Below, piece after piece: positions 1-64,000 of a stretch of DNA of 64,000 nt. A model generated the notes under the pieces. That model saw only the letters and a program-made list of their open reading frames with translations, was not told the DNA's origin and did no database searches. Source of the DNA: an uncultured Gammaproteobacteria bacterium (GTDB lineage: Bacteria > Patescibacteriota > Microgenomatia > Levybacterales > GWA1-39-11). The DNA is taken from assembly GCA_964651815.1 (NCBI GenBank), contig CAZYWG010000006.1:23259-87258 (forward strand). Direction: 5' to 3'. Position numbers and translations under genes: made by a program. The number at the start of each line of letters is the position of its first letter. Positions within the stretch are counted from its first letter, which is position 1.

Positions 1-2
1 AA

Positions 3-623
3 AAGGCAAGTGAACAAGAAAAAAAAGAAGTTGAAAAGCTGACAGGCGGTCATGGCAAGCTGGCAAAGCTTTCATATGAGGCAATTCTAGCCGATCCCGG
101 TGAAAAAGATATTGAAAAACTATTACTTTCAAAGCCACAAATAAAAGGGGCGCTTTTTGAGATCTGGAATTATTTGACTCCTGAAGAACAAAACGATTTA
201 AGGGAAGGGTCAGACAATGAATTTCTTTCAAAAATGCATTTACTTGAAAACGGAAAACTCACAATTCCGCTGTTTGCGTCATATATAAAACTTCTCCCGC
301 AAACTGAATCCACTAGTAAATTAAAATATGATGCTGAAAGAAATGAAATACTAAAGGGTTCAGAAACTTTGACTGACAGATTAACACCTTCCGAATTCAG
401 GCTCTTACGTCATCTCATGGTAAACCAAGACCGCGTCTCTGAAAAAGATGAAATTATACAAGCGGTTTGGAGTGATTCAAAAACGCGCGAAGGCGTGACA
501 GATCAAGCACTTGACCAGATTATTTACAGGCTAAGGAAGAAAATTGAAGATGACCCAAATAACCCACACTTTATTCAAACAATAAAAGGGCGCGGGTATA
601 AATTTAACGGTCAGTCTTCTTGA
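3..623 (+). CDS. 5'-truncated winged-helix (OmpR/PhoB trans_reg_C-like) DNA-binding protein. The frame is open to the window edge.
   Basis: C-terminal segment LTPSEFRLLRHLMVNQDRVSEKDEIIQAVW...RLRKKIE...IQTIKGRGYKF matches the OmpR-type wHTH consensus. No stop codon upstream in frame back to nt 3. The N-terminal part is not a recognisable receiver domain. Confidence 0.6.
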   Translation, partial: KASEQEKKEVEKLTGGHGKLAKLSYEAILADPGEKDIEKLLLSKPQIKGALFEIWNYLTPEEQNDLREGSDNEFLSKMHLLENGKLTIPLFASYIKLLPQTESTSKLKYDAERNEILKGSETLTDRLTPSEFRLLRHLMVNQDRVSEKDEIIQAVWSDSKTREGVTDQALDQIIYRLRKKIEDDPNNPHFIQTIKGRGYKFNGQSS

Positions 624-657
624 CTTGCCTTCCCCCTTATGACTATCATTAAATAAG

Positions 658-2100
658 GTGAGATTTGTAAAAAAGGCTGTTAACTTATTTTTTGTTTGCT
701 TGATTTTCTTTATCCTCCTCGGATTTTTCACAAAACAGACTACGGCGGCTGATCCATGCGCTGATCCAAATATTCCATGCGCAGGCACCCAAACTTCTAA
801 TAATTCTGCTCCGGACACATCAAGCGATACGTTTGGTCAGTCTGATGTTACGCCGGATTTTACAACTAATCCTGACGGGAAAAATATATCAGATGGAACT
901 CAACAAGTAAAAGTCACATTCAATAATCTTACAGGGAAAGAAAATGCTATATGCACAGGTAATAACTCATGTTTTGTAGGACTAGGTTCTAGAGATAACT
1001 CCGGAACCGTTGGTTTTCCTACGCTTTTTTTTAATGATGATGAACTAATTACAGATTTTCAAGGCATCAAGGTTCAGGACCTCGGCATCACTCTACCAAT
1101 TTGCGGAAATGATAATGAGGTCCAAATTTGTAAAGATCCCGGTAATCATTATTTTATAGGTGGCCAAATGTATACTTTTAGCATTGGGATTAAAAAAGAC
1201 AATTTATATTACCCCCAAAAATTTGCATTCTTTTATGTTCCGCGCTCTTTCCCCACACCGCATATTGACCCTACTGACGATTTGACGGTAAAAAGTACAA
1301 TTAAAGTAACACTTGACCCTCCAAAAGATGATCATGGTAATAGCGCAATAAGAGGCGGTGGTGGGACAGGCGTTTGGCTCCGTAATAATTACAAAATAAG
1401 CATGATTGGGGGAGGAGCAATTAGCAAAGGTGGATGCGTTGGATGGTTTAACAAAGGTGACACCAACACAATCGGCGTAACATTTAGCAATCTGACTAGG
1501 GGTAGATATACACTTTCTATAAGTGAACAAACAAGCGATTCAGACAGTAATCCTTGGAAGAAAAAAGACAAAGACAGTAGTATAGTACAAGCACAGGACG
1601 ATCCCAACAATCACGATTGTGAAGGTGGCTTTCCTTATTGGCGTGCAGTATGTGAAGTAACGCCAGACCATCCGGGCGGCAAATGCAGTAAGCCGGTGAG
1701 AGACCCAAGCGGACAAGAATATAAAGATTTTCTAAATGACCTTGACGCACTCAACAGTATTGCACCCGGAATGAAATACCCTTGTGGAGGTGGTAAAAAC
1801 ACCGTAAACAACTCATGTCCGTCAGTTGATACTGCAATTGGGACAATTCAAGTAACACCTCAGGGGTTTATCACTGACATTTTCACATTTGTCTTAACAA
1901 TTGCAGGATTTGGTTCAATGATAATCATAATTTACGCTGGTTACACATTTATGGTATCACGAGGTGATAAAGAAAAAATTGCAGGAGCGCGCGAGACTCT
2001 TACGTCTGCAATTGTTGGATTGTTGTTTATAATATTATCAATTGTTATACTTGAAATTATTGGGGTAGATATTTTGAGAATCCCCGGAATCGGACGATAA
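658..2100 (+). CDS. Secreted Cys-rich extracellular domain fused to a C-terminal TrbC/VirB2-like pilin hairpin (adhesin-pilin fusion)
   Basis: GTG start. Signal peptide MRFVKKAVNLFFVCLIFFILLGFF..TTA/ADP. About 400 aa of Cys/Gly/Asn/Thr-rich region. C-terminus is two hydrophobic helices flanking SRGDKEKIAGARETLTSAIVGLLFI, the same motif as the five other pilin-like ORFs. A ttgact-18-tatcat promoter abuts the start. Confidence 0.55.
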   Translation: MRFVKKAVNLFFVCLIFFILLGFFTKQTTAADPCADPNIPCAGTQTSNNSAPDTSSDTFGQSDVTPDFTTNPDGKNISDGTQQVKVTFNNLTGKENAICTGNNSCFVGLGSRDNSGTVGFPTLFFNDDELITDFQGIKVQDLGITLPICGNDNEVQICKDPGNHYFIGGQMYTFSIGIKKDNLYYPQKFAFFYVPRSFPTPHIDPTDDLTVKSTIKVTLDPPKDDHGNSAIRGGGGTGVWLRNNYKISMIGGGAISKGGCVGWFNKGDTNTIGVTFSNLTRGRYTLSISEQTSDSDSNPWKKKDKDSSIVQAQDDPNNHDCEGGFPYWRAVCEVTPDHPGGKCSKPVRDPSGQEYKDFLNDLDALNSIAPGMKYPCGGGKNTVNNSCPSVDTAIGTIQVTPQGFITDIFTFVLTIAGFGSMIIIIYAGYTFMVSRGDKEKIAGARETLTSAIVGLLFIILSIVILEIIGVDILRIPGIGR

Positions 2101-2101
2101 A

Positions 2102-2428
2102 ATGAAATTATTAGCGCTTACTGTCAACAACATGAAAGGCACGCCTGAACAAATTGTTCCTCCTACAGGCATTCCAACCGGTATCTCATTAGGATCACTT
2201 GCGACAGGATTTATTGATGTTGTTATGGTCATAGGCGTTCTACTCTCTCTTGCCTATCTTGTCTATGGAGGAGTTTTCTGGATTCAATCTAAAGGTAATA
2301 AAGAAACGCTTGATAAAGCAAGAAGGATAATTCTTTACGCAATTATTGGGCTTATTGTCATGTCTGTTGCGCTTGTTGCAGTAAACCTTGTGACATCAGC
2401 AATTGGCGTAACAACTCTAATTCACTAA
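2102..2428 (+). CDS. TrbC/VirB2-like pilin family protein
   Basis: 108 aa with two hydrophobic helices separated by SKGNKETLDKARRIILYAIIGLIV. Immediately downstream of 658..2100. Confidence 0.55.
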   Translation: MKLLALTVNNMKGTPEQIVPPTGIPTGISLGSLATGFIDVVMVIGVLLSLAYLVYGGVFWIQSKGNKETLDKARRIILYAIIGLIVMSVALVAVNLVTSAIGVTTLIH

Positions 2429-2437
2429 ATTTCAAAA

Positions 2438-3916
2438 TTATTTTTTGTAAATTACCGCAGTTTTATCTTCAAAGATCTTCGCCCAATGGTCATATTCTAG
2501 TCGGCTTATAAATCTCGCTTTATAGTGGTTTGAATTTTGCAATAAAGATATATCAACTCCAAATACATCAATGCTAAGTGGTTTTGAATTTTTGTTTTGC
2601 CACAAAACATAATGGACATTATATTTTTTAAAAAATTTTTCGTAGCTGGCCGCGCCGCTTACTATACTCGCATAATCTTTGAATGCTGAATCGCTTTCTG
2701 AAGCGCTCGCGCGCCACTGCCAGGAAGGCATCCTTCCATCAATAAATACACGTTTTTCAGGGAGCTTCCACAATAAATATCCTCCCCAATTATAAACTGA
2801 AAAAATTTCTCCATTTATATTTTGCTTTTTTAAAAATGAAACAGCACTTTTTGGATAATATTTTTTTTCGGAAAGATCTGAATGTAAACCAATAGAATAT
2901 GTTTTACTCAAAAAAACGGCAAGTGCGTATAGCACAAAGATTAAAACGGCTTTTGAAAAACGCGCGAGCATGGCTTCATTTTTTTTAACTTCTTCCCGGA
3001 AAAATTCAAAAAAAGGCGGAACAATTATTAGTGTCGCAACTATAAAATACGGTAAGTGCCTAACGCTTGATATAACAAGTAAAAGAAGTGCCAGATAAAT
3101 AACGAGTGCTTGAAGCTTCAACTTTTTCCTATATCTAAAAATTAGAACAAAAGACAAGGCTAAAAGTATAAAAAAGGAAAGGTCAAAAAAGAAAACCCCC
3201 GGGAGCCATTCAATTATTTCCCACCTTAATGCTGAATCTGTAATTGATGAAAGTACTTCTCCCCAGAGTCGCGCGCCGTATGGATTTATAAATGTGGCAA
3301 GAATTGATCCCCCCAAAACTAAAAAATCATATCGGTCTACTCTTTTTTGGATAATTCTCAAAACAATAAATATTGATAGTAGATAGATTGCTACCGCAAA
3401 ACTTCCATGAAGATTGGCCCAAATTAAAATTAATACTGGAATTGTAATTTTCCATTTCTTCCACAGTTTTTCATTCAACAAAACTGTAAGCAAGACAGCG
3501 GCCAAAAACCAGGAAATAACCTGTATTCTTAATCCTGAAAATGAAAGAAGAATTGATGCAGCCAGAAGAAAAAATGAGGCATAATACACTTTAAATTGTT
3601 TTTTAAGTGAAAATGCAATTGCACCTATTGGGAAAGCCGCAAAGAAGAAAGAAAGAAGAAGCGGATGTATTTTGTAAAGAAAGTATATTACTACATCCGC
3701 AAGCCACTCATGATCTATGGCCGGAAAAGAAAGCATAGTATAGGAAAAAGTGTCTTTATATTGAAAACCGTGTTTTAAAGTGAGTTCTCCGAGTTTTAAG
3801 TGCCATCCAAAATCAGGATCTAGTGCAATTGTGTTGTGGATAAAAAAAACTATAAAAGAAGCAAAAACTAAACCCAAAAAAATTACTAAAGCTATCCTCC
3901 TACTATTCAAATTCAT
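2438..3916 (-). CDS. Polytopic membrane protein (about 10-12 TM) with a roughly 130-aa C-terminal soluble domain. GT-C glycosyltransferase-like architecture; function uncertain.
   Basis: Hydropathy pattern of the translation. N-terminal loop DPDFGWHLKLGE. Soluble C-terminal domain VYNWGGYLLWKLPEKRVFIDGRMPSWQW. Embedded among the pilin genes. Confidence 0.45.
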   Translation of the reverse strand: MNLNSRRIALVIFLGLVFASFIVFFIHNTIALDPDFGWHLKLGELTLKHGFQYKDTFSYTMLSFPAIDHEWLADVVIYFLYKIHPLLLSFFFAAFPIGAIAFSLKKQFKVYYASFFLLAASILLSFSGLRIQVISWFLAAVLLTVLLNEKLWKKWKITIPVLILIWANLHGSFAVAIYLLSIFIVLRIIQKRVDRYDFLVLGGSILATFINPYGARLWGEVLSSITDSALRWEIIEWLPGVFFFDLSFFILLALSFVLIFRYRKKLKLQALVIYLALLLLVISSVRHLPYFIVATLIIVPPFFEFFREEVKKNEAMLARFSKAVLIFVLYALAVFLSKTYSIGLHSDLSEKKYYPKSAVSFLKKQNINGEIFSVYNWGGYLLWKLPEKRVFIDGRMPSWQWRASASESDSAFKDYASIVSGAASYEKFFKKYNVHYVLWQNKNSKPLSIDVFGVDISLLQNSNHYKARFISRLEYDHWAKIFEDKTAVIYKK

Positions 3917-4017
3917 ATGAGCTTTATTCTACAAAAATTGTTTATGCTTTGTCTTGGTGTATTTTGCAAACTCGGAAGCACTTGACAAACTATTTCAAAC
4001 GTGCTGTAATTAAAAAT

Positions 4018-4431
4018 GTGAAAAGAATTTCAAAGTATTTAGTTCTCCTTCTCCCCCTCTTGGGTTTTATAAATGTTCCTATAGTATCAGCTAATGTTTT
4101 GTTCTCAGGTGTTAATACTGGAAGAATAAGCAATAGAATTATAAGTCCAGATCAAAGCATTGGGTCAATCGTTTCATTCGCTGTTGCATTTATTGTAGTC
4201 CTCTCGTTTCTTCTTGCACTTATTTTTATTGTTATCGGAGCAGTCCAATGGATAACATCAGGTGGTGACAAACAAAAAGTGGCGGACGCACGAAACCATA
4301 TAATTTCTGCAATTATTGGACTTATAATTGTCGCGCTCTCTTTTGTCATTGTTAACATTGTTATAACGGCGCTTGGCCTTGGATCTCTCACAAACCTCAC
4401 TATCCCAACTCTTTCGGAATTTGGCCAATAA
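4018..4431 (+). CDS. TrbC/VirB2-like pilin family protein. The GTG start at 4018 is preferred over the ORF-track start at 3949.
   Basis: Signal peptide VKRISKYLVLLLPLLGFINVPIVSA, then two TM helices around SGGDKQKVADARNHIISAIIGLII. C-terminal tail ...TLSEFGQ. TTGACA(3983)-17-TGTAAT(4006) lies just upstream of the GTG, so the longer 3949 start would sit upstream of the promoter. Confidence 0.5.
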   Translation: MKRISKYLVLLLPLLGFINVPIVSANVLFSGVNTGRISNRIISPDQSIGSIVSFAVAFIVVLSFLLALIFIVIGAVQWITSGGDKQKVADARNHIISAIIGLIIVALSFVIVNIVITALGLGSLTNLTIPTLSEFGQ

Positions 4432-4474
4432 ATCTTCCTTGCTTTTGTATCTTTCTTCTTTGTAAAATAGATTT

Positions 4475-4798
4475 ATGAATGATTTTATTCCAACCTCTGA
4501 TTGGTCAAGCTGTTTGAGCAATGGGGACGTTGCCACTCTATCTTGTATTCCTATAGTTCTTCAAAATATTATTAATTTTCTTGTTCTTTTTGCAGGTATT
4601 GCGTGTGTTTTTATAATAATTTTTGCAGGTTTTAAATTCGTAACGTCAGAAGGAGACCCTGAAAAAGTTGCACTTGCAAGAAAAACCGCGATGTATGGAA
4701 TTGGAGGATTTTTATTGGTACTTGCGTCTTTTGTTCTTGTAACAATGATTTCTAAGTTTACGGGAGTCACCCAAATCGCACCAAAAAACATCCCTTAA
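4475..4798 (+). CDS. TrbC/VirB2-like pilin family protein
   Basis: Two TM helices around SEGDPEKVALARKTAMYGIGGFLLV. No classical cleavable signal peptide. A -10-like taaaat sits about 9 nt upstream of the ATG. Confidence 0.5.
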   Translation: MNDFIPTSDWSSCLSNGDVATLSCIPIVLQNIINFLVLFAGIACVFIIIFAGFKFVTSEGDPEKVALARKTAMYGIGGFLLVLASFVLVTMISKFTGVTQIAPKNIP

Positions 4799-5499
4799 TT
4801 TATCCTCCTGAGTAAAAACTTGGCTATTATAAAAATTACAGTATTCACGGCAACTGGAATTAAAAAAAGCAAAACTACTAGTTTTAATGCTCCAAGAATT
4901 CGATGATCAAAAATAACATGCGATATAGGAGTAATTAAGTCAACTTTTAGAAATTGCGCCATGAGTATTGCAATAAATGCTAAAAACGCAACTAACAAAA
5001 CTAAAAAGACGCTCCCCTCCATATCTTTTTTACTTGAAAACATTGTGTTGGTGATAAAAAAAACAATATAGATAACGCCGCCTGTTTTTAAAACATCAAA
5101 AAATGATGAAAAAATAATATCCGGGTGCAAAAAATTAAGGTAATAAAACAAAACACTAAAAATTATAATCATTCCTACCACGACAGGAGCCGCTCCAATT
5201 AAAAAACTCCTCACTATATCTGTTTTCCTTATCTCAACGCTCCCCATCCGAAAGTTGCCATGCTCTATTTTTGGTGAGATCTCCAAACCATAGGTTTTGA
5301 CAAATAAAGCTTCCGCAACAAGCATATGTGCAAGCTCATGAAGTACTACTCCGGGAAGGAATAAAATAAAAATGGGGATTGCTGCTCTATCACTCTTTTT
5401 GAAAAGTCTATATGAGAAAATAAAAAGCGCAGAAAAAATAAATTTTGAAGTTAAAAAAAGTATTAAGAACTCTGCCGCAAAAAGCGCCCAAAATATCAT
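4795..5499 (-). CDS. Integral membrane zinc metalloprotease-like protein (HExxH)
   Basis: Multi-TM protein with HELAHMLVAE (HExxH) at the end of an early TM segment. Last gene of the minus-strand operon with 5855..8956. Converges on the pilin genes with a 4-nt overlap. Confidence 0.45.
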   Translation of the reverse strand: MIFWALFAAEFLILFLTSKFIFSALFIFSYRLFKKSDRAAIPIFILFLPGVVLHELAHMLVAEALFVKTYGLEISPKIEHGNFRMGSVEIRKTDIVRSFLIGAAPVVVGMIIIFSVLFYYLNFLHPDIIFSSFFDVLKTGGVIYIVFFITNTMFSSKKDMEGSVFLVLLVAFLAFIAILMAQFLKVDLITPISHVIFDHRILGALKLVVLLFLIPVAVNTVIFIIAKFLLRRIN

Positions 5500-5847
5500 T
5501 TAGTTATCAGCCTTAATTATCTCAGCAAGCTTATCCCGGGTAATATCTAGATCCATTGCTTGAATCTCCTCGGCTGTTACATGATCCATTTCAGACATAG
5601 TTAAATCTCTAATTCTATTGTAAAAATTTTTATCCAGTTTTTCGCGATTTTCCATTGCTTCTTCAAAAGCGATAGCCATATTTTTTTCAAGTTTAATTCC
5701 AAATATTATTTTGTATGCTGCCCAAAGCATTCTCCCTATGTTAAATTTACTGTCCTCGCTGAGATTGTCGTATGAATCGATCAAATCTTTTTTAAATTCT
5801 TCATCAAGTGGCAAAATCTTAACTATGTCTTTTGTTGTTCTTATCAT
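5500..5847 (-). CDS. Hypothetical protein (115 aa)
   Basis: ORF tightly packed between 5855..8956 and 4795..5499. No recognisable motif. Confidence 0.4.
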   Translation of the reverse strand: MIRTTKDIVKILPLDEEFKKDLIDSYDNLSEDSKFNIGRMLWAAYKIIFGIKLEKNMAIAFEEAMENREKLDKNFYNRIRDLTMSEMDHVTAEEIQAMDLDITRDKLAEIIKADN

Positions 5848-5854
5848 ATATTTA

Positions 5855-8800
5855 TTATAGCGCTTCTCCTTCGTCTTTAAATCTATCTATAACTGCTAAT
5901 AAAGCATTTTCCATTTCAGTTACCTTTACATCTCCTGTATCCATTTGATCTTTGAGAATATCTAAAAATGTTTCAAAATTCGGTGTTATGAGTGGGCTAA
6001 AGGGTGTTCCGAATAAAGGTTCATTCATGATCTCCATAAGCCTATCTGGCGTAATAATGGAGCTTACTTTTTTGAAATATTCTTCTCGATCATTTCTATC
6101 CTTATATTTAAGCATTACATCAAGAAATTCATAGTATCCTCTCGGAGGTTTTTCCGGCGGATCCCTAAAGGTAACATCGCGTTCCGAAGGAGTGTAAGTT
6201 GTATAATCCGGATCCGTAGGATTAATTTTTGTATTTTTTGTAAATTCGTCCTTTTTTTCAAAAATCTCGTATCTTCTATCCATTATTCTGTCGAAGTTCT
6301 TTAAAAGATCGCTAGTTACTTCGATTTGCTTTATCTCACCACTCAAATCTACCTTGCCAATTTCATCCTCTTGTATCTTTATCTTACCGTCAAATTCTTT
6401 TTCTAATCTCTCTCCGGCTTGCGCCCTTGAATCAAACTTGATCATTGCAAACTTTACCGCATCATTAATTTCAGAATCTGAAGGAACGGGAGGCGGTGGA
6501 GTCCCAAGCACTGGCGCGCGCTTATCAAGCATTGCCTTAATCTCCGCAAAAGACATAGTTCTAAGCTCTTCGTCAGTTAAAGCCCAAGTTGGCTCATCGG
6601 TTAATTTTTTGAAATTACTTTCTAGATCTGCTTTTCTTGGAGTAGAACTTTCAATCCTCCGCCCTCTTGCCTCAATCATGGCATTAATTACCTTGTTGCG
6701 GATATCATCTTTATCGTTCTGTTCTTTTTTCCAACCCGCCGGAAGAACATTAACTAGATCCATTATTTGATCTATATCATTTGTTCTAAGCTGTGCGTCT
6801 GATAATCCAATTGCCCGTAGTTCTCTGTATGCCTTGGTGTAGCCTTCGGTGGTTGTCTTTATTTCTGTGAATCTTGAACCTTCCTCTTTGAGGTTGACTC
6901 TTTGCTCATCAATTTTATCAAGTACCTCTTGAAGTCTGTTTTTCTCTGTTAAGACTTTGTTTACATCTTCCTGAATTTTAGCAGCTTTTCGGGCGACCTC
7001 GCTGTCAATATTTTCTCTTGCTAATCGAAGTCTTTCACTAAAATGTTCCGCTTCTTCATCAGTTCGCTTTATAACACGACCTGCGATTTCCTCGTACTGT
7101 TCTTCTTGCCATGTTTCTAACTCTAAGTTTCGTTGTTTAGTAGATTTGATTCTATCCCCATTTATAATTACCTCTGTGCCAATTCCATTTATTACGTCGT
7201 CTAATCCTGACATTGCCCCTTCAATACTCGTAAACCGACCGGCAAAATTTCTTACGACCTCTTTTGTAGCTCTGGTACGTATTTCCTCTATCGCTTTTCT
7301 CCCCTTATTGTATTCTTCGATTGTTGTCTTCCCAGCATCTATAGACCCTCTATCTCTTTTATATAGATCTCTATTTGTTTCAAAGTCTTTAACTCTTGCT
7401 TTATAAACAGTCGCTTCTTCTCCCTTACTCTTATCTCTTGCTTTTATTTTCTCTTCCCATCTTGATGCTCCCGGCAAAGATGTTTTCTTCTGCTCAATAA
7501 TATACTTTTTAAGCTGGTCCATTGCCACGTCTAATCTCGCTTTTTCAAATCTCTCTCTGTTGCCATGGTAATCAAGCGTTGCTAGACCTGTTAGAAAAGC
7601 GGGATTGTTAATCCATGAATTGGTGGCATCATCAAACACTTTACGCGTCCGCCCTAATGTGTCTCGTATTCCGTCTTCGTCTGCATTAAATTTTTCGGCT
7701 ATTTCTTCCATGTATCTAACTGCTGTTTTTTCCGGATAGCCTTTCCTCCCATCAGAATTGTAAAGAAATCCGATTGCAAGAGCATCTGCTCCGGCCCTAT
7801 CCGCGTGAATATCCTTCATGAATTCCATCCTTGCCTTAATTCTTGCGTCAATATCGTGTCTAAGTTGTTTTTGATTAGCTTCACTCGCACCGGGCGAAGG
7901 ATTAAGAACGTTAATTCCCGACATTAGTCTTACGTATTTAATGCGATCTGGGCTTGATTTAATATATTCAAGTGCTTTTTTTGATTCATGTGAATCAGGT
8001 TTTTTATAATCTCTTGAAACACCTTTTCCAACTGCAAGTGCAATTGCCTCAGCTGCTGTCGGAGCAAAACCTAACGTCGCGGCAGCTAAAGCAGGCGCCA
8101 TACCAAGAGTTGCAACTCCTAATCCTCCTGCTAACGCTGCTCCTGCTCCGACAAGTAGTACTCCTGTCTGAAGTCTATTTTGGTCATTAAATCTTGATAG
8201 ATATGGATAAGGTATGCTTAATGGACCAATTTTCTTTGAACCTATTGCCGGAACAATAGGAACATTGGGCAATCTGATTGATCCTAATATTGCTACCTCA
8301 CCTTTTCTACCATCATAAGAAGCAGTAGGTTCAGAAAGAAATTCCTGGGCTTTTCTAGCTGGATATCCAAGAGGTCCTTCTCTCATTCCAAGTGGCGTTT
8401 GATCTCTCGGCTCTGTGCCGATATCTTCAGTTGGCCCAGGATTAGTTTCCGGTATTAACCCTAGTGCAGACGAATCAACTTCCGTCTGACGCCCCATCAT
8501 AATGTCAGTAATCACGTAACCCCTAGGACTGTTTAGAAACTCGTCAACACTTTTCTCAAGGTCATTTATATCTGCGTCCTCAAATTCAACCTTAAGGGCA
8601 CCAGTATCTGTTTTTCCGGCAAGTATCCCGTAAACTTCACGGTCTAAATCATCCATTAATTCAGGGGCGTCTTTTTTTACTTTTGACAAGCGGTCCTTAA
8701 TGTGGTCTGTCATGAAGCGTCTATATTTATCCCGAGTGTCCCGGCTGAGATCCGTCCAAGGGTTCCGTTCTTTTCTTTGCCCACCACTTCTATCTCTCAT

Positions 8801-8956
8801 CTCTTCCCCAGTTCCTCGCTCACTTACAAAAGAAGATATACGAAATTGAGTATCGTCTCGATTGAGCTCTCGTTTTGAAAGCTTGGTATTTTTATTGGAA
8901 GTTTTTGATTCACCTTCACCTGCTGTCTTTTCTAACGCGGCATCCGATACAGACAT
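5855..8956 (-). CDS. Large (1033 aa) charged, coiled-coil-rich protein with a central Gly/Ala-rich hydrophobic hairpin. No recognisable family.
   Basis: Long uninterrupted ORF. Residues about 264-311 read TGVLLVGAGAALAGGLGVATLGMAPALAAATLGFAPTAAEAIALAVGKG (nt about 8024..8167), flanked by highly charged K/E/R/D-rich sequence with heptad-like stretches. No P-loop. Confidence 0.6.
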   Translation of the reverse strand: MSVSDAALEKTAGEGESKTSNKNTKLSKRELNRDDTQFRISSFVSERGTGEEMRDRSGGQRKERNPWTDLSRDTRDKYRRFMTDHIKDRLSKVKKDAPELMDDLDREVYGILAGKTDTGALKVEFEDADINDLEKSVDEFLNSPRGYVITDIMMGRQTEVDSSALGLIPETNPGPTEDIGTEPRDQTPLGMREGPLGYPARKAQEFLSEPTASYDGRKGEVAILGSIRLPNVPIVPAIGSKKIGPLSIPYPYLSRFNDQNRLQTGVLLVGAGAALAGGLGVATLGMAPALAAATLGFAPTAAEAIALAVGKGVSRDYKKPDSHESKKALEYIKSSPDRIKYVRLMSGINVLNPSPGASEANQKQLRHDIDARIKARMEFMKDIHADRAGADALAIGFLYNSDGRKGYPEKTAVRYMEEIAEKFNADEDGIRDTLGRTRKVFDDATNSWINNPAFLTGLATLDYHGNRERFEKARLDVAMDQLKKYIIEQKKTSLPGASRWEEKIKARDKSKGEEATVYKARVKDFETNRDLYKRDRGSIDAGKTTIEEYNKGRKAIEEIRTRATKEVVRNFAGRFTSIEGAMSGLDDVINGIGTEVIINGDRIKSTKQRNLELETWQEEQYEEIAGRVIKRTDEEAEHFSERLRLARENIDSEVARKAAKIQEDVNKVLTEKNRLQEVLDKIDEQRVNLKEEGSRFTEIKTTTEGYTKAYRELRAIGLSDAQLRTNDIDQIMDLVNVLPAGWKKEQNDKDDIRNKVINAMIEARGRRIESSTPRKADLESNFKKLTDEPTWALTDEELRTMSFAEIKAMLDKRAPVLGTPPPPVPSDSEINDAVKFAMIKFDSRAQAGERLEKEFDGKIKIQEDEIGKVDLSGEIKQIEVTSDLLKNFDRIMDRRYEIFEKKDEFTKNTKINPTDPDYTTYTPSERDVTFRDPPEKPPRGYYEFLDVMLKYKDRNDREEYFKKVSSIITPDRLMEIMNEPLFGTPFSPLITPNFETFLDILKDQMDTGDVKVTEMENALLAVIDRFKDEGEAL

Positions 8957-8971
8957 ATACTTAATTATTAC

Positions 8972-9000
8972 TTGAAAGCGCTTGCTATTTCAACTATGAT
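8972..9000. promoter_or_regulatory. Compact bidirectional sigma70-like promoter pair for the divergent 5855..8956 and 9007..10353 genes
   Basis: Plus strand: TTGAAA(8972-8977)-17nt-TATGAT(8995-9000), with ATG at 9007. Minus strand: TTGAAA (complement of 8989-8994)-17nt-TAATAA, with ATG at 8956. The two -35 boxes form an inverted repeat. Confidence 0.4.
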
Positions 9001-9006
9001 AAAGAT

Positions 9007-10353
9007 ATGGTTGGAGAAGGACCGCAGCCTAGTGTTGCAGAAACAGGCGCAATCGCTACTGCTGATCGACCAAATAACGCACCCGCCGCTGGGCCTACCG
9101 TTCAGATTGAAAATCCAAGCAGCTCTCCCACAAACCCTTATTTAGATGGTGAAGAAGCAGAAGTAAAAGGAGCACCAAAGCCAAATGTCGCAAGTGAGGA
9201 AGAAGATCAGGAACCTGCAATAGAATCAGGCCCATCAAGAAGAATTCAAACAAAAGAGCTTCATGAGCTTGCAGACACCAATATAAATATCGCGGGTAAA
9301 CAAATTAAGGACAAAATAAACAAAGCGCCAACGAAAAAAGAGGGCGTGGCTTCCTTATCCACAGCAGAAAAAGAACTTTATTCGTTGTTTACAATAAGAG
9401 GTTGGAAGGAAAGTGACGGAGATTTGGAATTTGTAAGAGAAGATAGCAAAGGACATAAATCCGGCACGCCGCTTAATATTGAAGGAGTTGGACTAATTAC
9501 TAAATTCAGAGTACTAGAAGGAGGTAAATTAAAAGTTCATATTAGTGGATCAGACAGTGAAGTAGAGGTTGATCGCGCTCGGGTAGAAGAAGCACAACTT
9601 CTCTCTCATAAAAATGACATTTTGAATAATTTTTCGGGGAGCAGAAGAGAAATTGAAGAAATTGAGATTAATTCGATTGAACATCCCGGAGCGGATATTT
9701 TTGGTGGTAAGACTAATGCAGACATAAATAGTCTCATTGAATCCGCCGCAGACGAAGCTTCTTACCCGACAACAGGCGATATCAGAACCTATGTTAGTGG
9801 GATGCCAGATAGCCCGCAGAAACAAGAATTACTCACCATGCTTTCTGGAAGTAATCTTCCATCATCAGAAATTATTGATAAGGTTTATGTTGGCGCAAAT
9901 ACTGATAAAGCACTTGTTGATCTGCGTGCAGATGTTAAGAGATTACAGGAAACAGTAAATAATAACAAAGGAAATAAAGAAGCAATAAGAAGTCTTGATG
10001 TTGCTCAGAGATATTTGAAGTTATATACGGATGCTGAAGCAAAATTACAATCGGGAGGTTCACAAGAAATAATTAACAAAATTTCTGCCGGACAAATTGA
10101 TATTGAAAAATCCAAGGCAATAAAAAATGCACTTAGGACAGGACGTATGGATGCCCTTATTCCTCTTCTCGCTAAGGATCTGCAGGATGACCCAGATAAT
10201 GATTCACCTGAAGTGCTTGCTGACAAAGCGGAAAAGAGACGCGAGCTAAAGAAAAAAATGGAGACAATGAGTTGGTTTGCGCTTGCTGCCTTGCTTTTAT
10301 CCGGTATGGCTGTTGGAAAACTTGGTGAAGGCGTTGTTGGCGGCGGTAGATAA
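9007..10353 (+). CDS. Acidic hypothetical protein (448 aa) with a single C-terminal TM anchor (tail-anchored)
   Basis: Ala/Pro/Glu-rich N-terminus. Ends in MSWFALAALLLSGMAVGKLGEGVVGGGR. First gene of the plus-strand operon that leads into VirB4. Confidence 0.5.
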   Translation: MVGEGPQPSVAETGAIATADRPNNAPAAGPTVQIENPSSSPTNPYLDGEEAEVKGAPKPNVASEEEDQEPAIESGPSRRIQTKELHELADTNINIAGKQIKDKINKAPTKKEGVASLSTAEKELYSLFTIRGWKESDGDLEFVREDSKGHKSGTPLNIEGVGLITKFRVLEGGKLKVHISGSDSEVEVDRARVEEAQLLSHKNDILNNFSGSRREIEEIEINSIEHPGADIFGGKTNADINSLIESAADEASYPTTGDIRTYVSGMPDSPQKQELLTMLSGSNLPSSEIIDKVYVGANTDKALVDLRADVKRLQETVNNNKGNKEAIRSLDVAQRYLKLYTDAEAKLQSGGSQEIINKISAGQIDIEKSKAIKNALRTGRMDALIPLLAKDLQDDPDNDSPEVLADKAEKRRELKKKMETMSWFALAALLLSGMAVGKLGEGVVGGGR

Positions 10354-10511
10354 ATTTAGTTTTCACACACTACGCATAAATAACCTCTAATCTGACATAT
10401 TTTGAGACTCTTGCAATGAAAATTTTCACGTTATAAGCTGAAATATATAGAGAAGCACAGTTCTATAGAGTTAATCTTAGAGATTATATGCTCTAAATTC
10501 TAAATTCTTTT

Positions 10512-11738
10512 ATGGAAAATCATCCTATACCACAAGACGTTACAGGCTTTAAATTTAAGCTGATTGGTAGCATGACTGTCAAACAGTTTTTATATCTATT
10601 AGGGTTTGGTATTTTGAGTATGATCTTTCTTATTTTCCACATGAATTTATTTATAAAAGTCCCTATCATGACCGTACTTGGGTGCATTGGAATATTTCTT
10701 GCATTTATTCCAATTGAAGGGCGTCCAGCGGACATTATGATAATGAATTTTGCAAAAGCAATTCCTTCTGAAAACAGGTACATTTTTAAAAAACGCGGCG
10801 TCAATTTGGCGAACTATGAAGCTTTCAAAATAATTGTCAAAAAGCCAGTTCCAGCGTCAGCAGCACCTGGGACGCAACCGTCTACACCAAAAAGTGTTTC
10901 TGATGATAAACGGGCAATTTTGATTTCGCGTCTTCGCAACTCTTCTTTCAGGCCTGATGATTCGGAAATTAAACAACTTAACAACATTAAAGCTATTTTT
11001 GATACAGATAGTAGTGCTACCCCACAAACGCAAATTTTTGTAAGTGAGCAAAAAAATAAACCAATGGTAGCAATACACGCCGACGAACCAAAAGTTGAAA
11101 TAACCAATGCTGTCTCCGCAGCGGCGCCAATTATACTTTCCTCTCCCGTGCCACAGGTAGCTGTGCATGAAATTAAGCCGCCCGAAGAAAAAAAAGCTGA
11201 TATGCCGGCAGAAAATCCGTCACTCCAAGCGGCAAAACCCGCTGCAAGCGAACAACCAGCGCAGCAAGAAGCGCCAAGACAAGAAATTCCACAGCCTCAA
11301 ATTAAACTTTCTGACAATGAAGAAAAAACACACTCTACCCCTCCCCCCGTGGCTATTGGCCAAGTATCTGCGCCTAATCTTGCCGGAGGATTCCCCACCC
11401 TTCCCGATGTTGGAAATGTAGTTCTTGGAATGGTTCGTGACGCTCGCGGCCGTACACTACCAAACATTTTGGTTGAGGTGGTGGACGACAACAATATTCC
11501 AGTGCGCGCTTTTAAAACAAACGCTTTAGGACAATTTGCTTCTGCTACCCCACTACCTGATGGCGTTTACAAAATACATTTTGAAGACCCGCAGAAAAAT
11601 CAGGAATTTGAAATTGTTGACATCAACCTTAGTGGCGAAATTTTTCAACCCATAGAAGCAGTTTCGGTTGACGCCCGAGAAAAATTAAGGCGCGAGCTTT
11701 TTGGCACTCAACCCGCAGCGCCAAGCTCAGTAGTATAA
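10512..11738 (+). CDS. PrgI/VirB3-like two-TM membrane protein with a long Pro-rich linker and a C-terminal prealbumin/carboxypeptidase-regulatory-like beta-sandwich domain
   Basis: N-terminus FKFKLIGSMTVKQFLYLLGFGILSMIFLIF...VPIMTVLGCIGIFLAFIPIEG resembles the small VirB3/PrgI component that precedes VirB4 genes. C-terminus GNVVLGMVRDARGRTLPNILVEVVDDNNIPVRAFKTNALGQFASATPLPDGVYKIHFE resembles CarboxypepD_reg-like folds. Confidence 0.45.
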   Translation: MENHPIPQDVTGFKFKLIGSMTVKQFLYLLGFGILSMIFLIFHMNLFIKVPIMTVLGCIGIFLAFIPIEGRPADIMIMNFAKAIPSENRYIFKKRGVNLANYEAFKIIVKKPVPASAAPGTQPSTPKSVSDDKRAILISRLRNSSFRPDDSEIKQLNNIKAIFDTDSSATPQTQIFVSEQKNKPMVAIHADEPKVEITNAVSAAAPIILSSPVPQVAVHEIKPPEEKKADMPAENPSLQAAKPAASEQPAQQEAPRQEIPQPQIKLSDNEEKTHSTPPPVAIGQVSAPNLAGGFPTLPDVGNVVLGMVRDARGRTLPNILVEVVDDNNIPVRAFKTNALGQFASATPLPDGVYKIHFEDPQKNQEFEIVDINLSGEIFQPIEAVSVDAREKLRRELFGTQPAAPSSVV

Positions 11739-11746
11739 AATAAATT

Positions 11747-12388
11747 ATGGCAAAAAAAGTTCATTCAACAACTCAAGACTTTACAGAAATAGTTGACATA
11801 TCAGACGACGTTGTTTTTTTTAGGGGAGGGAGCGCATGTATGATAGCCGAGGCGTCTTCAGTTAATTTTTTCCTTCTTTCAACTGATGAACAAAACGCAA
11901 GAATCTACGGATACATGGCTCTCCTAAATTCTTTGTCGTCATATCTCCAGATATTAATTGTTTCACGTCGTGTTGACCTTGGAAATTACTTAAAAATCAT
12001 TGACGAAAAAATTTCAAATGTTAAAAACCCTAAGATTTCAGAACAACTTGTTCTCTACCGCGATTTTATAAAAGATCTAATTAAGGGCGAAGGATTGCTT
12101 GATAAAAAAATCTATATTGTGGTCCCTTTTTCCCAACTTGAACTCGGTCCGTCATCTATGCCACAGCAAACAACGCAACAAGCAAGTAAACCCCTCTCTC
12201 TAAATGAGAGGATTAAATCCGGATTAATATCTAAAAGAAATAATGTCATAACTCAGGTTGAACGCATGGGGCTTACCGCAAAGCCACTTGGGACAAACGA
12301 ACTAATCAAGCTTTTTTACGAATTGTTTAACCAGGAATTTGTGACTCTGGACTTCAATTCAAGTGATATTAAGAATGTGATTATATAA
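11747..12388 (+). CDS. VirB4 N-terminal-like module encoded as a separate ORF (213 aa)
   Basis: DISDDVVFFRGGSACMIAEASSVNFFLLSTDEQNARIYGYMALLNSLSSYLQILIVSRRVDLGNYL resembles the first conserved region of TraC/VirB4-family N-termini. Same reading frame as the downstream ATPase ORF, separated from it by TAA/TAA/TAG stops. Confidence 0.4.
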   Translation: MAKKVHSTTQDFTEIVDISDDVVFFRGGSACMIAEASSVNFFLLSTDEQNARIYGYMALLNSLSSYLQILIVSRRVDLGNYLKIIDEKISNVKNPKISEQLVLYRDFIKDLIKGEGLLDKKIYIVVPFSQLELGPSSMPQQTTQQASKPLSLNERIKSGLISKRNNVITQVERMGLTAKPLGTNELIKLFYELFNQEFVTLDFNSSDIKNVII

Positions 12389-12403
12389 ACACGAAGCACT
12401 AGA

Positions 12404-12480
12404 TTCGAAACCCGAAACAAGTTTTAAAAATTAAAAAATTAGAATTTGTTTCGAATTTCGATATTCGAATTTCGAATTTT
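12404..12480. repeat. Imperfect inverted repeat plus tandem tcgaattt units between the two VirB4 ORFs
   Basis: ttcgaaacccgaaacaa (12404-12420) pairs with ttgtttcgaatttcgat (12446-12462) at 14 of 17 positions, around a 25-nt A/T loop. Followed by tcgaattt at 12451, 12465 and 12473. Confidence 0.5.
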
Positions 12481-12481
12481 T

Positions 12482-14782
12482 ATGTTGGGCTTTGGGAAAA
12501 AAACAAAACAAATTCAAAATGAAGCACCTCAACAGGTATTGAGTGCCGCGGGCGAACCTACTGTGGCGCCACAAGTCCAACCAACAATTGTTGTAAAGGC
12601 CGGGACAAAAGGCAAAAAAGCAGCTGGACAAAGCTCGCATCCGCAAAACGTGCAAAGTAAAGGGTATGCTGCTCTTTCTCAAGGGGCTGTTTCTGTAGTT
12701 GACATTATTTCCCCGTCGTCAGTTGAAGTTGATTTTAAAAATATTCGCGTTGGAAATAAATTTTTCAGGACTTTTTTTGTTGTTGATTATCCACGGCAAG
12801 TATCTCCCAACTGGCTTTCAATACTCATCGACTACAAAGAGACTATGAACATTTCAATGTTCTCATACCCCGTTGAGAGCAAAGACGTATTAACAAATTT
12901 AAGAAGAAAAATTTCTGAGATGGAAGCAACGCTTCAATCAGACGCTGAGCAAGGACTTGAACCGGACCCTAAGACTAGCGCCGGGCTGGAAGATGCAATC
13001 GCTTTGCGAGAAGAACTGGCACGTGGGCTTGAGCGATTTTTCCAATTCGGTTTATATATCACTTTGGCCGCTGAAACTGTTGAAGAACTTGACTCAAAAA
13101 CCAAAGAGCTAACTTCTCTTCTTGCGTCAAACCTTTTACTTATTAAACCCGCAACTCTCCAAATGGAAGACGGATTCAAAACTACGTTGCCAGGCGGCGT
13201 TGACAAACTTTTTATAACTCGCAACATGGATACAACTTCTCTTGCTTCAACTTTTCCTTTCACGTCTTATGAAATATCACACCCTAATGGAATCCTGTAT
13301 GGAGTCAACACAATAAATAATTCACTTGCGATTGTGGACCGTTTTTCTTTTGAAAATGCAAATGAGGTAGTCTTTGGAAAGTCAGGTGCCGGAAAATCTT
13401 TCCTGGTAAAACTTGAAATACTTCGCCAAATGATGTTTGACGCGGAGATTTTGATTATCGACCCAGAAGATGAATATAGAGCTCTTTGCCACGCGCTTGA
13501 CGGCGAATACATTAATTTTTCAAAGGACTCTGACATTAAAATTAACCCATTTGCGCTAATTTCTGAAGACATGACAGACGCGCAACTTGGAATAAAAATC
13601 TTATCACTTCACGGGCTTCTCAAAACCATGCTTGGGGAGATGACGCCAACTCAAGAAGCAATTCTCGATAGGTCTCTTGTATTATGTTATAAGCAAAAAG
13701 GGATAACTCCGGACCCCGCAACTTACAGACAAGAACCACCAATTCTTGAAGATCTTTACAAAACTCTTCTTAACATGGAAGAACCCGAAGCAAAAGATCT
13801 TTCATTCAGGCTCGAAAAATATGTGAAAGGTGGTTTCTCAGGTCTTTTTAATCAACAAACAAATTATGATGTTAAAAACCAACTAACTGTTTTTTCAATA
13901 AAACAACTTGAAGACGCGCTCCGTCCAATTGCTATGCATGTAATTTTGGATTTTATCTGGAACCGCGTCAGGACAAAGCTTAAAAAAAGAATACTGGTAG
14001 TTGATGAGGCGTGGTATCTAATGCAACACCCTGATTCTGCAAGTTTTTTGCAAGGAATTGCCAAACGGGCAAGAAAATATTTCCTTGGAGTAACTACTCT
14101 TACTCAAGATATTGAAGACTTTCTCAATAACGATTATGGAAAATCCATTTTATCTAATTCCTCAGTTCAAATTCTTTTAAAACAGAATTCTTCAGAAGTT
14201 GAAACCCTGGCAAAAGCGCTATTTTTATCGGAAGGAGAAAAACAATTTCTAGTGACGGCACAAGTTGGAGAAGGGCTTTTGTTTGCCGGGCAAAATCACA
14301 TAACCGCTCAGTTTGTGGCATCAAATTCAGAATATGAACTAATTACTTCAAAGCCACAAGATATATTAAGAAATGAACAGGACGCGGAAAATATTCAGGC
14401 GGCACAATTGGCTTCCGCGCAAGCTAATCCGCCTCAACCCACAGAACAAACACAAGCGCCGCCACCTCCACCAGAACAACCAATGCAACCTCAACAGCCT
14501 ACGGCAATACCAGTGGTACCTACCCAAAGCGTGCCGACACAAGATCCTGAAAACATCACAGTTGTTCCACAGCAAATCCAGACACCAGTACAACCTGCTG
14601 TAACACAGCAACCAATCACACAAATACCTACAGTGAGTGTACCCCAGCCAGGTACCATCCCGGCAGCACCAATTGCTTCTTTCAATCAAGCTCTCCCTAC
14701 AGCGCCCCCTGTAGCGCCACAACCCCCGATTGTTCCTACGGAAAACGTTCAGCCCCCTACAAATCCCACTGGGAGCGCATAA
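12482..14782 (+). CDS. virB4: VirB4/TrbE/CagE-family type IV secretion ATPase (ATG at 12482 preferred; ORF-track TTG at 12446)
   Basis: N-terminal region IISPSSVEVDFKNIRVGNKFFRTFFVVDYPRQVSPNWLSILIDY..MNISMFSYP. Walker A FGKSGAGKSF (nt 13375-13398). Walker B ILVVDEAWYLMQ. About 140-aa Pro/Gln-rich C-terminal extension. Confidence 0.8.
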   Translation: MLGFGKKTKQIQNEAPQQVLSAAGEPTVAPQVQPTIVVKAGTKGKKAAGQSSHPQNVQSKGYAALSQGAVSVVDIISPSSVEVDFKNIRVGNKFFRTFFVVDYPRQVSPNWLSILIDYKETMNISMFSYPVESKDVLTNLRRKISEMEATLQSDAEQGLEPDPKTSAGLEDAIALREELARGLERFFQFGLYITLAAETVEELDSKTKELTSLLASNLLLIKPATLQMEDGFKTTLPGGVDKLFITRNMDTTSLASTFPFTSYEISHPNGILYGVNTINNSLAIVDRFSFENANEVVFGKSGAGKSFLVKLEILRQMMFDAEILIIDPEDEYRALCHALDGEYINFSKDSDIKINPFALISEDMTDAQLGIKILSLHGLLKTMLGEMTPTQEAILDRSLVLCYKQKGITPDPATYRQEPPILEDLYKTLLNMEEPEAKDLSFRLEKYVKGGFSGLFNQQTNYDVKNQLTVFSIKQLEDALRPIAMHVILDFIWNRVRTKLKKRILVVDEAWYLMQHPDSASFLQGIAKRARKYFLGVTTLTQDIEDFLNNDYGKSILSNSSVQILLKQNSSEVETLAKALFLSEGEKQFLVTAQVGEGLLFAGQNHITAQFVASNSEYELITSKPQDILRNEQDAENIQAAQLASAQANPPQPTEQTQAPPPPPEQPMQPQQPTAIPVVPTQSVPTQDPENITVVPQQIQTPVQPAVTQQPITQIPTVSVPQPGTIPAAPIASFNQALPTAPPVAPQPPIVPTENVQPPTNPTGSA

Positions 14783-14789
14783 ATAAAAT

Positions 14790-17312
14790 ATGGACAACAC
14801 TGCTCAAGAGGGTAATTCAAAAAAATCCTCAGAATCAACTAAGGGCGTAATTATTTCAGGACTTGTATATGGACCGTCTAATGCGGGATCAAATGAAAAC
14901 GTTGCGCTCGGCGGAATAACAATAAGAATACAAGGTGCTTCGCGCGCGACAGATTCCCAAGACGTAACTTCTGGCGAGACAGGCGAATTTTCCTCAAGAC
15001 TACTTTCCCCGGGAAAATATAAAGTTACGCCTATTGATTCAAAAGCAATATATTTCCGTCCCCCACTGACAATTCCAGTAAACAATGATACCCCCCTCGA
15101 AATATACATGACGCCTGCTGGAACACCTAACCGCAGACGAGGCAACCATCACTCTTTTATGCCAATTATTAAAAACAACATTTACGGATTTCTTGTTGAG
15201 AGGCAAAAAAAACCAATCGCAAATATCGACGTGAGTGTTAAAAGCGTAACGCTCGATCCGGCAAAAAGTAATAAGGGCCTAATTGAAAAACTCGCAAGTT
15301 TTGTTTCAAGAAAGAATGCTACAGAAAACGAAGAAGGTAAAAATAAAGAGCCCGAACCAATTTCTATAATACTTAAAACAAACGCGCTAGGATCATTTGC
15401 TGTGAGGCAACGTTTGCCGAATGGGGCTTACATAGTTAAGTGTATAGATCCTTCCAAAAAATATACTTTTAGATCCAGATTTATGGTACTTAAAGGGTAC
15501 TACCTTCCACCTCTTTGGTTTACGGGTTATACAACATCAGACCTTGATGAATTAAAAAAGAAACACCAGGAAAGAAAAGATAAAGCACCTGAAGAGGAGA
15601 AAGACAAGGAGGCAGAAGAATCGACAACATCAAAAAAAGGTGGTACAGAAAGTGAAGATGCCAAAAATAAGGAGGGGCTAGAAGAAGGCGATGGAAAAAA
15701 AGCAGCTGATGAAGCTGCAAGAATAATCCATGAAAATCAGGCACCTTCTAAGCCACCCAAAACCGGAGGGAGTTTGAAGCCTGATGAAAGCCCAACTGGC
15801 GCTACTCCCGAAACAAAACGGGAAACCATAAGTCGAAGTGCTACTGGAACAGCGACTCTTGAGCGACCCCAAACGGAACTTCAACCAAATTTGAGGGATT
15901 ATCCTCAACCAACTTCCTTTCCTGCCATTGAAACAATAGTTCGGCCGCCACAATTTGATGAACCATCGATCCCCCAACAATCAAGCGAACAACAAAGAAC
16001 ACAGAGCGCTCAAAATGCACAAAGCGCTCAAGGAAATAGACAAAGACGATCTTCTGTTAGATCGCCGAGAATTCCAAACCCTGCAAAAAATGCAGCAAGC
16101 CAAGCGGCTCGAGGTGGAGAGAAAGAAGTTTTAAATGCTATAAATACTGCTACCGCGCCTGTTCAATCTGTCTTAAAAAAATATTTAATAGGGGCAGCAA
16201 TTATCATAATTCTTCTTATCATAATCATTCAATTTTTCGGCCCAGAGTCTCCCGCCTCCCCTTTCAGCAGTGGTGAGACGAGCGCAAATCCGGGCAATCC
16301 GGGCAATCCGACAAATCCAAACCCAGGCAACCCAGGGGTGAATACAGGCGGAGGGCTTGATTATGCAATCCTTATAAATGACCCGACCATTTTACCTGAC
16401 AATATAAAACAAACTATTGCATCAAATTGGCCAAACGCCCTGCTTCAAAATTTAGATAATATAGTATCCACTGCAAAGTCTCACAACTGGAACCCATCCT
16501 TCCTTTTGTCCCTGTGGATCGAAGAATCTGGAGGGCAAGCTGGCACGAGCAATGCGGATGGCAACCCAAATGGATACACAGATGCTCTTGGATGTGACCC
16601 TCAGCACCCCACAAGCAACATAAATTCATCTCTTACTTGTTTTTTTAATCAGTATGGATCTTATACAAAAAGTTTTGCCGACTTTATGTGTAATTACAGC
16701 GAAAGTAAAGATGCCCCTTGTACTTTTTCTACCAATCCGAATTTTCCTGGATCAATTAAATCCGTTTATGCAACGCTTGTTCCAAATGGTCCAGGGGCGG
16801 AAATAAATATTACTCCAACAACAACCCCCGGCGGCGGATCAGTTACTGCAACCTGCCCCATACGGGGGGGTATAATAACTTGTGGAAGCAAGTTCAATAC
16901 TGTTAATAATTGTGGACATTGCAACCCAAACACAGACTATGCATCCGATATGGATCAATGTACTTATAACGGAATAAATTACGCGGAGGACGTTGGGGCT
17001 TCCGCAGGAACAAACGTAATACTGCCGAGTCTTAATGGCGAGTCTATAATCTGGAACTTTTACAACGAGCAGCAGTCGGGTATTGGATCAACCATTATGT
17101 ATAAAGGGAATGACTCACATGATATTACTTATGTAATTGAATTTCATCACGTTGCAGGGGGAAGCAGTGTGAAACGCGGTCTTTCAGGAGATATTGGAGC
17201 AAAAACATGCACTGGGGACTCCCGCTGTAATCATGTTCATATTGAATTTTACAAACTGCCTGCAACAGGAGTACAAGATTATGTAGATGCGTCTAAAACT
17301 TTTTGCCAATGA
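14790..17312 (+). CDS. Membrane-anchored peptidoglycan hydrolase: two prealbumin-like N-terminal domains, a charged linker, one TM, an SLT-like lytic transglycosylase region and a C-terminal M23 (LytM) peptidase domain
   Basis: TM helix KKYLIGAAIIIILLIIIIQFF. SLT-like LLSLWIEESGGQAG...YTDALGCDPQ. M23 signature YVIEFHHVAGGSSVKRGLSGDIGAKTCTGDSRCNHVHIEF (HxH...E). NPGNPGNP tandem linker at about 16260-16330. Follows virB4 by 8 nt. Confidence 0.65.
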   Translation: MDNTAQEGNSKKSSESTKGVIISGLVYGPSNAGSNENVALGGITIRIQGASRATDSQDVTSGETGEFSSRLLSPGKYKVTPIDSKAIYFRPPLTIPVNNDTPLEIYMTPAGTPNRRRGNHHSFMPIIKNNIYGFLVERQKKPIANIDVSVKSVTLDPAKSNKGLIEKLASFVSRKNATENEEGKNKEPEPISIILKTNALGSFAVRQRLPNGAYIVKCIDPSKKYTFRSRFMVLKGYYLPPLWFTGYTTSDLDELKKKHQERKDKAPEEEKDKEAEESTTSKKGGTESEDAKNKEGLEEGDGKKAADEAARIIHENQAPSKPPKTGGSLKPDESPTGATPETKRETISRSATGTATLERPQTELQPNLRDYPQPTSFPAIETIVRPPQFDEPSIPQQSSEQQRTQSAQNAQSAQGNRQRRSSVRSPRIPNPAKNAASQAARGGEKEVLNAINTATAPVQSVLKKYLIGAAIIIILLIIIIQFFGPESPASPFSSGETSANPGNPGNPTNPNPGNPGVNTGGGLDYAILINDPTILPDNIKQTIASNWPNALLQNLDNIVSTAKSHNWNPSFLLSLWIEESGGQAGTSNADGNPNGYTDALGCDPQHPTSNINSSLTCFFNQYGSYTKSFADFMCNYSESKDAPCTFSTNPNFPGSIKSVYATLVPNGPGAEINITPTTTPGGGSVTATCPIRGGIITCGSKFNTVNNCGHCNPNTDYASDMDQCTYNGINYAEDVGASAGTNVILPSLNGESIIWNFYNEQQSGIGSTIMYKGNDSHDITYVIEFHHVAGGSSVKRGLSGDIGAKTCTGDSRCNHVHIEFYKLPATGVQDYVDASKTFCQ

Positions 17313-17827
17313 AAATAAATTTTAAAACTGAATATTTATTTATAATTCTCATAATTATTCTCATTCCTGTTTTTGTTTGGCTTATTGCTGCAAGGTTTTC
17401 ATCAAACACTTCAAATAATACTTCTACTGATAAGGCATTAACATCATCAACGCCAACTCCTGTCTATGTCGTTCCTACCGGCCTATCCAAAAATAAAGTA
17501 TTAGCGGTAACGCATACGCTCCCAATTGATGATACAGGTATTACATATCAACCTATTCAACCCATTGAATTTTCTTTTAATAATTCCGTAGATGCGGCAG
17601 GAATTAAGTATTCTGTTAATCCTAAAATAGATGTAGTTGTAAAAAATGGATCTTATGCAAACAAAGTGTTAATTTATCCTGCGGTTAAATGGAATGAAGG
17701 AATAACAACTATTACAATTCTCCCGGGTAGTAGTGCTCTTGATGGCACCAAGCTTTATATTCCTTTTACTTACGAACTAAATACAGCGCAACCAACTGTG
17801 CCACCTCATAGCCCTGGAGCTTATTAA
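17303..17827 (+). CDS. Small N-terminally membrane-anchored hypothetical protein (174 aa)
   Basis: ATGA overlap with the preceding hydrolase stop. TM helix LFIILIIILIPVFVWLIAA followed by an S/T-rich linker. Confidence 0.4.
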   Translation: MPMKINFKTEYLFIILIIILIPVFVWLIAARFSSNTSNNTSTDKALTSSTPTPVYVVPTGLSKNKVLAVTHTLPIDDTGITYQPIQPIEFSFNNSVDAAGIKYSVNPKIDVVVKNGSYANKVLIYPAVKWNEGITTITILPGSSALDGTKLYIPFTYELNTAQPTVPPHSPGAY

Positions 17828-17828
17828 T

Positions 17829-18929
17829 TTATTCTTGCACTCTTACTGGCATTATTATGTGGACGTAGTCTGGGTCGTCCGTGGTCTTAAAAAGTGCAGG
17901 CTCAACTCCGCTTGACAACTCCATCTCAACATTTTTACTTGAGAGAGTTTTTAAAACATCGTTTAAAAATTTAACATTAAACGCAATTTCATTTTCCTCA
18001 CCCTCAATTTCTGCTTCCAACGTTGCCTCCCCTTCTCCAAGGCTTGCGGCACTAGATAAGATCTTTATTTCATGTTCAAGAACCATAATTTTAATAATAT
18101 TAGCGGCTTCTCTGGCAAAGACGGAAGATAGCCTTATTTTTTGTAAAAACTCTTCCCTATCAACGGTCGCGCGAGTTTTATTTGTTTTTGGGATTACCCT
18201 TTCATAATTTGGAAAATCCCCGTTTATTAACCTCCCTATCAAGATTGTGTCCTCAGTTTCAAATATAACTTGATTTGATTTTTTATAAATGTACATTTTG
18301 ATTATTTCATCCTTTAAAGAAAGCGCTTCGGCAATAATTTTAGAAGGTAAAATAAGAGTATCGCCTTCTTCAAGAATTTTTTTGTTTTTTATCTTTTTTA
18401 AAGATAGTCTAAAACCGTCAGTTGCAACAAAATCTATACTCTCTTCTTTTTGTGAGATTAATATTCCTGTTAATTCCGGCCTTGCCTCATCAAGCGATAC
18501 TGCAAAAATTATTTTTGCAAATATTTGTTTTAATTCATCCGTTTTAAAAGCATATATCTCTTCTCCTTTTTCTTCAAAAAGCGTAGGAAATTCCTCTTTT
18601 GATATTGTTTGAAAAACTACTTTATTTCCTCGTCCTAAAAGCGTTAATTTTTCTTTTTCTAAAGATATGCTAACTTTGTCTTTTGGAAATGACGACAAAG
18701 CTTCTAAGAATTGTTTCCCTGGTACTGTTGTTGCGCCTGTCTCTTCTACTTTTGCCGGTATTTTTATTCTTATTCCTATTTCAAGGTTAGTTGAAGAAAT
18801 AAAAAGCCCTGAGTCTTGTGCTTCTATTAAAAGGTTAGCAAGTACTGGGATTTGGGAGTGGATAGGTAATATCTTAGAAATGATTGGTAAAAATCGCTCA
18901 ACATTTTCTATAAGAAACTCTGCTTTCAT
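17829..18929 (-). CDS. dnaN: DNA polymerase III beta subunit (sliding clamp)
   Basis: 366 aa with a three-domain beta-clamp-like sequence, immediately downstream of dnaA. Confidence 0.85.
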   Translation of the reverse strand: MKAEFLIENVERFLPIISKILPIHSQIPVLANLLIEAQDSGLFISSTNLEIGIRIKIPAKVEETGATTVPGKQFLEALSSFPKDKVSISLEKEKLTLLGRGNKVVFQTISKEEFPTLFEEKGEEIYAFKTDELKQIFAKIIFAVSLDEARPELTGILISQKEESIDFVATDGFRLSLKKIKNKKILEEGDTLILPSKIIAEALSLKDEIIKMYIYKKSNQVIFETEDTILIGRLINGDFPNYERVIPKTNKTRATVDREEFLQKIRLSSVFAREAANIIKIMVLEHEIKILSSAASLGEGEATLEAEIEGEENEIAFNVKFLNDVLKTLSSKNVEMELSSGVEPALFKTTDDPDYVHIIMPVRVQE

Positions 18930-19061
18930 ATATTATTTGTAATAGTAGTAGCAGTAGTATATGTGGAGAAGTGGAATAAAGCAAGAACGCGTGCGTGAGA
19001 AAATGTGGAAAACCGGGTGATAACTTTGTGTATAGCTTGTTGATAAGTAATATTCGTCATT
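18930..19061. promoter_or_regulatory. dnaA-dnaN intergenic region with two 8/9 DnaA-box-like motifs (candidate oriC segment)
   Basis: tgtggagaa at 18962-18970 and tgtggaaaa at 19014-19022, against the consensus TGTGGATAA. An agtagtagcagtagta A/T-rich trinucleotide run lies at 18943-18958. Confidence 0.4.
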
Positions 19062-20396
19062 TTACCTGGCAAATTCTTCATTTATCTTCCTTTTTATAAA
19101 CGAGATTTCCTCACGGGTTTTGTCCGATGAATCCACATTTTTCTTTATTTTTTCCACACCATGCATAACGGTTGAATGATCACGTCCACCAAGTAGATTC
19201 CCTATTTCAACAAAAGTTAACCCCGCCTCCTCTTTTAATAAAAACATACAGATATGTCTTGGGCCAACAAGGTATGAATCTCGCCTCTCCCCTTTAAGCT
19301 GGGTTGTTTTAATATTGTAGAATGTGCAAATTGCAGAAATTATTGTGTCGGGCCTAAGCATTACATGTGTTTGCTTATTTTTTTCAAGGAGCGGTAGAAC
19401 AAGCTCAATATCAATTGTTTCACCTTGATGGTTTGCAGATGCAAGTTTTAATAAAAATCCTTCAAGAGCCCGCGCGTCTTCAATTTTTTCAGCAACTGCT
19501 TTTGCCGACTCCAACGACATTTCCATTCCGTACTTTCTGCTTTTAATAACAAGAATCGCGCACCTAAGTTCAAAGTCTGGCGGCTCAATATCAACTGACA
19601 ACCCTCCTTCAAATCTTGAGGCAAGACGTGCCTCTATTTTTTTTATTTCCGACGGTGGTCTGTCTGAAGAAAATACAATTTGGCTTCCGCGGTCAACGAG
19701 CGTGTTGAATGTATGGAAGAGCTCTTCCTGCACTTTTTCTTTTCCTGCAAGAAATTGTATGTCATCAAGCAGTAAGAGATTAACGTTCCTGAATTTTTTC
19801 CTTAATTCACCGGTTGCTTTCTCCATGATTGCCTCAACTACCTCATTTGTAAATTCTTCAGTAGTCATATAGAGAATTTTAAAGTTTTCACTTTCATCAA
19901 AAGCCTTATTTGCAATTGCGTTCATAAGGTGGGTTTTTCCAACCCCAACCGTACCATAAAGAAAAAGCGGGTTATATTTGCTTCCGGGGTCTGAGGCAAC
20001 GGTTAGCGCTGCAGTGTAGGCAAGTTGATTACTTGCTGACACTGCAAGCGACTCAAAGGTGTAGTCACTCCTTATTCTGGGTGGCCTTATTTTTGAGTGA
20101 GACGCGAGGTCTTTTACAAAAAGGGGACCTGGAGTGTCTATAACCTTTTTTTGTGGCATTCCGGAAGACAGAAAAACAAGGCTAACATTCTGTCCAGTTT
20201 TCTTGTCAATGATCCTTTTAATAAGTGAATAATATCTTTCTTCTATATATTTTCCGGCCATTGGGGTGTGGGAATTAATTGTTGCTACGGAATTATTAAT
20301 TGAGGCAAGCTTTGCAGGTTTGAAAAAACCCAAGAAAACCGGCTTTGAGACCTCGAGTTCAATTTCAGCTAAAACTTGTTTCCAAAGTTCATCCAT
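19062..20396 (-). CDS. dnaA: Chromosomal replication initiator protein DnaA
   Basis: AAA+ Walker A GTVGVGKTHLMNAI. C-terminal DNA-binding helix-turn-helix ...RDHSTVMHGVEKIKK. Confidence 0.9.
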   Translation of the reverse strand: MDELWKQVLAEIELEVSKPVFLGFFKPAKLASINNSVATINSHTPMAGKYIEERYYSLIKRIIDKKTGQNVSLVFLSSGMPQKKVIDTPGPLFVKDLASHSKIRPPRIRSDYTFESLAVSASNQLAYTAALTVASDPGSKYNPLFLYGTVGVGKTHLMNAIANKAFDESENFKILYMTTEEFTNEVVEAIMEKATGELRKKFRNVNLLLLDDIQFLAGKEKVQEELFHTFNTLVDRGSQIVFSSDRPPSEIKKIEARLASRFEGGLSVDIEPPDFELRCAILVIKSRKYGMEMSLESAKAVAEKIEDARALEGFLLKLASANHQGETIDIELVLPLLEKNKQTHVMLRPDTIISAICTFYNIKTTQLKGERRDSYLVGPRHICMFLLKEEAGLTFVEIGNLLGGRDHSTVMHGVEKIKKNVDSSDKTREEISFIKRKINEEFAR

Positions 20397-20443
20397 AAAG
20401 AGGCATAAAATGAGCAGAAAAAATTAGTACCAAAGTATACGAA

Positions 20444-20500
20444 TGTGGATAACTTTTTGTCAAGAGTCGTTTTATTGCTATACTCTATCAATATGGATAA
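20444..20500. promoter_or_regulatory. DnaA boxes upstream of dnaA (candidate oriC / autoregulatory region)
   Basis: Perfect TGTGGATAA at 20444-20452 and an 8/9 box tatggataa at 20492-20500. Confidence 0.5.
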
Positions 20501-20648
20501 TTTTGAAGAAATAAGCGGAGACGTTAGGAGTGTCTTGAATATGCCTCTTCAGAATTGTCCAAAATGCGGAGAGATAATTGGTGCATTTTCAGGAGGACGC
20601 GACGCCGTCTGCCAAAACTGCGGCTATAAAGACCCTTGCTGCGAATGA
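20493..20648 (+). CDS. Small zinc-ribbon protein (about 51 aa; the ORF track alternative starts at 20445)
   Basis: CPKCGEIIGAFSGGRDAVCQNCG, a CxxC...CxxC motif. Both candidate ATGs overlap the DnaA boxes, so it is uncertain whether this is a real gene. Confidence 0.3.
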   Translation: MDNFEEISGDVRSVLNMPLQNCPKCGEIIGAFSGGRDAVCQNCGYKDPCCE

Positions 20649-20674
20649 TTTAGTCTTAGACTATAATATGATTT

Positions 20675-23068
20675 ATGAGAATAGGTTTTTTCACAGACGG
20701 ATTTTTACCTCAGCCAAATGGCGTTGCAACATCAGTTTCTGAGACTGCTTATGAGTTAGAACGGCGGGGACATGAAGTATATATTATTGCTCCCAAATAT
20801 CCTGGATTTGTTGACCAAAACCCGCACGTTATAAGACTTACCTCTTTTAGCATACATAAGCCTACAAAAACACGGTTTGTTTTAAGTCTTCCGGATAAGT
20901 CATTGCGTAAAATTCTCTCAATGGATTTTGACATAATTCATGGGCATAGCGGGGGTTCTGTAACGCTACTCGGGTGGGAGATTTCACGCGCCAAAAAGAT
21001 TCCTTTTGTTGCAACCTATCATACGCTTTGGAATAGGTATACACACTATTTTTTGAAAGGAAAAGTTGTTACTCCAAAAATGATGGAACAAGCAACTAAA
21101 ATTTTTGGAAACAGGGTGGATTTTTTGATCGCGCCAACTCCCCGCGTTGAAAAAGAATTAACACGCTACGGCGTTAAACGTCCCATAAAGGTAGTGCCTT
21201 CTGGAATTGACGTAGAAAAATTTAAAAATGCAAAGCCGGGGTTTTTAAGAACCAAATTGCGCCTTTCTGAAAACACACCAATCCTTTTATATGTGGGGAG
21301 GCTTGGGCACGAGAAATCGGTCGATTTCATTTTGAGAAGTTTTAAAAAAATTGTAGAACACGATTCAAGCACTCATTTTGTAATTGTGGGGGACGGCGTT
21401 GATAGGAAAAAGCTTGAAGCGCTTAGCCGCCGCCTGAAGGTCTCAGAAAATACCCATTTTTTTGGAGATGTAAAAAGTACCGATATCCAAAAAGTTTATG
21501 CAGACGCAACAGTTTTTGTATTTGCCTCAACAACAGAGACGCAGGGGCTTGTTGTGCCTGAAGCGCTTGCCGCAGGCGTCCCTGTTGTCACAATTGATGA
21601 CCCGGCTTTTGAATGTGTTGAAAATGGGAAAAACGGATACAGGGTTGGAGAAAATGAAGAGGAATTTGCTCTGAAAACGCTTTCAATAATAGAGAACAAG
21701 GATTTAAGAGCAGAGCTTTCAAGGTATGCAAGTCAAAGCGCTGAAAATTTGTCTGTCAAAAAAACAGTAGATAGTCTTGAGCAGATTTATTTTTCTCTTT
21801 TTGAGAAAAGTAACAAAGAAAGTGTCGCGCGTATAATGTCAACAAATGCAAGAAATGAAGCAGTATTTAGTATTTCAGCCACATTTTGGGTAACAGTTAT
21901 CTTGACGCGTCTTTTGACTCTCTTAAACCACAATAATTTATATCCTAAAATAAATATGTTTAATCAATCTTTTTACCAATCAACGGCCGGTTTTATATTA
22001 ATTCTTTTATTTCTTGCACTTTTTGTGCGCAGACGCAACATTAGCGGTTTGTCGGTTCTAGCACTCGGGGTGGGCGCCGGGCTCGTTTTAAATGAAGCAT
22101 GGTCTATTATTTTTAGCCATGCGGTTTATCTTGATTATTGGAATATATTTAATTTTCTCCCGATATTTTTGGCTGGAATTCTCCCGGTGCTTTTCTTCCA
22201 TGACAAAGTAAATGACAGGCCAAAGTTTTATATAGGGACACGCCAGTTAAAGCATATAAATCCTGAAAAGCCGCGAGTCACGGTTGTTGTCCCTGCATAT
22301 AACGAAGCGGAATTTATTGTGCCTACTCTCAAAAGCTTAATTAACCAAACTTATCAGGAATTTGAACTAATAGTAGTTGATAACAATTCAACGGATTCTA
22401 CGGCTGAAGTTGCCGCTGAATATGGTGCTCGTGTGGTCGTTCAAAAAATAAAAGGGGTGGCGGCGGCCAGGCAAGCTGGGTTTTTTGAAGCGAAAGGCGA
22501 AATAATTGTGTCTACAGACGCAGATTCTGTCATTCCGGAAAACTGGCTCGAGCAAATTATTAAAAGATATGATCAAAATGAAAATCTTGTTGGATTTGGA
22601 GGCCTAAGCCTTTTATACTCGGGCGCCGTGTCGGCCCGCGCTGCGGGACGCTATTTATTCCCTCTTTTTTGGCAAGTAGATAAAATTCTCTCAGGCGGTT
22701 GGAATATGGCTGGGTTTAATATGTCTGTCAGGAAAAATGCATTCTTAAAAATTGGTGGATTTAACGCCGACCTTAAAATGGGAGAAGACATAGACCTTTC
22801 GCAGAACCTTAGAAAGGTTGGGACTGTTGAAATAGATCCAGAGCTTATTGCTTATGCCTCAGGACGCCGGTTTGCAGATGGTCTTACCCCGGGCCTTATG
22901 ATATACGGTCCGTGGTGGGTATCAAAAGTTATACTGAGGCGGGAAAAGCCGTTTGAGTTCCCAGCAGTTAGAAGCGAAAAATCAAAAAATTCAGCTACTG
23001 GCTTTTTGCCAATTTCATTTGCAATAGTGCTGCTCTCCTTAATGTTCTATATAGCAAATGCAATTTAA
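20675..23068 (+). CDS. Bifunctional glycosyltransferase: N-terminal GT4 (GT-B) domain, central TM segments, C-terminal GT2 (GT-A) domain
   Basis: N-terminus MRIGFFTDGFLPQPNGVATSV and ...TETQGLVVPEALAAGVPVV (GT4). C-terminus VTVVVPAYNEAEFIVPTLKSLINQ..ELIVVDNNSTDST and STDADSV (GT2 DxD). Four or five TM helices between the two domains. Confidence 0.75.
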   Translation: MRIGFFTDGFLPQPNGVATSVSETAYELERRGHEVYIIAPKYPGFVDQNPHVIRLTSFSIHKPTKTRFVLSLPDKSLRKILSMDFDIIHGHSGGSVTLLGWEISRAKKIPFVATYHTLWNRYTHYFLKGKVVTPKMMEQATKIFGNRVDFLIAPTPRVEKELTRYGVKRPIKVVPSGIDVEKFKNAKPGFLRTKLRLSENTPILLYVGRLGHEKSVDFILRSFKKIVEHDSSTHFVIVGDGVDRKKLEALSRRLKVSENTHFFGDVKSTDIQKVYADATVFVFASTTETQGLVVPEALAAGVPVVTIDDPAFECVENGKNGYRVGENEEEFALKTLSIIENKDLRAELSRYASQSAENLSVKKTVDSLEQIYFSLFEKSNKESVARIMSTNARNEAVFSISATFWVTVILTRLLTLLNHNNLYPKINMFNQSFYQSTAGFILILLFLALFVRRRNISGLSVLALGVGAGLVLNEAWSIIFSHAVYLDYWNIFNFLPIFLAGILPVLFFHDKVNDRPKFYIGTRQLKHINPEKPRVTVVVPAYNEAEFIVPTLKSLINQTYQEFELIVVDNNSTDSTAEVAAEYGARVVVQKIKGVAAARQAGFFEAKGEIIVSTDADSVIPENWLEQIIKRYDQNENLVGFGGLSLLYSGAVSARAAGRYLFPLFWQVDKILSGGWNMAGFNMSVRKNAFLKIGGFNADLKMGEDIDLSQNLRKVGTVEIDPELIAYASGRRFADGLTPGLMIYGPWWVSKVILRREKPFEFPAVRSEKSKNSATGFLPISFAIVLLSLMFYIANAI

Positions 23069-24049
23069 TTAGTCCAGATTTTTGTAAACAACAACAAGAA
23101 GAGAAATAAACGGTATTGCTAGAAGCGCACCTATAATACCAAGTAGTTTACCCCCGGTAATAATCGCAAGTATGATAACAATCGGATTGAGTCCAACAGC
23201 CCGTTGCATAACTCGAGGTACAACCACGTGGTTTTCAATTAGCTGAATAAAAACATAAGAGATTCCAACAGCCCCAGCCATAGTAAGAGAAATATTAAAA
23301 GCGACAATAAGTGCTGGAATTGCAGAAATAATAGGTCCAATTGTTGGGACAAGCTCAAAAACTCCAGCAATAACAGCCAATGGCAGCGCAAATTCTATGC
23401 CAAGTACAGTTAACACAAACCACGTAAGCATTCCAATTACAAATGACAAAACAATTTGTCCTCTTAGCCAGCTACCTAGCTTATCTTCCACTAAAACAGT
23501 TGTCCGTTTTACTTTTTCTGCGCTTTTTTTTGGGAAAAGAGTGACAAAGCTACGCCTAACCGTTTCGCGATATAAAAGAAGATAGAAAGATATTGCAAAA
23601 ACACTAATGATTGAAAAAATACTCCCAAAAATTTTGCTAGTAATTGATAATGCGCCGCTACCTATATTATTAATCTCTGAAGCAGCAAATGTTGTAAGTT
23701 GACTGGCGTCAATTGCCACTCCAAGAAGCTTTGCCTCGCGGTATAGATAGGCAGGAAAGGACGAGAGTAAAAGTTGAATTTGTGATATTAAAAATGGCAA
23801 AAGCGAAAGAATTACCACAAAAATCAAAGCGACACTTATGAAGTATGGAATAGCCGCAGCAAAAGCTCTTGGCACTCTCTTTTTTTCAAGGAAATTAGAA
23901 TAAGGTTCAATTGCAGCCATAAGAATATACGCCACAAAAAAAGCAATAAGCACATCCCTGACTTCAATAACAAGCCAAGTAGCGGCAATAACTAAAAGCG
24001 CTGTTAGTATTTGATTTTGAAATATGTATTTGGCCAGCCGTTTTCTCAC
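23069..24049 (-). CDS. AI-2E family (PerM/UPF0118) transporter
   Basis: Eight-TM pattern with the C-terminal signature ...GVFELVPTIGPIISAIPALIVAF. Confidence 0.7.
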   Translation of the reverse strand: MRKRLAKYIFQNQILTALLVIAATWLVIEVRDVLIAFFVAYILMAAIEPYSNFLEKKRVPRAFAAAIPYFISVALIFVVILSLLPFLISQIQLLLSSFPAYLYREAKLLGVAIDASQLTTFAASEINNIGSGALSITSKIFGSIFSIISVFAISFYLLLYRETVRRSFVTLFPKKSAEKVKRTTVLVEDKLGSWLRGQIVLSFVIGMLTWFVLTVLGIEFALPLAVIAGVFELVPTIGPIISAIPALIVAFNISLTMAGAVGISYVFIQLIENHVVVPRVMQRAVGLNPIVIILAIITGGKLLGIIGALLAIPFISLLVVVYKNLD

Positions 24050-24084
24050 ACGGCAATTATAACATTATAGGATGTAAAGAGCAA

Positions 24085-24711
24085 TTGGTGTATAATAAAT
24101 TAGTGGACAAGATTTTGATTCTTGACATAGACGGAACACTTTTTAATTCTAACCGTTTTGGAGAGCAGATTCGCGCCGAATTTATTAAGATACTCGGAAT
24201 TGAGGAAGATGATTTAGTAAGGACAATTGCCGACTATTATGCAGCGCTTGAACACTACTCCGATTTTAACCCAAGAGAAATAACTGACTTTGTTTCTAAG
24301 CGCTATTCTGTAGATCGCGCGTTACTTGACGAGGTTTTCTGGGGGGAAGATGTGATTTATAGAGAATCATTATATTCTGAAACAGTTGACGTTCTTAAAA
24401 AACTTTCAGGAAATAAAACGCTCGGGATCTTCTCACAAGGCAACCAAGAATTACAAGAAAGAAAATTAACGGCAGCAGGAATTATTAAGTTTTTTGACCC
24501 CGGATATATTTTTGTCCACGCAAGAAAGCTTTCGGATGAAGCAATAGCAATTCTGCCGCGCGCCTCAACTGTAATTGACGATAATCATGATGTAGCCGTC
24601 ACTATCTCCTCGTTTGTTAACTCAATCTGGATAAACAGACGAACTGAAGATAAGGATTCCCAAGTCAAAACAATCCACAATTTGAATGAGTTAATAGCAA
24701 ATAGTAAATAG
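24085..24711 (+). CDS. HAD-superfamily hydrolase
   Basis: Motif I ILILDIDGTLFNS (DxDGT). Confidence 0.7.
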   Translation: MVYNKLVDKILILDIDGTLFNSNRFGEQIRAEFIKILGIEEDDLVRTIADYYAALEHYSDFNPREITDFVSKRYSVDRALLDEVFWGEDVIYRESLYSETVDVLKKLSGNKTLGIFSQGNQELQERKLTAAGIIKFFDPGYIFVHARKLSDEAIAILPRASTVIDDNHDVAVTISSFVNSIWINRRTEDKDSQVKTIHNLNELIANSK

Positions 24712-24712
24712 T

Positions 24713-25492
24713 TTATTTTTTGCCAACCACAACCCACATGGCTTTACCTTCTATTAAATCGTCGACATTTAAGCCTGCTTTTGTAAACTCTTCCGCTATC
24801 TCATCACGAGTAAAACGGTGAGAAGTAAATACTCTTTTTCCGTTAACGTGTATAGCTACGTCGTGATTTTTTTGATCATACCAGAATTGTGGCATAGCAT
24901 GGTGCTCATCCATAACAGAGTCCCAAAAAAAGCTATATCCTGCATACTCAATAATTTCTGCTAGCAAGTTATTGTCGTTTGGATTTAGGGTCTGGAGATG
25001 GTCCGATTTTTTAATACGACTTGCAAGTTTAACATGCTGGGTTCTTTTGTATACTGAAATAATAACGCGATCATCCGGCTTCATTACCGAATGAACATTC
25101 CTTAATGCGAGAATTCTTTCACTCTTACTGAAGTTCCCAAACGTGTTAATTAATGACAGATAAATTAATGGATTATTAGCATTTTCCTTCGCGATTTTTT
25201 GAGAATACTTTGGTTTAAACAAATCATCAACGTAAAGCTCTACTTCGTGGCTGCATTTATTGGCTACCTTTTGACAGAAATCAATCATAACGGGGGAATA
25301 GTCTATTCCAATTATCTTTGCTACATTTTTTAATTTATCTATCCATGCTAATTCTCTACCTGTTCCAATACCTAGGTCTACTAAAACTTTTTCTTTCTGA
25401 GGCGCAAATGATTCTATAACACCCACCACAATTTTTTCATCAACAACTCCGGAGGCTCCTTTGGTTGCTTCTTCGTGGTATTCTTGAGGCAT
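24713..25492 (-). CDS. Class I SAM-dependent methyltransferase. The start is uncertain because the ORF-track start at 25597 overlaps the upstream gene.
   Basis: VLVDLGIGTGRELAWI glycine-rich SAM loop. An internal Met (MPQEYHEE) gives a non-overlapping start. Confidence 0.6.
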   Translation of the reverse strand: MPQEYHEEATKGASGVVDEKIVVGVIESFAPQKEKVLVDLGIGTGRELAWIDKLKNVAKIIGIDYSPVMIDFCQKVANKCSHEVELYVDDLFKPKYSQKIAKENANNPLIYLSLINTFGNFSKSERILALRNVHSVMKPDDRVIISVYKRTQHVKLASRIKKSDHLQTLNPNDNNLLAEIIEYAGYSFFWDSVMDEHHAMPQFWYDQKNHDVAIHVNGKRVFTSHRFTRDEIAEEFTKAGLNVDDLIEGKAMWVVVGKK

Positions 25493-25520
25493 TTTAGTGT
25501 GAAACCAAAACGCTTTGTGG

Positions 25521-26132
25521 TTATTCGTTGTCATCTTGAAGCACGGTTTTTTCTTTTTGAAAGATAATCTTTGGATTAGGTGCAGCAATTGGGTCAAATA
25601 TCCACTCCTCTTTCCATTCTACAGGAGTAAATGACCAGGCTTTAGATATCCAGCCTTGTTTAGAAGCTCTAGTAAAAAAATCAACTAATTGATTCTGAGA
25701 TTTTGTTGACACGACGAGCATTATATCCCACTCGTTACCTTGCAATATATATGCATGACGAATTATGTCGATATTCATCTCTTTTTCAACTTCTTTAAGT
25801 CCCGTTAAATAATCTTTAGTTACCCATCCAACGGGAAATTTTGTTTCCATTCCAATAACTGGGGGTTGAATAGCAGCTTTAACTAAAACTATGTAATATC
25901 CGTCCCAAACCTTAACCTGATCCAAAATTGAAACGCGATCTTTGAGGAGAATTTTCTTTTCTCGGAGACTTTTTATTCGATTTTTTGCTTCTGTTGCATC
26001 AATCCCCACTTTTTTTGCGAGTGCTTCATATTCTTGTTCTGAAAACTCTTTTTCTTTTGCGAGTTCCCACATTATTTCAACATCTTTTTTATCAACACTT
26101 GCCTCGGTCAATTTTCTATAAATACTTGCCAT
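25521..26132 (-). CDS. Lrp/AsnC-like transcriptional regulator (extended; 203 aa)
   Basis: KKDVEIMWELAKEKEFSEQEYEALAKKVGIDATEAKNRIKSLREKKIL fits the Lrp HTH consensus. A beta-rich C-terminal half follows. Confidence 0.4.
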   Translation of the reverse strand: MASIYRKLTEASVDKKDVEIMWELAKEKEFSEQEYEALAKKVGIDATEAKNRIKSLREKKILLKDRVSILDQVKVWDGYYIVLVKAAIQPPVIGMETKFPVGWVTKDYLTGLKEVEKEMNIDIIRHAYILQGNEWDIMLVVSTKSQNQLVDFFTRASKQGWISKAWSFTPVEWKEEWIFDPIAAPNPKIIFQKEKTVLQDDNE

Positions 26133-26189
26133 GATTTGGATTATACTACTCTAGAAGTTAAGTTCAAATGCCTCTGCTATAATCTGACT

Positions 26190-26666
26190 ATGGTAATTTT
26201 GGGGATTGATCCGGGGATTGGCAGAACTGGTTGGGGAATAATTGACAAACAGGGTTCAAAAACAAAATCGTTAGGCTATGGATGCATTGAAACTGAAGCA
26301 GGACTTCCTTTAGAAAGACGCCTCCAAATAATTTGCGAAGAACTCGTTAAGATAATAAAAAAACACAAACCACATATGATGGGTATCGAAGATCTTTTCT
26401 TCAATACGAATGCCAAAACTGCCTTAATTGTTGGACAAGCTCGGGGAGCAATTATTGTTACGGCAGTGGGTCTTGGTTTGGAAATATTTTCCTACACTCC
26501 CCTTCAGGTTAAGACAGCAGTGACGGGATACGGACGAGCAGAAAAAGCGCAAATGGGGAAAATGGTAAAGATGCTTTTAAATTTGCCGGAAATACCAAAA
26601 CCTGATGATACGTGTGACGCGCTAGCCTGCGCGCTAGCCTGCGCGTTTTCTAGGAAGAACATTTAG
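26190..26666 (+). CDS. ruvC: Crossover junction endodeoxyribonuclease RuvC
   Basis: MVILGIDPGIGRTGWGII start. A TATAAT box at 26178-26183 lies 6 nt before the ATG (leaderless?). The 3' end carries a perfect 12-bp tandem duplication gcgctagcctgc x2 (26619-26642), giving ALACALAC. Confidence 0.85.
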   Translation: MVILGIDPGIGRTGWGIIDKQGSKTKSLGYGCIETEAGLPLERRLQIICEELVKIIKKHKPHMMGIEDLFFNTNAKTALIVGQARGAIIVTAVGLGLEIFSYTPLQVKTAVTGYGRAEKAQMGKMVKMLLNLPEIPKPDDTCDALACALACAFSRKNI

Positions 26667-27061
26667 GGCTTAAGCAGGGGTATAAAATTTGCATCTGACT
26701 CGGGTCCAAGCCCCAGAGCTGAGAGGATTACATTTACCATAACAAAAAAAGCGGCAGTAGCCAAAAATCCCACAATACCAAAAATAAGCTTCTGTTTTGC
26801 ACTGCTTTGTTTCACTCTGTCTCCTCTCGATAAAACCAGCTGAAAAATTCCCATTAAAATTAGTAATATCGATGAGAGAAATCCAAAAACAATGATCGCT
26901 TCCAGAAAAAAGTAAATTAGATAGTCGTAACCTAAGGACGTATCCGGCATAGTTATTTGGTCAGGAGGTGTTGCAACGTAGTCAGTCGATTTTAAAACGT
27001 CAGCATGGGCTGGCAAAGCAAAAAGCAGGAATAAAGGGAAAGTTAATAGAGCCTTTTTCAT
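26663..27061 (-). CDS. TrbC/VirB2-like pilin family protein
   Basis: Signal peptide MKKALLTFPLFLLFALPAHA. Two TM helices around SRGDRVKQSSAKQKLIFGIVGFLA. Inserted between ruvC and ruvA on the opposite strand. Confidence 0.5.
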   Translation of the reverse strand: MKKALLTFPLFLLFALPAHADVLKSTDYVATPPDQITMPDTSLGYDYLIYFFLEAIIVFGFLSSILLILMGIFQLVLSRGDRVKQSSAKQKLIFGIVGFLATAAFFVMVNVILSALGLGPESDANFIPLLKP

Positions 27062-27063
27062 AA

Positions 27064-27534
27064 TTATTGCCCAAACTCACTGAGGTTTGGAACACAGAGG
27101 CTGAGAGGTGAAGCTCCAATCCCAAACGCAGTATTCACAACATTAACTAATATAAAAATAACAAATATCAACCCGAGGGTAATTAAACCTGCAAAAATAC
27201 GATTTTTTGCGCTCCGCGATTTTTGTTTATCTTTTCTGAATTTTATCCACATGAAAACGCCAGTTAAAATAAAGACTAAAGATGAAAGAGAAATAGCCGT
27301 TGCAAACACCTCAAATAAAAGATTTAAAACAGTGTATGTGAGAGAATAGTGATATACATTACATGGTGAAGAATGGCCACTCATTAACAAAGACAATAGA
27401 GACATGAGATAGAGAGGCAAAGTGATTACGGGTGTTATTGTAAACATATTTGTTTTTTTCCAAAAAACAAAAACAATAACCATGGTCAACAAAGCAAGCA
27501 ACCCGATAATAACCGCGGAATTTAAAGTTTCCAT
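27064..27534 (-). CDS. TrbC/VirB2-like pilin family protein (extra N-terminal TM segments)
   Basis: C-terminal hairpin FRKDKQKSRSAKNRIFAGLITLGLI. Ends ...VPNLSEFGQ, the same tail as the 4018..4431 pilin. Confidence 0.5.
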   Translation of the reverse strand: METLNSAVIIGLLALLTMVIVFVFWKKTNMFTITPVITLPLYLMSLLSLLMSGHSSPCNVYHYSLTYTVLNLLFEVFATAISLSSLVFILTGVFMWIKFRKDKQKSRSAKNRIFAGLITLGLIFVIFILVNVVNTAFGIGASPLSLCVPNLSEFGQ

Positions 27535-27595
27535 AACTTAAGATTACCAGTATTAAATTTTGCAATCAAGACGCTGTGATATAATCTTTCTACTA

Positions 27596-28165
27596 ATGAT
27601 TAGCTTCCTCAATGGTAATATAATAATCCGCGATGATCCGTTTTTAATAATAGATGTAAATGGTGTTGGTTATAAAGTATATGCAACCTCAGATTCACTC
27701 TCGGAAGCAACGGTCGGCTCTCCTCTTAAAATATTTATTTACACGCACGTTAGGGAAGATATTTTAGATCTTTATGGATTTTCAAAATATTCAGACCTTA
27801 AATTATTTGAATCTTTAATTAACGTGTCAGGAGTTGGCCCCAAAACCGCAATTGGAATTTTTTCAGTCGGGACGTCAGACCAGATTAAACAGGCTATCTT
27901 TGAAGGGAATGTCTCTTTTTTTACTTCAGTTCCACGGCTCGGCTCAAAGAATGCTCAGAAGATTATAATTGAACTCAAAAATAAAATTGGTGGAGAAGGA
28001 TTGGATCTAGCAGACGTGTCTGCATCAAATAGAAGTGAAGTCTCCTCTGCTCTTAAAACTTTTGGGTTTACAACGGGTGAGATTAATGATGCACTCAGAA
28101 ATATTGACGGGGCGGCAAAAGCAGAAGAGCAAATAAAACTCGCGCTCAAATATTTAGGTAAATAA
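27596..28165 (+). CDS. ruvA: Holliday junction DNA helicase RuvA
   Basis: [11 protein letters not shown]...DVNGVGYKV and HhH motifs [12 protein letters not shown]. An extended -10 tgaTATAAT (27577-27585) lies 10 nt upstream of the ATG. Confidence 0.85.
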
Positions 28166-29202
28166 TGGACGACAAAAAACTAAAAGCTAAGGTTACTGAC
28201 GAATCAACGACTCCCGAAGAGGAGGTAATTTTTACTTCCCTTCGTGTTTCTGACTGGGCTGATTTTGTGGGGCAAGAACAAGTTAAACGCTCAATTCAAA
28301 TAGGGATCTCAGCAGCCAAAAAAAGAAAAGAACCGCTTGAACATGTTTTGCTTTACGGGCCTCCCGGTCTTGGTAAAACTACCCTTTCTCATTTAATTGC
28401 AAAAGAAATGGGCGCAAATATAAGAATCACATCAGGGCCTGCAATTGAGCGCGCCGGAGATTTGGCATCAATCCTAACAAATCTAGAACCCGGAGACGTT
28501 TTATTTATAGATGAAATTCATCGTTTAAATAAAGTAGTTGAAGAGACGCTCTATCCTGCAATGGAAGACTATGCGCTAGATATTGTCATTGGAAAAGGGC
28601 CAAGTGCCCGTACAGTAAGGCTTGATCTACCCCACTTTACAATAGTTGGCGCAACAACTCGCGCCGGAATGCTCTCAGGCCCATTGCGCGACCGTTTTGG
28701 TGTAGTTCACCGTATGGTTTTTTACGCACCTCCGGATCTTGAGACAATTATTGAAAAAGCGGCCAAAAAATTGAAAGTAAAAATTGATAAAAAATCGATT
28801 GGTGAAATTGCAAAAAGAGCACGCGGTACTCCCCGTATTGCTCTCCGATTGCTGAAACGATCAAGAGATTACGCGGAAGTCCATGGGGATGGATCTATAA
28901 CTTTTGAAATTTCAGAGAAAGCTCTAAGCCTAATTGAAGTTGATTCGTTAGGGCTCGATAATTTGGACCACAGATATTTAAAGTCGATAATAGAAAAACA
29001 CGGCGGCGGACCTGTTGGTGTTGAAACAATTGCTGCGTCTCTTGCAGAAGATACTGGGACAATTGAGGAAATGGTAGAGCCATACCTTTTGCAAATCGGG
29101 TTTATAAAACGCACGAATCGCGGCCGTGTTGCAACACCGGAAAGTTATAAGCATTTGGGGATAAAACAAAAAGGGAAAAGCGATCAGCCGAGTCTCTTAT
29201 GA
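28165..29202 (+). CDS. ruvB: Holliday junction DNA helicase RuvB
   Basis: Walker [25 protein letters not shown] sensor motif. C-terminal winged helix. Confidence 0.9.
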
Positions 29203-29263
29203 GCTTGTATTCCCATCAAGCTACTTGACAATGTATAACAAAATTGTATAAAATCGTTATACT

Positions 29264-29509
29264 ATGCAATTAACAGTTGGCCCCAAATATCAAATAGTTA
29301 TTCCAAAAGAAGTCAGAAAAAAGCTTAATGGTTTAAAACCCGGCTCAAAAGTTATGGTTAAAAAGGTAGGCGCTGACACAATTATTATTCAAACAAACCC
29401 TAGAGACTGGATTGAGCGAACTCGTGGTATTGCTAAAGAAGCATGGAAGGGAATAAACACAACTAAATATTTGGAGGACTTAAGAAATGAATGGGATAGG
29501 AAGGCTTAA
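29264..29509 (+). CDS. vapB: AbrB/MazE/SpoVT-type antitoxin (VapB-like)
   Basis: 81 aa. N-terminus LTVGPKYQIVIPKEVRKKLNGLKPGSKVMV (swapped-hairpin style). Overlaps the PIN gene by 23 nt. A TTGACA(29225)-16-TATAAA(29247) promoter with tgtataa direct repeats lies upstream. Confidence 0.6.
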   Translation: MQLTVGPKYQIVIPKEVRKKLNGLKPGSKVMVKKVGADTIIIQTNPRDWIERTRGIAKEAWKGINTTKYLEDLRNEWDRKA

Positions 29510-29909
29510 AATAGTTGGCTTAGATAGCAATATCTTCATTTATCAATTTGAAGATAATCCCGATTTTATTAAATTTACAGACTTAATTTTTAAAGACTTA
29601 GCCAATAATAAGAAGAAAGCGGTAACGAGTATAATTAGCGTGATTGAAGCACTTTCTTACCCCTCTCTGCCAAACGTGCTTGAGTCAATTGAAGATGCGT
29701 TCCAGTCTTTCCCAAATCTTAAAATATTTGGCATCGATAATGAAATTGCAAAAGATACAGCGAGAATTAGGAGAGAATATAAATATCGTTTGCCAGACGC
29801 TGTCCAACTAGCAACAGCAATACAAGGAAGAGCTCAAGCATTTATTACAAACGACAATAGGCTCAAAAAATTTAAGGAACTCAAAATTGTATTGCTTAAA
29901 GAAATCTAA
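29487..29909 (+). CDS. vapC: PIN-domain ribonuclease toxin (VapC-like)
   Basis: Acidic PIN residues in GLDSNIFIY, ...IEAL..., PDAVQLATAI and FITNDNRL. An 11-bp perfect hairpin (29917-29943) lies just after the stop. Confidence 0.7.
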   Translation: MNGIGRLKIVGLDSNIFIYQFEDNPDFIKFTDLIFKDLANNKKKAVTSIISVIEALSYPSLPNVLESIEDAFQSFPNLKIFGIDNEIAKDTARIRREYKYRLPDAVQLATAIQGRAQAFITNDNRLKKFKELKIVLLKEI

Positions 29910-30039
29910 ATAAAGAAATATTCAAAGAGATTGAATATTTCTAACTCCAGTAAAACAAAAAGGGAAAAATGACCAACAGCCCTTGTTATAAGTCCAAACA
30001 GCATTGTATTTAAGAAAATTAGTGTTATAATTCTCCTCA

Positions 30040-30615
30040 ATGATAAGAGGCGTAGAACAGCAACAAACCCAAGTACCTGATGGTTGGAAAAATATTAATC
30101 CAATTGTAAGTAGACGCAGAATTCTCGGTTTAGGTGGTGGCACTGTTACAGCTCTCTTTCTTGCATCTTGTGGAGAAGCCGAACGCGATCCTACACCTAC
30201 TACAAAGTTTAAAGCATTGAGTACAAATCCTACAGTAGATTCATATTCAGGCTTTAGAGCAAGATACAAAAAGAAAGGTGAGGTATCTTTAGAGCAGCAA
30301 CCAATACGCGAAACATTTTTAGCAAATGGGAAGGAAATAGTTTTAGATTCAGACAAACAAACCTACATTTTCTTGCAATACAAAAATCTAGGTGATAAAA
30401 AAAATCCAAGAATAGTTCCAGCATTAAACATTGATGGTTCGGATAATGATAATGTTTATATTCTTCAGACAACTCCGGATCCAGACGGTAATATTGACAC
30501 AGATTTTATAGAAATCGATACTGGCTCAGGTAATAAATTGCAAGAAAGATATGTAAAAGTTACGCAGATACCTGAAACCAATAGTTTTAAAGTGACTGAG
30601 CTTAAGGCAAAATAA
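30040..30615 (+). CDS. Putative lipoprotein with a Tat-like signal (SRRRILGLGGG...LASCGE)
   Basis: Twin-arginine-like motif followed by a hydrophobic stretch and an LASC lipobox. Confidence 0.4.
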   Translation: MIRGVEQQQTQVPDGWKNINPIVSRRRILGLGGGTVTALFLASCGEAERDPTPTTKFKALSTNPTVDSYSGFRARYKKKGEVSLEQQPIRETFLANGKEIVLDSDKQTYIFLQYKNLGDKKNPRIVPALNIDGSDNDNVYILQTTPDPDGNIDTDFIEIDTGSGNKLQERYVKVTQIPETNSFKVTELKAK

Positions 30616-30681
30616 ATCCCCGAAAAGAAATCCCTTGACATAAAATTAGCACCCGCATCTACAGACAGCATACTAATTAAT

Positions 30682-32385
30682 TTAGTAGTAAATATTGATA
30701 TTCCCCCGGTAGTTAACGGGGCACTCAAAACTATTCTCGAGGCAATTGATAGAACGGGTGTTAATTGGTGCCAAGTCTCCCCGCGCGCAATCACCTTTTT
30801 GTATATGTGATTCATTATCCATTATTGATGAGCTGGATGCATAGGAAATCACACGGTTTGGTAAAAAAAACTCTTCTTGCTCAAGAACACTGTGGTCATT
30901 CGTATGCAAGAGATTATCCGGCGAGACAAAGATGCAAAAGCCAGGATTATCAGGATATAGATTAGGGTTAGATTTTATAAAATTAAACGATTGCGTCAAA
31001 ACGTAGTTCTCCATGGTAAAGGGCCGGTTGGCTATTTGGAATATAAAAAAGTTGACAGTTTGGAATGCAAGATAAATAAGGATAAATGCAGAAAACGCTA
31101 TTTTAAGTTTGCGCTTCCTGAAGATGTCTATAAAAAATACAATTCCGAGTCCCGCAAATACTGAAGCTATAGAAAAAAGGGGGCTCAATCTATGGTCGGC
31201 GTTTATTAAATCAGTAATTGTACTATTGAAAAATGGCAAAATAAGTAATATCGCAATCAAGAAATTTAAAAAAGGCCTTTTTAAAATAAACAAGGCGTAT
31301 CCCACTCCAGTTATAAAGAAAATAGCAATAAGGGGAGAAAAAATCGGCTTCCATTCAGGATAAAAATATGAAGCAGGTTCATAAACGTAGGCCATAACAG
31401 ACTTAATATAATTTTGTTTAAGTGTTTCGATATTATGTAAAGTTGGCAATGTCACAGTTGTGAGATTTTCTTCATAAGTAAATCTGCTTGTATGGAAAAA
31501 ATCCTGAGTTGTTGTAGATAACAAGCGGGGCCCAAAACCAACCACTGTAAACATCACTAAGAAAACAATACTAAGAAGCGCCCTTTGTACTTGGGATTTT
31601 GATGTTTTTGCAAACGTTAACAGAATAGTTGCAGCAAGAATTAACAAACCAAAACTTCTAATTGCGGCGTGAAAGCCAAGGGAAAAACCTATAACCGCGC
31701 CCAAAAATACATAATCAATATAACGCATCCTTTTAGCTAGAATGTATAGTGGTATCAAGATTACGGGCACCCAGAAAAAATTGAAAGCAACAACTACTTG
31801 TGTGCGCGCAAAAAACATATGGAGAGGAAGTGTTGCGAGAATTAGCGCGCTCCAGAAAGCCACCTTTTTGTCGAGCGTAACACGTACAAGGAAGTATATT
31901 AGGATAACATCAATGGTCGAAAGAAGTGCAGCTGGGAATCTATACGTCAAAACACTGGCGTGAAAGATGTGATAAAAAAACCCAGAAATTACTGGGATAA
32001 TAAGTCCGTGTGCATCATAAGCTCCATATCCAAATATGTTTCTTATGGTGCCATCCATTATGCGTACTGCATATAATCCCCCATCACGAAGCTCATCAGA
32101 CAAGGAGACAAAAGGATATTGCGAAAGAAGAAAAAAGTTAACAATCTCAGCGATTATTATGATGACTATGATGGGCTGAATCTCCGCAGCTTTGACTTTT
32201 CTGATCTCAACTCTAAAATCAAACGTTTTAAAGTACAGAAAACAAAGCACGAGAAGTGAAATTATATGCAGCCAGAAAGTATACCAACGGAAAATAAAAT
32301 ACGTATCAATAGCACCCAGCGCAATCGACAAGACGTATAATCCCACACTAATTTCTATTAGAGTTTTAATAAGTTTTTTACTCAC
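30682..32385 (-). CDS. GT-C family membrane glycosyltransferase (GT39/PMT_2/ArnT-like)
   Basis: 567 aa with about 12 TM helices and a C-terminal soluble domain. Resembles the glycosyltransferase family 39 proteins common in Patescibacteria. Confidence 0.5.
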   Translation of the reverse strand: MSKKLIKTLIEISVGLYVLSIALGAIDTYFIFRWYTFWLHIISLLVLCFLYFKTFDFRVEIRKVKAAEIQPIIVIIIIAEIVNFFLLSQYPFVSLSDELRDGGLYAVRIMDGTIRNIFGYGAYDAHGLIIPVISGFFYHIFHASVLTYRFPAALLSTIDVILIYFLVRVTLDKKVAFWSALILATLPLHMFFARTQVVVAFNFFWVPVILIPLYILAKRMRYIDYVFLGAVIGFSLGFHAAIRSFGLLILAATILLTFAKTSKSQVQRALLSIVFLVMFTVVGFGPRLLSTTTQDFFHTSRFTYEENLTTVTLPTLHNIETLKQNYIKSVMAYVYEPASYFYPEWKPIFSPLIAIFFITGVGYALFILKRPFLNFLIAILLILPFFNSTITDLINADHRLSPLFSIASVFAGLGIVFFIDIFRKRKLKIAFSAFILIYLAFQTVNFFIFQIANRPFTMENYVLTQSFNFIKSNPNLYPDNPGFCIFVSPDNLLHTNDHSVLEQEEFFLPNRVISYASSSSIMDNESHIQKGDCARGDLAPINTRSINCLENSFECPVNYRGNINIYY

Positions 32386-32474
32386 AACTTATCATATACA
32401 TAAAACAAAAAAAGATAAAACTATATTTTGGTGACATTGGGGAACTTCAAACGTTATAATTGAGAAAGTTAAGG

Positions 32475-33224
32475 TTACACTACAAATTCCGCAAACATTG
32501 GATAATGGTCTGAGAACTTAATTCTTTCTGATTTAATGCTTTTTATCTCGCAATTTCTTGTAAATACGTAGTCTGTTTGGTGTGGAATTCTCCATTTTCT
32601 ATGAGTAATTACTCTTTTTTTATTACCTATTTCAAAACCGTGTTTGGCCATAAAACGTATTAAACCGCCGCGTCCTATAAGGCTTGAATAGTTATAGTCT
32701 CCTACAATAAGCGTTGGAATATCTAAAAAATTCAGAAGTCTTAGCGCTTCTATTGCCATTTCAAGCTGTTTTCGTCTCCTCCCATTTAGAGCCTGTGGTA
32801 AAAGATGGACGTTCACAACAATAAAAAGCTTTTTATCGAATTTAAAAACAGTGAGCAAGCTTCTCCATTTTGAGTTATGTCTTGAAATGAGTTTTGCAAG
32901 GATACTTGTCCCAAGATCCACAATTTGTGAGAAAACAAGGCTAATTTTTGCTTTATTGTATGCTGTAAGTTGTCCATATGTTACCCCCTTTTTTGTAAAA
33001 GAAGGCGCAAATTTATAGGAATATCCATGGAGGTCAAGGACTTTTTTGAAAGTTGGGAGCCTTCTATTGGGAATTTCTTGAAGACAGAGAATATCGGGTT
33101 TTGGATTAAGCTTCATAATCCACTCCCCTGCTTCGTCAAGCTTTTTTCCCCACGCAATATTATAAGAGATAAGTTCTAGTATGCGTAAATTATACCAAAT
33201 TTGACTTGTAGTTTTCTTTTTCAT
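32475..33224 (-). CDS. Endonuclease/exonuclease/phosphatase (EEP) family protein
   Basis: ILCLQEIPN, LIVGDYNYS, and SDHYPMFAEF at the C-terminus. Confidence 0.7.
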   Translation of the reverse strand: MKKKTTSQIWYNLRILELISYNIAWGKKLDEAGEWIMKLNPKPDILCLQEIPNRRLPTFKKVLDLHGYSYKFAPSFTKKGVTYGQLTAYNKAKISLVFSQIVDLGTSILAKLISRHNSKWRSLLTVFKFDKKLFIVVNVHLLPQALNGRRRKQLEMAIEALRLLNFLDIPTLIVGDYNYSSLIGRGGLIRFMAKHGFEIGNKKRVITHRKWRIPHQTDYVFTRNCEIKSIKSERIKFSDHYPMFAEFVV

Positions 33225-33235
33225 AAAGTTTTAGT

Positions 33236-33922
33236 ATGGACGACCATTTTTTAACTCGTGAAAAACTCCTATCTGTACATAAACACCCGAATTTTAAATG
33301 GATAATTTTCTTTTTTGGGATAATCATTTTTTGTGATCTTTTATTTTTAAATTACAAACTCCTTAATGAACCAAAAAATATTTCGACGAATGTTTCAAAA
33401 CAAGTAAATTCAGACAAACAAGCAAATGATCAAGGTGTAAGTGTTACAAAACAAGAGGACACTTGTGGAGCTATTTGCATGAGTGAAATTAATAAGGCAA
33501 TTTCTACGCTTTCATCGCAAAAAACCTCGCAAGACCATGTATCCACAAACCCAACAGCTAAAGAATATTTTATTCCTTTTGGGACAGGCGCCATATCTTC
33601 AACCGACTGGCAGGATGTCCCAGGACTCCAAGCAACAATTAATGGGAGTTCATACGGCGTGATTAAGAGCGCGACTTTTGAAGTTTCAATCCATGTGCCA
33701 ACCGGAAATGAAACAGCTGAAGTCCAATTATTTAATGTAACAGCAGGGCATCCAGTTTGGTTTTCAGACTTAATTTTTTCGGGCGGTTCTACACCGCAAT
33801 TTTTAACTTCACCACCGGTTACACTTGACCCTGGAAGCAATTCATATAAGGTTCAAATGAAAACGCAGCTTGGATATTCTGCAAATCTTGATCAAGCTCG
33901 CGTACATATAACCACAAACTAA
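33236..33922 (+). CDS. Membrane-anchored hypothetical protein
   Basis: N-terminal TM WIIFFFGIIIFCDLLFL followed by a likely extracytoplasmic beta-rich domain. Confidence 0.4.
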   Translation: MDDHFLTREKLLSVHKHPNFKWIIFFFGIIIFCDLLFLNYKLLNEPKNISTNVSKQVNSDKQANDQGVSVTKQEDTCGAICMSEINKAISTLSSQKTSQDHVSTNPTAKEYFIPFGTGAISSTDWQDVPGLQATINGSSYGVIKSATFEVSIHVPTGNETAEVQLFNVTAGHPVWFSDLIFSGGSTPQFLTSPPVTLDPGSNSYKVQMKTQLGYSANLDQARVHITTN

Positions 33923-33979
33923 TTTCAAATACTTGATGATATTTTTAACCCTTGATTCTTAATTCGTAATTCATTATTC

Positions 33980-34519
33980 TTGTATCAAATGGAAACGGCA
34001 ACTTTTGCAGGGGGATGTTTTTGGTGCACAGAGGCAATTTTTCAAAGGTTGAAAGGTATTGAGTCTATCATGCCCGGTTATTCTGGTGGAGACGTAGATA
34101 ACCCATCTTACGAGCAAGTTTCAGAAGGAACAACAGGACATGCGGAAGCAATTCAAATAGTTTTTAACCCTGAAATAATTTCCTTCGAAAAATTAGTGGA
34201 AATCTTTTTTCATCTTCATGATCCCACTACGCTAAATCAGCAAGGAAATGACGTTGGTACCCAGTATCGCTCGGCAATTTTTTATCATTCAGACGCACAA
34301 AAAGAGACAGCCCTGAAAATCCGCCAAAAAATAGAAGACGAGAATGTTTATAAAAATCACATTGTTACAGAAATTGTTGAGTTTAAGAATTTTTATAAAG
34401 CTGAAGATTATCACAAGAATTACTACAATAACAATCGAGAGGGAGGCTACTGCCGCGTAGTAATAGACCCTAAAATAAAAAAATTGCTTCGTGAATTTGC
34501 CACGGAAGTGAAAGAATAA
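33980..34519 (+). CDS. msrA: Peptide methionine sulfoxide reductase MsrA
   Basis: ATFAGGCFWCTEAIF active-site motif. Confidence 0.85.
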   Translation: MYQMETATFAGGCFWCTEAIFQRLKGIESIMPGYSGGDVDNPSYEQVSEGTTGHAEAIQIVFNPEIISFEKLVEIFFHLHDPTTLNQQGNDVGTQYRSAIFYHSDAQKETALKIRQKIEDENVYKNHIVTEIVEFKNFYKAEDYHKNYYNNNREGGYCRVVIDPKIKKLLREFATEVKE

Positions 34520-34520
34520 G

Positions 34521-34551
34521 AAAACTCCGGAAATTTCTTCCCGGAGTTTTT
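34521..34551. terminator. Bidirectional rho-independent terminator between convergent msrA and 34570..35076
   Basis: Perfect 10-bp stem aaaactccgg / ccggagtttt with a 10-nt loop, flanked by T runs. Confidence 0.6.
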
Positions 34552-34569
34552 AAATTTACGTTTAAAAAT

Positions 34570-35076
34570 TTAATACCCTTGATTTGATGTAGGATTAGGA
34601 TTTGTAGAACCTTGTGTTCCGCTTGGCCGCACTCCGCGCATCATCTGTGGATTAATCGAAACGTTTTGAGCCGTGACGCTACCATCAGAATTAGATGTGC
34701 CAAAAACCGCTACATTTGTGCCTGTAGTCAAGTCACTTTTTGATGCAGTAGCCGTTTTGTTAATCATAGTTGATGATGATAGAACCACTATTTTAGTACT
34801 TCCATCAGTCATCTTAACAGTCAAGCTATTGTTGTCTAGCGAGACAATTTGCCCAATAACAGGCCTGTTGGTAGTATTTGCACCGCCAAAACCGCGCCCT
34901 CCAAATCTCATCATGCCTCCGGGTCCGTTCGCGCCCGCGCCGTTTAAACCCGCAAAACTTGGTGTTTGCATTTTTTGATATTGCATTCCGCCAAAAATAC
35001 CTATTGCTAGCGCAACAATTGCAACGATTATGATAACAAGTAAGTTATTCTTTGAACCGTTTTTTTCATTTGCCAT
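34570..35076 (-). CDS. Gly-rich membrane-anchored hypothetical protein
   Basis: N-terminal TM, then a GANGPGGMMRFGGRGFGG low-complexity region. Confidence 0.4.
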   Translation of the reverse strand: MANEKNGSKNNLLVIIIVAIVALAIGIFGGMQYQKMQTPSFAGLNGAGANGPGGMMRFGGRGFGGANTTNRPVIGQIVSLDNNSLTVKMTDGSTKIVVLSSSTMINKTATASKSDLTTGTNVAVFGTSNSDGSVTAQNVSINPQMMRGVRPSGTQGSTNPNPTSNQGY

Positions 35077-35208
35077 AAATTTTAATCACCACCTTTCAAA
35101 ATAAATTTCAAGATCTAAATTGCAAATCCCAAACCAATTTTTAATATTTAAGTATTAAATCTTTAAATATTTACTTGGTGTTTGATATTTGGTTTTTGTT
35201 GCTTAAAT

Positions 35209-36429
35209 TTATTCATATCTAAGAGCCTCAATTGGACTAAGGCTTGCGGCCTTGCGAGCTGGATACCAACCAAATAGAATTCCAATTCCACCAGAAACGC
35301 CAAAAGCCAAAAGTATTGATTCAAATGACAAAACAAATGGGAGGCTAATTAGTGACGAGATAGTAAATGAAATGATAATTCCAAGTATCATTCCAAGAAG
35401 ACCGCCTGCGAAAGTCAAAATTACAGCCTCAACAAGAAATTGCGAAATAATCGTGTTGTTTTTTGCGCCTAGTGCTTTTCTTAAGCCTATCTCACGTGTC
35501 CTTTCGGTAACTGTGACGAGCATTATATTCATAATTCCAATCCCTCCAACTAAAAGAGAAATTGCCGCGATTCCTGAGAGAAGAGCCGTGAATGTTCCAG
35601 TTACGGAAGACGCTGCTCCCAGGATGTCGCTTTGCGAAAGAATTGAAAAGTCGGCTTTAGTTGGATCGGAAAGTTTATGCCGTGCAAGTAGCAAATATCC
35701 AACCTGATTTTCAGCGTCAGTCATAACATCCTGTCCTTTTGCGGCAACTGCAATATTTGAAAGATAATCCTGTCCAAAGACCTGCTTTTGAGCCGTCAAA
35801 AGTGGAATATATATAGAGTCATCCGGATTCTGAAATCCGCTTCCGCCTTTTGAGGCAGTTATGCCAACCACCCGGAAGGCAAGTTTGTTAATCCGAATTG
35901 TTTGACCAAGAGGATCAGACCCGTTAAATAGGTCGGATACAACTTGCGGCCCGATAACAGCAATTTTCGCGAGCGCCTGATTGTCTTGAGAAGTTATAAA
36001 CACGCCCTCAGAAAGCGTTACATTGTGAACAGTTGCATACGAGTCGATAGCCCCAATGACAGTAATATTTGTATTACTTCCAGCAGCAGATACTTGTGCT
36101 CGGCGCGACATTTCTGGAGAAACAGCTTTGACGTCTGTCACTTGGGTAGATGTTGAAAGCGCTTTCGCGTCATCATAAGTTAAAGTTTGATTAGAACCTG
36201 CACCCGCATTTATTCCACCCGTTGTTTGCGCGCCCGGTAAAATTGTCAAAAGGTTTGATCCTAGAGACTCGATTTGAGAAGAAACTTGTTTTTGGCTTGA
36301 TTGGCCTAAAGAAACGAGCGCAATAACGGAACCAATTCCAATGATTATTCCAAGAGTCGCAAGAGTAGTCCTTAACTTGTTTAGGCTTAGTGCTTCAAGT
36401 GCTGACAATATTAACTCATTAAAATCCAT
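35209..36429 (-). CDS. ABC transporter permease, FtsX/MacB family
   Basis: N-terminal TM, large extracytoplasmic domain, and a C-terminal FtsX-like four-TM bundle. Confidence 0.8.
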   Translation of the reverse strand: MDFNELILSALEALSLNKLRTTLATLGIIIGIGSVIALVSLGQSSQKQVSSQIESLGSNLLTILPGAQTTGGINAGAGSNQTLTYDDAKALSTSTQVTDVKAVSPEMSRRAQVSAAGSNTNITVIGAIDSYATVHNVTLSEGVFITSQDNQALAKIAVIGPQVVSDLFNGSDPLGQTIRINKLAFRVVGITASKGGSGFQNPDDSIYIPLLTAQKQVFGQDYLSNIAVAAKGQDVMTDAENQVGYLLLARHKLSDPTKADFSILSQSDILGAASSVTGTFTALLSGIAAISLLVGGIGIMNIMLVTVTERTREIGLRKALGAKNNTIISQFLVEAVILTFAGGLLGMILGIIISFTISSLISLPFVLSFESILLAFGVSGGIGILFGWYPARKAASLSPIEALRYE

Positions 36430-36437
36430 ATTTCTTT

Positions 36438-37127
36438 TTATTTTTTGCCGTTTTTCTTATCGGAAATTATTTTGCCATCTTTAAAGGTTATTATCCTTTT
36501 TGCGTTTTCCGCAATATCAGGCTCATGGGTAATCATGATAATAGTGTGTCCATCACTGTTTAATTTCTTGAAAATTCCCATTATTTCTTCTCCTTGCGCA
36601 CTTGCCAAGTTTCCCGTAGGCTCATCTGCCAAAAGCAACGCCGGGTTCATTACAAGAGAGCGTGCTATTGCAACTCTTTGCATTTGTCCACCAGAAAGTT
36701 GATTGGTTTTATGTGTGATACGGTCGCCAAGACCTACGAGCTCAAGATATTTTTTGGCCACCTCTTCTCTTTTTTCCTTGTGGATTCCGGCATAAACCAT
36801 AGGAAGCATTACGTTTTTTAATGCGCTTGTCCTGGGGAGTAGATTAAAAGCCTGGAAAACAAATCCTATTTTCCTATTTCTTATGTCGGCAAGTGCATCT
36901 TGTGTTAGTTTTGAAACATCCTCTCCATCAAGCGTATATGTTCCTGAAGTTGGTGTATCAAGTGCGCCAAGCATATGCATTAATGTGGATTTTCCACTTC
37001 CAGAAGGCCCCATTATGGCAACAAATTCGCCCTTCTGAACACTAAAAGAAACGTCTGACAAAGCAGCCGTTTCAGTTGTTCCGGTAGTGTATGTTTTTGT
37101 AAGGTGGGATACATGAATTAATGTCAT
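36438..37127 (-). CDS. ABC transporter ATP-binding protein (MacB/LolD-type)
   Basis: Walker A GPSGSGKST, signature LSGGQMQRVAIARSL, Walker B LLLADEPTGNL. Confidence 0.85.
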   Translation of the reverse strand: MTLIHVSHLTKTYTTGTTETAALSDVSFSVQKGEFVAIMGPSGSGKSTLMHMLGALDTPTSGTYTLDGEDVSKLTQDALADIRNRKIGFVFQAFNLLPRTSALKNVMLPMVYAGIHKEKREEVAKKYLELVGLGDRITHKTNQLSGGQMQRVAIARSLVMNPALLLADEPTGNLASAQGEEIMGIFKKLNSDGHTIIMITHEPDIAENAKRIITFKDGKIISDKKNGKK

Positions 37128-37133
37128 ACATAT

Positions 37134-38486
37134 TTAATTTCCGGTACGTCCTCCTCCGCCGCCTCGAGTGCCGCCGCCGCCTGCTCCACCACCAACAAAT
37201 CTTACATTTCCCCCTCCCCCGAATCCTCCAAAGAGACTTCTCGAGAATGGGGAAGCGGCACCAGAGGTGCTTGTTGTTTGGTTTGGTGTGTATCCAACCA
37301 AAACCGTGTCGCCAGAAGATAAACCGGAATCGATCTCAGTATTTGTGCCGTCAGTGTCGCCAATTGTGACGTCTACGGCTTGAATTTGTCCATTTTTCAT
37401 AGTGTAAACAGTTGACTGTGCTCCTCGTGTCGTTACGGATCCTGCCGGAACAAGCAAGACATTATCTTTGATATCCGTAATGATATTTGCAGACGCACTC
37501 ATGTTTGGGAGTATCGAGTCATCTCCAGTGTCAAGCGCAATTGTTGCTGGGTAGCTAGTTACTCCAGATGAAACAGTTCCTGTTGTGTCAATTCCAAGGA
37601 CTTTTCCTGTAAATGTTTTATTTGGTAGCGCGTCAAATGTGACAGTCGCGCGGTCTCCTGCTTTTACTTTCACGGCATCAATTTCTGACAAAGAAACAGA
37701 AATAATAGGTGTTCCGCTGTGCTTTATTGACGCCACTACTTGAGAAGAAATGCTGTTACTTGTCGCAGACTGGCTATTGGTGATAACAAGCCCGGGCGCA
37801 ATCGTGATATCAGATATTGTGCCCGCTACGGGTGCCGTAATGGATGATGAAATTTCATTATAAGCAAGAGACGCTGAATTAAGAGCTGCTTGGGATTGAG
37901 AAATAACTCCCTGTTGGTTAATATAGTTTGCTTGTGCTTGAAGCCAATTTGCATTCTCTTCTATATATACTGGATCGGCTTTGTCCTGGTCTGTGGGGTT
38001 TTTAATCCCACGGTCGGTAACAAATGCTTGGTTTGTTTTAAATAGTGTTGCTTGGAGAGAGTTTAGTTGAGCAAGTGCCGAATTTAAATTATTTTGAGAG
38101 GCCAAAAGCTGAGAATATGCCTGGGCTTGCCGTGCTAAACCGTCTGTGTCAAGCGTCAGATCTGCAATCTTCTCGCCAGCAGTAACAGTATCTCCATTTT
38201 TAACGTAAACTTGATTAACGGTTCCGCTTGTTTGCGTACTTATTGAAACACGGTTTGCAACTGCAACGCTTCCCGATTCGGCAACTGATACAACCAGAGT
38301 TCCTTTTTCCGCTTGCGTTGTTTGATACTGTGCTTTATTTGATGATTTAACAAATAATTTTCCGAATGCAAACCAGGCAATTCCAACAATTATTAAAACG
38401 ACGAAGATTTTTTTAACATTGGATTGTTTCAGAAACCAAGAGGGAAAAGCCGCAATTTTTGAAAAAATATTTTTCAATAAATTCAT
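37134..38486 (-). CDS. HlyD/MacA-like periplasmic adaptor (membrane fusion protein) with a Gly-rich C-terminal tail
   Basis: N-terminal TM, coiled-coil hairpin, and biotin-lipoyl-like and beta-barrel regions. Tail GGFGGGGNVRFVGGGAGGGGTRGGGGGRTGN. Confidence 0.7.
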   Translation of the reverse strand: MNLLKNIFSKIAAFPSWFLKQSNVKKIFVVLIIVGIAWFAFGKLFVKSSNKAQYQTTQAEKGTLVVSVAESGSVAVANRVSISTQTSGTVNQVYVKNGDTVTAGEKIADLTLDTDGLARQAQAYSQLLASQNNLNSALAQLNSLQATLFKTNQAFVTDRGIKNPTDQDKADPVYIEENANWLQAQANYINQQGVISQSQAALNSASLAYNEISSSITAPVAGTISDITIAPGLVITNSQSATSNSISSQVVASIKHSGTPIISVSLSEIDAVKVKAGDRATVTFDALPNKTFTGKVLGIDTTGTVSSGVTSYPATIALDTGDDSILPNMSASANIITDIKDNVLLVPAGSVTTRGAQSTVYTMKNGQIQAVDVTIGDTDGTNTEIDSGLSSGDTVLVGYTPNQTTSTSGAASPFSRSLFGGFGGGGNVRFVGGGAGGGGTRGGGGGRTGN

Positions 38487-38534
38487 AATATATCCAATTG
38501 TAACAAACCCTTCCTGAAAACTAGCTTAAGAATT

Positions 38535-39542
38535 CTAGGACGGTAGAATAACAGAGAATGTTGTTTCTTTTCCGGGCTTACTTTCAACACGAATTCTACC
38601 ATTGTGGGAATCTATGATTTTTTTAGCAATTGAAAGCCCAAGTCCGTGACCTGGGGTCTCACTTTTAGTACGTGATTTTTCTCCCCGAAAAAATCTGTCC
38701 CAAATATATGGGAGGTCCTCTTTTTCTATTCCAACACCGTGATCAGTAACTAAAACAGTGACTGCGTTTTTTTGTTTTTGAGAAGAAATTTTAACAACGC
38801 TTTTTTTAGAACTATATTTAACTGCATTATCAAGCAATATCACAAAAACTTCAGTTAGTCGGTCAGGAACGCCTTTAATAATGGAATCAGAAATATTGGT
38901 TTGGATTATTATCATCTTCCTTTTAGCCTGTGGCTCAATTTTCCTAATGGCATTATTTAGTATTTGAGAAATAGAAACGTTTGTATGTTTATCAATGCCG
39001 CCTCCGCGGCCATTTTGCGCAAGCTCTAGAAGGTGATCTGATAAAACCTGGAGACTTATTGTTTCTTCTAAATTGCTTTCAAGTAGCCGCTTTGCGTCAA
39101 CAAGTGACAAGCTTTTATTTCTGAGAGCAACTTCTATCTCAGAACGTAGAGATGTCAGGGGGGTCCTAAGTTCGTGTGAGGAGTCCGTTATAAATCTATT
39201 TTGTTCATCAACCATTTTTTTAATTGGTTTAAGCGTTATTCCGGCAAGAAAATATGCGGCCCCTCCTGCAAAAATAATAATTCCACCATTAATAATTAAA
39301 AGTAATATTGCAAGTCTTTGTCTTGATTCTTGTAAGTCTTCAAGAGATCTTGGCCTGAAAAAAGCCTCAGGTGGAGCTGGGTAATTTTGGTCAAGGTGTT
39401 GTGTCCTTAATTCTTGTATTCTAATTACTCTTTGAACTTCTCGTGATGCAGCATTATAAATTGCAATACTAAACATAACACTGATAAACATTATGATGAC
39501 TAGATACCAAGCTGTGAGTCGTAGGCGTGCGGATTCAAACAT
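38535..39542 (-). CDS. Sensor histidine kinase
   Basis: H-box SHELRTPLTSL. G-box HGLGLSIAKKII. Two N-terminal TM helices. Confidence 0.8.
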   Translation of the reverse strand: MFESARLRLTAWYLVIIMFISVMFSIAIYNAASREVQRVIRIQELRTQHLDQNYPAPPEAFFRPRSLEDLQESRQRLAILLLIINGGIIIFAGGAAYFLAGITLKPIKKMVDEQNRFITDSSHELRTPLTSLRSEIEVALRNKSLSLVDAKRLLESNLEETISLQVLSDHLLELAQNGRGGGIDKHTNVSISQILNNAIRKIEPQAKRKMIIIQTNISDSIIKGVPDRLTEVFVILLDNAVKYSSKKSVVKISSQKQKNAVTVLVTDHGVGIEKEDLPYIWDRFFRGEKSRTKSETPGHGLGLSIAKKIIDSHNGRIRVESKPGKETTFSVILPS

Positions 39543-39543
39543 A

Positions 39544-40218
39544 TTATTCTTCTATTTTATAACCAAAACCGCGCACCGTGTGAATTAATTTTGGGGCTTT
39601 TTTAAAAGAACGGTCTATTTTATTACGTAGGTATCCAATGTAAACCTCAATTGTATTGGGTAGAATATCAGATTCATAGCTCCAGACGTGGCTCGTAATC
39701 CGTTCTTTACTTAGAATATGTCCCGGATGCCTCATTAAAAATTCCAGAAGTGCAAATTCACGACTCGATAAATTAATCGCTTTCTCTCCGCGTTTAACTA
39801 TAAACGTTTTTGTATTTAGTGTTAAATTACCTACTCTTAGTTCTTCATTTAGTGTTTGTTTTGGGCGGCGGGTTAGTGCGCGAATGCGTGCCAAAAGCTC
39901 TTCAAAAGCAAAAGGTTTAACAAGATAATCGTCAGCACCAGAATCAAGTCCTTCTACTCTGTCTGATATTTGCCCTTTTGCAGTGAGCATAATTATCGGC
40001 GTATGAATTTTTTGTCCGCGGAGTTTTCTTGAAAGTAAAGCGCCTTCCATTCCGGGAAGCAAACGGTCAAGAACAATCACGTCATATTCTTCCCCTACTG
40101 CCAAGTCATAACCGTCAGTACCGTCGTAGGCTACGTCAACTGCATAATTTTCCTGTTCAAGACCTTGCTTTAAAGAATTTGCGATTTTATGCTCATCTTC
40201 AACGACTAGTATTCGCAT
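39544..40218 (-). CDS. OmpR-family response regulator
   Basis: Receiver domain MRILVVEDE...DVIVLDRLLPG. C-terminal wHTH ...YIGYLRNKID..IHTVRGFGYKI. Confidence 0.85.
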   Translation of the reverse strand: MRILVVEDEHKIANSLKQGLEQENYAVDVAYDGTDGYDLAVGEEYDVIVLDRLLPGMEGALLSRKLRGQKIHTPIIMLTAKGQISDRVEGLDSGADDYLVKPFAFEELLARIRALTRRPKQTLNEELRVGNLTLNTKTFIVKRGEKAINLSSREFALLEFLMRHPGHILSKERITSHVWSYESDILPNTIEVYIGYLRNKIDRSFKKAPKLIHTVRGFGYKIEE

Positions 40219-40275
40219 GTGCGTATTATACCAATTGCATGCTTAAAAAGAGCTGAGGGAGGTATTTGGATTCTT

Positions 40276-40881
40276 TTACTTTTTGTGGGAAATCGGAACA
40301 AAAATTAGAGTTGAAACAAGCGTTGCGGCCATTATAGCCGCCCACGCAATAAAAACATTAAATAATAATTGGTCTTCTCGCTTTTCAACCTCGCGAAGAT
40401 TTCTACCCGCTAACACAAAACCTGAAGGTTTACCTCCAGGGCCAAAGTAAGATGTCACCACGGTAGCAAACCGAAAACCTTCCATGGGTTCCCAAGTAAA
40501 TCTGTCTTCAAGATGTTTTTTTGCAAAGCCAAAAACTCCAGTAGGTGGTTTGAGCATTTTTCCAAAGAATAATCCAGAAGACGTCACAGGATTGCCGTTA
40601 TTATCAAAAATCATAATAAAGGTCGCGAGGCTCTGTGAAAGTTCAGTTTGTGTTTGTCTTACGAGAACCTTAGGGTCATCTCCCTGTTGTAATAATTGCC
40701 CAGTATCCTGCGCGATCTGAATTTGTGGATCGTTTGCCGACATTCTTAAATTTTGTTGACCGGCTAAATAAACTAATCCGCAGAGCCCTGTTATTGCAAT
40801 AGCCATGGGGATGAAGTATCGGATTTTTTCGACCACGCGATAATTATAACAAAAGTGCCTACCTGACAATACCAAGAGCAA
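40276..40881 (-). CDS. Membrane-anchored hypothetical protein
   Basis: TM near the N-terminus and another at the C-terminus. Confidence 0.35.
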   Translation of the reverse strand: MLLVLSGRHFCYNYRVVEKIRYFIPMAIAITGLCGLVYLAGQQNLRMSANDPQIQIAQDTGQLLQQGDDPKVLVRQTQTELSQSLATFIMIFDNNGNPVTSSGLFFGKMLKPPTGVFGFAKKHLEDRFTWEPMEGFRFATVVTSYFGPGGKPSGFVLAGRNLREVEKREDQLLFNVFIAWAAIMAATLVSTLIFVPISHKK

Positions 40882-41002
40882 GGAGACCCGAGATAATTAG
40901 GTATGCGGCGATAAGATAGTTAAGAAATTTTGGAAACACCAAAATTAATATCCCAAATAATATTGATACCCATGGATTAAAACTAGTTAGGCTAAGACTC
41001 AT
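40859..41002 (-). CDS. Unannotated small membrane protein (47 aa, DUF3096-like?)
   Basis: Hand translation: MSLSLTSFNPWVSILFGILILVFPKFLNYLIAAYLIISGLLALGIVR. Not in the ORF track because it is under 60 aa. Confidence 0.3.
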   Translation of the reverse strand: MSLSLTSFNPWVSILFGILILVFPKFLNYLIAAYLIISGLLALGIVR

Positions 41003-41026
41003 AAAATCACCTCCTATTTCTCATTT

Positions 41027-41476
41027 CTACTGGCTGTCTACGGTTCCTTCCACCTCCTCTGGCGTTACTGGTTTTACAATTTGAATTAACTGTACAATTC
41101 CTGATGCAATTAGCGCGTAAACTATAGCAGCAATAATAGTTGACCATTCAAAGACTGATCCCTGAGATTCTACGCTCGTACGAATAATCCCCTGAAAAGG
41201 AAGAGCCAAAGGGTCAGATATGGTATAAATTAAAGAAGCGAAGCCACTTATTGGATTTGCTCCTAAAGCCCTCAATGTCACTCGGAATGCCAGGAGTACC
41301 TCAATGACCCCTAATGCATACCAAATAATTTGGTAAGTTCTAAAAATGGTTTTTTTCTTCTCATATACTTTTTGAGGGTGTTCTGTTTTGACCATGGGAT
41401 CAACCCTTTTAGTTGTCCGGACTACGCGAGTAGGTTGTGCAACTTCATGTGTTTCTGTCTCTATGTATTCTTCCAT
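41027..41476 (-). CDS. YggT-family membrane protein with an N-terminal extension
   Basis: ALGANPISGFASLIYTISDPLALPFQGII...SQGSVFEWSTIIAAIV resembles the YGGT repeat. Confidence 0.45.
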   Translation of the reverse strand: MEEYIETETHEVAQPTRVVRTTKRVDPMVKTEHPQKVYEKKKTIFRTYQIIWYALGVIEVLLAFRVTLRALGANPISGFASLIYTISDPLALPFQGIIRTSVESQGSVFEWSTIIAAIVYALIASGIVQLIQIVKPVTPEEVEGTVDSQ

Positions 41477-41623
41477 AAAATATCCTTCAATCCTGATCTT
41501 AGTAAAGCAATTGGAGGAACATGTTAAAGGAATGTAAGAAAATGTTAAGCATTTGGGAGCCTAAGAAGGAAAAACTTCTGCAATTACTGTGAATCGTCCA
41601 CAAATTATTTGTATAATTAAAAA

Positions 41624-42364
41624 ATGAATCTTTCAGGAAAGACAATTCTGCTCACGGGTTCAAAAAGAATAGGTAGCGTGGTCGCAAAAAAAATAGCAGA
41701 AAAAGGTGCAAATTTAGCCATTGCATATAATTCATCTAAAGAAGAAGCAGATAAAACACGCCAAGAGATTATAAGTCTCGGAGGAAAAGCCGAGATATTT
41801 CAAGCGGAACTTGCAAAAGAGGAGGATGTTAAAAACTTAGTTGAGCAAGCAATTCAAAAATTCAGTTCAATCGACGGTTTGGTTCATATGGCGTCACCCT
41901 ACCCCAAAACACCTCTTGGGAATATTTCTATTGAAGACGTGCAAAAAATTATGAATACAATTGCCGGTTCGGCAATTCTCTTGGGGCAAGAGGCTGGGCT
42001 TCATATGCTCAAAAAGTCTGATGGGGAAACCAGGAAAATAATATTTTTTTCAGACTGGTCAGTACTCACCCGCCCGTCAAAAGATTATATTGTGTATAAC
42101 GCTGCAAAAGCAGCAATCAATTCAATAACAAAGAATTTGGCAATTGAGTTTGCGCCAAAAGTTACAGTCAACGCGATTGCGCCAGGACCCATTCTCAAAC
42201 CGCCGGATTTGACTGATGAAGAAGACAAAGAAGTTTTGGCAAGGACACCATTAAGGCGCTGGGGAGGTGAAGAAGAAATAGTAAAAGCAGTTTTGTATTT
42301 ACTTGATGCGGATTTTACAACTGGAGTAGTACTCCCAGTAGACGGCGGCCGCACAATTGGATAA
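41624..42364 (+). CDS. Short-chain dehydrogenase/reductase (SDR) family oxidoreductase
   Basis: LTGSKRIGSVVA Rossmann motif. Catalytic YNAAKAAI (YxxxK). Confidence 0.8.
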   Translation: MNLSGKTILLTGSKRIGSVVAKKIAEKGANLAIAYNSSKEEADKTRQEIISLGGKAEIFQAELAKEEDVKNLVEQAIQKFSSIDGLVHMASPYPKTPLGNISIEDVQKIMNTIAGSAILLGQEAGLHMLKKSDGETRKIIFFSDWSVLTRPSKDYIVYNAAKAAINSITKNLAIEFAPKVTVNAIAPGPILKPPDLTDEEDKEVLARTPLRRWGGEEEIVKAVLYLLDADFTTGVVLPVDGGRTIG

Positions 42365-42414
42365 ATAAAGAAATTTTTTCTTGACTTTTTTTTCTTCGGG
42401 TGTATTATTAACTA

Positions 42415-42852
42415 ATGATGAAGTGGCTAGGTATTGCAGTTGTTATAGTCGTTATACTTGTTGGTGGGTATTTCTTATTTGCAAAAAGTTCAACCGCCCC
42501 AATTACTCCTTCCACCCAAACACAGGCTCAACCAACCGCTGCACCTTCAGAGGCAATGACAGGTCCTACTACTGCGATGACAAATGAAAACTCAGTCACT
42601 TTAACAGCTGACGGATTTACTCCAGCAACGTTAACAATTAAGGTAGGGACAAAAGTTACATGGAAAAATACAAGTGGGGCTCCCGCAACTGTTAATTCAG
42701 ATCCTCACCCAACTCACACAGACTACCCTCCTCTTAATTTAAGTAAATTTGCGGACGGTGAGACACTTTCTCTCACTTTTGATAAAGCGGGTACTTACGG
42801 ATATCACAACCACTTCAATCCAAGCCAAACAGGTAAAATTATAGTACAATAA
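42415..42852 (+). CDS. Membrane-anchored cupredoxin-like domain protein lacking the canonical Cys ligand
   Basis: TIKVGTKVTWKNTSGAPATVNSDPHPTH...TYGYHNHFNP has a plastocyanin-like topology, but Asn replaces the usual Cys in the Y-x-Y-x-C-x-x-H region. Confidence 0.45.
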   Translation: MMKWLGIAVVIVVILVGGYFLFAKSSTAPITPSTQTQAQPTAAPSEAMTGPTTAMTNENSVTLTADGFTPATLTIKVGTKVTWKNTSGAPATVNSDPHPTHTDYPPLNLSKFADGETLSLTFDKAGTYGYHNHFNPSQTGKIIVQ

Positions 42853-42857
42853 ATTTA

Positions 42858-43214
42858 ATGAGCAATAGCAGGCTCACACTAATTCTTCTCAGGATCAGCA
42901 TTTCAAGCGTTTTTCTATACGCGGCAGTTGCTGCAACTCTTGAACCATACAATTGGATAGGTTATATTCCTCCAGTTTTGAGAACTATTTTTCCGTCTCA
43001 ACTTCTTCTTTTGGGGTTTTCTGCCTATCAATTAATTCTTGCCTTGTGGATTCTGTCGGGTTGGAAAAATTTCTTTTCAGCCTCTCTTGCTGCGTTAACT
43101 CTCCTTGCAATAATTGCAGGAAACATTACACAGCTTGATATTTTATTCCGAGATTTTGCAATATTCTTTGCAGCAGGCGCTTTAGCAGTTTCTTCGTATC
43201 CAGCAAAAAAATAA
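42858..43214 (+). CDS. DoxX-like four-TM membrane protein
   Basis: Four hydrophobic helices with a DoxX-like start LRISISSVFLYAAVA. Confidence 0.35.
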   Translation: MSNSRLTLILLRISISSVFLYAAVAATLEPYNWIGYIPPVLRTIFPSQLLLLGFSAYQLILALWILSGWKNFFSASLAALTLLAIIAGNITQLDILFRDFAIFFAAGALAVSSYPAKK

Positions 43215-43254
43215 TATCCTCGCCAAGCGGCTTCAAAAGAAGTAAAATACCAAC

Positions 43255-44226
43255 ATGAAATATAAATACGTTATTTTGGGCGGGACGTTTGACTTTTTAC
43301 ATAATGGCCACATTTCTCTTTTAAAAAAAGCTTTTTCTATTTCAGAAAAGGTGGCAATAGGAGTCAATTCGGACAAGTTTTGTCTTGATCACGGGAAGAG
43401 ACCTTACCAAAACCATAAAGAAAGACTCGCCGCAATAACTTCCTATTTAGAAGGAGAAGATTTATTAGAAAGGACAATATTTCATACTCATGAAGAAATA
43501 GGATGTCCTGCATATATTGATTCTAAACTCCAGGCAATAATAGCGAGTATCTTAACTCAGGAAGGCGCAAAAGAAGTAAACTTTAAAAGAGAGCAAAACC
43601 ATCTAAGTAAGCTTGATATAGTTTTTGTCCCAATTCTTTTATCTTCTGATTCTGGAGTTATCTCCTCAACCCGCATAAGAAATGGAGAAATTGATAGGAG
43701 AGGAAACGCGTATTTAAAACTTTTTGAAAAAGATTTAGTCTTGCCGGAATCACTTCGTCAAGAACTCAGAAAACCCTTTGGCGAGTTAATAAAAGGTTCA
43801 AAATTTAAATTACCGTCGGAAAGTTTTATCATTTCGATTGGCGACGCTGTGACAGTCAAGCTTCTTGATAATAATATTAATGTTAACATCGCCATTTTTG
43901 ATTTTAAGACAAAAAGACAACCTATCTTAAAAGAGATAGAGCAAAAATTGCCTTTACAAGATGTTACTGTTGAAAATAAGGCAGGGATAATTGAAAAAGA
44001 GGCAGTAGATGCGCTCCATGTTTCGATTAAAAAAACCCTCGGTAATAAAAGTTCAATTGCAATTAGAGTTGAAGGGGAAGAAGATCTTTTAACGTTTCCG
44101 GGAATCCTGCTCGCTCCTCTTGGTGCAAAAGTTTTTTATGGGATGCCTGATAAAGGCGCCGTATGTGTGAAGGTGACAGAACAAAAAAAGCAAGAAGCCC
44201 AAAAAATACTCTTAAAATTTAACTAG
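43255..44226 (+). CDS. Cytidylyltransferase-like (PPAT-type HxGH nucleotidyltransferase) fused to a C-terminal domain of about 170 aa. Possible archaeal-type CoA-biosynthesis fusion.
   Basis: N-terminus VILGGTFDFLHNGHISLL (the HxGH motif). Confidence 0.5.
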   Translation: MKYKYVILGGTFDFLHNGHISLLKKAFSISEKVAIGVNSDKFCLDHGKRPYQNHKERLAAITSYLEGEDLLERTIFHTHEEIGCPAYIDSKLQAIIASILTQEGAKEVNFKREQNHLSKLDIVFVPILLSSDSGVISSTRIRNGEIDRRGNAYLKLFEKDLVLPESLRQELRKPFGELIKGSKFKLPSESFIISIGDAVTVKLLDNNINVNIAIFDFKTKRQPILKEIEQKLPLQDVTVENKAGIIEKEAVDALHVSIKKTLGNKSSIAIRVEGEEDLLTFPGILLAPLGAKVFYGMPDKGAVCVKVTEQKKQEAQKILLKFN

Positions 44227-45049
44227 AATATTTCAATATCATATTTCCGAGTGATTCCGGAGTTTCAAGGTTTGGCATGTGTCCTGCCGCAGGAATAAAA
44301 TCTAGAGTTGCAGTAGGAATCAGCGCATGAAGTTTCTTAGCCTGGGATGGTGGGATTATTACGTCCGACCCGCCGTGGATCATGTGAATTGGTACTTTTA
44401 TTTTTTTAATCTTGTCATAGTTGTAATTTATTAAGTCATTCCAATAAGATTCAATTAATTCTTCGTTTTCAAAAGACCTGTCAGACGTTTTGATAATAAA
44501 TCTCAGCTTTTTCGAAAAAGTTTTAAACTTCACTGCATAAAGCCCAAAAGGAATTGTAAATATCCGTGCGCGCCACAAGAAAAAAAGACGTTTAATTATT
44601 CTTGGGGAAAGCGCACTGATATCCGCCAAATGTTTAAAAAATATTTCAGGCAGAGTCCCCTTGATGTAAGGTGTACTTAGGAGAAAAAGTTCTTTTACCT
44701 GCTCGGGAAAAAGGCTCGCAAAATCAATTGCAATTGCAGAACCCATACAATACCCAAAAATACTTAATTTCCCGAGTTTTTTTTGATTTAAAAATTCTTT
44801 AACGAATCGCGAATAGCTTTTAATAGTTAAATCGCCCGGTAATTCTTCTGATTTACCCCAGCCAGGCAAATCAAGCATGTAAATGTAATATTTTTTCTCG
44901 AGTATCTCAGCAACGTGTATAAGATCACTATGTGTCCCTGTAAAACCGTGCAGTATTAACAGAGGCGGGTTTTTGTTATCTCCAAAGGTCCAGTAATATT
45001 CTTCAAGCCCTTTATAAAGGAATTTATGTTTTTGCGCGCGGGGCTCCAT
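44219..45049 (-). CDS. Alpha/beta hydrolase fold protein (Cys at the nucleophile elbow, GYCMG)
   Basis: LILHGFTGTHSD oxyanion region. Nucleophile elbow FGYCMGSAIAI. C-terminal HGGSD. Confidence 0.65.
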   Translation of the reverse strand: MEPRAQKHKFLYKGLEEYYWTFGDNKNPPLLILHGFTGTHSDLIHVAEILEKKYYIYMLDLPGWGKSEELPGDLTIKSYSRFVKEFLNQKKLGKLSIFGYCMGSAIAIDFASLFPEQVKELFLLSTPYIKGTLPEIFFKHLADISALSPRIIKRLFFLWRARIFTIPFGLYAVKFKTFSKKLRFIIKTSDRSFENEELIESYWNDLINYNYDKIKKIKVPIHMIHGGSDVIIPPSQAKKLHALIPTATLDFIPAAGHMPNLETPESLGNMILKYSS

Positions 45050-45077
45050 ATAAAGAGTATAGCAAAGACTCGTTGGT

Positions 45078-45539
45078 TTACTTAAGCTTTAGTAGTTTTA
45101 GTCCTATCTTCTCATCGAGCGCTCTTTCTATTTTTGTTTCTGAAGATATTATATAAATTTCACAAGTTGCGCCAACTACCGCTTGTTTCAAATGCCCCCC
45201 AAAACAATTAAAATCTTCATCAGAAAGGACCGTGTGGATGTGAAAGAAGGGTTTACCGTCAACTGTCGCAATATTTCCTGTCAGACTCACTACTTCGCAG
45301 GTTCTATCGATCTTTTTAAAACTGTATTCTCTAGTGTCTAGGTGATAGTAACCAATTTCAGAAGATAAGAATCCGCCGATCCCTTGAATTACTCCGGAAA
45401 TGATTTTATTATCCTCACAAAATTTGGTTATGACAGGGATTATGTCTTCCCCTTTCTCAAGCCTTACTAAGTAGTATTTTTCCGTTTTAACAAATTGCAT
45501 TTTAAGTTTTTTGCTCGAGGTAGTCTTTAAGTGGACCAA
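45078..45539 (-). CDS. PPC/DUF296 domain protein
   Basis: YYLVRLEKGEDIIPVITKFCEDNKIISGVIQGIGG...VVSLTGNIA...PFFHIHTVLSDEDFNCFGGHL. Confidence 0.55.
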   Translation of the reverse strand: MVHLKTTSSKKLKMQFVKTEKYYLVRLEKGEDIIPVITKFCEDNKIISGVIQGIGGFLSSEIGYYHLDTREYSFKKIDRTCEVVSLTGNIATVDGKPFFHIHTVLSDEDFNCFGGHLKQAVVGATCEIYIISSETKIERALDEKIGLKLLKLK

Positions 45540-45891
45540 GATAATAGTCTTTCCAACCTTCCTCTAAATCTTTTGCTTCTCCGTCCGGGACATTCTCATG
45601 TAAAAAATCAATTGTAGTTATGCCACCCTTTTCAGTTAACGAAAAAGTTGCAATTGAGGCTTCATCCCATTTCCCGCCAAACCACTCCTGGACAAGGTTT
45701 TTATTTGGAGTAACTTTTATATTTTTACCATAAACGTCTCCTCCCCAAAGACTAAATTTTGTTCCAACCACGTAATCCATTTTAGCAGGGCCCCCGCCCC
45801 ATTTATCTATTTCTTTAGGGTCAACCAGCGCTTTCCAAACGGCTTCTTTGGGGGCTTTTATGTGGTATATTTGTTTAATAGTTTTCATCAA
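45502..45891 (-). CDS. SRPBCC (AHSA1/START-like) family protein
   Basis: IKAPKEAVWKALVDPKEIDKW... Confidence 0.55.
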   Translation of the reverse strand: MMKTIKQIYHIKAPKEAVWKALVDPKEIDKWGGGPAKMDYVVGTKFSLWGGDVYGKNIKVTPNKNLVQEWFGGKWDEASIATFSLTEKGGITTIDFLHENVPDGEAKDLEEGWKDYYLGPLKDYLEQKT

Positions 45892-45916
45892 TAATCGTTA
45901 TTTTATCACAAAGATT

Positions 45917-46408
45917 TTATCGATTAATAAAATAAAGGAAAATAACGCAAACAAGAGGACCAAGAGTGAGAGAGGTAATATCAACTAAAGGTTTAATAAG
46001 GTTGCGGTTCCCAGCTTTTACACGGCCCGCACGATTATCTGCATAAGAAGTAAGCGCAAGAAGTCCGAGTGGCGCTAAAAGCGTTCCTAAAAGAGAATGT
46101 AAAGCGACAATTATAGCTGTTGCGAAAATTGAAAGTCCTGCAAGCCAACGATCCCTGTTAAAAACATCCTTTGTGTGGAAAGAATTTTCAACTTTCCGGG
46201 CATCTTCTATAATTTCATTTCCTGCTGCCGTAATAAAAATAGTTAGTGTTCCAAATAGAAGCGAGACGTGAAAATTGGCTTTGCAAAAATAAAACAAAGA
46301 ACCCGAAACAAAAACATGGAAAATTGACCTCAAAGATAGGTTGAGATAATTATGACTGGTTTTCATTGGGAGAGAACTTATTATAAAAGGTTGCACATAA
46401 AATCGCAA
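45917..46408 (-). CDS. Membrane hypothetical protein
   Basis: Four predicted TM helices. Confidence 0.35.
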   Translation of the reverse strand: MRFYVQPFIISSLPMKTSHNYLNLSLRSIFHVFVSGSLFYFCKANFHVSLLFGTLTIFITAAGNEIIEDARKVENSFHTKDVFNRDRWLAGLSIFATAIIVALHSLLGTLLAPLGLLALTSYADNRAGRVKAGNRNLIKPLVDITSLTLGPLVCVIFLYFINR

Positions 46409-46507
46409 ATATTCAATTGGAATTCATTTTGGAATTATAGAAAAGTCTAGAATTTTCTTGTGTCCGCTGCGGCTTGTCTTAAGCCAAGCCTGAGCAGACC
46501 ACAAAAC

Positions 46508-46774
46508 CTATCCATTTAGAAATCCTGCCATTTCTTTTAGGTTTTGCTCAAAATTTGCAACATCCTCTGGAAATAAAAGAAAAGAATTGTAGATTCTATC
46601 TTTTCCTTCCCCCATGAATTTGGATTCTGTAATTTTGAGATATTTCTTCTCGTTTTGGCCTTGATTAACGTCAAAGAAGTATGTGCGTCTTCCAAATCTG
46701 ACGTGTGAGGACTTAATTTTATTACTCTTACCCTGTGTCATATGTATCACCCCCTTCCTTTTGTGTCTTCCCAA
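46508..46774 (-). CDS. PUR-alpha-like / DUF3276 nucleic-acid-binding protein
   Basis: FGRRTYFFDVNQGQNEKKYLKITESK...IYNSFLLFPEDVANFEQNL. Confidence 0.45.
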   Translation of the reverse strand: MGRHKRKGVIHMTQGKSNKIKSSHVRFGRRTYFFDVNQGQNEKKYLKITESKFMGEGKDRIYNSFLLFPEDVANFEQNLKEMAGFLNG

Positions 46775-46888
46775 CTCTTGTTTAAAGAACTGAAGATAAG
46801 TAAAAGAATAAACGAAAAATACACGAAAGTCAACTAAGACAAAATAGGTCTTTTTACGTCAATATTTTGGCTGGGAAAAACTTGTATT

Positions 46889-47275
46889 TTATGAAATTTG
46901 GAGAATAGAAAGAATGTTACCGTCGGGGTCGCGAAACCAAGCCGATTTTAAACTGCCCATTGTTGCTACTCCTTTTTCATCAGTCTTAATTCCGTTTGGC
47001 ATTTCATAATGTTCAAATTTAACCCCTTTTTTTGTTAGCTCATCAACTTCCTGCTCAAGAGCTTGAACTGTAAAAGTTGCAAGTGTATGTTCTGCTTTTG
47101 ATTCTCCTCTGACGTAGACATATAAAGTAGTTCCGTTACCGCATTCGTATAACGCTGCGTCTTCAGGAGACGCCATTTCACTTTTTTTAAGGCCCAAAAC
47201 ATTTTCATAAAACTCGCGGGACCTCTTTATATCAGTTGATGGAATCATTGCGGTGACCGGAGCGTTTGTTAACAT
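46889..47275 (-). CDS. VOC/glyoxalase family protein
   Basis: Glyoxalase-like beta-alpha-beta-beta-beta repeats with start TAMIPSTDIKRSREFYENVLGL. Confidence 0.6.
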   Translation of the reverse strand: MLTNAPVTAMIPSTDIKRSREFYENVLGLKKSEMASPEDAALYECGNGTTLYVYVRGESKAEHTLATFTVQALEQEVDELTKKGVKFEHYEMPNGIKTDEKGVATMGSLKSAWFRDPDGNILSILQIS

Positions 47276-47335
47276 AGAAGTTATACTATTTTAATAGGTT
47301 GAATTTGTCAAGAAAGAAAAGCGTAAATTATAAAT

Positions 47336-48064
47336 CTAAATTCCTGCAACACCAAGAATTCTGCCAATGCCGTAAGTGACCACCATTGCAAGAGCACCTC
47401 CTAATACTACTCTTGTTACTGAGCGCATCATGCTTGCGCCGCTTACCATTGCACTTAAAACACCGGTTACAACGAGAGCAATCAACACGGCAACAAATGC
47501 AACAGGAATTCTAATCCCGGCAGGCGGCACGAGTATAGCAATGATAGGTACCAAGGCTCCAACAAAAAAAGAGGCTGCAGAAGCAAAAGCAGCATGCCAG
47601 GGGTTTGTTAGATTGTCAGGGTCAAGTTTTAGTTCCGCATCAACGTGGGCGGCAAACGCGTCTCGGGCAGTTAGTTCAAGAGCTACAGTCTTTGCCGTTT
47701 TAGGCGATAAACCCTTCCGTTCGTAAATTGATATTAGTTCTTCAAGTTCTGCTTCCGGATAATTTTTAAGCTCGAACCTTTCTTTTTCAAGCAGTGCTTT
47801 TTCTGTGTCCCGGGAGCTACTTACAGAAACATATTCTCCAGCCGCCATAGAGATAGCGCCAGCAACTATTCCGGCAAGTCCCGCTGCAAGAATAATTGTT
47901 ACAGAATTAGTTACGCCCGCAACTCCAACAACCAATCCGGCAACTGATACTATTCCATCTCCCGCGCCTAGAACTGATGCACGTAGCCAATTTAATTTTG
48001 GACCAACACTTGGATTGTGCGGCTCAGGATGCGATTCGGATTTATCAATAGTTTTTACACTCAT
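47336..48064 (-). CDS. VIT1/CCC1-family iron/manganese transporter
   Basis: SVLGAGDGIVSVAGLVVGVAG and a C-terminal TM bundle. Confidence 0.65.
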   Translation of the reverse strand: MSVKTIDKSESHPEPHNPSVGPKLNWLRASVLGAGDGIVSVAGLVVGVAGVTNSVTIILAAGLAGIVAGAISMAAGEYVSVSSSRDTEKALLEKERFELKNYPEAELEELISIYERKGLSPKTAKTVALELTARDAFAAHVDAELKLDPDNLTNPWHAAFASAASFFVGALVPIIAILVPPAGIRIPVAFVAVLIALVVTGVLSAMVSGASMMRSVTRVVLGGALAMVVTYGIGRILGVAGI

Positions 48065-48117
48065 TGTAAGAATTATAGCAAAGATAGAAGATAAAGGCTT
48101 TATAAGAGGGACTTAAA

Positions 48118-48492
48118 TTATTTTCTGTTTCCGTCCAACCCGCCGCGCAAAGGGGTTTCAGAGACATGTGTTAATGGAGAATGTCCGTTAGATGTATATT
48201 TTGGTTGTCCATGTTCTAAAGCTGTTTCAATGTGGCCATTTGTGTGTGAGTAACCTTCTTGCATTGCGTCTTCTACAAGAGATTGCTTGAATTCTTCTCT
48301 ATAAGCGTTTGGATCCCAACCGCCAGGATATGAATTCCCTTTTAAGCCTTTACGTTTACTGTCAGGGGTTTTGAAAGGCGCTCTTCCACGTGCAAAAGTA
48401 TAACTCCTCATTCTATTTCTCATGGAACTTCCTTTTATATAGTGATAATCGGGGTCAGGCTGTTCTCGTAAATCGGGTTCTAGTTCTAGCAC
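48118..48492 (-). CDS. Hypothetical protein
   Basis: ORF only. Confidence 0.3.
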   Translation of the reverse strand: MLELEPDLREQPDPDYHYIKGSSMRNRMRSYTFARGRAPFKTPDSKRKGLKGNSYPGGWDPNAYREEFKQSLVEDAMQEGYSHTNGHIETALEHGQPKYTSNGHSPLTHVSETPLRGGLDGNRK

Positions 48493-48574
48493 AATTTTTT
48501 GATCATAGCAAAAAGAAATAAAGAGTTCAATATATCATTTTGGCACTATATATCTGGCAAAATAGTCCAAGCAA

Positions 48575-49147
48575 TTAGATGATTTGGGGAGTGTATGTTA
48601 GTAATACGTTGCCATTTTTGAATTCGCGGACGTTCGAAAGTTTTAAATTTAATTGAGTTTTAATGCCTTCAAATAATCTTGTTCCTTGTCCCAGTACAAC
48701 ACGATTTATCATAATTCTAAATTCGTCAATCAAATTGTGTTTAATAAATGTAAGACATAAATTGTCGCTTCCGTAAATTGCAATATCACCGCCCGGTTCA
48801 TTCTTAAGTTTTTTAATGTAGTTTGGATCGACGTTGTGTAATAGTTTGACATTTTTCCATTTCTCAGTTTCATGGATTTGAGTTAAAGTTTTTGAGAAAA
48901 CAACTTTTGGAGTCGTATTCATTAGATTAGCAACGATCGGATCATCCAACCTTGCCATATCAGTCGGCCAATAATTTGCCATCAGTTCATAAGTTCGTCG
49001 CCCGAATAACAAGGTTCCAACGTTTCTAGTTTGCTCAATTGCAAATTCGTTAAATTCCGCGTCTACATTGTGCCAGGACAGGTCATGATTTGGTCCCTCA
49101 AAAAAGCCGTCTAGTGAGACCATCATAAATAAAAATATTTTTCTCAT
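48575..49147 (-). CDS. Dihydrofolate reductase-family (RibD C-terminal domain-like) protein
   Basis: MRKIFLFMMVSLDGFFEGPNHDLSWH...LLFGRRTYELMANYWP. Confidence 0.6.
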   Translation of the reverse strand: MRKIFLFMMVSLDGFFEGPNHDLSWHNVDAEFNEFAIEQTRNVGTLLFGRRTYELMANYWPTDMARLDDPIVANLMNTTPKVVFSKTLTQIHETEKWKNVKLLHNVDPNYIKKLKNEPGGDIAIYGSDNLCLTFIKHNLIDEFRIMINRVVLGQGTRLFEGIKTQLNLKLSNVREFKNGNVLLTYTPQII

Positions 49148-49596
49148 TTTTTTAAGTTATTAATATATTGCATTCTGTTTTCAATCATTTTTTGTTGTCC
49201 TGCATTGGGAGTGCGAGGAATGTTGGCAAAATAGCCTATGATATATGGCAGAGCTATGTATAGCAATATAATCACAGTGATTATAGTTATGGTAATTGTT
49301 TTATTTATTCGCAGACCTTTCCACACAGCGAGTGTAACTACCCAAAGAATTAAAATATCAACTACAAGCAGAATCCAACGGTAATGCCAGCTGTAGTCCG
49401 CCGGGGAAGAAGATAATTGCAGGCCAAGAGAGGTTACCCTGCCGGCGAAAGGTAGAGGAAATCCAATTTGGACTGCGCAATAATCAATGCCGAGGCATTC
49501 CTGTCTTGTGAACCAAAAAATAGATGACAGTGTGGAAAACAATAAAGTTGCAATTAATAGAGTGATTATTAATTGTTTTGGTTTAAAGCCAAGCAT
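49144..49596 (-). CDS. Membrane hypothetical protein
   Basis: Four TM helices. 4-nt overlap with the upstream gene. Confidence 0.35.
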   Translation of the reverse strand: MLGFKPKQLIITLLIATLLFSTLSSIFWFTRQECLGIDYCAVQIGFPLPFAGRVTSLGLQLSSSPADYSWHYRWILLVVDILILWVVTLAVWKGLRINKTITITIITVIILLYIALPYIIGYFANIPRTPNAGQQKMIENRMQYINNLKK

Positions 49597-49628
49597 AACC
49601 TAAGTATAGGAAGCAGTAAGTGTTGATG

Positions 49629-49901
49629 TCAAACCAGGTTAAATCTCTTTTGGTTCCTTTGTTTAGATTTTGCTGCTTCTACTTCCCTATTTTTCGGGTC
49701 GGCATCTGTTGTAAGTGAAGTTAATAATTCGGAAGCTGCTTCGGTTACATGGTCAACTGCATGTCTAAATGCTTTCTCGTTTATTCTAGAAGGTTTATTA
49801 AAACCTGAAATTTTTCTTACAAACTGTTCTGACGCCGCACGAATCTCATCTTCTTTTGCAGGCGGGTCAAAATTAAAAAGCGGTTTTATATTTCTACACA
49901 T
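49629..49901 (-). CDS. DUF2277-like protein
   Basis: MCRNIKPLFNFDPPAKEDEIRAASEQFVRKISGF. Confidence 0.45.
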   Translation of the reverse strand: MCRNIKPLFNFDPPAKEDEIRAASEQFVRKISGFNKPSRINEKAFRHAVDHVTEAASELLTSLTTDADPKNREVEAAKSKQRNQKRFNLV

Positions 49902-50002
49902 GAGTAAATTTTCGTCAATTAAAATCTATAAAAAAATTTGCGAAATCCTAAAGCGCCGAGGCGCGTAGGATTACTTCCCGACAGTTAAAAATATTATAAA
50001 AG

Positions 50003-50037
50003 ATAAAACAAAACACTGAAACCCACAGGCTTCAGTG
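50003..50037 (-). terminator. Rho-independent terminator downstream of 50100..50549
   Basis: Minus-strand hairpin cactgaa / ttcagtg (50014-50037) followed by a U-run (plus-strand aaaacaaaa at 50003-50013). Confidence 0.5.
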
Positions 50038-50099
50038 TAGGTACCGTTCAATTCTAATTTCGTAGAAGGAATTTTTCAAGAGACTAATGGGACACACCA

Positions 50100-50549
50100 T
50101 TATTTCTTAGGATCCCAAGGTGTTATTAGTTGAAAGTAATTTCCATCAGGGTCAGCAAGTGTTGCAATCCAAAACTCTCCTTCATCCCCCATCTTGTAGG
50201 GTTCTGCAACAACTTTAACGCCAGAAATCTCCTTCACTCTTGCAAATTCACCTTTTACATCATTTGTTTCAAAGTTGAAAAGAATTCTATCAGGATTTGA
50301 ATTTTTGCCCTTAATTTTATCATGAGAGCCAATACTAAAGAAGCAGCTCCCAACTAAAAAGCCTGCATACCCTTCTTCTTCCATTTCAGGCTTTTTATCA
50401 AAAACTTTACCATAGAATTCAACAAGTTCTTTTTTGTTTTCTGTTGAAAGTAAAATTGAATTAAAATTTAACATATTATTCACCTCACTTTCGGGCTTTT
50501 GCCAGTATTTAATTTTAGCTAGCGGCTTTTTTGATTGCTTCAAGGTCAA
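50100..50549 (-). CDS. VOC/glyoxalase-like protein
   Basis: Glyoxalase fold pattern with end ...WIATLADPDGNYFQL. Confidence 0.45.
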   Translation of the reverse strand: MTLKQSKKPLAKIKYWQKPESEVNNMLNFNSILLSTENKKELVEFYGKVFDKKPEMEEEGYAGFLVGSCFFSIGSHDKIKGKNSNPDRILFNFETNDVKGEFARVKEISGVKVVAEPYKMGDEGEFWIATLADPDGNYFQLITPWDPKK

Positions 50550-51015
50550 GTTTTTTCATTGGCATGAAGGCGGCTGTTACTTTTTCAGTTTTTGTAGGAT
50601 CTCTCATGAGTTCATCTAAAATTCTTGGAACAATCTGCCAGGTAACACCAAATTTATCTGTACACCATCCGCATTGCTCGGCTTCAGGAACCGCAGACAA
50701 TTTTTCCCAGAAATGGTCAATTTCTTCTTGTGTTTCGCAGTTAACAACAAAAGATACTGAGCCATTAAGTTTGAACTGCTCAAGTGGTCCACCATTGAGA
50801 GCCATAAATTTTGCTCCATCAAGCTCATATTCAATGGTTAAAACACTTCCCGCTGGGCGCCCTGAGATTTCTGCGGCTGCTTCGGGAGTTTTTTGAGTGG
50901 TTGTGATTTTTCCTTCATGTTGACCAGGGGCAGACTTAAAAGTATCTACATAGTGATTTGCAGCTTCTTCGCCGTTGTTATTAACAAACCAAATGCAATT
51001 CGTAATCTTAGACAT
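50515..51015 (-). CDS. PhnB-like / 3-demethylubiquinone-9 3-methyltransferase-domain VOC protein
   Basis: ITNCIWFVNNNGEEAANHY...FKLNGSVSFVVNCETQEEIDHFWEKL. Confidence 0.5.
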   Translation of the reverse strand: MSKITNCIWFVNNNGEEAANHYVDTFKSAPGQHEGKITTTQKTPEAAAEISGRPAGSVLTIEYELDGAKFMALNGGPLEQFKLNGSVSFVVNCETQEEIDHFWEKLSAVPEAEQCGWCTDKFGVTWQIVPRILDELMRDPTKTEKVTAAFMPMKKLDLEAIKKAAS

Positions 51016-51068
51016 CGGGATATTCTACCAGAAATGTAAGAATTTTTTCAGTAGGAAAAATGTAAGAG

Positions 51069-51665
51069 TTAGCCCACTTCACCTGTCGCGACTTCTCCAT
51101 CACGCTTATAGTTAGCAGCTATCACTCCGTTATGTGTTATAGCACTTTTTATAAGCTTCCATCCAACAGGAATTGTTCCATCGTGAAAAAGTTTTTTACC
51201 GCTCCCTAAAGTAACGGGGAATACTTTAAGCCACAATTCATCTACAAGATCATGTTTCAATAATGTCTGAATAAGGTTTCCACTCCCGTAAATTTGTAAA
51301 GGTGATCCATCTTCTTCTTTGAGTTTTTTAATATCCTCAACGTTTTTTAGGACTTTTGTATTTTCCCAAGGGGTGTCTTTGATATTTTTTGAGACAACGT
51401 ATTTTGTGATCTTATTTACCTGCGGCCAAAATTCATCTGCGTGAGTTGGCCAATAGTTGGCAAATATGTCATATGTTTTTCTTCCCAAAAGCAAATCATA
51501 TTCTCCTGCCATTTGTTCTTGCATTATTTTCCCGGCCTCGTCGTCAAAAAATGGAGCTGTCCAACCGCCATATTTGAAGCCTTCAGCAGTATCTTCTTTT
51601 GATCCACCGGGAGCCTGCATTACCCCGTCGAGGGATATAAACTCTAAAACAATAATCTTTCTCAT
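51069..51665 (-). CDS. Dihydrofolate reductase-family (RibD_C-like) protein, paralog of 48575..49147
   Basis: MRKIIVLEFISLDGVMQAPGG...LLLGRKTYDIFANYWP. Confidence 0.6.
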   Translation of the reverse strand: MRKIIVLEFISLDGVMQAPGGSKEDTAEGFKYGGWTAPFFDDEAGKIMQEQMAGEYDLLLGRKTYDIFANYWPTHADEFWPQVNKITKYVVSKNIKDTPWENTKVLKNVEDIKKLKEEDGSPLQIYGSGNLIQTLLKHDLVDELWLKVFPVTLGSGKKLFHDGTIPVGWKLIKSAITHNGVIAANYKRDGEVATGEVG

Positions 51666-51758
51666 AGCGTTATTCTAGCATGAATTGTAAGAACTTTAAA
51701 ATAGGAATTTTGTTAAGAAAGTGTATGAAAAAAATTCGAGTGCGGCCGCACTTTTTAG

Positions 51759-52226
51759 TTATAAACTTTCTACTACTTTTGCAAGTCTTTCAAGACCTGC
51801 AGACGCGCCTTCTTTCATTCCCATTGAAACCATTCCTTCCAAGTCCTGAGCATTATCAAATTTTGATATTGTAGTAACTTTAGTTTTTCCTCCATCAACA
51901 GGCTCAAGATTAAGAGTCTCGGTCATAATATGTCCCGCCATAGGCTCGTATTCAAAAGTTCTGACGATTTTTTTGGGTTCGTCAATTTCTTTCATTTCGC
52001 CGCGGAATGCGTGTTCTTTTCCATCTCCTTCGTGGCTGTGACTCACAAAACGCCATGCACCGCCCACTTTCATCTCTAGCTTATCAACAGTGGTATTTTC
52101 CCACCATTTAACAATTAATTCAGGCTTTGTATATGCTGCCCAAAGCTTGTCCGGTGTCGCATTGAAAACGCGCGTGATTCTGACTTCTAATTTATCTTTA
52201 TCAACTTCAAATTGAGTGTCATTCAT
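51759..52226 (-). CDS. SRPBCC (AHSA1-like) family protein
   Basis: ITRVFNATPDKLWAAYTKPELIVKWW. Confidence 0.55.
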   Translation of the reverse strand: MNDTQFEVDKDKLEVRITRVFNATPDKLWAAYTKPELIVKWWENTTVDKLEMKVGGAWRFVSHSHEGDGKEHAFRGEMKEIDEPKKIVRTFEYEPMAGHIMTETLNLEPVDGGKTKVTTISKFDNAQDLEGMVSMGMKEGASAGLERLAKVVESL

Positions 52227-52326
52227 TATTTTTTCCCTCCTTTCAATAAAAATTTCGTCAACTAAAATAAGATAATAAATTTTTTATTGATACTGAGCCC
52301 TCCCTTCGGGAGGCGAATGTACTACC

Positions 52327-52641
52327 TTATTTTTGTTTCTTTAATTTCTCAAGTAATTTGTCTAATTTTTTAAAACGCTCATCCCACATTTTTACCATCT
52401 TTTTTGCCCACTCTTCTATTTCATGGATTGAAGTAGCATTAATTGTATAAATCCTTTGCTGCGCGCGTTTTTCCATATCAACGAGCTTTGCTTCTCGCAA
52501 AACTTTTAGATGCTGAGAAATAGCAGGTGCTGAAACTTTAAAATTGCCGGAAATATCAGACGCTGTGAGTTGTCCTTTTGCGGCAATCAATTCCAAAATG
52601 CGGCGGCGATTGGGGTCAGAAAGAGCCTGAAAAGTATCCAT
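52327..52641 (-). CDS. ArsR/SmtB-family transcriptional regulator
   Basis: LSDPNRRRILELIAAKGQLTASDISGNFKVSAPAISQHLKVLREAKLV. Confidence 0.75.
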   Translation of the reverse strand: MDTFQALSDPNRRRILELIAAKGQLTASDISGNFKVSAPAISQHLKVLREAKLVDMEKRAQQRIYTINATSIHEIEEWAKKMVKMWDERFKKLDKLLEKLKKQK

Positions 52642-52730
52642 TAAGAAGTATTATAAATCATCCACTTAATTAAGTCAAGGGTTAAATAGAAGAAGGAATT
52701 GAACTTTACCTAAAATGCTACAATAAAATT

Positions 52731-54071
52731 ATGGAAAAACTTTTTGATTTGACCAAGAAATCTTTGGTTATAGTTTTTGCATACGCGCCAACGGGACTCG
52801 GACATCTTCGGGTAACAGATGCTTTATACCACGGTCTTCCAGAAAATGCGGCTCCTCTTCTTTTGGGCTCGCAGGATAAAACCCTCAGCGAAATTTATAG
52901 GCTTACAAGTATTCATCGTTTGGCTTCCTCAGTACTTGAATTTTTTGAATTTTTTGCTCCTGCCGTCACAATTTATAAAAAATATCTAAGAAGCCATACA
53001 AATCTTTTGTATGGGCAGCTCTTAACAATTCTTGATGAGCGTTTAACGGTTCCAGAAACAGTAGTTTTGGTTGCAACGCATTTTGGCTTGGCGCAACAGC
53101 TCGGCGCAATTAAAGGAAAAATAGAACAAGCGCGTGGTGTAAAAGTCTTTCTTTTTGTCCAAGTAACAGATGATAGTCCCCACCCTCTTTGGTACGTAGA
53201 AGGCGCTGACATTATTTTTGTCCCAAGTTTTAAAACTAAAAAAGCATTTCAGGATTACGCAGGTGAGGCAAAACTTCCCGCAGTTCATTTCCAGGTTTCG
53301 TCTTACCCCGTCACCCCAACGCTTACACAAGCGCTCCACGCGGATGAATATGCAGAGAGGCGGGAAGAACTTGATAATACGCATACAAGAAAAATTCACT
53401 TTGCAATTCCTGTTTCAGGAGCAGCCATTGGAACAAACTTTATTGAACGCTTTACAAGCGCGCTACACGCAAAAAATGAAAAGTTCCATTTTCATATTAT
53501 GGTTAAAGACGCGTTTTATACCCAAAGTTTCATAAAAGATATGAAGCGCCGTTCTTATGTGGAGCTTGCGACGTCAACCCATGACAGAGGAACGGTTGAT
53601 GCATACGAGGAAGTTTATAAAAAGAATATTATCGCGCTTGAAATGACAAAACCGTCCGAACAAACGTTTAAAGTCCTCTGCTCCCCTAAAAACCGCGGTG
53701 GTGCAATGCTTTTGCTGGCTCCACCCGTTGGAAAATGGGAATTTGATAATTTGAATTTTTTGCACCGCCACAATTTAATTCCCTTACCTGAGACAGAAAG
53801 GGCATTACTTGAGCTTGTAGAAAAAGATGATGCTCCGTCAGAGCAATTACTTGAAGCGGCAAAATCCTGGCGGGCTTTAATTCTGCCGCAAGATAAAAAT
53901 CTTGCAGTAAAATTTGTGCTTTGGTGTCTTAAGAATAAGATTTTTTACTCAATGGCGCATTATGAGCTTGAAAATAAAGATTCAGATGAAAACAAACAAG
54001 AGCTAAGTCCGGAAGGAGTGCAAGAATTTTGGGAAAGTGTCTCCGCTTTTTTAAAAGAACAAACCAAGTAA
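52731..54071 (+). CDS. Hypothetical protein (446 aa), possibly GT-B-like
   Basis: N-terminal VIVFAYAPTGLGHLRVTDAL loosely resembles GT-B donor-binding N-termini. Otherwise no assignable motif. Confidence 0.35.
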   Translation: MEKLFDLTKKSLVIVFAYAPTGLGHLRVTDALYHGLPENAAPLLLGSQDKTLSEIYRLTSIHRLASSVLEFFEFFAPAVTIYKKYLRSHTNLLYGQLLTILDERLTVPETVVLVATHFGLAQQLGAIKGKIEQARGVKVFLFVQVTDDSPHPLWYVEGADIIFVPSFKTKKAFQDYAGEAKLPAVHFQVSSYPVTPTLTQALHADEYAERREELDNTHTRKIHFAIPVSGAAIGTNFIERFTSALHAKNEKFHFHIMVKDAFYTQSFIKDMKRRSYVELATSTHDRGTVDAYEEVYKKNIIALEMTKPSEQTFKVLCSPKNRGGAMLLLAPPVGKWEFDNLNFLHRHNLIPLPETERALLELVEKDDAPSEQLLEAAKSWRALILPQDKNLAVKFVLWCLKNKIFYSMAHYELENKDSDENKQELSPEGVQEFWESVSAFLKEQTK

Positions 54072-54082
54072 AGGGTTAAATA

Positions 54083-54445
54083 CTACTTTTCTATCTGGGT
54101 GAGTTTTGTTTTCGCGGGAGTTACAGTAATATGTGTAAACCTGCCTTTATTAAGTGCGCCGTGAGAATGTATTTCGCCTGCGGGGCTCCATGCAATATCT
54201 CCCTCTTTTAAAATAAATCGCTTATCTTTTGTCTCGTAAAATCCAACACCTTCAGTTACTATTAAAACCTGGTCGTGGGTATGTTTGTGGAAACGGTTTC
54301 TTACGTTGTTGGGGAAATGAACATAGGCGACATTCATATCAGCACCCTCTTCTTCTGATACTGCTGTTTGCATGACAACCTCATCAGTAAAAAGCGGCGC
54401 TGCAACCTTTTTCTTCTTAATATCTTTTATGTTTACAACTTTCAT
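54083..54445 (-). CDS. Cupin domain protein
   Basis: HKHTHDQVLIVTEGVGFYE...GEIHSHGA. Confidence 0.55.
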   Translation of the reverse strand: MKVVNIKDIKKKKVAAPLFTDEVVMQTAVSEEEGADMNVAYVHFPNNVRNRFHKHTHDQVLIVTEGVGFYETKDKRFILKEGDIAWSPAGEIHSHGALNKGRFTHITVTPAKTKLTQIEK

Positions 54446-54478
54446 TTGGGAGTATGATACAGCGGGTTCACGCGTCTG

Positions 54479-55063
54479 TCAATTCGGCCATGCTTCCTTG
54501 GAGCGTCTTTGCGAACGCATCTCCATACCGTAAGCTCGTCTATCCCGGTAGGTTCTGACAGTTGATGAATCTTCAAAATCTACTATTCTACCAAGCGCTC
54601 TGAGAGCTTTGGGAGAAATAACATCTATGTGCATGAGATGTTCTCCGCCCTCTTGTCCACCCGTGGTCCTTTTCCATCCGTCTATTCCTTCCAAGGGACT
54701 ATTGAGTAAATACTGTCCATCAACTTTAATTTCCATACCGGTTTGTGCAAATTTAAGTTCGGGTTGTAGAGCGAACCGTGCAAGAGCACGCGCTGTTCTT
54801 ACTGCAAGCTCGTTTGTACCCTTTGCGGCAATTGCTTCTTCTATATCTTTACCGGTGAATGTGCCGCGGTTTCCTGCATCAAAAACCTCGTCTTCTCGGA
54901 AAGGTTCGTCACCTACTTCAACAACTTTTAATGTAGCTTTGCCGTATTTTTCTCTTGGATCCTCATCCGATGCAAAGATTTTTATGATCTTTGTTCCGTG
55001 AGGGACTTTTTTCCTCTCGAGAAAATACATTGCCTCGGTCCAATCTTCAAATCGAATATGCAT
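54479..55063 (-). CDS. Hypothetical protein
   Basis: ORF only. Confidence 0.35.
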   Translation of the reverse strand: MHIRFEDWTEAMYFLERKKVPHGTKIIKIFASDEDPREKYGKATLKVVEVGDEPFREDEVFDAGNRGTFTGKDIEEAIAAKGTNELAVRTARALARFALQPELKFAQTGMEIKVDGQYLLNSPLEGIDGWKRTTGGQEGGEHLMHIDVISPKALRALGRIVDFEDSSTVRTYRDRRAYGMEMRSQRRSKEAWPN

Positions 55064-55127
55064 GAGCGCAATTATAGCAAAATTTTGGTTCGGGCGGGTG
55101 TCAATTCACGGCTGGCGGTTTATGGGA

Positions 55128-55508
55128 TTATTTTTGGGTTATGAAGTGGAGGGCGAAAACCTCATTTTGATAAGTGATAGGCACCATTATGATGTCTGTT
55201 GATATTTTTGTTCCATCCTTTTTGACAATCTTTGCTGAAAGGTGAGATGCATTAAAATTCTGAGAAGCCTCACTATATGCTTCAATAACTTTGTCCCTGT
55301 CCTCCTCCGCAACATCTGCCACCGGTGTTTGATTTTCAACCCATTCGCGAATAGATTTGTAGCCAACCAAATCGGCAAATTTCTGATTGCAGTTTTTGTG
55401 GGCATCATCCAGATATAAATAGATTGCCTGGTCAGAATTATTAAAGACAGTGCTTAATTGGTCTGTAAGTTCTTTTACAAGATGTTCGTGGTGCTCGTCG
55501 TGGGGCAT
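55128..55508 (-). CDS. Small PAS-like domain protein
   Basis: NNSDQAIYLYLDDAHKNCNQKFADLVGYKSIREW resembles a PAS fold. Confidence 0.3.
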   Translation of the reverse strand: MPHDEHHEHLVKELTDQLSTVFNNSDQAIYLYLDDAHKNCNQKFADLVGYKSIREWVENQTPVADVAEEDRDKVIEAYSEASQNFNASHLSAKIVKKDGTKISTDIIMVPITYQNEVFALHFITQK

Positions 55509-55558
55509 ACCAAGATTTTAGAACTGCAAATTTTAAATGTCAAATGTTTGAGACTTTC

Positions 55559-56212
55559 TCAGGCAGCTTTGGTTTCCGGAACTCTTGCGTCCAGAAGATC
55601 TATTACGAGTTGTTGTTCTTCCGCTTCTAGTTGTAGATTGTCAAAAGCGTCCTCTTCTTTTGTTCTCTGCGGAAACTCTACAGAATAAATAGCTCCATTA
55701 TCTCTAGTAGTATTTAGATCCAAAGTGTGAGTAATAAATTTATATTTGGTTGGATTAAGAACGAAATCTATCCATTCAAAGTAATTTATGGCTTTTTCTA
55801 AATTCCATGTTTTTTCACCTTGGGCAACAAGAACGTGAAACGGAGTTGAATAATCTACGCCAATTTCTGGCGGAGAAACCGTAGCTCTGTTTCCTTCAAA
55901 ACCCTTGCTTTTAAAGTAGGCTTGATAGAGAGGTTCTATTTCTTCTTCATGACCACGTAAAAATTTATAGCTATTATTAGTAGGTTGTGCTAAATACATG
56001 GCAACTGCCATTTTTAGCCACCCGGGCTCTTTTTGCAAACGAGGAAAATAATGACCATGTATTGGTTTGGCTATTGCCAAAGTCTGAACCATGTCGATTT
56101 TTGAGTGGTGTAATAATTCAAGTTTTTCCTTGACTTGTCTAGGTTTCCAGATTTCCACGGCTCCTGTTTCCGGGGTTCCAAGCCTGTGTCTTACTGCTTC
56201 TATTACTCCCAT
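55559..56212 (-). CDS. Hypothetical protein
   Basis: ORF only. Confidence 0.35.
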   Translation of the reverse strand: MGVIEAVRHRLGTPETGAVEIWKPRQVKEKLELLHHSKIDMVQTLAIAKPIHGHYFPRLQKEPGWLKMAVAMYLAQPTNNSYKFLRGHEEEIEPLYQAYFKSKGFEGNRATVSPPEIGVDYSTPFHVLVAQGEKTWNLEKAINYFEWIDFVLNPTKYKFITHTLDLNTTRDNGAIYSVEFPQRTKEEDAFDNLQLEAEEQQLVIDLLDARVPETKAA

Positions 56213-56271
56213 TCGCAGATTATATCACATAATTATAGGATATTAAATGAGGCTAGGTTCTTTAAATTCAG

Positions 56272-57141
56272 TCAGTTATTGGTTGAAGGTTTAGGACTGG
56301 ATATGGCTCGGCTTATACTTTCAAAGAAGCTTACTAATTCGGGGGAAGTATCCGGTTTGTCCGCATATCCAAGCGTTGGATTGATTAGAATATACAACTG
56401 GTCAAGTCTAGTGGAAATCTCAAAAATTCTCATAAAATTTTCTTTGGGAGTAGTGTGTAAGCGTTGGGAGTAAAGCTGCATAATTTTATAGAGTTTTCCA
56501 AATTTTGTAGCCTTTGGGAGTTCATTTAGGTCAAGATAATCTTTCCACTGGGAGACGGTGCCGTCCATATCTTCCGCGGCCGGCCTTTTAATGATGGCAT
56601 CTAAAACCGGTTTTATAATGTGCTCCGGGGCCGGACAAGCCTCCGGTCCTTCTTCTGCCAGGAAATAGTTTTTCCTTGATGGGTTGGCGCCATTGGCAAA
56701 TCTATAAATCTGGTAGCTTGAAATTCTCTCATCCATTGGTACTCCACTATCGCGAATGCCTTGAAGCGGTAAAATAATTCCTTCAGAAGTTCTGGCAAGG
56801 TCTATTGTTGCAGGTGGTAAGGAATGCTCTTCAATAGGATTATTTTTGCGAAGTGCCATATAAATGGGTAAAACAGACATTAAGCTTGTAATATCTATTA
56901 ATTGTTGAAGATTTAGTTTGTCCTCCGGGAATCCTGAACGCAAATAGCGAATAAGTCCATACATATCGCCCGCGCCTTCCCTGATCTCTTTCATGGAAGC
57001 GGTATTTGCCGTATGTCCTTCGCGACCCTTAAGCATATTGGGCGCGAGGTCTGAAGGGATTGCTTCAGTAATTATGTGCCTGCCGTGGGTATCGGCAACT
57101 CTGTCATAAGAACCAACCAATCTTCCCATTTCTACTGCCAT
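56272..57141 (-). CDS. Hypothetical protein
   Basis: ORF only. Confidence 0.35.
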   Translation of the reverse strand: MAVEMGRLVGSYDRVADTHGRHIITEAIPSDLAPNMLKGREGHTANTASMKEIREGAGDMYGLIRYLRSGFPEDKLNLQQLIDITSLMSVLPIYMALRKNNPIEEHSLPPATIDLARTSEGIILPLQGIRDSGVPMDERISSYQIYRFANGANPSRKNYFLAEEGPEACPAPEHIIKPVLDAIIKRPAAEDMDGTVSQWKDYLDLNELPKATKFGKLYKIMQLYSQRLHTTPKENFMRIFEISTRLDQLYILINPTLGYADKPDTSPELVSFFESISRAISSPKPSTNN

Positions 57142-57246
57142 GCGGGCATATTACACCACCCTTACTTTACTGTCAATTCGCTAAGTCTGCGGGGCGAGTG
57201 AGCTAATTATTTATAAGAATTGCTTGCGTGTGATGCGATGATGCGG

Positions 57247-57900
57247 CTATGTCTTTGTCTGTCCGCTTCTTATTAAAAAAACATCTTCTTGATTTCTATC
57301 TTTTGCCCGCTCTGTAACAACCCTAAAGTCCGGAGCAACATCGCGGCATATATCTAAAACTTTCTGAGGATCATAATAAAAAAGAAAATCATCTTTTTCT
57401 ACATGCTCCTTAACCAGAAAATTAAATGCAACAGCAGAGTTTACCATTGGTGTTAAGCGTTGCAACATCCTTCTTAAAAATAAATAGTTATCTTGAGAAT
57501 TTTGTATTACGGATAAAGCTCCGGACAAAAATGCAAAATCATATTTTTCCTGGGTGACATCTCCTCCCAGAATGTCTCTTTTTTCAAAGCGCTCATTAGG
57601 GCGTTTGGCCCTGGCAGTAACTAGAGAAGGTTCGTAAACATCAATGCCATAATATTTTCCTCCACCCACTCTTTTCCAAAAATCTGCAAATTCTCCGGTT
57701 CCGCACCCTATATCAATACAGGTTGCGTCTTTAACAGGTCTTCCTGACATAGAAACAACTCGGAAAAGACTTTGGAAATTTTCTTGTTGATGATTTCCTT
57801 CCCACCCGTCAGGATTACCGACAGCCGTGAGAAGATGATAGACAGAATTGTTTGCAAACAAATCTGCCCGGCCCAATCCTACCTGAGATTCACAAGCCAT
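57247..57900 (-). CDS. Class I SAM-dependent methyltransferase (small-molecule type)
   Basis: IDIGCGTGEFADFW. No DNA-MTase motifs (DPPY/PCQ). Confidence 0.6.
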   Translation of the reverse strand: MACESQVGLGRADLFANNSVYHLLTAVGNPDGWEGNHQQENFQSLFRVVSMSGRPVKDATCIDIGCGTGEFADFWKRVGGGKYYGIDVYEPSLVTARAKRPNERFEKRDILGGDVTQEKYDFAFLSGALSVIQNSQDNYLFLRRMLQRLTPMVNSAVAFNFLVKEHVEKDDFLFYYDPQKVLDICRDVAPDFRVVTERAKDRNQEDVFLIRSGQTKT

Positions 57901-58032
57901 AGTTTGGGAGCATAATACACCACTTCGTTTTAGAACTCAAGCGCAATTCAAAAACTCAGCGCGGGGTACAATCGGAATTTCTCGGGCCGTGGTTATTTAT
58001 TTACAAGAAGTTTGGTTGATTTTAAGAGTAAT

Positions 58033-58302
58033 TTAGAGTTCGTAGCCTCCGGAGGGTGCTTCATGCAATTCCACCGCAGCGTAGTAGATCTTATTAATGT
58101 CTACTGAGGGGTCGTCATCCATCTGGTATTCTTTGTGGTCTTCTTCATACTCTATAAGGTGTGCTTTGATGCCATAATAAAGAACGCTTGCAGCCCCCTC
58201 TTTACTCTCGTGATATGTATAAAATATCTTTGTGCAATAGGTGCAAGGGTGAGAATAGTACATAATTTGAGGATAGTATAGCTCTTTTAATAAAATTTGC
58301 AA
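58033..58302 (-). CDS. Hypothetical protein
   Basis: ORF only. Confidence 0.3.
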   Translation of the reverse strand: MQILLKELYYPQIMYYSHPCTYCTKIFYTYHESKEGAASVLYYGIKAHLIEYEEDHKEYQMDDDPSVDINKIYYAAVELHEAPSGGYEL

Positions 58303-58322
58303 TAAGTGTTAACGGGAACTTT

Positions 58323-58661
58323 TTAATGGGGGAGTTCGAGCCAAACGGCGGCTTCATTTCCTACTGTCCAACCGTCGTGGTCCGGAGGAATATTTACAAC
58401 GTCTCCTGCAGTTAATTCTTCTACTTCTCCACCTGTGAGTTGAGAAGCAAGCGTTCCCGAAATCATGTAAAGAAGATGATCTTTTTGGCAGGTTTCAGTT
58501 TTTAAAACCGGTTTCAAACTTTCAGACCATTTCCATCCGGGTCCGGCTGTGATTTTTTGAATTTTTATGTTGCCAAAAGAAACTGTTTCAACTTTTACCT
58601 TGTCTCCAGGATTTGCAGTTTCATCCGGGGAATTAAAATTTTTCTTATTAATATTTGCCAT
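58323..58661 (-). CDS. Cupin domain protein
   Basis: Beta-barrel motif pattern ...HLLYMISGTL...GDVVNIPPDHDGW. Confidence 0.5.
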   Translation of the reverse strand: MANINKKNFNSPDETANPGDKVKVETVSFGNIKIQKITAGPGWKWSESLKPVLKTETCQKDHLLYMISGTLASQLTGGEVEELTAGDVVNIPPDHDGWTVGNEAAVWLELPH

Positions 58662-58664
58662 ATT

Positions 58665-59198
58665 TTATTTGGATTTCTTATCTACTAATTTTATAATTTC
58701 TCTCATAAATGCGGGTAAATCGGCGGGCCATCTTGAGGTAACCAGATTTCCGTCAACCACAACCTCACGGTCCTCCCATTTTCCTCCAGCCTCTTTTACA
58801 CTTTCAGGAACTCCGTCATGCCAGTATGAAGTGAGATGGCGTCCTTTAAGAACTCCTGAATCAGCAAGAGTCCAAGGACCGTGACAAATAGAAGCAACGG
58901 GTTTATTTTTAGCAAAAAAGTCTTGAGTTATCTCCTGCGCTTTTTTTATTTTTCTGACTACAGAAGGAGCTCCATCCGGCGAGCCGCCGGGGATTACAAG
59001 TAGGTCATATTTGCCAGGGTCAACTTTGCTGATTAGAATATCCGGCATAAGCTCTGCATACCCAAATTCGCCATGTATTGCCTCAATTTTTGGTGCTGCA
59101 ACGTCCACTTGCCATCCGGCTTCTTGCAAACGCATTAAAGGATACATCACTTCCATATCCTCAAATAAATTTGCCGTAAGGATTACCGCTTTTTTCAT
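58665..59198 (-). CDS. DJ-1/PfpI family protein
   Basis: Nucleophile elbow ASICHGPWTL. Confidence 0.75.
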   Translation of the reverse strand: MKKAVILTANLFEDMEVMYPLMRLQEAGWQVDVAAPKIEAIHGEFGYAELMPDILISKVDPGKYDLLVIPGGSPDGAPSVVRKIKKAQEITQDFFAKNKPVASICHGPWTLADSGVLKGRHLTSYWHDGVPESVKEAGGKWEDREVVVDGNLVTSRWPADLPAFMREIIKLVDKKSK

Positions 59199-59221
59199 TA
59201 ACAGTAGTATATCACTAAAAT

Positions 59222-59431
59222 TTATTTCTTTTTACCCAGGAGTTTGTAGCCACTGTATGCTAAGAACCAGGCAGCAACTACTCCAATAATGCTAACCCAC
59301 ATGGGTGCTTCCCATCCACCGATAATAATGGGCCATCCCATCAATAGTCTAATAACGTGAGCTGTTCCTACACCGAAGAAAATAATTTTTGTGAGTTTGA
59401 TATAAGTTTTTGTATCTAACAAAAGAATCAC
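59222..59431 (-). CDS. Small two-TM membrane protein
   Basis: 69 aa with two hydrophobic helices. Confidence 0.3.
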   Translation of the reverse strand: MILLLDTKTYIKLTKIIFFGVGTAHVIRLLMGWPIIIGGWEAPMWVSIIGVVAAWFLAYSGYKLLGKKK

Positions 59432-59534
59432 CTCCCCCTTTTAATTTTGCTCTCCGTGATTTGCTGTGTCAAGAAATAAGTGTTCTAGATTTATTTACTT
59501 ATCTTTTTTGATTTGAGGGAGCCCGTTATTCATA

Positions 59535-60011
59535 TTATTTTATCAACTCCATTTTTTTTATTATTCTTCCAACTGTTTTCCAGGTTCGGGTTGTAATTTC
59601 TTTTCCATGTTGTTTTTCAAGCTTTCCCATGAAATCTGGAGTTCTGCCCTCATCAGTATTAATAACTGTGCATAGTTCCGGCTTGCGATCTTTAAAAAAC
59701 GTAATAATTAAGTAATTTGGTGTTTCATCAGGAATACCCTTAAATGGGTCTTTTGCCACAAGCTTTTTTAATTCATTTTGCGCGCGGATAATTACTATTC
59801 TTGAAAATCCCAGATATTTTGGTAGTTCTTTTTCAATCCTACTCTCAAGAGCTTTTGTATCTTTTAAATCACTTTCAAAAACAACATTTCCGCTGGCAAT
59901 AACAGTTGCAACGTTTTTAAAACCCAGATATTCAAAAAATTCGCTTAATTTTTCACCTTTCATGTTTGGATTACCGGGTCCAATTCCGCGAAGAAGCGCT
60001 ACGTATTTCAT
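59535..60011 (-). CDS. DUF1697 family protein
   Basis: MKYVALLRGIGPGNPNMKGEKL. Confidence 0.5.
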   Translation of the reverse strand: MKYVALLRGIGPGNPNMKGEKLSEFFEYLGFKNVATVIASGNVVFESDLKDTKALESRIEKELPKYLGFSRIVIIRAQNELKKLVAKDPFKGIPDETPNYLIITFFKDRKPELCTVINTDEGRTPDFMGKLEKQHGKEITTRTWKTVGRIIKKMELIK

Positions 60012-60018
60012 GAGGCGA

Positions 60019-61080
60019 TTATAACAAAGTAACAGGTAAACCCAAAAACTTTTCGTAATCTTTTACAGCTTCATTAACTTGAGACTTCTCCGATAAATTA
60101 AGATTCCGAAACGTATTTAATTTGATTTCAATTTTATCTTTCTTCAACTTTCTTTTCCAACTTCCTTCAATTTTACCGTTAATTACAATAAGCGAGGTAA
60201 GGAGTGCATTTCCTACAGCAGCCATTTTTTTCTTATTTTCTTCGTCCATTATCAGGCTTCTGTCGGTATACCCAATAAAATATTCATCATAAACTGAGAA
60301 AACGAAAGCACTTTTGTCGGAATTGATATTTTCAGAACCGATAAAATAATAATCCTTCCCTTCTTTAGTCATTTTTTCCACTCGTGATTTGATAGAAGCC
60401 AAACCTTCAGAGGATTCTTTCATTGTGAGGCCGGACCACCAGGCAAAATCCTTTATCTGTGCTGGTCCATGGCTTTGAAAATACCTTAGTGCAATAGTTG
60501 CAAGCGCAGCATCTCGGTCCAAATGTTTTGCTTGTGGAGCACGGTCAGTGATTAGTGCATAAGTGTGTTGTTTGTCTCTGAGTGGACCGCTTGCAATAAG
60601 TCCGTCAAGCTCGGCTGTGGATACAATATGCCCGAGTCTTTGAGTATCTGCTTTTATTTTAGAATCGCTTAAAATGGTTTTAAGTTCAAGTCTGGTCAAG
60701 AAATTCTTATTAGAAAGTGCCTGCGTGATTATTTTGTTTGTTTTCTCAAGTAAATCTTCCGTGATTTCGAGCCTTTTTTCGTAATACGTCATGAGTTTTT
60801 TTACTCGCTGAGATGTAAGATCTTGCATCCACAAAATATCTTCCGCTGGGACAAAGTGCCAGGTAGGACGCATAACATGCGTCCTTAATATGCGTCCTTC
60901 GTTAAATGCTTTTGTAATCTCTTCGTCTGAGGGATTTTTCATGCGGAGACCCAAGCACCATTTAGCAGGTTGAAAATCCTGTGATTGTACTGCTCCAAGC
61001 CATCCAACAACTTCTTCAGGAGTTTTAAATTTATCGCCCAAGAGATGGTGATTTGAGAGTCTTGTTGAAAGAATATCCAT
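60019..61080 (-). CDS. AlkZ/YcaQ-like winged-helix DNA glycosylase family protein
   Basis: ...ILRTHVMRPTWHFVPAEDILWM... Confidence 0.5.
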   Translation of the reverse strand: MDILSTRLSNHHLLGDKFKTPEEVVGWLGAVQSQDFQPAKWCLGLRMKNPSDEEITKAFNEGRILRTHVMRPTWHFVPAEDILWMQDLTSQRVKKLMTYYEKRLEITEDLLEKTNKIITQALSNKNFLTRLELKTILSDSKIKADTQRLGHIVSTAELDGLIASGPLRDKQHTYALITDRAPQAKHLDRDAALATIALRYFQSHGPAQIKDFAWWSGLTMKESSEGLASIKSRVEKMTKEGKDYYFIGSENINSDKSAFVFSVYDEYFIGYTDRSLIMDEENKKKMAAVGNALLTSLIVINGKIEGSWKRKLKKDKIEIKLNTFRNLNLSEKSQVNEAVKDYEKFLGLPVTLL

Positions 61081-61097
61081 TCGCTCGTGCGCGGGAC

Positions 61098-61508
61098 TTA
61101 TTTTGGCATATCCATCATAGGGAGAGGCTGGAGAATGCTTACGCGGTTGCCCTCAGTGTCTTCAAAAACTGCCCAATTTCCAATGCCCGGGATCATTTCA
61201 GGCTGCTTCAAAAATTTTCCGCCTGCTGCTTCAACATTTTTCATTGCAGCCTCGATATTTTCAACCGAGATAACAACTGAAGTAAGGTTATTTTCCTCAG
61301 AGTTTGGAAAAAATCCTCCGTTGATTTCCCCGGGATTTTTGGGACGCCTTGTTTTTTCATCCTGATCGCCTGTTACGGCTACAACATAACTCCCCATTTC
61401 TTGTCCCATTTGTTGCATTTTCCAATCAAATGCTTTTTCATAGAACTCGGAAACGCGTTTTGCATCTTTGTAAGGCATTTCAAAGTGAACTACGGGATTT
61501 TTCTTCAT
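61098..61508 (-). CDS. VOC/glyoxalase family protein
   Basis: Glyoxalase fold repeats with start VVHFEMPYKDAKRVSEFYEKAFDW. Confidence 0.55.
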   Translation of the reverse strand: MKKNPVVHFEMPYKDAKRVSEFYEKAFDWKMQQMGQEMGSYVVAVTGDQDEKTRRPKNPGEINGGFFPNSEENNLTSVVISVENIEAAMKNVEAAGGKFLKQPEMIPGIGNWAVFEDTEGNRVSILQPLPMMDMPK

Positions 61509-61921
61509 TATTTCTGTTCTCCTTGCGAGATATTAACCATCCAGTGAACCCCATATTTATCGGTTAACATTCCAAAAATATCTCCCCACATTTGTTTTTC
61601 AAGCGGCATATCAACTTTCCCGCCTTCTGCGAGTTTGTTAAAATATTCTGTAAGTTTCTCAACATCCGACCCGACAATGCTTAGATGTACGTTATCACCG
61701 AATTTTACCTCTCCCATATGTCCCGTGTCGCTGGCCATGATTTCCATCTCATCTGTATGAAGATGTGCATGCATAGTTTGATCTTTATATTTCTCGTCAT
61801 TCATCCCGGACTCGCCGAATGTTGAAATTGTCAGTTCACCCCCGAAGATAGCCTTATAAAACTCCATTGCTTCCCGGGAATTTCCGTTGAAATTTAGATA
61901 AGGATTAAGTGCTGTTTTCAT
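61508..61921 (-). CDS. VOC family protein (PhnB/YjdN-like)
   Basis: MKTALNPYLNFNGNSREAMEFYKAIFGGEL. Confidence 0.55.
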   Translation of the reverse strand: MKTALNPYLNFNGNSREAMEFYKAIFGGELTISTFGESGMNDEKYKDQTMHAHLHTDEMEIMASDTGHMGEVKFGDNVHLSIVGSDVEKLTEYFNKLAEGGKVDMPLEKQMWGDIFGMLTDKYGVHWMVNISQGEQK

Positions 61922-61977
61922 TTCTTAGGTATTATAGCAAAATAGAAATTAAAAAAAACAAAGAAAATTGTAAGAAT

Positions 61978-62112
61978 TTATCGGCGGGATTTTTTCTTTT
62001 GCTTCTTGGGTTTTCTTGCGGCAAGCATTGCATGTTTTATTGCAAGCCTTTTTTTGGTCTTTGGTGAATGGGTTCTGCTTCTTTTTCCAACTCCTGTTGC
62101 TCTTTTTGCCAT
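61978..62112 (-). CDS. Unannotated 45-aa very basic protein, weakly L34 (rpmH)-like
   Basis: Hand translation: MAKRATGVGKRSRTHSPKTKKRLAIKHAMLAARKPKKQKKKSRR. The KR.RTH...LAARR.K.K core resembles bL34, but genomic context does not support that (no rnpA downstream). Confidence 0.3.
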   Translation of the reverse strand: MAKRATGVGKRSRTHSPKTKKRLAIKHAMLAARKPKKQKKKSRR

Positions 62113-62129
62113 AAGTCTATTATACACTA

Positions 62130-62480
62130 TTATGCTTCATCGTTCCTTTTCATTTGTGCTTTAACTAGCTTTTTGATTAAAGAAATTGGAAGGGGTTTGT
62201 CAAATGGAAAACGAAGAGTCGCTTTGCCTGTTCTATACTTTTTAACTTCCTCTTTATACTTTTCTATGCTCATAGGCATAGCGTAAAGCCCTATGTGGTC
62301 TTTAGTATAGGAAAAATATGCAACACGTCCTTTGTGATAATAAAAAGGCATTGCGTAACTTATTCTCTCTTCTGCATTTGGTGCAACTGATTTAATAGTT
62401 TTTCTGAGTTTCTGAAGTTTTGCCTGCACTTCGGCTGGTGCATTTGCAATATATTCATCAACACTTTTAGCCTTTTGCAT
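62130..62480 (-). CDS. DUF1801 (YdhG-like) protein
   Basis: AEVQAKLQKLRKTIKSVAPNAEERISYAMPFYYHKGRVAYFS. Confidence 0.5.
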   Translation of the reverse strand: MQKAKSVDEYIANAPAEVQAKLQKLRKTIKSVAPNAEERISYAMPFYYHKGRVAYFSYTKDHIGLYAMPMSIEKYKEEVKKYRTGKATLRFPFDKPLPISLIKKLVKAQMKRNDEA

Positions 62481-62501
62481 GCTCTTATTATACCCAAAGT
62501 A

Positions 62502-63623
62502 TCAATAATTTTGTCGACCGTCGTACGCCATTGCCACTACTCGTTCACCCTTTTGTGTATAGCGGGAGGCAATGAGAATATTCCCAAGCGTTGAATTGCC
62601 ATAAGTATCAATAAGAACTTTTGGTAGCAAAACGCCATAATTAAGGGGAAGCAGACCCGCCGGAGAATTAGGCTGCAACTTCTTATACGCTTCCTGCACT
62701 TTGTTGTCAGTAAAAAGCGCGTAATTATCGATAAGATTACTGTTGAAAGCGCGTTCATGTAAGGGCATTTCTATTCCGATAGGAGCATTAGTTCCGAATG
62801 CTGAGAAATGAGACATTAATTCCGGATGCCCGGGGTCAATACCGAACAAATCTCCGTAGGAAGATGCTCCATGGGATTTTGCATAACGATCAAATCCGCC
62901 TCCGTATGCAAAAGATTCGGTCGCAACTACTTTTGCATTTTCCGTGTGAGATTTAACATATTCGCCAAGCGCACATAGACTTGCTCCATTTCCCATAGAA
63001 ACAACAACCCTTATTGGTTTGTCCTGTTCGCTAAAATTTGCAAGAAGTTGTCGTCCGAGTTCGGACATTGTATTAACGGTAATATTGGTTTTAATTTCAT
63101 CGCCAGCCGCATGATTTGGTGAAACATATCTCTTTTTTCCTTCCTGTATTCTTTCTCTGTTAAAACTCAAACTTGTTAAGTGTTCAAGTTCTTCTGGCAT
63201 TCCCTCTGCGTATTTTTCTTTTGGAGTTTTAATTATTTCAACTTTTCGTCCCTTCGGATGTAGATACCTAGCTTCCGGTAATCCGTCCGGCATAATTACA
63301 GCATGTTCATATCCTAGCATTTGTGCTGCATCGCTAAACGCAACCCATCCGTTACCTGTACTTGCTTCAACCAATTTAGAATTTGCAGGAGTTACCCGTT
63401 TTTCTGTCTCCATGTATTTGATAAGTGGAACAAAAACGTTTTTCAAACCATAATGACAACCCGGAACCTGGGTTACGTCAAGCACAATTATTTCCGCGAG
63501 ATTTGGCGCAAGACCCTCAAATTTTTCTCCAAGCCTGTAAACTTGGGCTTGGTAATGAAGTTCGCTTTCGGCTTTGTGAAATAACTCGTCTCTGCCGGAT
63601 AAAAGAATAGGCACCTCAGTCAT
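62502..63623 (-). CDS. Divergent PLP-dependent fold-type II (tryptophan synthase beta / cysteine synthase superfamily) enzyme
   Basis: EASTGNGWVAFSDAAQMLGYEHAVIMPDG aligns to the E-x-TSGNTG...A..G.....MP core of PALP enzymes. The N-terminal PLP-lysine region is unclear. Confidence 0.45.
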   Translation of the reverse strand: MTEVPILLSGRDELFHKAESELHYQAQVYRLGEKFEGLAPNLAEIIVLDVTQVPGCHYGLKNVFVPLIKYMETEKRVTPANSKLVEASTGNGWVAFSDAAQMLGYEHAVIMPDGLPEARYLHPKGRKVEIIKTPKEKYAEGMPEELEHLTSLSFNRERIQEGKKRYVSPNHAAGDEIKTNITVNTMSELGRQLLANFSEQDKPIRVVVSMGNGASLCALGEYVKSHTENAKVVATESFAYGGGFDRYAKSHGASSYGDLFGIDPGHPELMSHFSAFGTNAPIGIEMPLHERAFNSNLIDNYALFTDNKVQEAYKKLQPNSPAGLLPLNYGVLLPKVLIDTYGNSTLGNILIASRYTQKGERVVAMAYDGRQNY

Positions 63624-63651
63624 AACGGCAATTATCCTATAATTTGAGCTT

Positions 63652-63669
63652 TTAGCAAAAAAGTGCTAA
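63652..63669. promoter_or_regulatory. Palindromic candidate operator TTAGCA-N6-TGCTAA overlapping a -10 (TAAAAT), upstream of the wHTH regulator gene
   Basis: Perfect 6-bp inverted half-sites at 63652-63657 and 63664-63669. ATG at 63682. Confidence 0.35.
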
Positions 63670-63681
63670 AATAGATTAATT

Positions 63682-64000
63682 ATGACAATAAGTCCTCAGG
63701 CGCAGTCCATTTATAAAATATTACAGGATTCTAATAAGCCGCTTTCTGCAAAAATTATTGCGGAAGAACTTAACATATTCCCAAACTCCGTTTATCGCTT
63801 GACAGAAGAATTAATAAGCATGGGTTTAATTAAAAAGACTGGTAAGCGCCCATTTAGATTTGAAACCAAGGCTCAGGATGAGGGATTATCTTTGTTTTTG
63901 CTTTATCAAAACGAATGGTTTTCAAGACAGTTTCCCAAATCCGCTAAAAAAACCGAGAAGAAGGAAAATACCTACTCACCACAGATAAGTCTATCTTTTA
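63682..64000 (+). CDS. 3'-truncated winged-helix (TrmB/MarR-like) transcriptional regulator
   Basis: MTISPQAQSIYKILQDSNKPLSAKIIAEELNIFPNSVYRLTEELISMGLIKK is an HTH. The frame stays open to the window end. Confidence 0.5.
   Translation, partial: MTISPQAQSIYKILQDSNKPLSAKIIAEELNIFPNSVYRLTEELISMGLIKKTGKRPFRFETKAQDEGLSLFLLYQNEWFSRQFPKSAKKTEKKENTYSPQISLSF

What the first reader, a model, noticed from the sequence alone, without database searches (positions are those of the whole stretch)
658..17827. Origin-proximal T4SS-like pilus/secretion locus with several unrecognisable large components
Seventeen kb directly abutting dnaN/dnaA encode a VirB4/TrbE-family ATPase (Walker A FGKSGAGKSF, Walker B DEAW), a PrgI/VirB3-like two-TM protein, an SLT+M23 cell-wall hydrolase and four VirB2-like pilin paralogs. 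The locus also holds a polytopic membrane protein, a membrane HExxH protease and three large proteins with no recognisable family (1033 aa, 448 aa, 213 aa). No VirD4 coupling protein, relaxase or VirB11 is present, so this is unlikely to be a conjugative element. It looks instead like a chromosomal, lineage-specific secretion, pilus or DNA-uptake apparatus whose accessory proteins are uncharacterised. If any part of this window is a previously undescribed system, this locus is the strongest candidate.
Basis: partly seen in the sequence, partly recalled or inferred. Interest (0 to 1): 0.85.

Follow-up and report, generated by a model that had tools for sequence, protein, structure and literature searches.

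The report
Levybacteria copy of the Patescibacteria T4SS
This is the chromosomal, replication-origin-adjacent type IV secretion/pilus system already described (2023-2025) for the ultrasmall epibiotic Patescibacteria; here it is in a Levybacteria genome that also carries a fast-evolving three-gene insert of unknown function.

Summary
Bases 658-17827 encode a VirB4 ATPase, a PrgI/VirB3-like protein, four VirB2-like pilin domains and a membrane-anchored wall hydrolase. A structure model shows the hydrolase to be lysozyme-like plus M23/LytM. The locus abuts dnaN/dnaA. The organism is a Candidatus Levybacteria (Patescibacteria/CPR).

The system is not new. Wang et al. 2023 (Cell) and Quinonero-Coronel et al. 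2025 (Microb Genom) describe this relaxase-free, MPF-FATA-derived T4SS, with pilin arrays and a TrsD homologue, lying near dnaA in Microgenomatia.

In 82 related loci the core is invariant: pilins, PrgI fused to a beta-sandwich, TrsD-like, VirB4, hydrolase. dnaN follows in 61 of 61 loci with enough flank.

The 1033-, 448- and 115-aa proteins form an optional three-gene cassette at a variable site, and they evolve fastest in the locus (23-34% identity against 81% for VirB4). The 1033-aa protein models confidently as all-alpha with a conserved glycine-rich hydrophobic stretch and matches no known fold. The polytopic and HExxH proteins are sporadic passengers, not VirB6.

No relaxase, coupling protein, VirB11, integrase or att site was found. 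Verdict: new member of a known kind, with a modest lead in the cassette.

The parts
3..623 (+). 3' part of a regulator gene (C-terminal OmpR/PhoB-type winged helix, Trans_reg_C), cut by the window start. Full length is about 440 aa in relatives. It sits upstream of the pilin operon.
   Evidence: Trans_reg_C 80.1 bits. The frame is open from base 3. Present upstream of the pilin array in 40 of 52 related loci with at least 9 kb of upstream flank.
658..2100 (+). 'Big pilin': signal peptide, a Cys-rich ectodomain of about 380 aa with no known family, and a C-terminal two-helix VirB2-like pilin domain. Candidate adhesin or tip pilin (inferred).
   Evidence: PF18895 22.5 bits at residues 401-466. 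NF045849 pilin-like conjugal transfer protein at E 1e-4. Of 17 relatives, 17 hit PF18895 and 2 hit TrbC/VirB2. Hydrophobic segments at 7-25, 408-426 and 452-470. Only 34-39% identical to orthologues.
2102..2428 (+). VirB2-like pilin paralogue (108 aa).
   Evidence: PF18895 24.3 bits, below the cut-off. Two TM helices. Aligns with the other pilins.
2438..3916 (-). Polytopic membrane protein of 492 aa (about 9-11 hydrophobic helices) with an invariant D33-x-D35 in the first loop. It is a sporadic insert inside the pilin array and is not VirB6. Function unknown; a GT-C-like pilin-modifying glycosyltransferase is a guess only.
   Evidence: No Pfam, NCBIfam, PHROG or PDB sequence hit. The family has more than 1141 members in Microgenomates and none carries Pfam annotation; one 889-aa member also carries GT87. 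Present in only 5 of 52 related loci. Invariant columns.
3949..4431 (+). VirB2-like pilin paralogue. The ORF is 160 aa; a public gene call for the same sequence starts at 3982 (149 aa).
   Evidence: PF18895 40.7 bits. The 149-aa call comes from an identical Logan contig.
4475..4798 (+). VirB2-like pilin paralogue (107 aa).
   Evidence: PF18895 35.6 bits.
4795..5499 (-). Membrane HExxH protein of 234 aa with 6 hydrophobic helices, resembling a site-2 protease. Sporadic accessory gene; it may process pilins (inferred).
   Evidence: HELAH at residues 54-58. Invariant H54, E55, H58, N151, D159, E161. The family profile's best PDB hit is the M. jannaschii site-2 protease 3b4r, E 0.0085, over the HExxH helix. 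Present in 7 of 52 related loci.
5500..5847 (-). Small acidic helical protein (115 aa, family pI 4.4-5.2), always directly downstream of the 1033-aa gene's homologues. Candidate chaperone or partner (inferred).
   Evidence: Family alignment A11. pI values. Conserved pairing in L010, L023, L049, L071, L083-L086. No meaningful PDB sequence hit.
5855..8956 (-). 1033-aa protein of a real but unnamed family. It has a variable N-terminus, a conserved, almost uncharged Gly/Ala-rich hydrophobic stretch (residues about 262-310), and a confidently modelled all-alpha domain of about 700 aa. It matches no known fold.
9007..10353 (+). 448-aa protein transcribed divergently from the 1033-aa gene. It has no signal peptide and a conserved hydrophobic anchor at the very C-terminus. 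It is the third member of the cassette.
   Evidence: Homologues in the same divergent position in L010, L083, L085, L086. The alignment shows a C-terminal hydrophobic tail in all members and no conserved P-loop. No family hit.
10512..11738 (+). VirB3/PrgI-like two-TM protein fused through a long Pro/Gln-rich linker to a C-terminal CarboxypepD_reg-type beta-sandwich. Topology predicts that this domain is cytoplasmic.
   Evidence: PrgI 27.9 bits (residues 5-82) and CarboxypepD_reg 26.4 bits (residues 304-361). TM helices at 26-44 and 50-68. Both halves are conserved in 79 of 82 related loci.
11747..12388 (+). TrsD-like protein (213 aa), the detached N-terminal domain of VirB4.
   Evidence: NF041427 TrsD covers profile positions 10-200 of 201 (E 1e-4). 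NF045975 VirB4_plasma covers positions 132-278, while the ATPase gene covers 293-893 of the same profile. PF26593 TraC-like hits the orthologues. Present in 80 of 82 loci and 74-86% identical.
12482..14782 (+). VirB4-family ATPase (766 aa from the ATG) with a disordered Pro/Gln-rich tail of about 130 aa. The ATG at 12482, not the TTG at 12446, is the conserved start.
   Evidence: Alignment A1 has invariant M13 and K19, and the consensus starts MLGxGKK. 77-81% identical across Levybacteria, which is higher than DnaA.
14790..17312 (+). VirB1-type wall hydrolase of 840 aa. It has a cytoplasmic N-half with CarboxypepD_reg-like beta-sandwich(es) and a charged linker, one TM helix (466-484), then an extracellular lysozyme-like (GH73-like) domain and an M23/LytM domain.
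   Evidence: CarboxypepD_reg 25.1 bits. TM helix. Model and fold matches. Invariant H, D, H and HxH in the M23-like domain. In relatives the same middle domain is followed by a canonical PF01551 M23 domain, or the M23-like domain is a separate gene of about 200 aa.
17303..17827 (+). Membrane-anchored Ig-like protein (174 aa; N-terminal TM plus a Big_5-type domain), the last gene before dnaN.
   Evidence: TM at 12-30. 7 of 15 family members hit PF13205 Big_5, best E 2e-7.
17829..20396 (-). dnaN (17829-18929) and dnaA (19062-20396), with DnaA-box-like 9-mers in both flanking spacers. Together they mark the replication origin region.
   Evidence: Pfam hits. DnaA-box-like sites at 18962, 19004, 19038, 20444 (perfect match) and 20492. 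dnaN follows VirB4 in 61 of 61 related loci with at least 6 kb of downstream flank; the median gap is 3.25 kb.

Best explanation
The locus is the Levybacteria (class Microgenomatia) version of the Patescibacteria type IV secretion system. This is a vertically inherited chromosomal machine derived from the conjugation apparatus of monoderm bacteria (MPF-FATA, CD1110/CTn2-like VirB4). It has lost relaxase-dependent DNA transfer.

Shown here:
- A split VirB4: a TrsD-like N-domain protein plus the ATPase.
- A VirB3/PrgI-like membrane anchor.
- A membrane-anchored lysozyme-like + M23 wall hydrolase.
- Four divergent VirB2-like pilins, one carrying a 380-aa ectodomain.
- A conserved upstream winged-helix regulator.
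- All of these are fixed next to dnaN/dnaA throughout the group.

Inferred from the literature on related systems:
- VirB4, held at the membrane by PrgI and TrsD, drives extraction and polymerisation of the pilins into a pilus or conduit.
- The pilus passes through a wall gap opened by the hydrolase.
- The structure contacts the host cell of this presumably epibiotic bacterium and moves macromolecules across the interface. Cargo and direction are unknown.
- The big pilin is the likely adhesin or tip.

The 115/1033/448-aa trio is an optional, fast-evolving cassette at a variable site between the pilin array and prgI. It most plausibly encodes host-interaction cargo or an accessory membrane module: a glycine-rich membrane-inserting helical protein, a tail-anchored partner and a small acidic chaperone-like protein. 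The 492-aa polytopic protein and the HExxH protein are sporadic inserts, perhaps pilin-modifying or pilin-processing enzymes.
For: Identity:
- VirB4 passes the curated NCBIfam cut-off for the CD1110 family (408.7 against 325 bits) and Pfam cut-offs.
- PrgI passes its cut-off.
- There are four PF18895 pilin domains.
- The TrsD-like protein and the ATPase cover complementary parts of one VirB4 profile.
- The hydrolase fold is confirmed.
- The best 120 VirB4 homologues are Levybacteria/Patescibacteria at 68-92% identity.

Fixed chromosomal position:
- The same gene order appears in L001 and L002.
- In 82 related loci, PrgI is present in 79, TrsD-like in 80 and VirB4 in 82. dnaN follows in 61 of 61 and dnaA in 60 of 61 loci with enough flank.
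- DnaA boxes flank dnaA.
- VirB4 and the TrsD-like protein are more conserved than DnaA and DnaN.
- No tRNA, no flanking repeats and no other large P-loop ATPase in 64 kb.

Published match:
- PMC12102498 describes this clade, its gene set, its pilin arrays and its proximity to dnaA.
- PMC10633639 shows that the T4SS genes and pilins of a saccharibacterium are essential for epibiotic growth, and that no relaxase or coupling protein is recognised there.
- PMC12857230 reviews the system.
- A 2026 preprint reports tubular structures at a parasite-host interface that may be T4SS pili.

Cassette:
- The conserved trio sits at the same site in L010, L023, L049, L071, L085 and L086.
- A non-homologous alternative cassette (F11 with F19/F42) occupies the same site.
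- The trio has the lowest identities in the locus.
- Both small partner families are acidic.
- The Gly/Ala-rich hydrophobic stretch is conserved.
Against: - No VirB6-like polytopic channel subunit and no VirB8-like protein was found in the locus, so the membrane channel is unexplained. The published survey also finds VirB6 scarce in Microgenomatia.
- No coupling protein lies in the 64 kb. One may exist elsewhere in the genome, as is common in Patescibacteria, so DNA or protein substrate recruitment cannot be judged.
- Two of the four pilin domains, the TrsD hit and both hydrolase domains are below curated sequence cut-offs. They rest on structure, alignment and synteny.
- The Levybacteria lifestyle (epibiosis) and any secretion or pilus formation are inferred. 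Nothing here shows expression or function.
- The cassette reading is circumstantial. The trio lacks signal peptides and could equally be a cytoplasmic-face membrane scaffold. On one 10-kb contig (L083) no T4SS gene was seen beside it.
- Gene maps of related loci come from a greedy longest-ORF heuristic and BLAST single-linkage families, so the counts are approximate.
Confidence: 0.8

Rival explanations
1. A DNA-uptake (competence-type) T4SS. Like H. pylori ComB or the archaeal Ced system, a relaxase-free VirB4 machine with VirB2-like pilins would import DNA (or RNA) from the environment or the host to feed a cell that cannot make nucleotides.
For: - No relaxase or coupling protein lies in the window.
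- VirB4 gives weak generic hits to CedB and CedD (34.9 and 23.7 bits).
- In the ABY1 class the T4SS lies beside comF/recG/radA.
- A 2026 preprint links VirB4 to macromolecule transfer in an RNA-feeding parasite.
Against: - In Ca. S. epibionticum, competence depends on T4P and ComEC. A comEC deletion abolishes transformation without loss of viability, while the T4SS stays essential. Hence the essential role there is not natural transformation.
- No CedA- or ComB6-like polytopic channel and no com genes lie in or beside this locus.
- The CedB and CedD scores are far below their cut-offs (700 and 600 bits).
Confidence: 0.12
2. An ordinary integrative conjugative element, or a decayed remnant of one, that happens to sit near the origin.
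For: - VirB4 belongs to a family typed on the clostridial conjugative transposon CTn2.
- PrgI, TrsD and a TM-anchored two-domain hydrolase are the standard Gram-positive conjugation set.
Against: - No relaxase, T4CP, integrase, tRNA or att-like repeats were found.
- The locus sits at the same chromosomal site next to dnaN in 61 of 61 related genomes.
- VirB4 is more conserved than DnaA.
- GC content is like the rest of the window.
- Relaxases are rare in the phylum, found in 103 genomes.
Confidence: 0.03
3. A pilus-only adhesion or contact organelle. The VirB4 machine would merely assemble variable VirB2-like pili, with the big pilin as adhesin, for attachment to hosts and would translocate nothing.
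For: - There are four divergent pilins at 27-34% identity, including one with a large, fast-evolving ectodomain.
- No VirB6, VirB8 or T4CP channel or recruitment parts were detected.
- Pilin arrays are proposed to adapt to different hosts.
Against: - Patescibacteria already use type IV pili for adhesion.
- The extreme conservation of VirB4 and TrsD, and the essentiality of the system in Saccharibacteria, suggest more than adhesion.
- In all studied T4SSs the pilus machinery and the translocation channel share parts (established knowledge).
Confidence: 0.1

Closest known systems
T4SS of Candidatus Southlakia epibionticum ML1 (SEML1_0006-0019) and the 'Patescibacteria clade' T4SS of Quinonero-Coronel et al. 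2025
   Same: - Chromosomal and origin-proximal.
- A VirB4 related to MPF-FATA.
- An adjacent TrsD homologue and a PrgI/VirB3 homologue.
- An array of sequence-divergent VirB2-like pilins.
- Peptidase and lysozyme genes directly downstream of virB4.
- No relaxase.

   Different: - No VirB6 homologue is detectable here, whereas one is present and essential in S. epibionticum.
- There are four pilin domains rather than six, and one is fused to a 380-aa ectodomain.
- PrgI carries a C-terminal beta-sandwich domain.
- The lysozyme-like and M23 domains are fused in a single 840-aa protein with a long cytoplasmic N-half.
- A three-gene cassette of 115, 1033 and 448 aa is present and is not discussed in those papers.
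Gram-positive conjugation systems of class MPF-FATA (CTn2 CD1110 type; pCF10 Prg/Pcf; pGO1 Trs)
   Same: - The VirB4 family (NF045971 above its cut-off).
- PrgI.
- TrsD (pGO1 subclass).
- A TM-anchored multi-domain wall hydrolase like PrgK or TraG; the PrgK LytM domain is among the fold matches.

   Different: - Those systems have a relaxase, a coupling protein, a VirB6-like PrgH/CD415 and VirB8-like proteins, and they lack VirB2 pilins.
- They are mobile, whereas this locus is fixed beside dnaN.
Bacteriophage phi29 tail protein gp13 (lysozyme-like + M23 wall-degrading enzyme)
   Same: The C-half of the 840-aa protein has the same two-domain order, a lysozyme-like domain followed by M23 (Foldseek 3csq, E 7e-4).
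   Different: - Sequence identity is only about 11-12%.
- The protein here is membrane-anchored with a cytoplasmic N-half.
- Its M23 His ligand is not in the canonical HxxxD spacing.
Relaxase-free import T4SSs (H. pylori ComB; archaeal Ced)
   Same: A VirB4-type ATPase and small two-helix pilins, without a relaxase or coupling protein nearby.
   Different: - No ComB6-, ComB8-, ComB9-, ComB10- or CedA-type parts are present.
- Matches to the CedB and CedD models are far below their cut-offs.

Membership tests
Patescibacteria-clade T4SS (MPF-FATA-derived) | VirB4-family ATPase of the monoderm (CD1110/MPF-FATA) type with intact Walker A and B | tested here: met
   NF045971 408.7 bits against a cut-off of 325. 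P-loop_TraG 116 bits. The motifs are read directly in the sequence.
Patescibacteria-clade T4SS (MPF-FATA-derived) | VirB4 falls inside the monophyletic Patescibacteria clade in a phylogeny | not tested
   No tree was built. The only proxy is that the best 120 homologues, where named, are all Levybacteria or Patescibacteria, at 68-92% identity.
Patescibacteria-clade T4SS (MPF-FATA-derived) | TrsD homologue (VirB4 N-domain-like) encoded next to virB4 | tested here: met
   The 213-aa protein matches TrsD profile positions 10-200 of 201 at E 1e-4 and 22 bits, below the curated 200-bit cut-off. It also matches VirB4_plasma positions 132-278, complementary to the ATPase gene's 293-893. PF26593 hits the orthologues. 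Present in 80 of 82 loci.
Patescibacteria-clade T4SS (MPF-FATA-derived) | VirB3/PrgI homologue | tested here: met
   PF12666 27.9 bits against a cut-off of 27. Two TM helices.
Patescibacteria-clade T4SS (MPF-FATA-derived) | Array of divergent VirB2-like pilin genes near virB4 | tested here: met
   Four PF18895 domains, two of them above the cut-off, with 27-34% mutual identity. Related loci most often have four pilin-domain genes, in 30 of 52.
Patescibacteria-clade T4SS (MPF-FATA-derived) | No relaxase or coupling protein with the locus, and a chromosomal position near dnaA/dnaN | tested here: met
   No such Pfam or NCBIfam hits among the locus genes or the ten largest other ORFs. The only other ORFs with conserved P-loop ATPase matches are DnaA, RuvB and an ABC ATPase. 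dnaN abuts the locus. The rest of the genome was not available.
Patescibacteria-clade T4SS (MPF-FATA-derived) | Required for host-dependent (epibiotic) growth | not testable with these tools
   Known only for Ca. S. epibionticum. Levybacteria are uncultivated.
Conjugative element (ICE or plasmid MPF-FATA system) | Relaxase, type IV coupling protein, and integrase with att sites or other mobility signs | tested here: not met
   None detected. The locus position is fixed in 61 of 61 relatives.
Conjugative element (ICE or plasmid MPF-FATA system) | VirB6-like polytopic channel protein (PrgH/CD415) and VirB8-like protein | tested here: not met
   No Pfam or NCBIfam hit. The only polytopic proteins (492 aa and 234 aa) occur in 5 and 7 of 52 related loci, so they are not core. 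The 174-aa bitopic protein is Big_5-like, not NTF2-like, by sequence. Its structure was not modelled.
VirB1-type T4SS wall hydrolase (PrgK/TraG-like) | TM anchor followed by a lysozyme-superfamily glycosidase domain and a peptidase domain, encoded next to virB4 | tested here: met
   TM at 466-484. The model has pLDDT 80.5. Fold matches include GH73 glucosaminidases, many M23/LytM structures including PrgK LytM, and phi29 gp13. At sequence level it is only sub-threshold.
Peptidase M23 | Zinc and catalytic motifs HxxxD and HxH | tested here: inconclusive
   HxH (H135, H137), D54 and H107 are invariant. The first His (H30) lies 24 residues before the Asp rather than 4. Pfam PF01551 gives E 0.031 and 14.9 bits against a cut-off of 28.7. 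Activity is unknown.
Site-2 protease (peptidase M50) | HExxH in a TM helix plus a second TM motif (NxxPxxxLDG) supplying the third zinc ligand | tested here: inconclusive
   HELAH is invariant, and the profile hits S2P structure 3b4r at E 0.0085 over that helix only. The second conserved motif is N151-T-M-x-S-S-x-x-D159-x-E161, not LDG. There is no Pfam hit.

The most novel reading that the evidence does not exclude
The variable site between the pilin array and prgI may hold the so far unidentified cargo of the Patescibacteria T4SS.

On this reading:
- The 1033-aa all-alpha protein, with its conserved glycine-rich hydrophobic hairpin, is exported through the pilus machine together with its tail-anchored 448-aa partner.
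- The 115-aa acidic protein chaperones the 1033-aa protein.
- Once exported, the 1033-aa protein inserts into the host cell membrane as a translocon or pore that gives the epibiont access to host cytoplasm.
- The alternative, non-homologous cassette in other Levybacteria (an acidic protein of about 115 aa plus a tail-anchored protein of about 650-700 aa) would be an interchangeable version of the same function.
Probability: 0.12. Interest if true: 0.75.

Novelty: new member of a known kind. Interest (0 to 1): 0.35.

Why it matters
The Patescibacteria T4SS is one of the few machines known to be essential for the epibiotic life of this very large, mostly uncultivated bacterial group. What it transports is still unknown.

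This locus adds nothing to the existence of the system, but it sharpens three points for Levybacteria:
- The machine can be reduced to pilins, PrgI, TrsD, VirB4 and a hydrolase, with no detectable VirB6 or VirB8.
- Its ATPase module is under stronger constraint than DnaA.
- There is a defined hot spot where fast-evolving, non-homologous cassettes are swapped in.

If those cassettes are cargo, they give experimentalists concrete candidates for the missing substrates.

Tried and rejected
- **Exact look-up of VirB4.** The 766-aa VirB4 was not on record. The public gene call uses the TTG start (778 aa).
- **Promoter and terminator scan of 1-20000.** Counts equal chance: 53 against 49.4 and 14 against 17.2. 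No operon claim is made.
- **Repeat search around the cassette (4300-10700).** Only short chance-level repeats and no att-like pair.
- **tRNA and Rfam scans of the window.** Nothing found.
- **PHROGs scan of eight locus proteins.** Nothing useful, so a phage origin of the cassette was dropped.
- **Single-sequence PDB searches.** No hits for the hydrolase C-half or the 492-aa protein. The profile of the lysozyme-like domain gave only a chance HORMA hit.
- **The 492-aa protein.** BLAST against the window's own PMT_2 glycosyltransferase showed no similarity. The GT-C idea stays a guess based on a DxD loop and one GT87-fused relative. VirB6 identity was rejected because the gene is sporadic and its family is far larger than the T4SS loci.
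- **Homology between the two alternative cassettes.** hhalign probabilities are 1-33% for the large proteins and 4.9% for the small ones, which is not supported. F19 and F42 are homologous to each other at 97%. The first attempt at this analysis timed out.
- **Walker-A-like strings.** GSIDAGKT in the 1033-aa protein and ADIFGGKT in the 448-aa protein are not conserved, or lie in a long helix, so they were rejected as P-loops.
- **Profile of the 115-aa protein against PDB.** Only Rop and designed helical proteins were hit, with no meaning.
- **Left flank.** An attempt to recover sequence left of the window returned only a short contig of the same region.

Full report
**What is in the sequence**

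The region 658-17827 holds fifteen ORFs.

- The 12482-14782 product is a VirB4-family ATPase. Pfam gives P-loop_TraG 116 bits, AAA_10 52.5 bits and CagE_TrbE_VirB 21.5 bits against a cut-off of 21. NCBIfam NF045971 'VirB4-like conjugal transfer ATPase, CD1110 family' gives 408.7 bits against a cut-off of 325. Walker A (GKSGAGKS) and Walker B (VVDEAW) are visible in the translation.
- The 408-aa protein starts with a PrgI/VirB3 domain (27.9 bits against a cut-off of 27) and ends with a CarboxypepD_reg-type beta-sandwich.
- Four products carry the PF18895 T4SS_pilin domain, at 40.7, 35.6, 24.3 and 22.5 bits against a cut-off of 26.6. They align with each other at 27-34% identity around a shared helix - S-x-G-D-x-E-K - A-R - helix pattern.
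- One pilin domain is the C-terminus of a 480-aa secreted protein. All 17 relatives of that protein hit PF18895 and two also hit TrbC/VirB2.
- dnaN and dnaA follow directly. DnaA-box-like 9-mers cluster in the two spacers around dnaA.

**Organism and conservation**

The best 120 VirB4 homologues are 68-92% identical and, where named, come from Candidatus Levybacteria or Patescibacteria. Two long contigs show the same gene order.

A scan of one genome per species returned 80 more loci. I called ORFs in them, searched them with the window's proteins and clustered them. These maps rest on a greedy longest-ORF heuristic, so the counts are approximate.

- The invariant core is: regulator, big pilin, pilins, PrgI with beta-sandwich, a protein of about 210 aa, VirB4, a hydrolase-type protein plus one to three small bitopic proteins, dnaN, dnaA.
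- PrgI is present in 79 of 82 loci, the 210-aa protein in 80 and VirB4 in 82.
- dnaN follows in 61 of 61 and dnaA in 60 of 61 loci with at least 6 kb of downstream flank.
- Pilins are present in 47 of 52 loci with at least 9 kb of upstream flank, most often as four genes.
- The regulator gene is cut by the window start; the frame is open from base 3 to 623.

Between the window and its relatives, VirB4 (77-81%) and the 213-aa protein (74-86%) are more conserved than DnaA (70-73%) and DnaN (57-66%).

**Already published**

A full-text search found Quinonero-Coronel et al. 2025 (PMC12102498). That paper describes:

- a monophyletic Patescibacteria VirB4 clade related to the monoderm MPF-FATA class;
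- a TrsD homologue as the commonest neighbour of virB4;
- PrgI/VirB3 homologues;
- arrays of 2-11 divergent VirB2-like pilins, especially in Microgenomatia and Saccharimonadia;
- rare relaxases;
- proximity to dnaA and dnaN in Paceibacteria and Microgenomatia;
- scarcity of VirB6 and VirB8 homologues in Microgenomatia.

Wang et al. 2023 (PMC10633639) showed by Tn-seq that the T4SS genes and pilins of Ca. Southlakia epibionticum (SEML1_0006-0019) are essential for growth on its host. They found no recognisable relaxase or coupling protein. A 2025 review presents these systems as a known newcomer to the T4SS superfamily (PMC12857230). A 2026 preprint reports tubular structures, possibly T4SS pili, at a parasite-host interface.

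**The 213-aa 'unknown'**

This protein matches the NCBIfam TrsD model over positions 10-200 of 201. It also matches positions 132-278 of a full-length mycoplasma VirB4 model, whose positions 293-893 are matched by the ATPase gene. Orthologues hit PF26593 TraC-like. It is the detached N-terminal domain of VirB4. The scores are low (22-24 bits), but the complementary coverage and the invariant adjacency make the assignment firm.

**The 840-aa protein**

Pfam and NCBIfam gave no SLT or M23 hit at normal thresholds. Domain alignments from relatives gave only weak hits: Glucosaminidase at E 0.013, Peptidase_M23 at E 0.031 and PDB M23 entry 5kqb at E 0.16.

A homologue search showed that some relatives carry a canonical PF01551 M23 domain after the same middle domain. 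An AlphaFold model of residues 500-840 reached pLDDT 80.5 and shows a helical domain followed by a beta domain. Foldseek against the PDB matched three groups:

- the beta domain to many M23/LytM structures, including Csd1/Csd2, lysostaphin, EnvC and the LytM domain of the pCF10 T4SS hydrolase PrgK;
- the helical domain to GH73 glucosaminidases (SagB, AtlE);
- both domains together to phi29 gp13.

The protein has no signal peptide and one TM helix at 466-484. The N-half, with its beta-sandwich and charged linker, should therefore be cytoplasmic and the hydrolase domains outside. In the M23-like domain, D54, H107 and H135-x-H137 are invariant, but the first His lies 24 residues before the Asp rather than 4. 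Activity is therefore uncertain. In other Levybacteria the M23-like domain is a separate gene of about 200 aa.

The last gene (174 aa) is a membrane-anchored Big_5 Ig-like protein; 7 of 15 relatives hit PF13205.

**The remaining unknowns are accessory**

In about twenty related loci the pilin array abuts prgI directly. Elsewhere this junction holds variable inserts in either orientation.

1. An acidic protein of about 115 aa plus a protein of about 650-700 aa with a hydrophobic segment about 40-50 residues from its C-terminus in about half the members examined. These are families F11 with F19/F42; F11 is in 17 of 52 loci. F19 and F42 are homologous to each other at 97% hhalign probability.
2. 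The window's trio of 115, about 1000 and 300-530 aa. It is seen in L010, L023, L049 and L071, and in L085 and L086 at the same site. It also occurs on two short contigs without visible context.
3. The HExxH protein, in 7 of 52 loci.

The 492-aa polytopic protein sits inside the pilin array in 5 of 52 loci. The two large-protein cassettes are not detectably homologous. The trio has the lowest identities in the locus: 23-26% for the 1033-aa protein and 29-34% for the 448-aa protein, against 81% for VirB4.

**The 1033-aa family**

An exhaustive HMMER search found 124 representative clusters, mostly 900-1050 aa and 23-30% identical, aligned from about residue 260 to the end. None of seven members has a Pfam domain.

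With a 61-sequence alignment, AlphaFold gave mean pLDDT 79.2, mostly above 90 from residue 320 onward. The model is all-alpha with very long helices. The N-terminus and residues 211-320 are of low confidence.

The 448-aa family shares a hydrophobic tail at the very C-terminus and has no signal peptide. The 115-aa family is acidic and helical.

These features fit two readings: a chaperoned, membrane-inserting cargo or translocon, or a membrane scaffold on the cytoplasmic face. The data do not decide between them.

**The two membrane proteins**

The HExxH family has invariant H54, E55, H58, N151, D159 and E161. Its profile's best PDB match is the M. jannaschii site-2 protease, E 0.0085, over the HExxH helix only.

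The 492-aa family has more than 1141 members across Microgenomates, without annotation. It has an invariant D-x-D in the first loop and no PDB sequence match. Neither protein is a VirB6 candidate, because neither is core to the locus.

**Not a mobile element**

- No tRNA or Rfam feature.
- No flanking repeats.
- Composition like the rest of the window.
- No relaxase, coupling protein or VirB11 among the locus genes or the largest other ORFs.
- Walker A motifs elsewhere in the window only in DnaA, RuvB and an ABC ATPase.
- The locus position is fixed in all relatives.

**Mechanism**

Shown here: the part list, its conservation, its fixed origin-adjacent position, the hydrolase fold and the split VirB4.

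Inferred from studied T4SSs and from the Saccharibacteria genetics:

- VirB4, docked by PrgI and TrsD, powers pilin extraction and pilus or conduit assembly through a wall breach made by the hydrolase.
- The structure serves contact with, and macromolecule exchange with, a host cell.
- The big pilin is a likely adhesin.

Unexplained: which protein forms the membrane channel in the absence of VirB6 and VirB8, what the three predicted cytoplasmic beta-sandwich domains and the Pro/Gln-rich VirB4 tail do, and what the cargo is.

**Verdict**

This is a new member of a known kind. The variable cassette site is a modest, testable lead towards the unknown cargo.

Noticed in passing
L085:8023-8451, 13653-14057, 15525-15893; also L042, L057, L063 (not in the window): In 15 of 52 related Levybacteria T4SS loci, one to five copies of a basic ORF of about 124 aa (PF05635 23S_rRNA_IVP, weak PF22296 bAvd) lie between the regulator, the pilin genes and prgI. 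bAvd is the accessory protein of diversity-generating retroelements, so a link to pilin diversification is conceivable.
   Followed up: no
window 11747-14782 versus 17829-20396: VirB4 (77-81% identity) and the TrsD-like protein (74-86%) are more conserved between Levybacteria than DnaA (70-73%) and DnaN (57-66%).
   Followed up: partly
window 18962-19046 and 20444-20500: DnaA-box-like 9-mers cluster in the spacers around dnaA: three in the 134-bp dnaN-dnaA spacer and two upstream of dnaA, one of them a perfect TTATCCACA. They mark the likely oriC.
   Followed up: partly
left of window base 1 (seen in L027, L059, L066, L070, L079, L086): Most related loci have a large ORF of about 700-1200 aa with no known family, transcribed divergently from the regulator gene. 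In this genome it would lie just outside the window.
   Followed up: no
window 10512-11738 and 14790-17312: The PrgI-like protein and the hydrolase both carry CarboxypepD_reg-type beta-sandwich domains that are predicted to face the cytoplasm. VirB4 has a Pro/Gln-rich tail of about 130 aa. The PrgI fusion is conserved in 79 of 82 loci, and I did not find it mentioned in the 2025 survey.
   Followed up: partly
window 20675-23068: A 797-aa fusion of GT4 and GT2 glycosyltransferase domains lies directly on the other side of dnaA. It is conserved in the closest relatives (family F25).
   Followed up: no
window 52731-54071: A 446-aa ORF on the + strand has no Pfam hit.
   Followed up: no
window 12446 versus 12482; 3949 versus 3982: Start-codon discrepancies. 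The public record calls VirB4 from the TTG at 12446 (778 aa), but conservation supports the ATG at 12482. The third pilin is called from 3982 (149 aa) on an identical public contig.
   Followed up: partly

Follow-up and report, generated by a model that had tools for sequence, protein, structure and literature searches.

A long modular PF18895-family pilin at the head of the T4SS pilin array in a Levybacteria-like patescibacterium

Gene content and synteny of the pilin locus

The window, meaning the whole 64-kb stretch of DNA that was analysed, carries a pilin array and a monoderm-type T4SS core close to dnaA (Table 1). The first gene of the array, here called the long pilin, is preceded by an in-frame stop codon at 640-642, and the GTG at 658 is the sole start that retains the signal peptide; a protein identical to the 480-aa product is present at NCBI. 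The original prediction had described this ORF as a fusion encoded by one gene, and so it proved: signal peptide, an ectodomain of ~370 aa and a C-terminal two-helix hairpin follow one another in one frame. Relatives are encoded in 110 species-level genomes, those with informative names being nearly all Candidatus Levybacteria, and the suggested check of related genomes for the fusion returned the same architecture in all 114 database homologs. Ectodomain-only homologs were absent, the hairpin being kept in all 114 matches. Full-length homologs from many independent assemblies are collinear with the long pilin at 30-47% identity, with signal peptide and hairpin at the same ends. These observations already refute an artefact, either a chance ORF or the fusion of two genes through faulty sequencing or assembly, whose probability we regard as negligible; the N-terminal region is not a separate, frameshifted gene.

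Table 1. Features of the long pilin gene and its surroundings in the window
Feature	Positions	Strand	Description and basis
Regulator, C-terminal part	1..623	+	OmpR-type winged helix (Trans_reg_C); cut by window start; directly upstream of long pilin in most loci
Long modular pilin gene	658..2100	+	480 aa, GTG start; first gene of pilin array
Sec signal peptide, aa 1-30	658..747	+	Hydropathy; helix 2-22 in model; signal peptidase I site predicted near TTA/A
Distal N-tail, aa 31-61	748..840	+	Low-complexity, disordered; C34 and C41; pLDDT <50 over 39-61
Beta-sandwich domain 1, aa 62-195	841..1242	+	Model strands 68-194; Cys pairs 99/105, 149/158; tandem FN3/Ig-like Foldseek matches
Beta-sandwich domain 2, aa 196-292	1243..1533	+	RNNYQ motif, invariant C260; model, Foldseek, alignment
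Variable linker, aa 293-320	1534..1617	+	pLDDT 57-61; 10% identity; gapped in half of homologs
Membrane-proximal Cys-rich alpha/beta module, aa 321-398	1618..1851	+	Best conserved ectodomain part
Pilin hairpin, aa 399-480	1852..2097	+	PF18895; AlphaFold2 helices
Hairpin parts	TM1 ~1858-1956; loop SRGDKEK 1957-1977; TM2 1978-2073; then tail IGVDILRIPGIGR	+	Hydropathy, model
Short pilin, array position 2	2102..2428	+	108 aa; starts 1 nt past long pilin stop codon
Polytopic membrane protein	2438..3916	-	492 aa, at least 8 TM segments; inside pilin array
Short pilin, array position 3	3949..4431	+	PF18895 40.7 bits, above gathering score; E=8e-9 vs long pilin hairpin
Short pilin, array position 4	4475..4798	+	107 aa; PF18895 35.6 bits, passes cut-off; E=2e-12 vs long pilin hairpin
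6-TM protein, HELAH (HExxH) motif	4795..5499	-	234 aa; flanks array; also after array in about 20 loci
T4SS core: PrgI/VirB3-like; TrsD-like; VirB4 ATPase	10512..14782 (10512-11738; 11747-12388; 12446-14782)	+	Pfam; NCBIfam TrsD
dnaN and dnaA	17829..20396	-	Origin-proximal setting of locus; agrees with published patescibacterial T4SS placement (PMC12102498)
Two more short pilin paralogs	26663..27534 (26663-27061; 27064-27534)	-	Away from T4SS locus, between ruvC and ruvA

Synteny was compared in 80 loci drawn from the 110 species genomes. The usual order is regulator, long pilin, pilins of ~113, ~136 and ~106 aa, PrgI, TrsD-like protein, VirB4, dnaN and dnaA, the long pilin nearly always standing first in a conserved four-pilin array. 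The regulator orthologs have a median length of 441 aa, with an N-terminal P-loop in the one inspected. The 492-aa polytopic protein inside the array matched no family in Pfam or NCBIfam and occurs at the same position in five loci (L001, L015, L016, L020 and L070). The HELAH protein likewise had no Pfam or NCBIfam match; its motif makes it a possible membrane metalloprotease. The T4SS core genes lie 8-12 kb downstream of the long pilin, in a synteny seen in more than 40 loci, and the PrgI-like protein and an 840-aa T4SS protein of the locus also carry Ig-like (CarboxypepD_reg) domains. A VirB6-like platform could not be recognised in the window, and the Pfam scan of locus proteins brought up no VirB5 homolog.

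Five short pilin paralogs are present in the window. When the last 95 aa of the long pilin were compared by phmmer with the 406 window ORFs, they were recovered at E=2e-12, 8e-9, 1e-6, 2e-6 and 0.013, the next match being at E=0.87. For the paralog in position 3, the true start is likely further downstream, giving a ~135-aa protein with a signal peptide. The alignment proposed earlier as a check gave hairpins that correspond to that of the long pilin in both helices as well as the loop, with 20-35% identity, and together with the Pfam and phmmer results it bears out the claim that the long pilin's C-terminus is of the same pilin family as the five short proteins. The motif said to be shared by all of them survives in a degenerate version, S-x-G-D/N-K/P-x-K ... 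A-R/K ... I-x-x-A/G-I-I/V-G-L; the literal string SRGDKEKIAGARETLTSAIVGLLFI is not common to the paralogs.

Between species, hairpins in the same array position are 58, 40, 50 and 45% identical, the position-1 value being inflated by a genome scan whose patterns were taken from the position-1 hairpin, against 35-44% between positions within one locus; each position can thus be considered an orthologous group. In 54 of 64 arrays, the position-1 protein is 250 aa or longer. The architecture is therefore the rule for this position in Levybacteria, and its earlier description as unusual is justified relative to the searched literature and to classical VirB2 pilins. A few position-1 orthologs, with a total length of 136-154 aa, are almost devoid of the ectodomain, so the hairpin should have a role independent of its cargo.

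The C-terminal hairpin and the predicted ectodomain

Hydrophobic helices were located at about residues 401-433 and 441-472, on either side of the SRGDKEK loop; in the AlphaFold2 model they span 401-433 and 438-472, with pLDDT of about 85-95. Residues 401-466 matched Pfam family PF18895 (T4SS_pilin) with E=1.2e-4 and 22.5 bits. This is under the gathering score of 26.6, which counts against a pilin reading. Scores of 32-39 bits were obtained for relatives with hairpins 46-59% identical to the query; the family was matched by 50 of 51 full-length homologs (best E=2e-10), and a precomputed match exists for 89 of the 114 homologs. Since homologs and paralogs that do pass the cut-off match the hairpin of the long pilin, the latter can be assigned by transitivity to PF18895 on the basis of sequence.

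The label 'VirB2-like' derives from the names of the Pfam and NCBIfam families and from weak TrbC matches in two homologs (E=1.7e-4 and 8.5e-3), one of them also a PF18895 match. The NCBIfam model of the Mbov_0395 pilin-like proteins of Mycoplasma ICEs (NF045849) gave sub-threshold matches for the long pilin (E=1e-4) and for three short array pilins. PF04956 (VirB2/TrbC) did not match the long pilin, Foldseek matched the hairpin model to generic helical hairpins only (E>0.8), no VirB2 structure being among them, and a PDB sequence-profile search with the six hairpins returned nothing relevant. At 480 aa with a ~370-aa ectodomain, the long pilin lies outside the usual definition of small pilins (about 50-150 aa, no added domain). 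From the upstream signal peptide and ectodomain, both hairpin termini are predicted to be outside and the basic loop inside. The 'RGD' of the SRGDKEK loop was considered as an integrin-type motif and rejected: it is located in a predicted cytoplasmic/lumenal loop and belongs to the S-x-G-D motif seen throughout the family.

The N-terminus of the long pilin, MRFVKKAVNLFFVCLIFFILLGFFTKQTTAA, is built like a classical Sec signal peptide, and canonical A-x-A sites are present in homologs, in agreement with the cleavable signal peptide of the original prediction. A motif search of the long pilin revealed no lipobox, LPXTG or prepilin motif (G/F-x-x-x-E). The N-terminal part had been called rich in Cys, Gly, Asn and Thr; the composition of residues 31-400 agrees (G 11.4%, D 9.7%, T 8.9%, N 8.1%, S 7.6%, P 7.0%, C 3.2%), with 12 Cys in the mature part. 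In the AlphaFold2 model, two beta-sandwiches of Ig/FN3-like fold are followed by a small membrane-proximal module rich in Cys and then by the hairpin. The linker (residues 293-320) is the place where homologs carry long Gly-rich insertions. The proximal module is marked by the motifs CxGGFxYY ... DPxGxEY ... PCG...C..(V/I)(D/N)TAIGxI, and a C...C..DTAIG stub persists even in the shortest position-1 pilins.

Among homologs, C149, C158, C260 and C387 are invariant, and C321 and C376 nearly so; C332 and C343 are present together in 29 of 30 sequences, and 45 of 51 homologs have an even number of Cys. The ectodomain has five or six conserved Cys pairs, among them C260/C321, which according to model and alignment joins sandwich 2 to the proximal module. 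Overall, the prediction that the N-terminal ~370 aa form a folded, secreted, disulfide-rich ectodomain is supported. Structure prediction and domain search, both recommended beforehand, gave a folded ectodomain with no named domain in Pfam or NCBIfam; in the 51 homologs searched with Pfam, Y_Y_Y was the sole ectodomain match (two members), and fn3 was matched in one distant relative. Foldseek searches of the full model against PDB and BFVD returned generic tandem FN3/Ig sandwiches (including cytokine receptors, fibronectin, transglutaminase barrels and phage FN3 proteins), with no specific homology to adhesins or receptor-binding proteins and no known adhesin or lectin site. A second model of residues 321-480 (pLDDT 82.6) found no PDB match for the proximal module below E=0.8.

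Classical VirB2, TrbC and TraA pilins arise by processing of longer precursors, and the long pilin could by analogy be a pro-protein, its ectodomain being cleaved off (for instance by the HExxH neighbor or signal peptidase) to leave a soluble factor or a mature short pilin, with the ectodomain serving as leader, chaperone or separate effector. The conserved C..(V/I)(D/N)TAIGxI stub before TM1, which is present in all position-1 pilins, cargo-less ones included, would suit such processing, as would the putative metalloprotease next to the array. However, many loci are without the HExxH gene, the matches invariably keep the hairpin, and a folded, multi-domain ectodomain with a predicted disulfide between sandwich 2 and the proximal module is not leader-like. 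We consider cleavage improbable.

Conservation of the hairpin and replacement of the ectodomain

Conservation of the long pilin declines with distance from the hairpin: mean identity among full-length homologs is 70% in the hairpin, 38% in the proximal module, 31% and 28% in the two sandwiches and 21% in the N-tail, the least conserved region of ordered length. The ectodomain is hypervariable, and close relatives often have another one in its place. Sixty-three ectodomains fell into about 28 unrelated groups; in the L071/L081 pair, VirB4 is 91% and the hairpin 95% identical, as against 27% for the ectodomain, and in the L053/L009 pair, with VirB4 87% identical, the ectodomains measure 61 and 348 aa. 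Both the falling conservation and the hypervariability fit an exposed, interaction-type role. As a separate observation, the gene was rejected as a target of a diversity-generating retroelement (DGR), neither a template nor a variable repeat of it being present in the window.

In the hairpin, on the contrary, small residues are invariant and both the loop and the tail are conserved. Passive membrane anchors usually conserve hydrophobicity only, and the constraint seen in the sequences, far beyond the need of such an anchor, argues for specific packing. This bears on the possibility that the long pilin is a surface protein which stays in the cytoplasmic membrane and never enters a filament, the hairpin being a mere C-terminal anchor, perhaps docked by the T4SS, and the ectodomain an adhesin, a cell-wall/S-layer spacer or a sensor. 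Such a protein would be consistent with the bulk of the ectodomain and with the occurrence of the PF18895 hairpin in many further multi-domain arrangements, among them tandem repeats and forms with cargo at the C-terminus, as expected of a general membrane module; the best 150 matches of a family-wide PF18895 search were mostly multi-hairpin proteins. Moreover, none of the patescibacterial T4SSs has been seen to form a pilus, and the polymerisation of PF18895 proteins has itself been inferred (PMC12857230). Against it stand the strong conservation of the hairpin and the fixed first place of the gene in an orthologous four-pilin array beside VirB3/VirB4 in about 80 genomes, and we judge a simple anchor rather unlikely.

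The orthology of the array positions could also be explained by a structural, non-adhesive function, in which the long pilin would be the base or collar of a heteromeric conduit built from the four pilins, with an Ig-like sheath through the producer's own cell wall or S-layer. Four ancient, orthologous paralogs do suggest fixed, distinct structural roles, and the PrgI-like and 840-aa proteins bear Ig-like domains as well. Yet a domain in contact with the own envelope should not be swapped between relatives whose VirB4 proteins are 85-91% identical, nor be dispensable in some species, and the drop in conservation toward the distal end is typical of outward-facing binding surfaces. This makes a purely structural subunit very improbable.

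Possible role and comparison with known secretion systems

The reading preferred here, to which we give about even chances, is that the long pilin is a modular VirB2-type (PF18895) pilin of a chromosomal monoderm-type T4SS in a Levybacteria-like patescibacterium, displaying a host-binding module on the pilus or channel. Pilus incorporation and adhesion are both inferred. After export and signal-peptide cleavage, the hairpin would reside in the membrane as in VirB2 pilins, its SRGDKEK loop facing the cytoplasm and its two termini the exterior. The VirB4-driven machine would then extract the long pilin, like the three short pilins, and build it into a pilus or channel. The termini face outward in all solved VirB2 pili, and the ectodomain would therefore project from the pilus surface. 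Most likely, the long pilin would be a minor subunit, since a load of ~40 kDa on every subunit is sterically implausible. An attractive site is the first-assembled distal layer, where it would substitute for the VirB5 tip, which is missing, and attach to the host cell; in that case, the rapid diversification of the ectodomain would follow host specificity.

VirB5 itself forms soluble helical pentamers and has no pilin hairpin. The long pilin, combining beta-sandwiches with such a hairpin, shows no sequence or fold relationship to it: neither Pfam nor NCBIfam gave a VirB5 match, and the top PDB matches of the model are FN3/Ig tandems. The possible equivalence with VirB5/TrwJ/TraC tip proteins is functional, as a minor, distal, target-contacting part assembled before the VirB2 shaft, the T4SS pilus growing beneath a pre-assembled tip (PMC12624023). 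In VirB2 pili, the termini are outside and the loop lines the lumen, and Gram-positive systems are without a detected VirB5-like tip (bioRxiv 10.64898/2025.12.18.695078).

The closest counterparts are the VirB2-like arrays of Southlakia epibionticum ML1 and Nanosynbacter TM7x (PMC10633639; PMC12102498), which share the PF18895 hairpin family and a monoderm-type T4SS locus with PrgI/VirB3, TrsD and VirB4 close to dnaA. Published patescibacterial arrays comprise 2-11 divergent pilin genes, especially in Microgenomatia. Those pilins are small and their variation has been read as recent amplification or antigenic variation, whereas here the first member has a folded ectodomain of ~370 aa and the four positions are stable orthologous groups across Levybacteria. 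The accounts of patescibacterial arrays in PMC10633639 and PMC12102498 make no mention of pilins with large ectodomains. PrgF(B2) of pCF10, Gram-positive VirB2-like proteins and Mbov_0395 (NF045849) also have two TM helices with a short charged loop, and genes of the PrgF(B2) type lie near VirB6, VirB3 and VirB4 of monoderm T4SS, just as the long pilin is accompanied by VirB3 and VirB4; these proteins differ in being 50-150 aa long with no extra domain. Because the survey of Gram-positive VirB2 proteins searched small proteins only (bioRxiv 10.64898/2025.12.18.695078), long fusions were missed by design.

Unlike Gram-positive adhesins of the PrgB type, which were not detected in Patescibacteria (PMC12102498), the long pilin is without LPXTG and adhesin Pfam domains. 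Its organisation resembles that of the modular type IV pilins PilB and PilC of Streptococcus sanguinis (PMC8179133; PMC9934059), where an adhesive module grafted on a conserved polymerisation module yields a minor pilin that sets the binding specificity of the filament. PilB and PilC belong to the unrelated type 4 filaments, with a class III signal peptide, an N-terminal alpha-1 helix and C-terminal cargo; the long pilin has a classical Sec signal peptide instead of a prepilin motif, a VirB2-type scaffold and N-terminal cargo. In the Trw T4SS of Bartonella, amplified TrwL (VirB2) and TrwJ (VirB5) variants are thought to broaden or set host-cell specificity (as cited in PMC12102498). There, variation arises from the copy number of small subunits; here it would come from a hypervariable ectodomain on one conserved subunit.

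Patescibacterial pilin arrays are already published, and a description of the long-pilin fusion class was not found in the literature searched. The T4SS with its pilin array is essential to the epibiotic growth of S. epibionticum ML1, the sole genetically tractable patescibacterium (PMC10633639), and surveys report no adhesins or VirB5-like tip in patescibacterial and other monoderm systems (PMC12102498; bioRxiv 10.64898/2025.12.18.695078). The long pilin is a concrete, testable candidate for the host-recognition element of an ultrasmall bacterium's T4SS. The expressed ectodomain could serve as a probe for the hosts of uncultured Levybacteria, and its sequence type could mark host range. More tentatively, and with some doubt on our part, Levybacteria and probably other Patescibacteria may build an essential appendage from four dedicated pilin paralogs, the first being a modular VirB2 pilin with interchangeable binding domains that would nucleate the filament, sit at its tip, replace VirB5 and set the host cell for attachment and feeding.

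By the current definition, VirB2-type pilins are small two-helix proteins; the long pilin widens this design space, and searches limited to proteins of 50-150 aa miss its whole class. If the proposed role is true, this would be the first known adhesin-bearing pilin on a VirB2 scaffold and, together with the tandem 'poly-pilins' of the PF18895 family, it would mean that T4SS pilins can be as modular as type IV pilins.

Architecture of the long pilin and its hairpin relatives

The gene of the long pilin is preceded by an in-frame stop at 640-642, and only the GTG start at 658 retains the N-terminal Sec-type signal peptide, MRFVKKAVNLFFVCLIFFILLGFFTKQTTAA. Residues 31-400 are dominated by Gly (11.4%), Asp (9.7%), Thr (8.9%), Asn (8.1%), Ser (7.6%) and Pro (7.0%) and contain 12 Cys, followed by two strongly hydrophobic helices (~401-433 and ~441-472) joined by the loop SRGDKEK. 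The Pfam match to PF18895 (T4SS_pilin) covers residues 401-466 (E=1.2e-4; 22.5 bits, below the gathering score of 26.6). Composition, hydrophobicity, Pfam and the structural model thus bore out the signal peptide, Cys-rich ectodomain and C-terminal two-helix segment of the original prediction.

The AlphaFold2 model (51-sequence alignment; mean pLDDT 79.5, pTM 0.67) resolved the regions listed in the table, homologs having long Gly-rich insertions in the low-confidence linker. Since Foldseek searches of PDB and BFVD returned solely tandem FN3/Ig-like sandwiches (E from ~3e-5 to 1e-3) and no known adhesin or lectin, the ectodomain is, as modeled, a generic Ig-like stalk. A second model of residues 321-480 (110 sequences, pLDDT 82.6) had no significant PDB neighbor, so the proximal module is without a match among the solved structures searched; the hairpin fold is too simple to test VirB2 likeness at this level. 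Disulfide bonding of the ectodomain, suspected from its paired Cys, is supported by the homolog alignment: C149, C158, C260 and C387 never vary and C321 and C376 hardly do; C332 and C343 occur together in 29 of 30 sequences, and 45 of 51 homologs have an even number of Cys. The Sec-type signal peptide, the extracytoplasmic disulfide-rich Ig-like ectodomain and the pilin-family hairpin are demonstrated features of this protein.

Features of the pilin array, T4SS locus and paralog pair (window positions), and regions of the long pilin (residues, AlphaFold2)
Feature	Position	Strand	Remark
OmpR-type winged-helix regulator	1-623	+	cut by window start
Long pilin	658-2100	+	GTG start, 480 aa
Short paralog	2102-2428		phmmer E=1e-6
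Polytopic protein	2438-3916	-	492 aa, at least 8 TM segments
Short paralog	3949-4431		phmmer E=8e-9
Short paralog	4475-4798		phmmer E=2e-12
HExxH protein	4795-5499	-	234 aa, six TM segments
Large protein	5855-8956	-	1033 aa, one TM segment
Acidic protein	9007-10353	+	448 aa
PrgI/VirB3-like	10512-11738
TrsD-like	11747-12388
VirB4	12446-14782
dnaN + dnaA	17829-20396
ruvC	26136-26666
Short paralog	26663-27061	-	phmmer E=2e-6
Short paralog	27064-27534	-	phmmer E=0.013
ruvA/ruvB	27560-29202
Signal-peptide helix	residues 2-22
Disordered stretch	residues 25-61
Beta-sandwich 1	residues ~62-195
Beta-sandwich 2	residues ~196-292
Linker	residues 293-320		low confidence
Proximal module	residues 321-398		small, alpha/beta
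Hairpin	residues 401-472		two long helices

With the last 95 residues as query, phmmer searched all 406 stop-to-stop window ORFs and recovered the five predicted short paralogs, the next-best ORF having E=0.87; the weakest of the five has a separate PF18895 match (E=5e-4). All six hairpins align over both helices and the loop with 20-35% identity. They have a degenerate motif in common, although the literal string originally quoted is not shared. Two of the paralogs lie together between ruvC and ruvA/ruvB, at a distance of 20 kb from the T4SS locus.

Among 5.8 billion proteins searched, the long pilin had 114 matches, one of them an NCBI protein of identical sequence (P0001). Some 35 are homologous over the full length (430-560 aa, 30-47% identity), those with names being assigned to Candidatus Levybacteria or "Patescibacteria group" and one annotated as "pilin", and ~60 further proteins (266-670 aa) align with only the last ~20% of the query. 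By an HMM built from the six hairpins of the window, all 114 contain a hairpin, at the extreme C-terminus in nearly all; most also begin with a hydrophobic segment, and their Cys are usually even in number. A precomputed PF18895 match exists for 89 of the 114, and scanning matched 50 of the 51 aligned homologs, one also to TrbC/VirB2 (E=1.7e-4). By homology, the long pilin is a member of the PF18895 family. The predicted fusion architecture recurs across these homologs and the 110 species genomes that encode a relative; an artefactual reading is excluded, the long pilin being one conserved gene.

Pilin array and T4SS locus in Levybacteria

The window contains a monoderm-type T4SS adjoining the replication origin, a published arrangement for Patescibacteria (PMC12102498); their T4SS loci, origin-near placement and VirB2-like pilin arrays have been described, and the arrays are essential in Southlakia (PMC10633639, PMC12102498, PMC12857230). 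From the 110 genomes (one per species), 80 loci were retrieved and annotated with the window's own proteins. Informative genome titles were almost all Levybacteria or Levyibacteriota, with a few Daviesbacteria and Microgenomates. Many TPA_asm MAG records with this locus (loci L004-L083) are titled "uncultured Gammaproteobacteria bacterium", which look like placeholder mislabels, gene content and named relatives indicating Patescibacteria.

The locus order was strikingly constant: a Trans_reg_C regulator, the long pilin, pilins of ~113, ~136 and ~106 aa, PrgI, a TrsD-like protein, VirB4, dnaN and dnaA; a fixed place of the long pilin in the T4SS pilin array is thereby demonstrated. Some loci have the 492-aa polytopic protein between the second and third pilins, as in the window (the same in L001, L015, L016, L020 and L070), and others an HExxH membrane protein after the fourth. 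The polytopic protein, for which Pfam and NCBIfam gave no match, may be an enzyme that modifies pilins or else a VirB6-like platform of divergent sequence; none of the locus proteins was recognised as a VirB6. The HExxH protein (motif HELAH), with orthologs in the same place in ~20 loci, is possibly a membrane metalloprotease and a candidate for pilin processing. The protein with the C-terminal winged helix is likely the array's regulator, since most loci have it beside the long pilin. Its full-length orthologs are 441 aa at the median, with an N-terminal P-loop (GLPGTGKSN) in the 438-aa ortholog inspected, that of L006. The 1033-aa and 448-aa proteins between the array and PrgI, neither with a family match, are likely lineage-specific T4SS components; the former has counterparts in L006, L041 and L043 and similar-size unannotated genes in the same place in L001 and L002.

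A few loci have additional pilins or two long pilins, the latter in tandem (e.g., 678 + 468 aa, 503 + 432 aa) in L023, L045, L046, L058, L067, L071, L081 and L082. In L043, the Cys-rich cargo of the position-1 pilin is C-terminal, following the hairpin rather than preceding it. In L002, the genome of the closest full-length homolog, two genes with bAvd/23S_rRNA_IVP four-helix-bundle hits are interleaved in the array (11559-11927 and 13246-13611 of that locus; PF05635 on both, weak PF22296 on the first). They resemble accessory proteins of diversity-generating retroelements; neither an equivalent gene nor a template/variable repeat was found in the window.

In 64 arrays, the 75-aa hairpins at the same position are 58, 40, 50 and 45% identical between species for positions 1-4, the first value being biased upward since the locus patterns were taken from the position-1 hairpin, and 35-44% identical between positions inside one locus. 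Same-position identity between species thus exceeds that between positions of one genome, and the array is therefore an old set of four specialised paralogs, not a recent hypervariable amplification. While recent amplification or antigenic variation has been proposed for patescibacterial arrays, the position-by-position orthology over ~64 Levybacteria genomes suggests a heteromeric structure with fixed roles.

Hairpin constraint and ectodomain turnover

The hairpin is demonstrably under strong constraint, and the ectodomain turns over rapidly. Across homologs with the query's type of ectodomain, mean identity to the query drops with distance from the membrane, from 70% in the hairpin to 38% in the proximal module, 31% in sandwich 2, 28% in sandwich 1 and 21% in the N-tail, with 10% in the linker. 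The 63 position-1 ectodomains fall into ~28 unrelated groups (BLASTP, E<=1e-5), the query's having 28 members and the majority of the others being singletons. Genome pairs with closely similar machinery differ greatly in the ectodomain: L071 and L081 (VirB4 91%, hairpin 95%, ectodomain 27%), L028 and L029 (88, 95 and 48%), and L053 and L009 (VirB4 87%, ectodomains of 61 vs 348 aa). At 70-79% VirB4 identity, the ectodomain could be aligned in only a third of pairs.

The shortest position-1 pilins retain the signal peptide, a short Cys loop, the (V/I)(D/N)TAIG stub, the conserved hairpin and the IGVDILxIPGF tail; the ectodomain therefore behaves as exchangeable cargo inserted at the mature N-terminus. 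That the long pilin is a pro-protein, with cleavage close to the TAIG stub and the neighboring HExxH membrane protein as a possible protease, is an unlikely alternative reading. It is somewhat easier to conceive of a membrane-resident surface protein with the hairpin as its anchor, albeit still doubtful, as strong hairpin conservation argues against a passive anchor.

Possible role and reuse of the PF18895 hairpin

VirB2-type pilins reside in the membrane, their charged loop facing the cytoplasm, until the VirB4-powered machine extracts them; in the polymer, both termini point outward and the loop lines the lumen (bioRxiv 10.64898/2025.12.18.695078; PMC12624023). Because polymerised termini face outside, the N-terminal ectodomain would decorate the outer pilus surface. 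By rough estimate, ~40 kDa on each subunit of a five-start helix is implausible, and the long pilin would more likely be a minor subunit. The pilus grows at its base, beneath a pre-assembled tip (PMC12624023), and no VirB5 was found among the locus proteins scanned; given both, long pilins assembled first, as one layer, would come to lie at the distal tip. A host-binding determinant in an obligate epibiont would be expected to show such a conservation gradient and cargo swapping. A non-adhesive structural collar through the cell's own wall seems about as unlikely as the pro-protein reading. A patescibacterial T4SS pilus has yet to be visualised (PMC12857230). As for the tip adhesin or minor pilin with a VirB5-like role originally proposed, pilus incorporation, a tip location and adhesion are plausible predictions.

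A recent search limited to 50-150 aa, a cut-off which excludes the 480-aa long pilin by length, led to VirB2-like proteins being proposed for the majority of Gram-positive T4SS, and no tip protein was found (bioRxiv 10.64898/2025.12.18.695078); a survey of Patescibacteria detected no adhesins (PMC12102498). VirB2-like pilins are in practice small two-helix proteins, and the long pilin falls outside that description. The closest conceptual analogue is the "modular pilin" PilB of S. sanguinis type 4 pili (PMC8179133), but it belongs to an unrelated filament family whose defining prepilin motif is absent from the long pilin. The architecture had been called unusual: pilins with large ectodomains were not described in the literature searched, yet in sequence databases the fusion is ordinary for the Levybacteria-type lineage (of 64 arrays, 54 have a position-1 pilin of at least 250 aa, 6 one of 160-249 aa and 4 one of <160 aa).

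The six window hairpins, used as an HMM in an exhaustive search, gave 54,190 clusters (50% identity, E<=1e-3), headed by proteins with 2-17 tandem hairpins; in other listed PF18895 proteins, large Cys-rich domains come after the hairpins or alternate with them. Database proteins of these types, outside the window, are P0115, P0116, P0120, P0141 and P0223. In the tandem "poly-pilins", Gly/Ser/Thr linkers join the hairpins; some could be gene-calling read-through, but the inspected repeats are clean in-frame fusions. Neither type was found described. With such multi-hairpin and Cys-rich fusions, the PF18895 hairpin is a widely reused module, and the window's fusion is one conserved, lineage-wide instance of it.

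Follow-up and report, generated by a model that had tools for sequence, protein, structure and literature searches.

Predicted type IV secretion pilins of a Candidatus Levybacteria chromosome: a four-type array, an accessory pair between ruvC and ruvA, and a conserved c-type tail

Introduction

Why would one chromosome encode six divergent pilin-like proteins, two of them inside the ruv gene cluster, and what might be the role of the identical C-terminal tail carried by two non-adjacent copies? These questions are raised by a stretch of 64,000 nucleotides (the window) from the low-GC chromosome of a member of Candidatus Levybacteria (Patescibacteria/CPR). The initial annotation suggested that the tail could be a processing or cyclisation site and that a neighbouring HExxH membrane protein could be the enzyme; TrbC is the source of the C-terminal extension idea. 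Arrays of 2-11 pilin genes close to virB4 and dnaA have been described in Patescibacteria and are most abundant in Microgenomates and Saccharibacteria (Quinonero-Coronel et al. 2025, PMC12102498), and the array of Southlakia is essential (Wang et al. 2023, PMC10633639). A term search of the main texts of both reports found no pilin tail, cyclisation or protease in such a role.

Results

All six ORFs (658, 2102, 4018, 4475, 26663c and 27064c) were present where they had been annotated, and their description as VirB2-like pilin paralogues was supported by Pfam, by a relatives-only HMM and by c-type orthologues, the family being PF18895. The HMM, for which three other Levybacteria provided 12 pilins and the window none, retrieved exactly these six pilins (E 1.4e-31 to 2.4e-11) and no seventh match at E <= 10 when run against all 612 ORFs in the window that are 40 aa or longer. 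Against PF18895 (T4SS_pilin, cut-off 26.6 bits), 4018 and 4475 scored above the cut-off, 658, 2102 and 27064 fell below it at 20-24 bits, and 26663 had no Pfam match. All 108 of the c-type orthologues match PF18895, two of them also matching PF04956 (TrbC/VirB2) and one T4SS_CagC. The motif reported for all six ORFs stands as a family relation, far above chance, but not as a literal pattern, which none of the six ORFs matches: A-[RK] is followed by x2 where x3 was first written, and, by eye on the alignment, the corrected motif is fully present only in 658, 4018 and 26663. A T replaces the K in 2102, several positions differ in 4475 and 27064, the latter reading F-R-K-D in place of S-x-G-D, and the six-pilin alignment has a single invariant column, A70. 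The shared motif corresponds to the basic loop of the pilin hairpin, between its two helices.

The array is located upstream of genes for PrgI/VirB3-like, TraC-like and VirB4 proteins and adjoins dnaN and dnaA. PrgI (VirB3-like), with a CarboxypepD_reg domain (10512..11738, +; PF12666, 27.9 bits), has an orthologue at every locus examined; it is followed by a TraC-like small protein (11747..12388, +), 73-76% identical to proteins of L083, L085 and L087 whose genes carry the PF26593 TraC-like label, and by a VirB4-type ATPase (12446..14782, +; PF19044 E 2.1e-33, PF12846, PF03135). At the head of the array stands the C-terminal part of a Trans_reg_C winged-helix regulator (174..623, +; PF00486 E 1.3e-22), with 62-66% identical orthologues occupying the corresponding position in L083, L085, L087 and L173-L175; since these orthologues are 433-459 aa long, its start is probably outside the window. 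A conserved 492-aa multi-pass membrane protein is encoded antisense within the array (2438..3916, -), with 38-51% identical orthologues at the same place in L083, L087 and L093 and none in L085 or L173-L175; it had no Pfam or NCBIfam family and no match in a profile search of PDB sequences. Two antisense genes beside the array (5500..8956, -; 115 and 1033 aa) are conserved in some relatives, namely L085/L086 (51% and 26% identical) and L093, and their products have no Pfam family above its cut-off. The family and neighbourhood evidence identifies the six ORFs as predicted PF18895 (VirB2-like) pilins of a chromosomal, origin-proximal type IV secretion system.

Within the core array, four pilin types, a to d, were distinguished. 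Type a (658..2100, +; PF18895 22.5 bits over residues 401-466; relatives-only HMM E 7.8e-29) starts with a signal peptide, continues with a Cys-rich extracellular part of ~390 aa and closes with a C-terminal hairpin ending in ...VDILRIPGIGR; it has an orthologue in each Levybacteria locus examined. Type b (2102..2428, +; 108 aa; 24.3 bits; HMM E 8.4e-28) and type d (4475..4798, +; 107 aa; 35.6 bits; HMM E 1.4e-31) have orthologues of 36-64% and 54-62% identity, respectively. Type c (4018..4431, +; 137 aa; 40.7 bits) has more than 120 orthologues, whose lengths of 130-140 aa point to the ATG at 4018 as its start, and comprises a cleavable-looking signal peptide (cut between ..VSA and N), a helical hairpin and the tail ALGLGSLTNLTIPTLSEFGQ (4369..4428, +). 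In the AlphaFold2 model the hairpin (H48-79/H85-118) has pLDDT >90 and the tail is of moderate confidence (pLDDT 67-77). The shared motif of pilin c, TSGGDKQKVADARNHIISAIIG (4255..4320, +), covers the basic inter-helix loop and the start of helix 2, and residues W78, I79, S81, G82, G83, D84, K85, V88, A91, R92, I95, A98, G101 and L102 are invariant in 108 orthologues. One-to-one orthologues of a-d were found in L083-L088 and L173-L175 and also in the more distant L091 and L092. As judged from these comparisons, genes a, b, c and d (658, 2102, 4018, 4475) form an old array with a fixed gene order across Levybacteria; each of the four encodes a subunit type of its own, and none is a recent variant.

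The remaining two pilin ORFs were confirmed to lie antisense between ruvC (26136..26666, +; PF02075 E 6.8e-49) and ruvA (27560..28165, +; PF01330, PF14520, PF07499), which is followed by ruvB (28165..29202, +; PF05496 E 5.7e-78; ruvA and ruvB together 27560..29202), ~22 kb away from the core array. The first, 26663..27061 (-; 132 aa; relatives-only HMM E 5.6e-18), has a signal peptide (cut between ..AHA and D), a hairpin and the tail ALGLGPESDANFIPLLKP; its 3' end shares 4 bases with the ruvC stop, and a 2-nt gap separates it from the second, 27064..27534 (-; 156 aa; E 2.4e-11; clade c), which has additional hydrophobic segments at its N-terminus, a loop of degenerate sequence (FRKDKQK) and the tail AFGIGASPLSLCVPNLSEFGQ. 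Clade HMMs gave c scores of 57.5 and 49.4 bits for the pair, with a, b and d at most 36; c was still top (38.8 and 38.5 bits) when the tails were removed, and in an NJ tree both are long branches joining clade c. The view that the pair interrupts a cluster kept contiguous by most relatives was borne out: ruvC-ruvA-ruvB is uninterrupted in L003, L009-L012 and L014, the gap holds other cargo, with no pilin among it, in L004, L006-L008 and L013, and the pair is missing from 10 other Levybacteria-type loci. It is not unique to the source genome, since a sister species (contigs L176-L178) has the same pair in the same place and orientation. Between these two species the accessory pilins are 48-49% (26663) and 36.6% (27064) identical, the values for RuvB, RuvC, p203 and RuvA being 89.5%, 88.5%, 81% and 75%; the 27064 orthologue ends in LCIPTLKEFN, and in a word-indexed search 27064..27534 matched only itself. 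Thus, the predicted pair represents extra, fast-evolving copies of c-type descent, in a spacer whose cargo varies among Levybacteria and common to at least one sister species.

In the window, LSEFGQ is the C-terminus of exactly two ORFs, 4018..4431 (4411..4428, +), where it is preceded by LGLG, and 27064..27534 (27067..27084, -), where it is preceded by FGIG. The claim of a conserved pilin tail extends beyond this genome, but in altered form: LSEFGQ is a local variant, and the tail belongs to the c type only, not to pilins generally. In the 108 orthologues, L119 (97%), G120 (95%), G122 (97%), L127 (86%), I129 (84%), P130 (71%), T131 (69%), L132 (94%) and F135 (53%) are conserved and the last two positions are variable, giving the form GLG-x-L-x-x-L-x-IPTL-x-[EDQ]-F; c-type pilins of more distant metagenomic loci have IPTL, IPSL or LPTL. 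By sequence, therefore, the tail is a hallmark of predicted c-type pilins, GLG-x-L-x-x-L-x-[IL]P[TS]L with a variable end of 0 to ~12 residues, and LSEFGQ is the version of this lineage; SEFGQ occurs in 3 of 120 homologues among the matches listed. In several lineages two cysteines bracket the IPSL motif, and the ruv-embedded pilin and its orthologue carry a Cys immediately ahead of [IV]P and another in the outside segment at the N-terminus.

The presence of HExxH in the 234-aa membrane protein convergent with pilin d (4795..5499, -), a putative zinc protease, was verified (HELAH). Two motifs, F-x-P-G-x3-H-E-x2-H and N-T-M-F-S-S-x2-D, are invariant in 30 homologues, eight of which match PF13398 (Peptidase_M50B); the window protein itself matched no Pfam or NCBIfam model. 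A profile search of the PDB gave 3b4r, MjS2P, as the best match (weak, E 0.03), and Foldseek placed SpoIVFB and MjS2P in the top five at E 0.4-0.55 and TM-scores of 0.27-0.34, so that the matches of both searches are below significance. Co-occurrence with pilin genes was found far more often than by chance: a pilin gene is convergent with the HExxH gene, within 300 bp, at 24 of 57 distinct metagenomic loci spanning deep clades, and the gene is present at 4 of 7 Levybacteria loci, which were picked via the pilin. These features suggest a distant M50/site-2-protease-like membrane protease that is a frequent but optional member of the locus.

Discussion

Herein, we propose that the six proteins are probably pilins of a type IV secretion system, with an old a-d array, a fast-evolving c-type pair, a retained c-type tail and the HExxH protein as a putative pilin protease. 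According to the positive-inside rule, the loop of the membrane-inserted pilin would face the cytoplasm; with this rule as the sole basis, the tail is predicted to lie outside the cell. In the assembled pilus the loop would face the lumen, by analogy with F and T pili. The accessory pair may provide c-type subunits as alternatives, compatible with the same machine but varied in their exposed parts, and the likeliest role of the HExxH protein would be cutting a pilin transmembrane segment, be it that of the leader peptide or of the pilin proper. The cysteines around IPSL suggest a folded, extracellular tail and fit a retained tail better than a discarded propeptide. Most likely, the tail serves the c-type subunit as a retained element of its surface or packing.

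The suggestion that the tail is instead a cleavage or cyclisation signal, as in TrbC/VirB2, with the adjacent HExxH protease as its dedicated processing enzyme, appears unlikely, despite several observations in its favour. The tail is kept in more than 100 orthologues, the two window tails are identical at positions that vary among orthologues, and their different codons would be expected if both pilins fit one partner; the identical tails may also reflect a shared processing enzyme. Some c-type orthologues stop at ...PTL or ...PQL (P0097, L123, L148), so the residues beyond may be dispensable, and the convergent gene pair recurs across deep clades. However, the tail is kept at loci lacking the protease gene (L085/086, L087/088, L175), 33 of the 57 protease homologues have no nearby pilin gene, and the bracketing cysteines speak for a retained tail. 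Moreover, TrbC is cyclised by TraF, which is a serine peptidase of the LepB type and no metalloprotease, and site-2 proteases cut within membrane helices, not in extracellular tails.

Two further readings concern the accessory pair itself. That its ORFs are decaying duplicates or chance ORFs is very improbable: 27064..27534 does have a degenerate loop (FRKDKQK for SxGDKxK), no Pfam match above cut-off and no homologue in the word-indexed search, and both ORFs evolve fast, but both frames are open here and in the sister species, whose proteins are 37-48% identical and retain the hairpin, the charges of the loop, the two cysteines and the tail, and the HMM E values and the tight packing against each other and the ruvC stop also argue for functional genes. 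Even less credible is that the identical LSEFGQ tails have no functional meaning and stem from a recent conversion event or from a duplication of very recent date. Both proteins are clade c paralogues, and recombination of pilin genes is known in other organisms; however, the codons differ at 4 of 6 tail positions (Ser TCG vs AGT), the last 27 nt are identical at 19 of 27 (counted from the printed sequences), the remaining domain is only ~45% identical in protein, and the pair predates the split from the sister species. The codon differences speak for selection at the peptide level rather than for a recent conversion event, and the tail of the divergent copy appears to be maintained by such selection.

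Pilin arrays near type IV secretion genes are already published, and the present array resembles them in its PF18895 pilins, in several divergent pilin genes in a row, in its PrgI/VirB3-like and VirB4 genes near dnaA, in a host of Microgenomates type, a group with the highest reported abundance of such arrays, and in a pairwise paralogue identity of ~15-35%, similar to the reported mean of 25%. It differs in the two additional copies ~22 kb off within ruvC-ruvAB, in its resolution into four orthologous types with their own C-terminal signatures, and in the frequent M50-like membrane protease gene.

Like TrbC (RP4) and VirB2 (Agrobacterium), the window pilins are small, with a leader peptide, two hydrophobic helices and a basic loop, and are encoded with a VirB4-type system; the two PF04956 matches among the c-type orthologues are a further likeness. 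They differ in that Foldseek and profile searches against solved structures gave no pilin, VirB2 and TraA included, as a significant match (best Foldseek E 1.6, an archaeal conjugative pilus appearing first at rank 13), no TraF/LepB-like maturation peptidase was found among the scanned proteins of the secretion locus, and the Levybacteria host is monoderm. The HExxH protein shares with M50 proteases (MjS2P, SpoIVFB, RseP, Eep) an HExxH within a membrane helix, a short beta-sheet after it and a conserved Asp in a later helix, but its second motif is NTMFSSxxD vs NxxPxxxLDG, and PDZ and CBS domains are both absent. In Enterococcus, Eep makes the pheromones controlling a Gram-positive conjugation system by cutting leader peptides. 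Three window pilins weakly match the Mycoplasma ICE Mbov_0395 family (NF045849; E 5e-07 to 2.3e-04; 21-29 bits, all under the 40-bit cut-off), which is likewise a VirB2-like hairpin, its host being wall-less or monoderm.

The six ORFs form one pilin family

The six ORFs that the initial annotation described as VirB2-like pilin paralogues were confirmed in the window, four of them in a core array on the forward strand (type a, 658..2100; type b, starting at 2102; type c, 4018..4431; and type d, 4475..4798) and two on the reverse strand between ruvC and ruvA (26663..27061 and 27064..27534), referred to herein as the accessory pair. A hidden Markov model that drew on 12 pilins from three other Levybacteria and excluded the window's own sequences recovered exactly these six among the 612 ORFs of the window (E 1.4e-31 to 2.4e-11), and no other of these ORFs scored up to E = 10. 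The pilins behind this model are themselves members of PF18895 (T4SS_pilin). This family scored 40.7 bits for 4018..4431 and 35.6 bits for 4475..4798, both past its gathering score of 26.6 bits; 658..2100 (22.5 bits), the ORF at 2102 (24.3 bits), and 27064..27534 (20.5 bits) fell under that score, and 26663..27061 gave no match. Thus, the proposed family relationship is solid by profile, but the shared motif does not hold as originally written, since the exact expression matches none of the six ORFs, the spacer after A-[RK] being two residues rather than three. With this corrected, only three ORFs fit every position when the alignment is read by eye; the others deviate, with clear degeneration in 27064..27534.

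The AlphaFold2 model of 4018..4431 comprises two hydrophobic helices (residues 48-79 and 85-118, pLDDT >90) joined by a short basic loop, and this hairpin layout is alike in the alignment of all six pilins. The TrbC/VirB2 family (PF04956) matched none of the six ORFs at E <= 0.1 and only 2 of 108 c-type orthologues (best E 7e-06). No match at E < 1 was obtained when the model of pilin c was compared with solved structures using Foldseek; the Aeropyrum conjugative pilus 8dfu was placed at rank 13 (TMt 0.63, rmsd 2.9 over 70 columns, E 5.3), and a fold as simple as a bare helical hairpin does not allow this comparison to discriminate. A search of solved structures with the sequence profile of the pilin likewise gave no significant pilin match. 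Many distant homologues in an exhaustive phmmer search carry 2 to 7 tandem pilin hairpins in one polypeptide, such as P0244 (386 aa), with four near-identical repeats, and P0259 (583 aa), with seven; these resemble "polypilin" proteins or precursors that have not been split.

The core array and its host

The window has a G+C content of 38.7%, its RuvB is 64-74% identical to RuvB of Candidatus Levybacteria (Microgenomates, Patescibacteria/CPR), and the same DNA is present in Logan assemblies of SRR9179560 and SRR9179562 and on a 93.5-kb contig of an NCBI record. The first four pilin genes are followed on their 3' side by genes for PrgI (VirB3-like), a TraC-like protein, and the VirB4 ATPase, and then by dnaN and dnaA; PrgI (10512) and VirB4 (12446) lie 5.7-12 kb downstream of the four array genes. 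The accessory pair is located approximately 12 kb past VirB4, on the other side of dnaA. Searches with the c-type pilin led to six independent Levybacteria loci, which share the gene order winged-helix regulator, pilins a, b, c, and d, PrgI, TraC-like, and VirB4, and in some of them an antisense membrane protein of approximately 480 aa is encoded between pilins b and c. Each window pilin has an orthologue in every locus, with identities of 31-59% (a), 36-64% (b), 59-77% (c), and 54-62% (d), so the four types are old and distinct subunits.

Arrays of 2-11 VirB2-like genes near virB4 and dnaA have been described, with the highest abundance in Microgenomates and Saccharibacteria (Quinonero-Coronel et al. 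2025, PMC12102498), and the arrangement in the window is the one described there. The pilin array is essential in Southlakia (PMC10633639; reviewed in PMC12857230), and the T4SS together with its pilin array was essential for the epibiotic growth of the single genetically tested Patescibacterium (PMC10633639); how VirB2-type pili are assembled in monoderm cells is an open question (PMC12857230). Thus, the kind of system has already been published and is left unchanged by the leads obtained herein; the new details are the accessory pair outside the array, the type-specific tails, and the linked protease. That the Levybacteria array is made up of four conserved subunit types that differ in their C-terminal signatures is a testable lead.

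The accessory pair descends from type c

The genes ruvC, ruvA, and ruvB were confirmed, with the two pilin ORFs lying antisense between ruvC and ruvA. Both ORFs fall within clade c as long branches according to clade-specific profiles and a neighbour-joining tree, and the placement holds without the last 22 residues. In loci from the closest GTDB genomes, ruvC-ruvA-ruvB is contiguous in six (L003, L009-L012, and L014), and in five others (L004, L006, L007, L008, and L013) the gap between ruvC and ruvA is filled by unrelated cargo, with a pilin gene in none of the five. The gap thus varies in content among Levybacteria and relatives, and the pilin pair is no ancestral feature of Levybacteria. 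The cargo includes an antisense cupin-like gene (L006 and L007), a purD-like gene with PIN and antitoxin genes (L007), and other ORFs.

A word-indexed homologue search with 27064..27534 returned only the query itself. An exhaustive phmmer search with 26663..27061 returned one protein with 49% identity, which led indirectly to an orthologue of 27064..27534. On the contigs that encode it, which belong to a sister species (L176-L178), the pair lies between ruvC and ruvA in the same orientation as in the window; L093 is probably from this species as well. The two species share 89.5% identity in RuvB, 88.5% in RuvC, 81% in a neighbouring 203-aa protein, and 75% in RuvA, and the two accessory pilins share 48% and 36.6%. 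The pair therefore predates this species, is evolving fast, and is real, with both reading frames intact and key features retained. Recent horizontal insertion of the pair was rejected, since neither convincing flanking direct or inverted repeats nor a composition shift were found around the insertion. A promoter scan of 26000-28300 gave 11 sites, against 6.4 ± 3.2 expected, an uninformative difference. Two further features were observed nearby. The ruvC gene contains at its 3' end (26618..26641, +) two perfect 12-nt copies in tandem (CGCGCTAGCCTG x2), which encode ALACALAC, a peptide also present in the RuvC of the sister species, so the duplication is old. On its 3' side, ruvB is followed immediately by genes for a MazE-like antitoxin and a PIN-domain toxin (29264..29909, +).

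A type-specific tail is conserved in c-type pilins

The terminal peptide LSEFGQ closes exactly two ORFs in the window, 4018..4431 and 27064..27534, as had been noted initially. The search with pilin c gave more than 120 homologues, of which 107 were aligned with the window protein. Across this alignment, the core of the tail is conserved, but the exact LSEFGQ ending is confined to 3 of the 120 homologues listed, which are the closest ones. After helix 2, conservation was observed at L119 (97%), G120 (95%), G122 (97%), L124, L127, I129 (84%), P130 (71%), T131 (69%), L132 (94%), and F135 (53%), and the final two positions vary freely. More distant c-type pilins retain IPTL, IPSL, or LPTL and either end there or run on for up to approximately 12 residues; in several, two cysteines bracket the motif, e.g. 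LCIPSLANPTC. Type a pilins end in DIL+IPGF.., and type d pilins often in a two-cysteine ending, so the tail is specific to its type and not shared by pilins at large. The accessory pilin 27064..27534 ends in LCVPNLSEFGQ and its sister orthologue in LCIPTLKEFN, and both retain a second cysteine in the N-terminal outside segment. In the sample of the sister species, a c pilin that could not be assigned to the same genome carries HDFGN. The two LSEFGQ tails of the window differ in four of six codons, including TCG versus AGT for serine, which makes recent gene conversion unlikely and argues for selection acting on the peptide. In the structural model, the tail reaches only moderate confidence (pLDDT 67-77). 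It would lie outside the cell, judging from the positive-inside rule as applied to the basic loop, the conserved small-x-A cleavage site of the leader, and the cysteine pairs.

An HExxH membrane protein is linked to the pilin genes

A 234-aa membrane protein containing HExxH is encoded at 4795..5499 (-), convergent with pilin d. The window protein gave no match in Pfam or NCBIfam, and hundreds of homologues were found in Patescibacteria. In 30 of these, the motifs F-x-P-G-x3-H-E-x2-H and N-T-M-F-S-S-x2-D are invariant, including H54, E55, H58, and D159, and both HExxH and D159 lie within predicted helices or at helix ends, as in M50-type enzymes, which have HExxH in one helix and an aspartate in a later one. 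Peptidase_M50B (PF13398) was matched by 8 of the 30 homologues (best E 2.3e-05), and the best PDB match of the family profile was the archaeal site-2 protease 3b4r (MjS2P), at E 0.03. The structural model is confident (pLDDT 90.8), and its five top Foldseek matches include SpoIVFB and MjS2P, both sub-threshold at E 0.44-0.55 with TM-scores of 0.27-0.34. We treat the protein as a putative distant M50-like membrane protease. The positive-inside rule gave conflicting topologies, and accordingly no side of the membrane is claimed for the active site.

The gene linkage is a stronger result on this protein than the M50 matches. The co-occurrence with pilins was borne out in metagenomic loci of approximately 12 kb (6 kb on each side of the gene) found with the family alignment: 30 of 80 carry PF18895-type pilin genes, and in 29 of these 30 the nearest one is approximately 100 bp or less away. 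After identical copies had been removed and 400 bp of downstream sequence required, 24 of 57 loci had a pilin gene convergent with the HExxH gene at a distance of no more than 300 bp, and these 24 come from several deep branches of the family tree. In the usual order, VirB4, TraC-like, and PrgI are on one side of the HExxH gene, and pilins d, c, b, and a and the regulator are on the other. Among seven Levybacteria loci chosen through the pilin, four carry the gene, so it is a common but non-obligatory component of the locus. The association of a membrane metalloprotease gene with the array in many Microgenomates is a further testable lead. In L089 (6001..9985), a homologue is encoded directly upstream of T2SSE ATPase, T2SSF platform, and N_methyl prepilin genes; type IV pilus linkage as a general context was rejected, as it was repeated in 0 of the 80 metagenomic loci.

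Role of the tail and of the accessory pilins

We favour a role of the tail as a retained surface or packing element. Type c has spawned fast-evolving extra copies in which the tail is kept and the exposed parts change, a testable lead, and this pattern is what would be expected if the tail served assembly and the rest met the host. The accessory pair may thus supply alternative c-type subunits, with the assembly parts kept and the rest varied. The initial annotation had proposed instead that the tail is a cleavage or cyclisation signal, with the HExxH protein as the candidate enzyme, which we consider unlikely. The linkage of the protease gene to the pilins and the c-type orthologues that end at PTL give this proposal some support, but site-2 proteases are known to cut within membrane helices and TrbC to be cyclised by a serine peptidase, neither of which it fits. 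The tail of pilin c is also present where the HExxH gene is absent from the locus, and no S26/LepB-like peptidase was matched among the secretion-locus proteins scanned. The initial observation was largely right; its interpretation is right with respect to identity, and its mechanism is a proposal.

If the protease does act on pilins, a cut in the leader or in a membrane helix would be the more natural guess, and Eep of Enterococcus, an M50 enzyme that acts on leader peptides in a conjugation context, provides a precedent. A doubtful extension is that the M50-like protein is a dedicated maturation protease of Patescibacteria T4SS pilins, which would recognise the c-type subunits, including the accessory ones, through the leader or the conserved tail, such that the tail identity within a genome might reflect co-evolution with a single enzyme. 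If true, such a dedicated HExxH protease would constitute a pilin-processing route unrelated to TraF/LepB of RP4.

Additional genes at the array

Pilin type a (658..2100, +) is a fusion of an approximately 390-aa Cys-rich extracellular domain with a C-terminal pilin hairpin, kept in every Levybacteria locus seen at lengths of 236-560 aa, and is a candidate tip or adhesin subunit. Antisense inside the array, 2438..3916 (-) encodes a 492-aa multi-pass membrane protein with the invariant motifs LDPDFGWHL, DHEW, NLHG, NPYG, EWLPG, and FIDGRMPSW; it occupies the same spot in L083, L087, and L093, is absent in others, and gave no match in Pfam, NCBIfam, or a profile search against the PDB. A pilin-modifying function for it is speculation. 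Small 23S_rRNA_IVP (PF05635) genes lie beside or within the regulator/pilin array in L085, L086, L091, L174, and L175, and none was found at the corresponding spot in the window. Beside the array, an antisense gene pair without family assignment encodes proteins of 115 aa (5500..5847, -) and 1033 aa (5855..8956, -) and is kept in L085/L086 and L093; the larger, charged protein is probably a coiled-coil.
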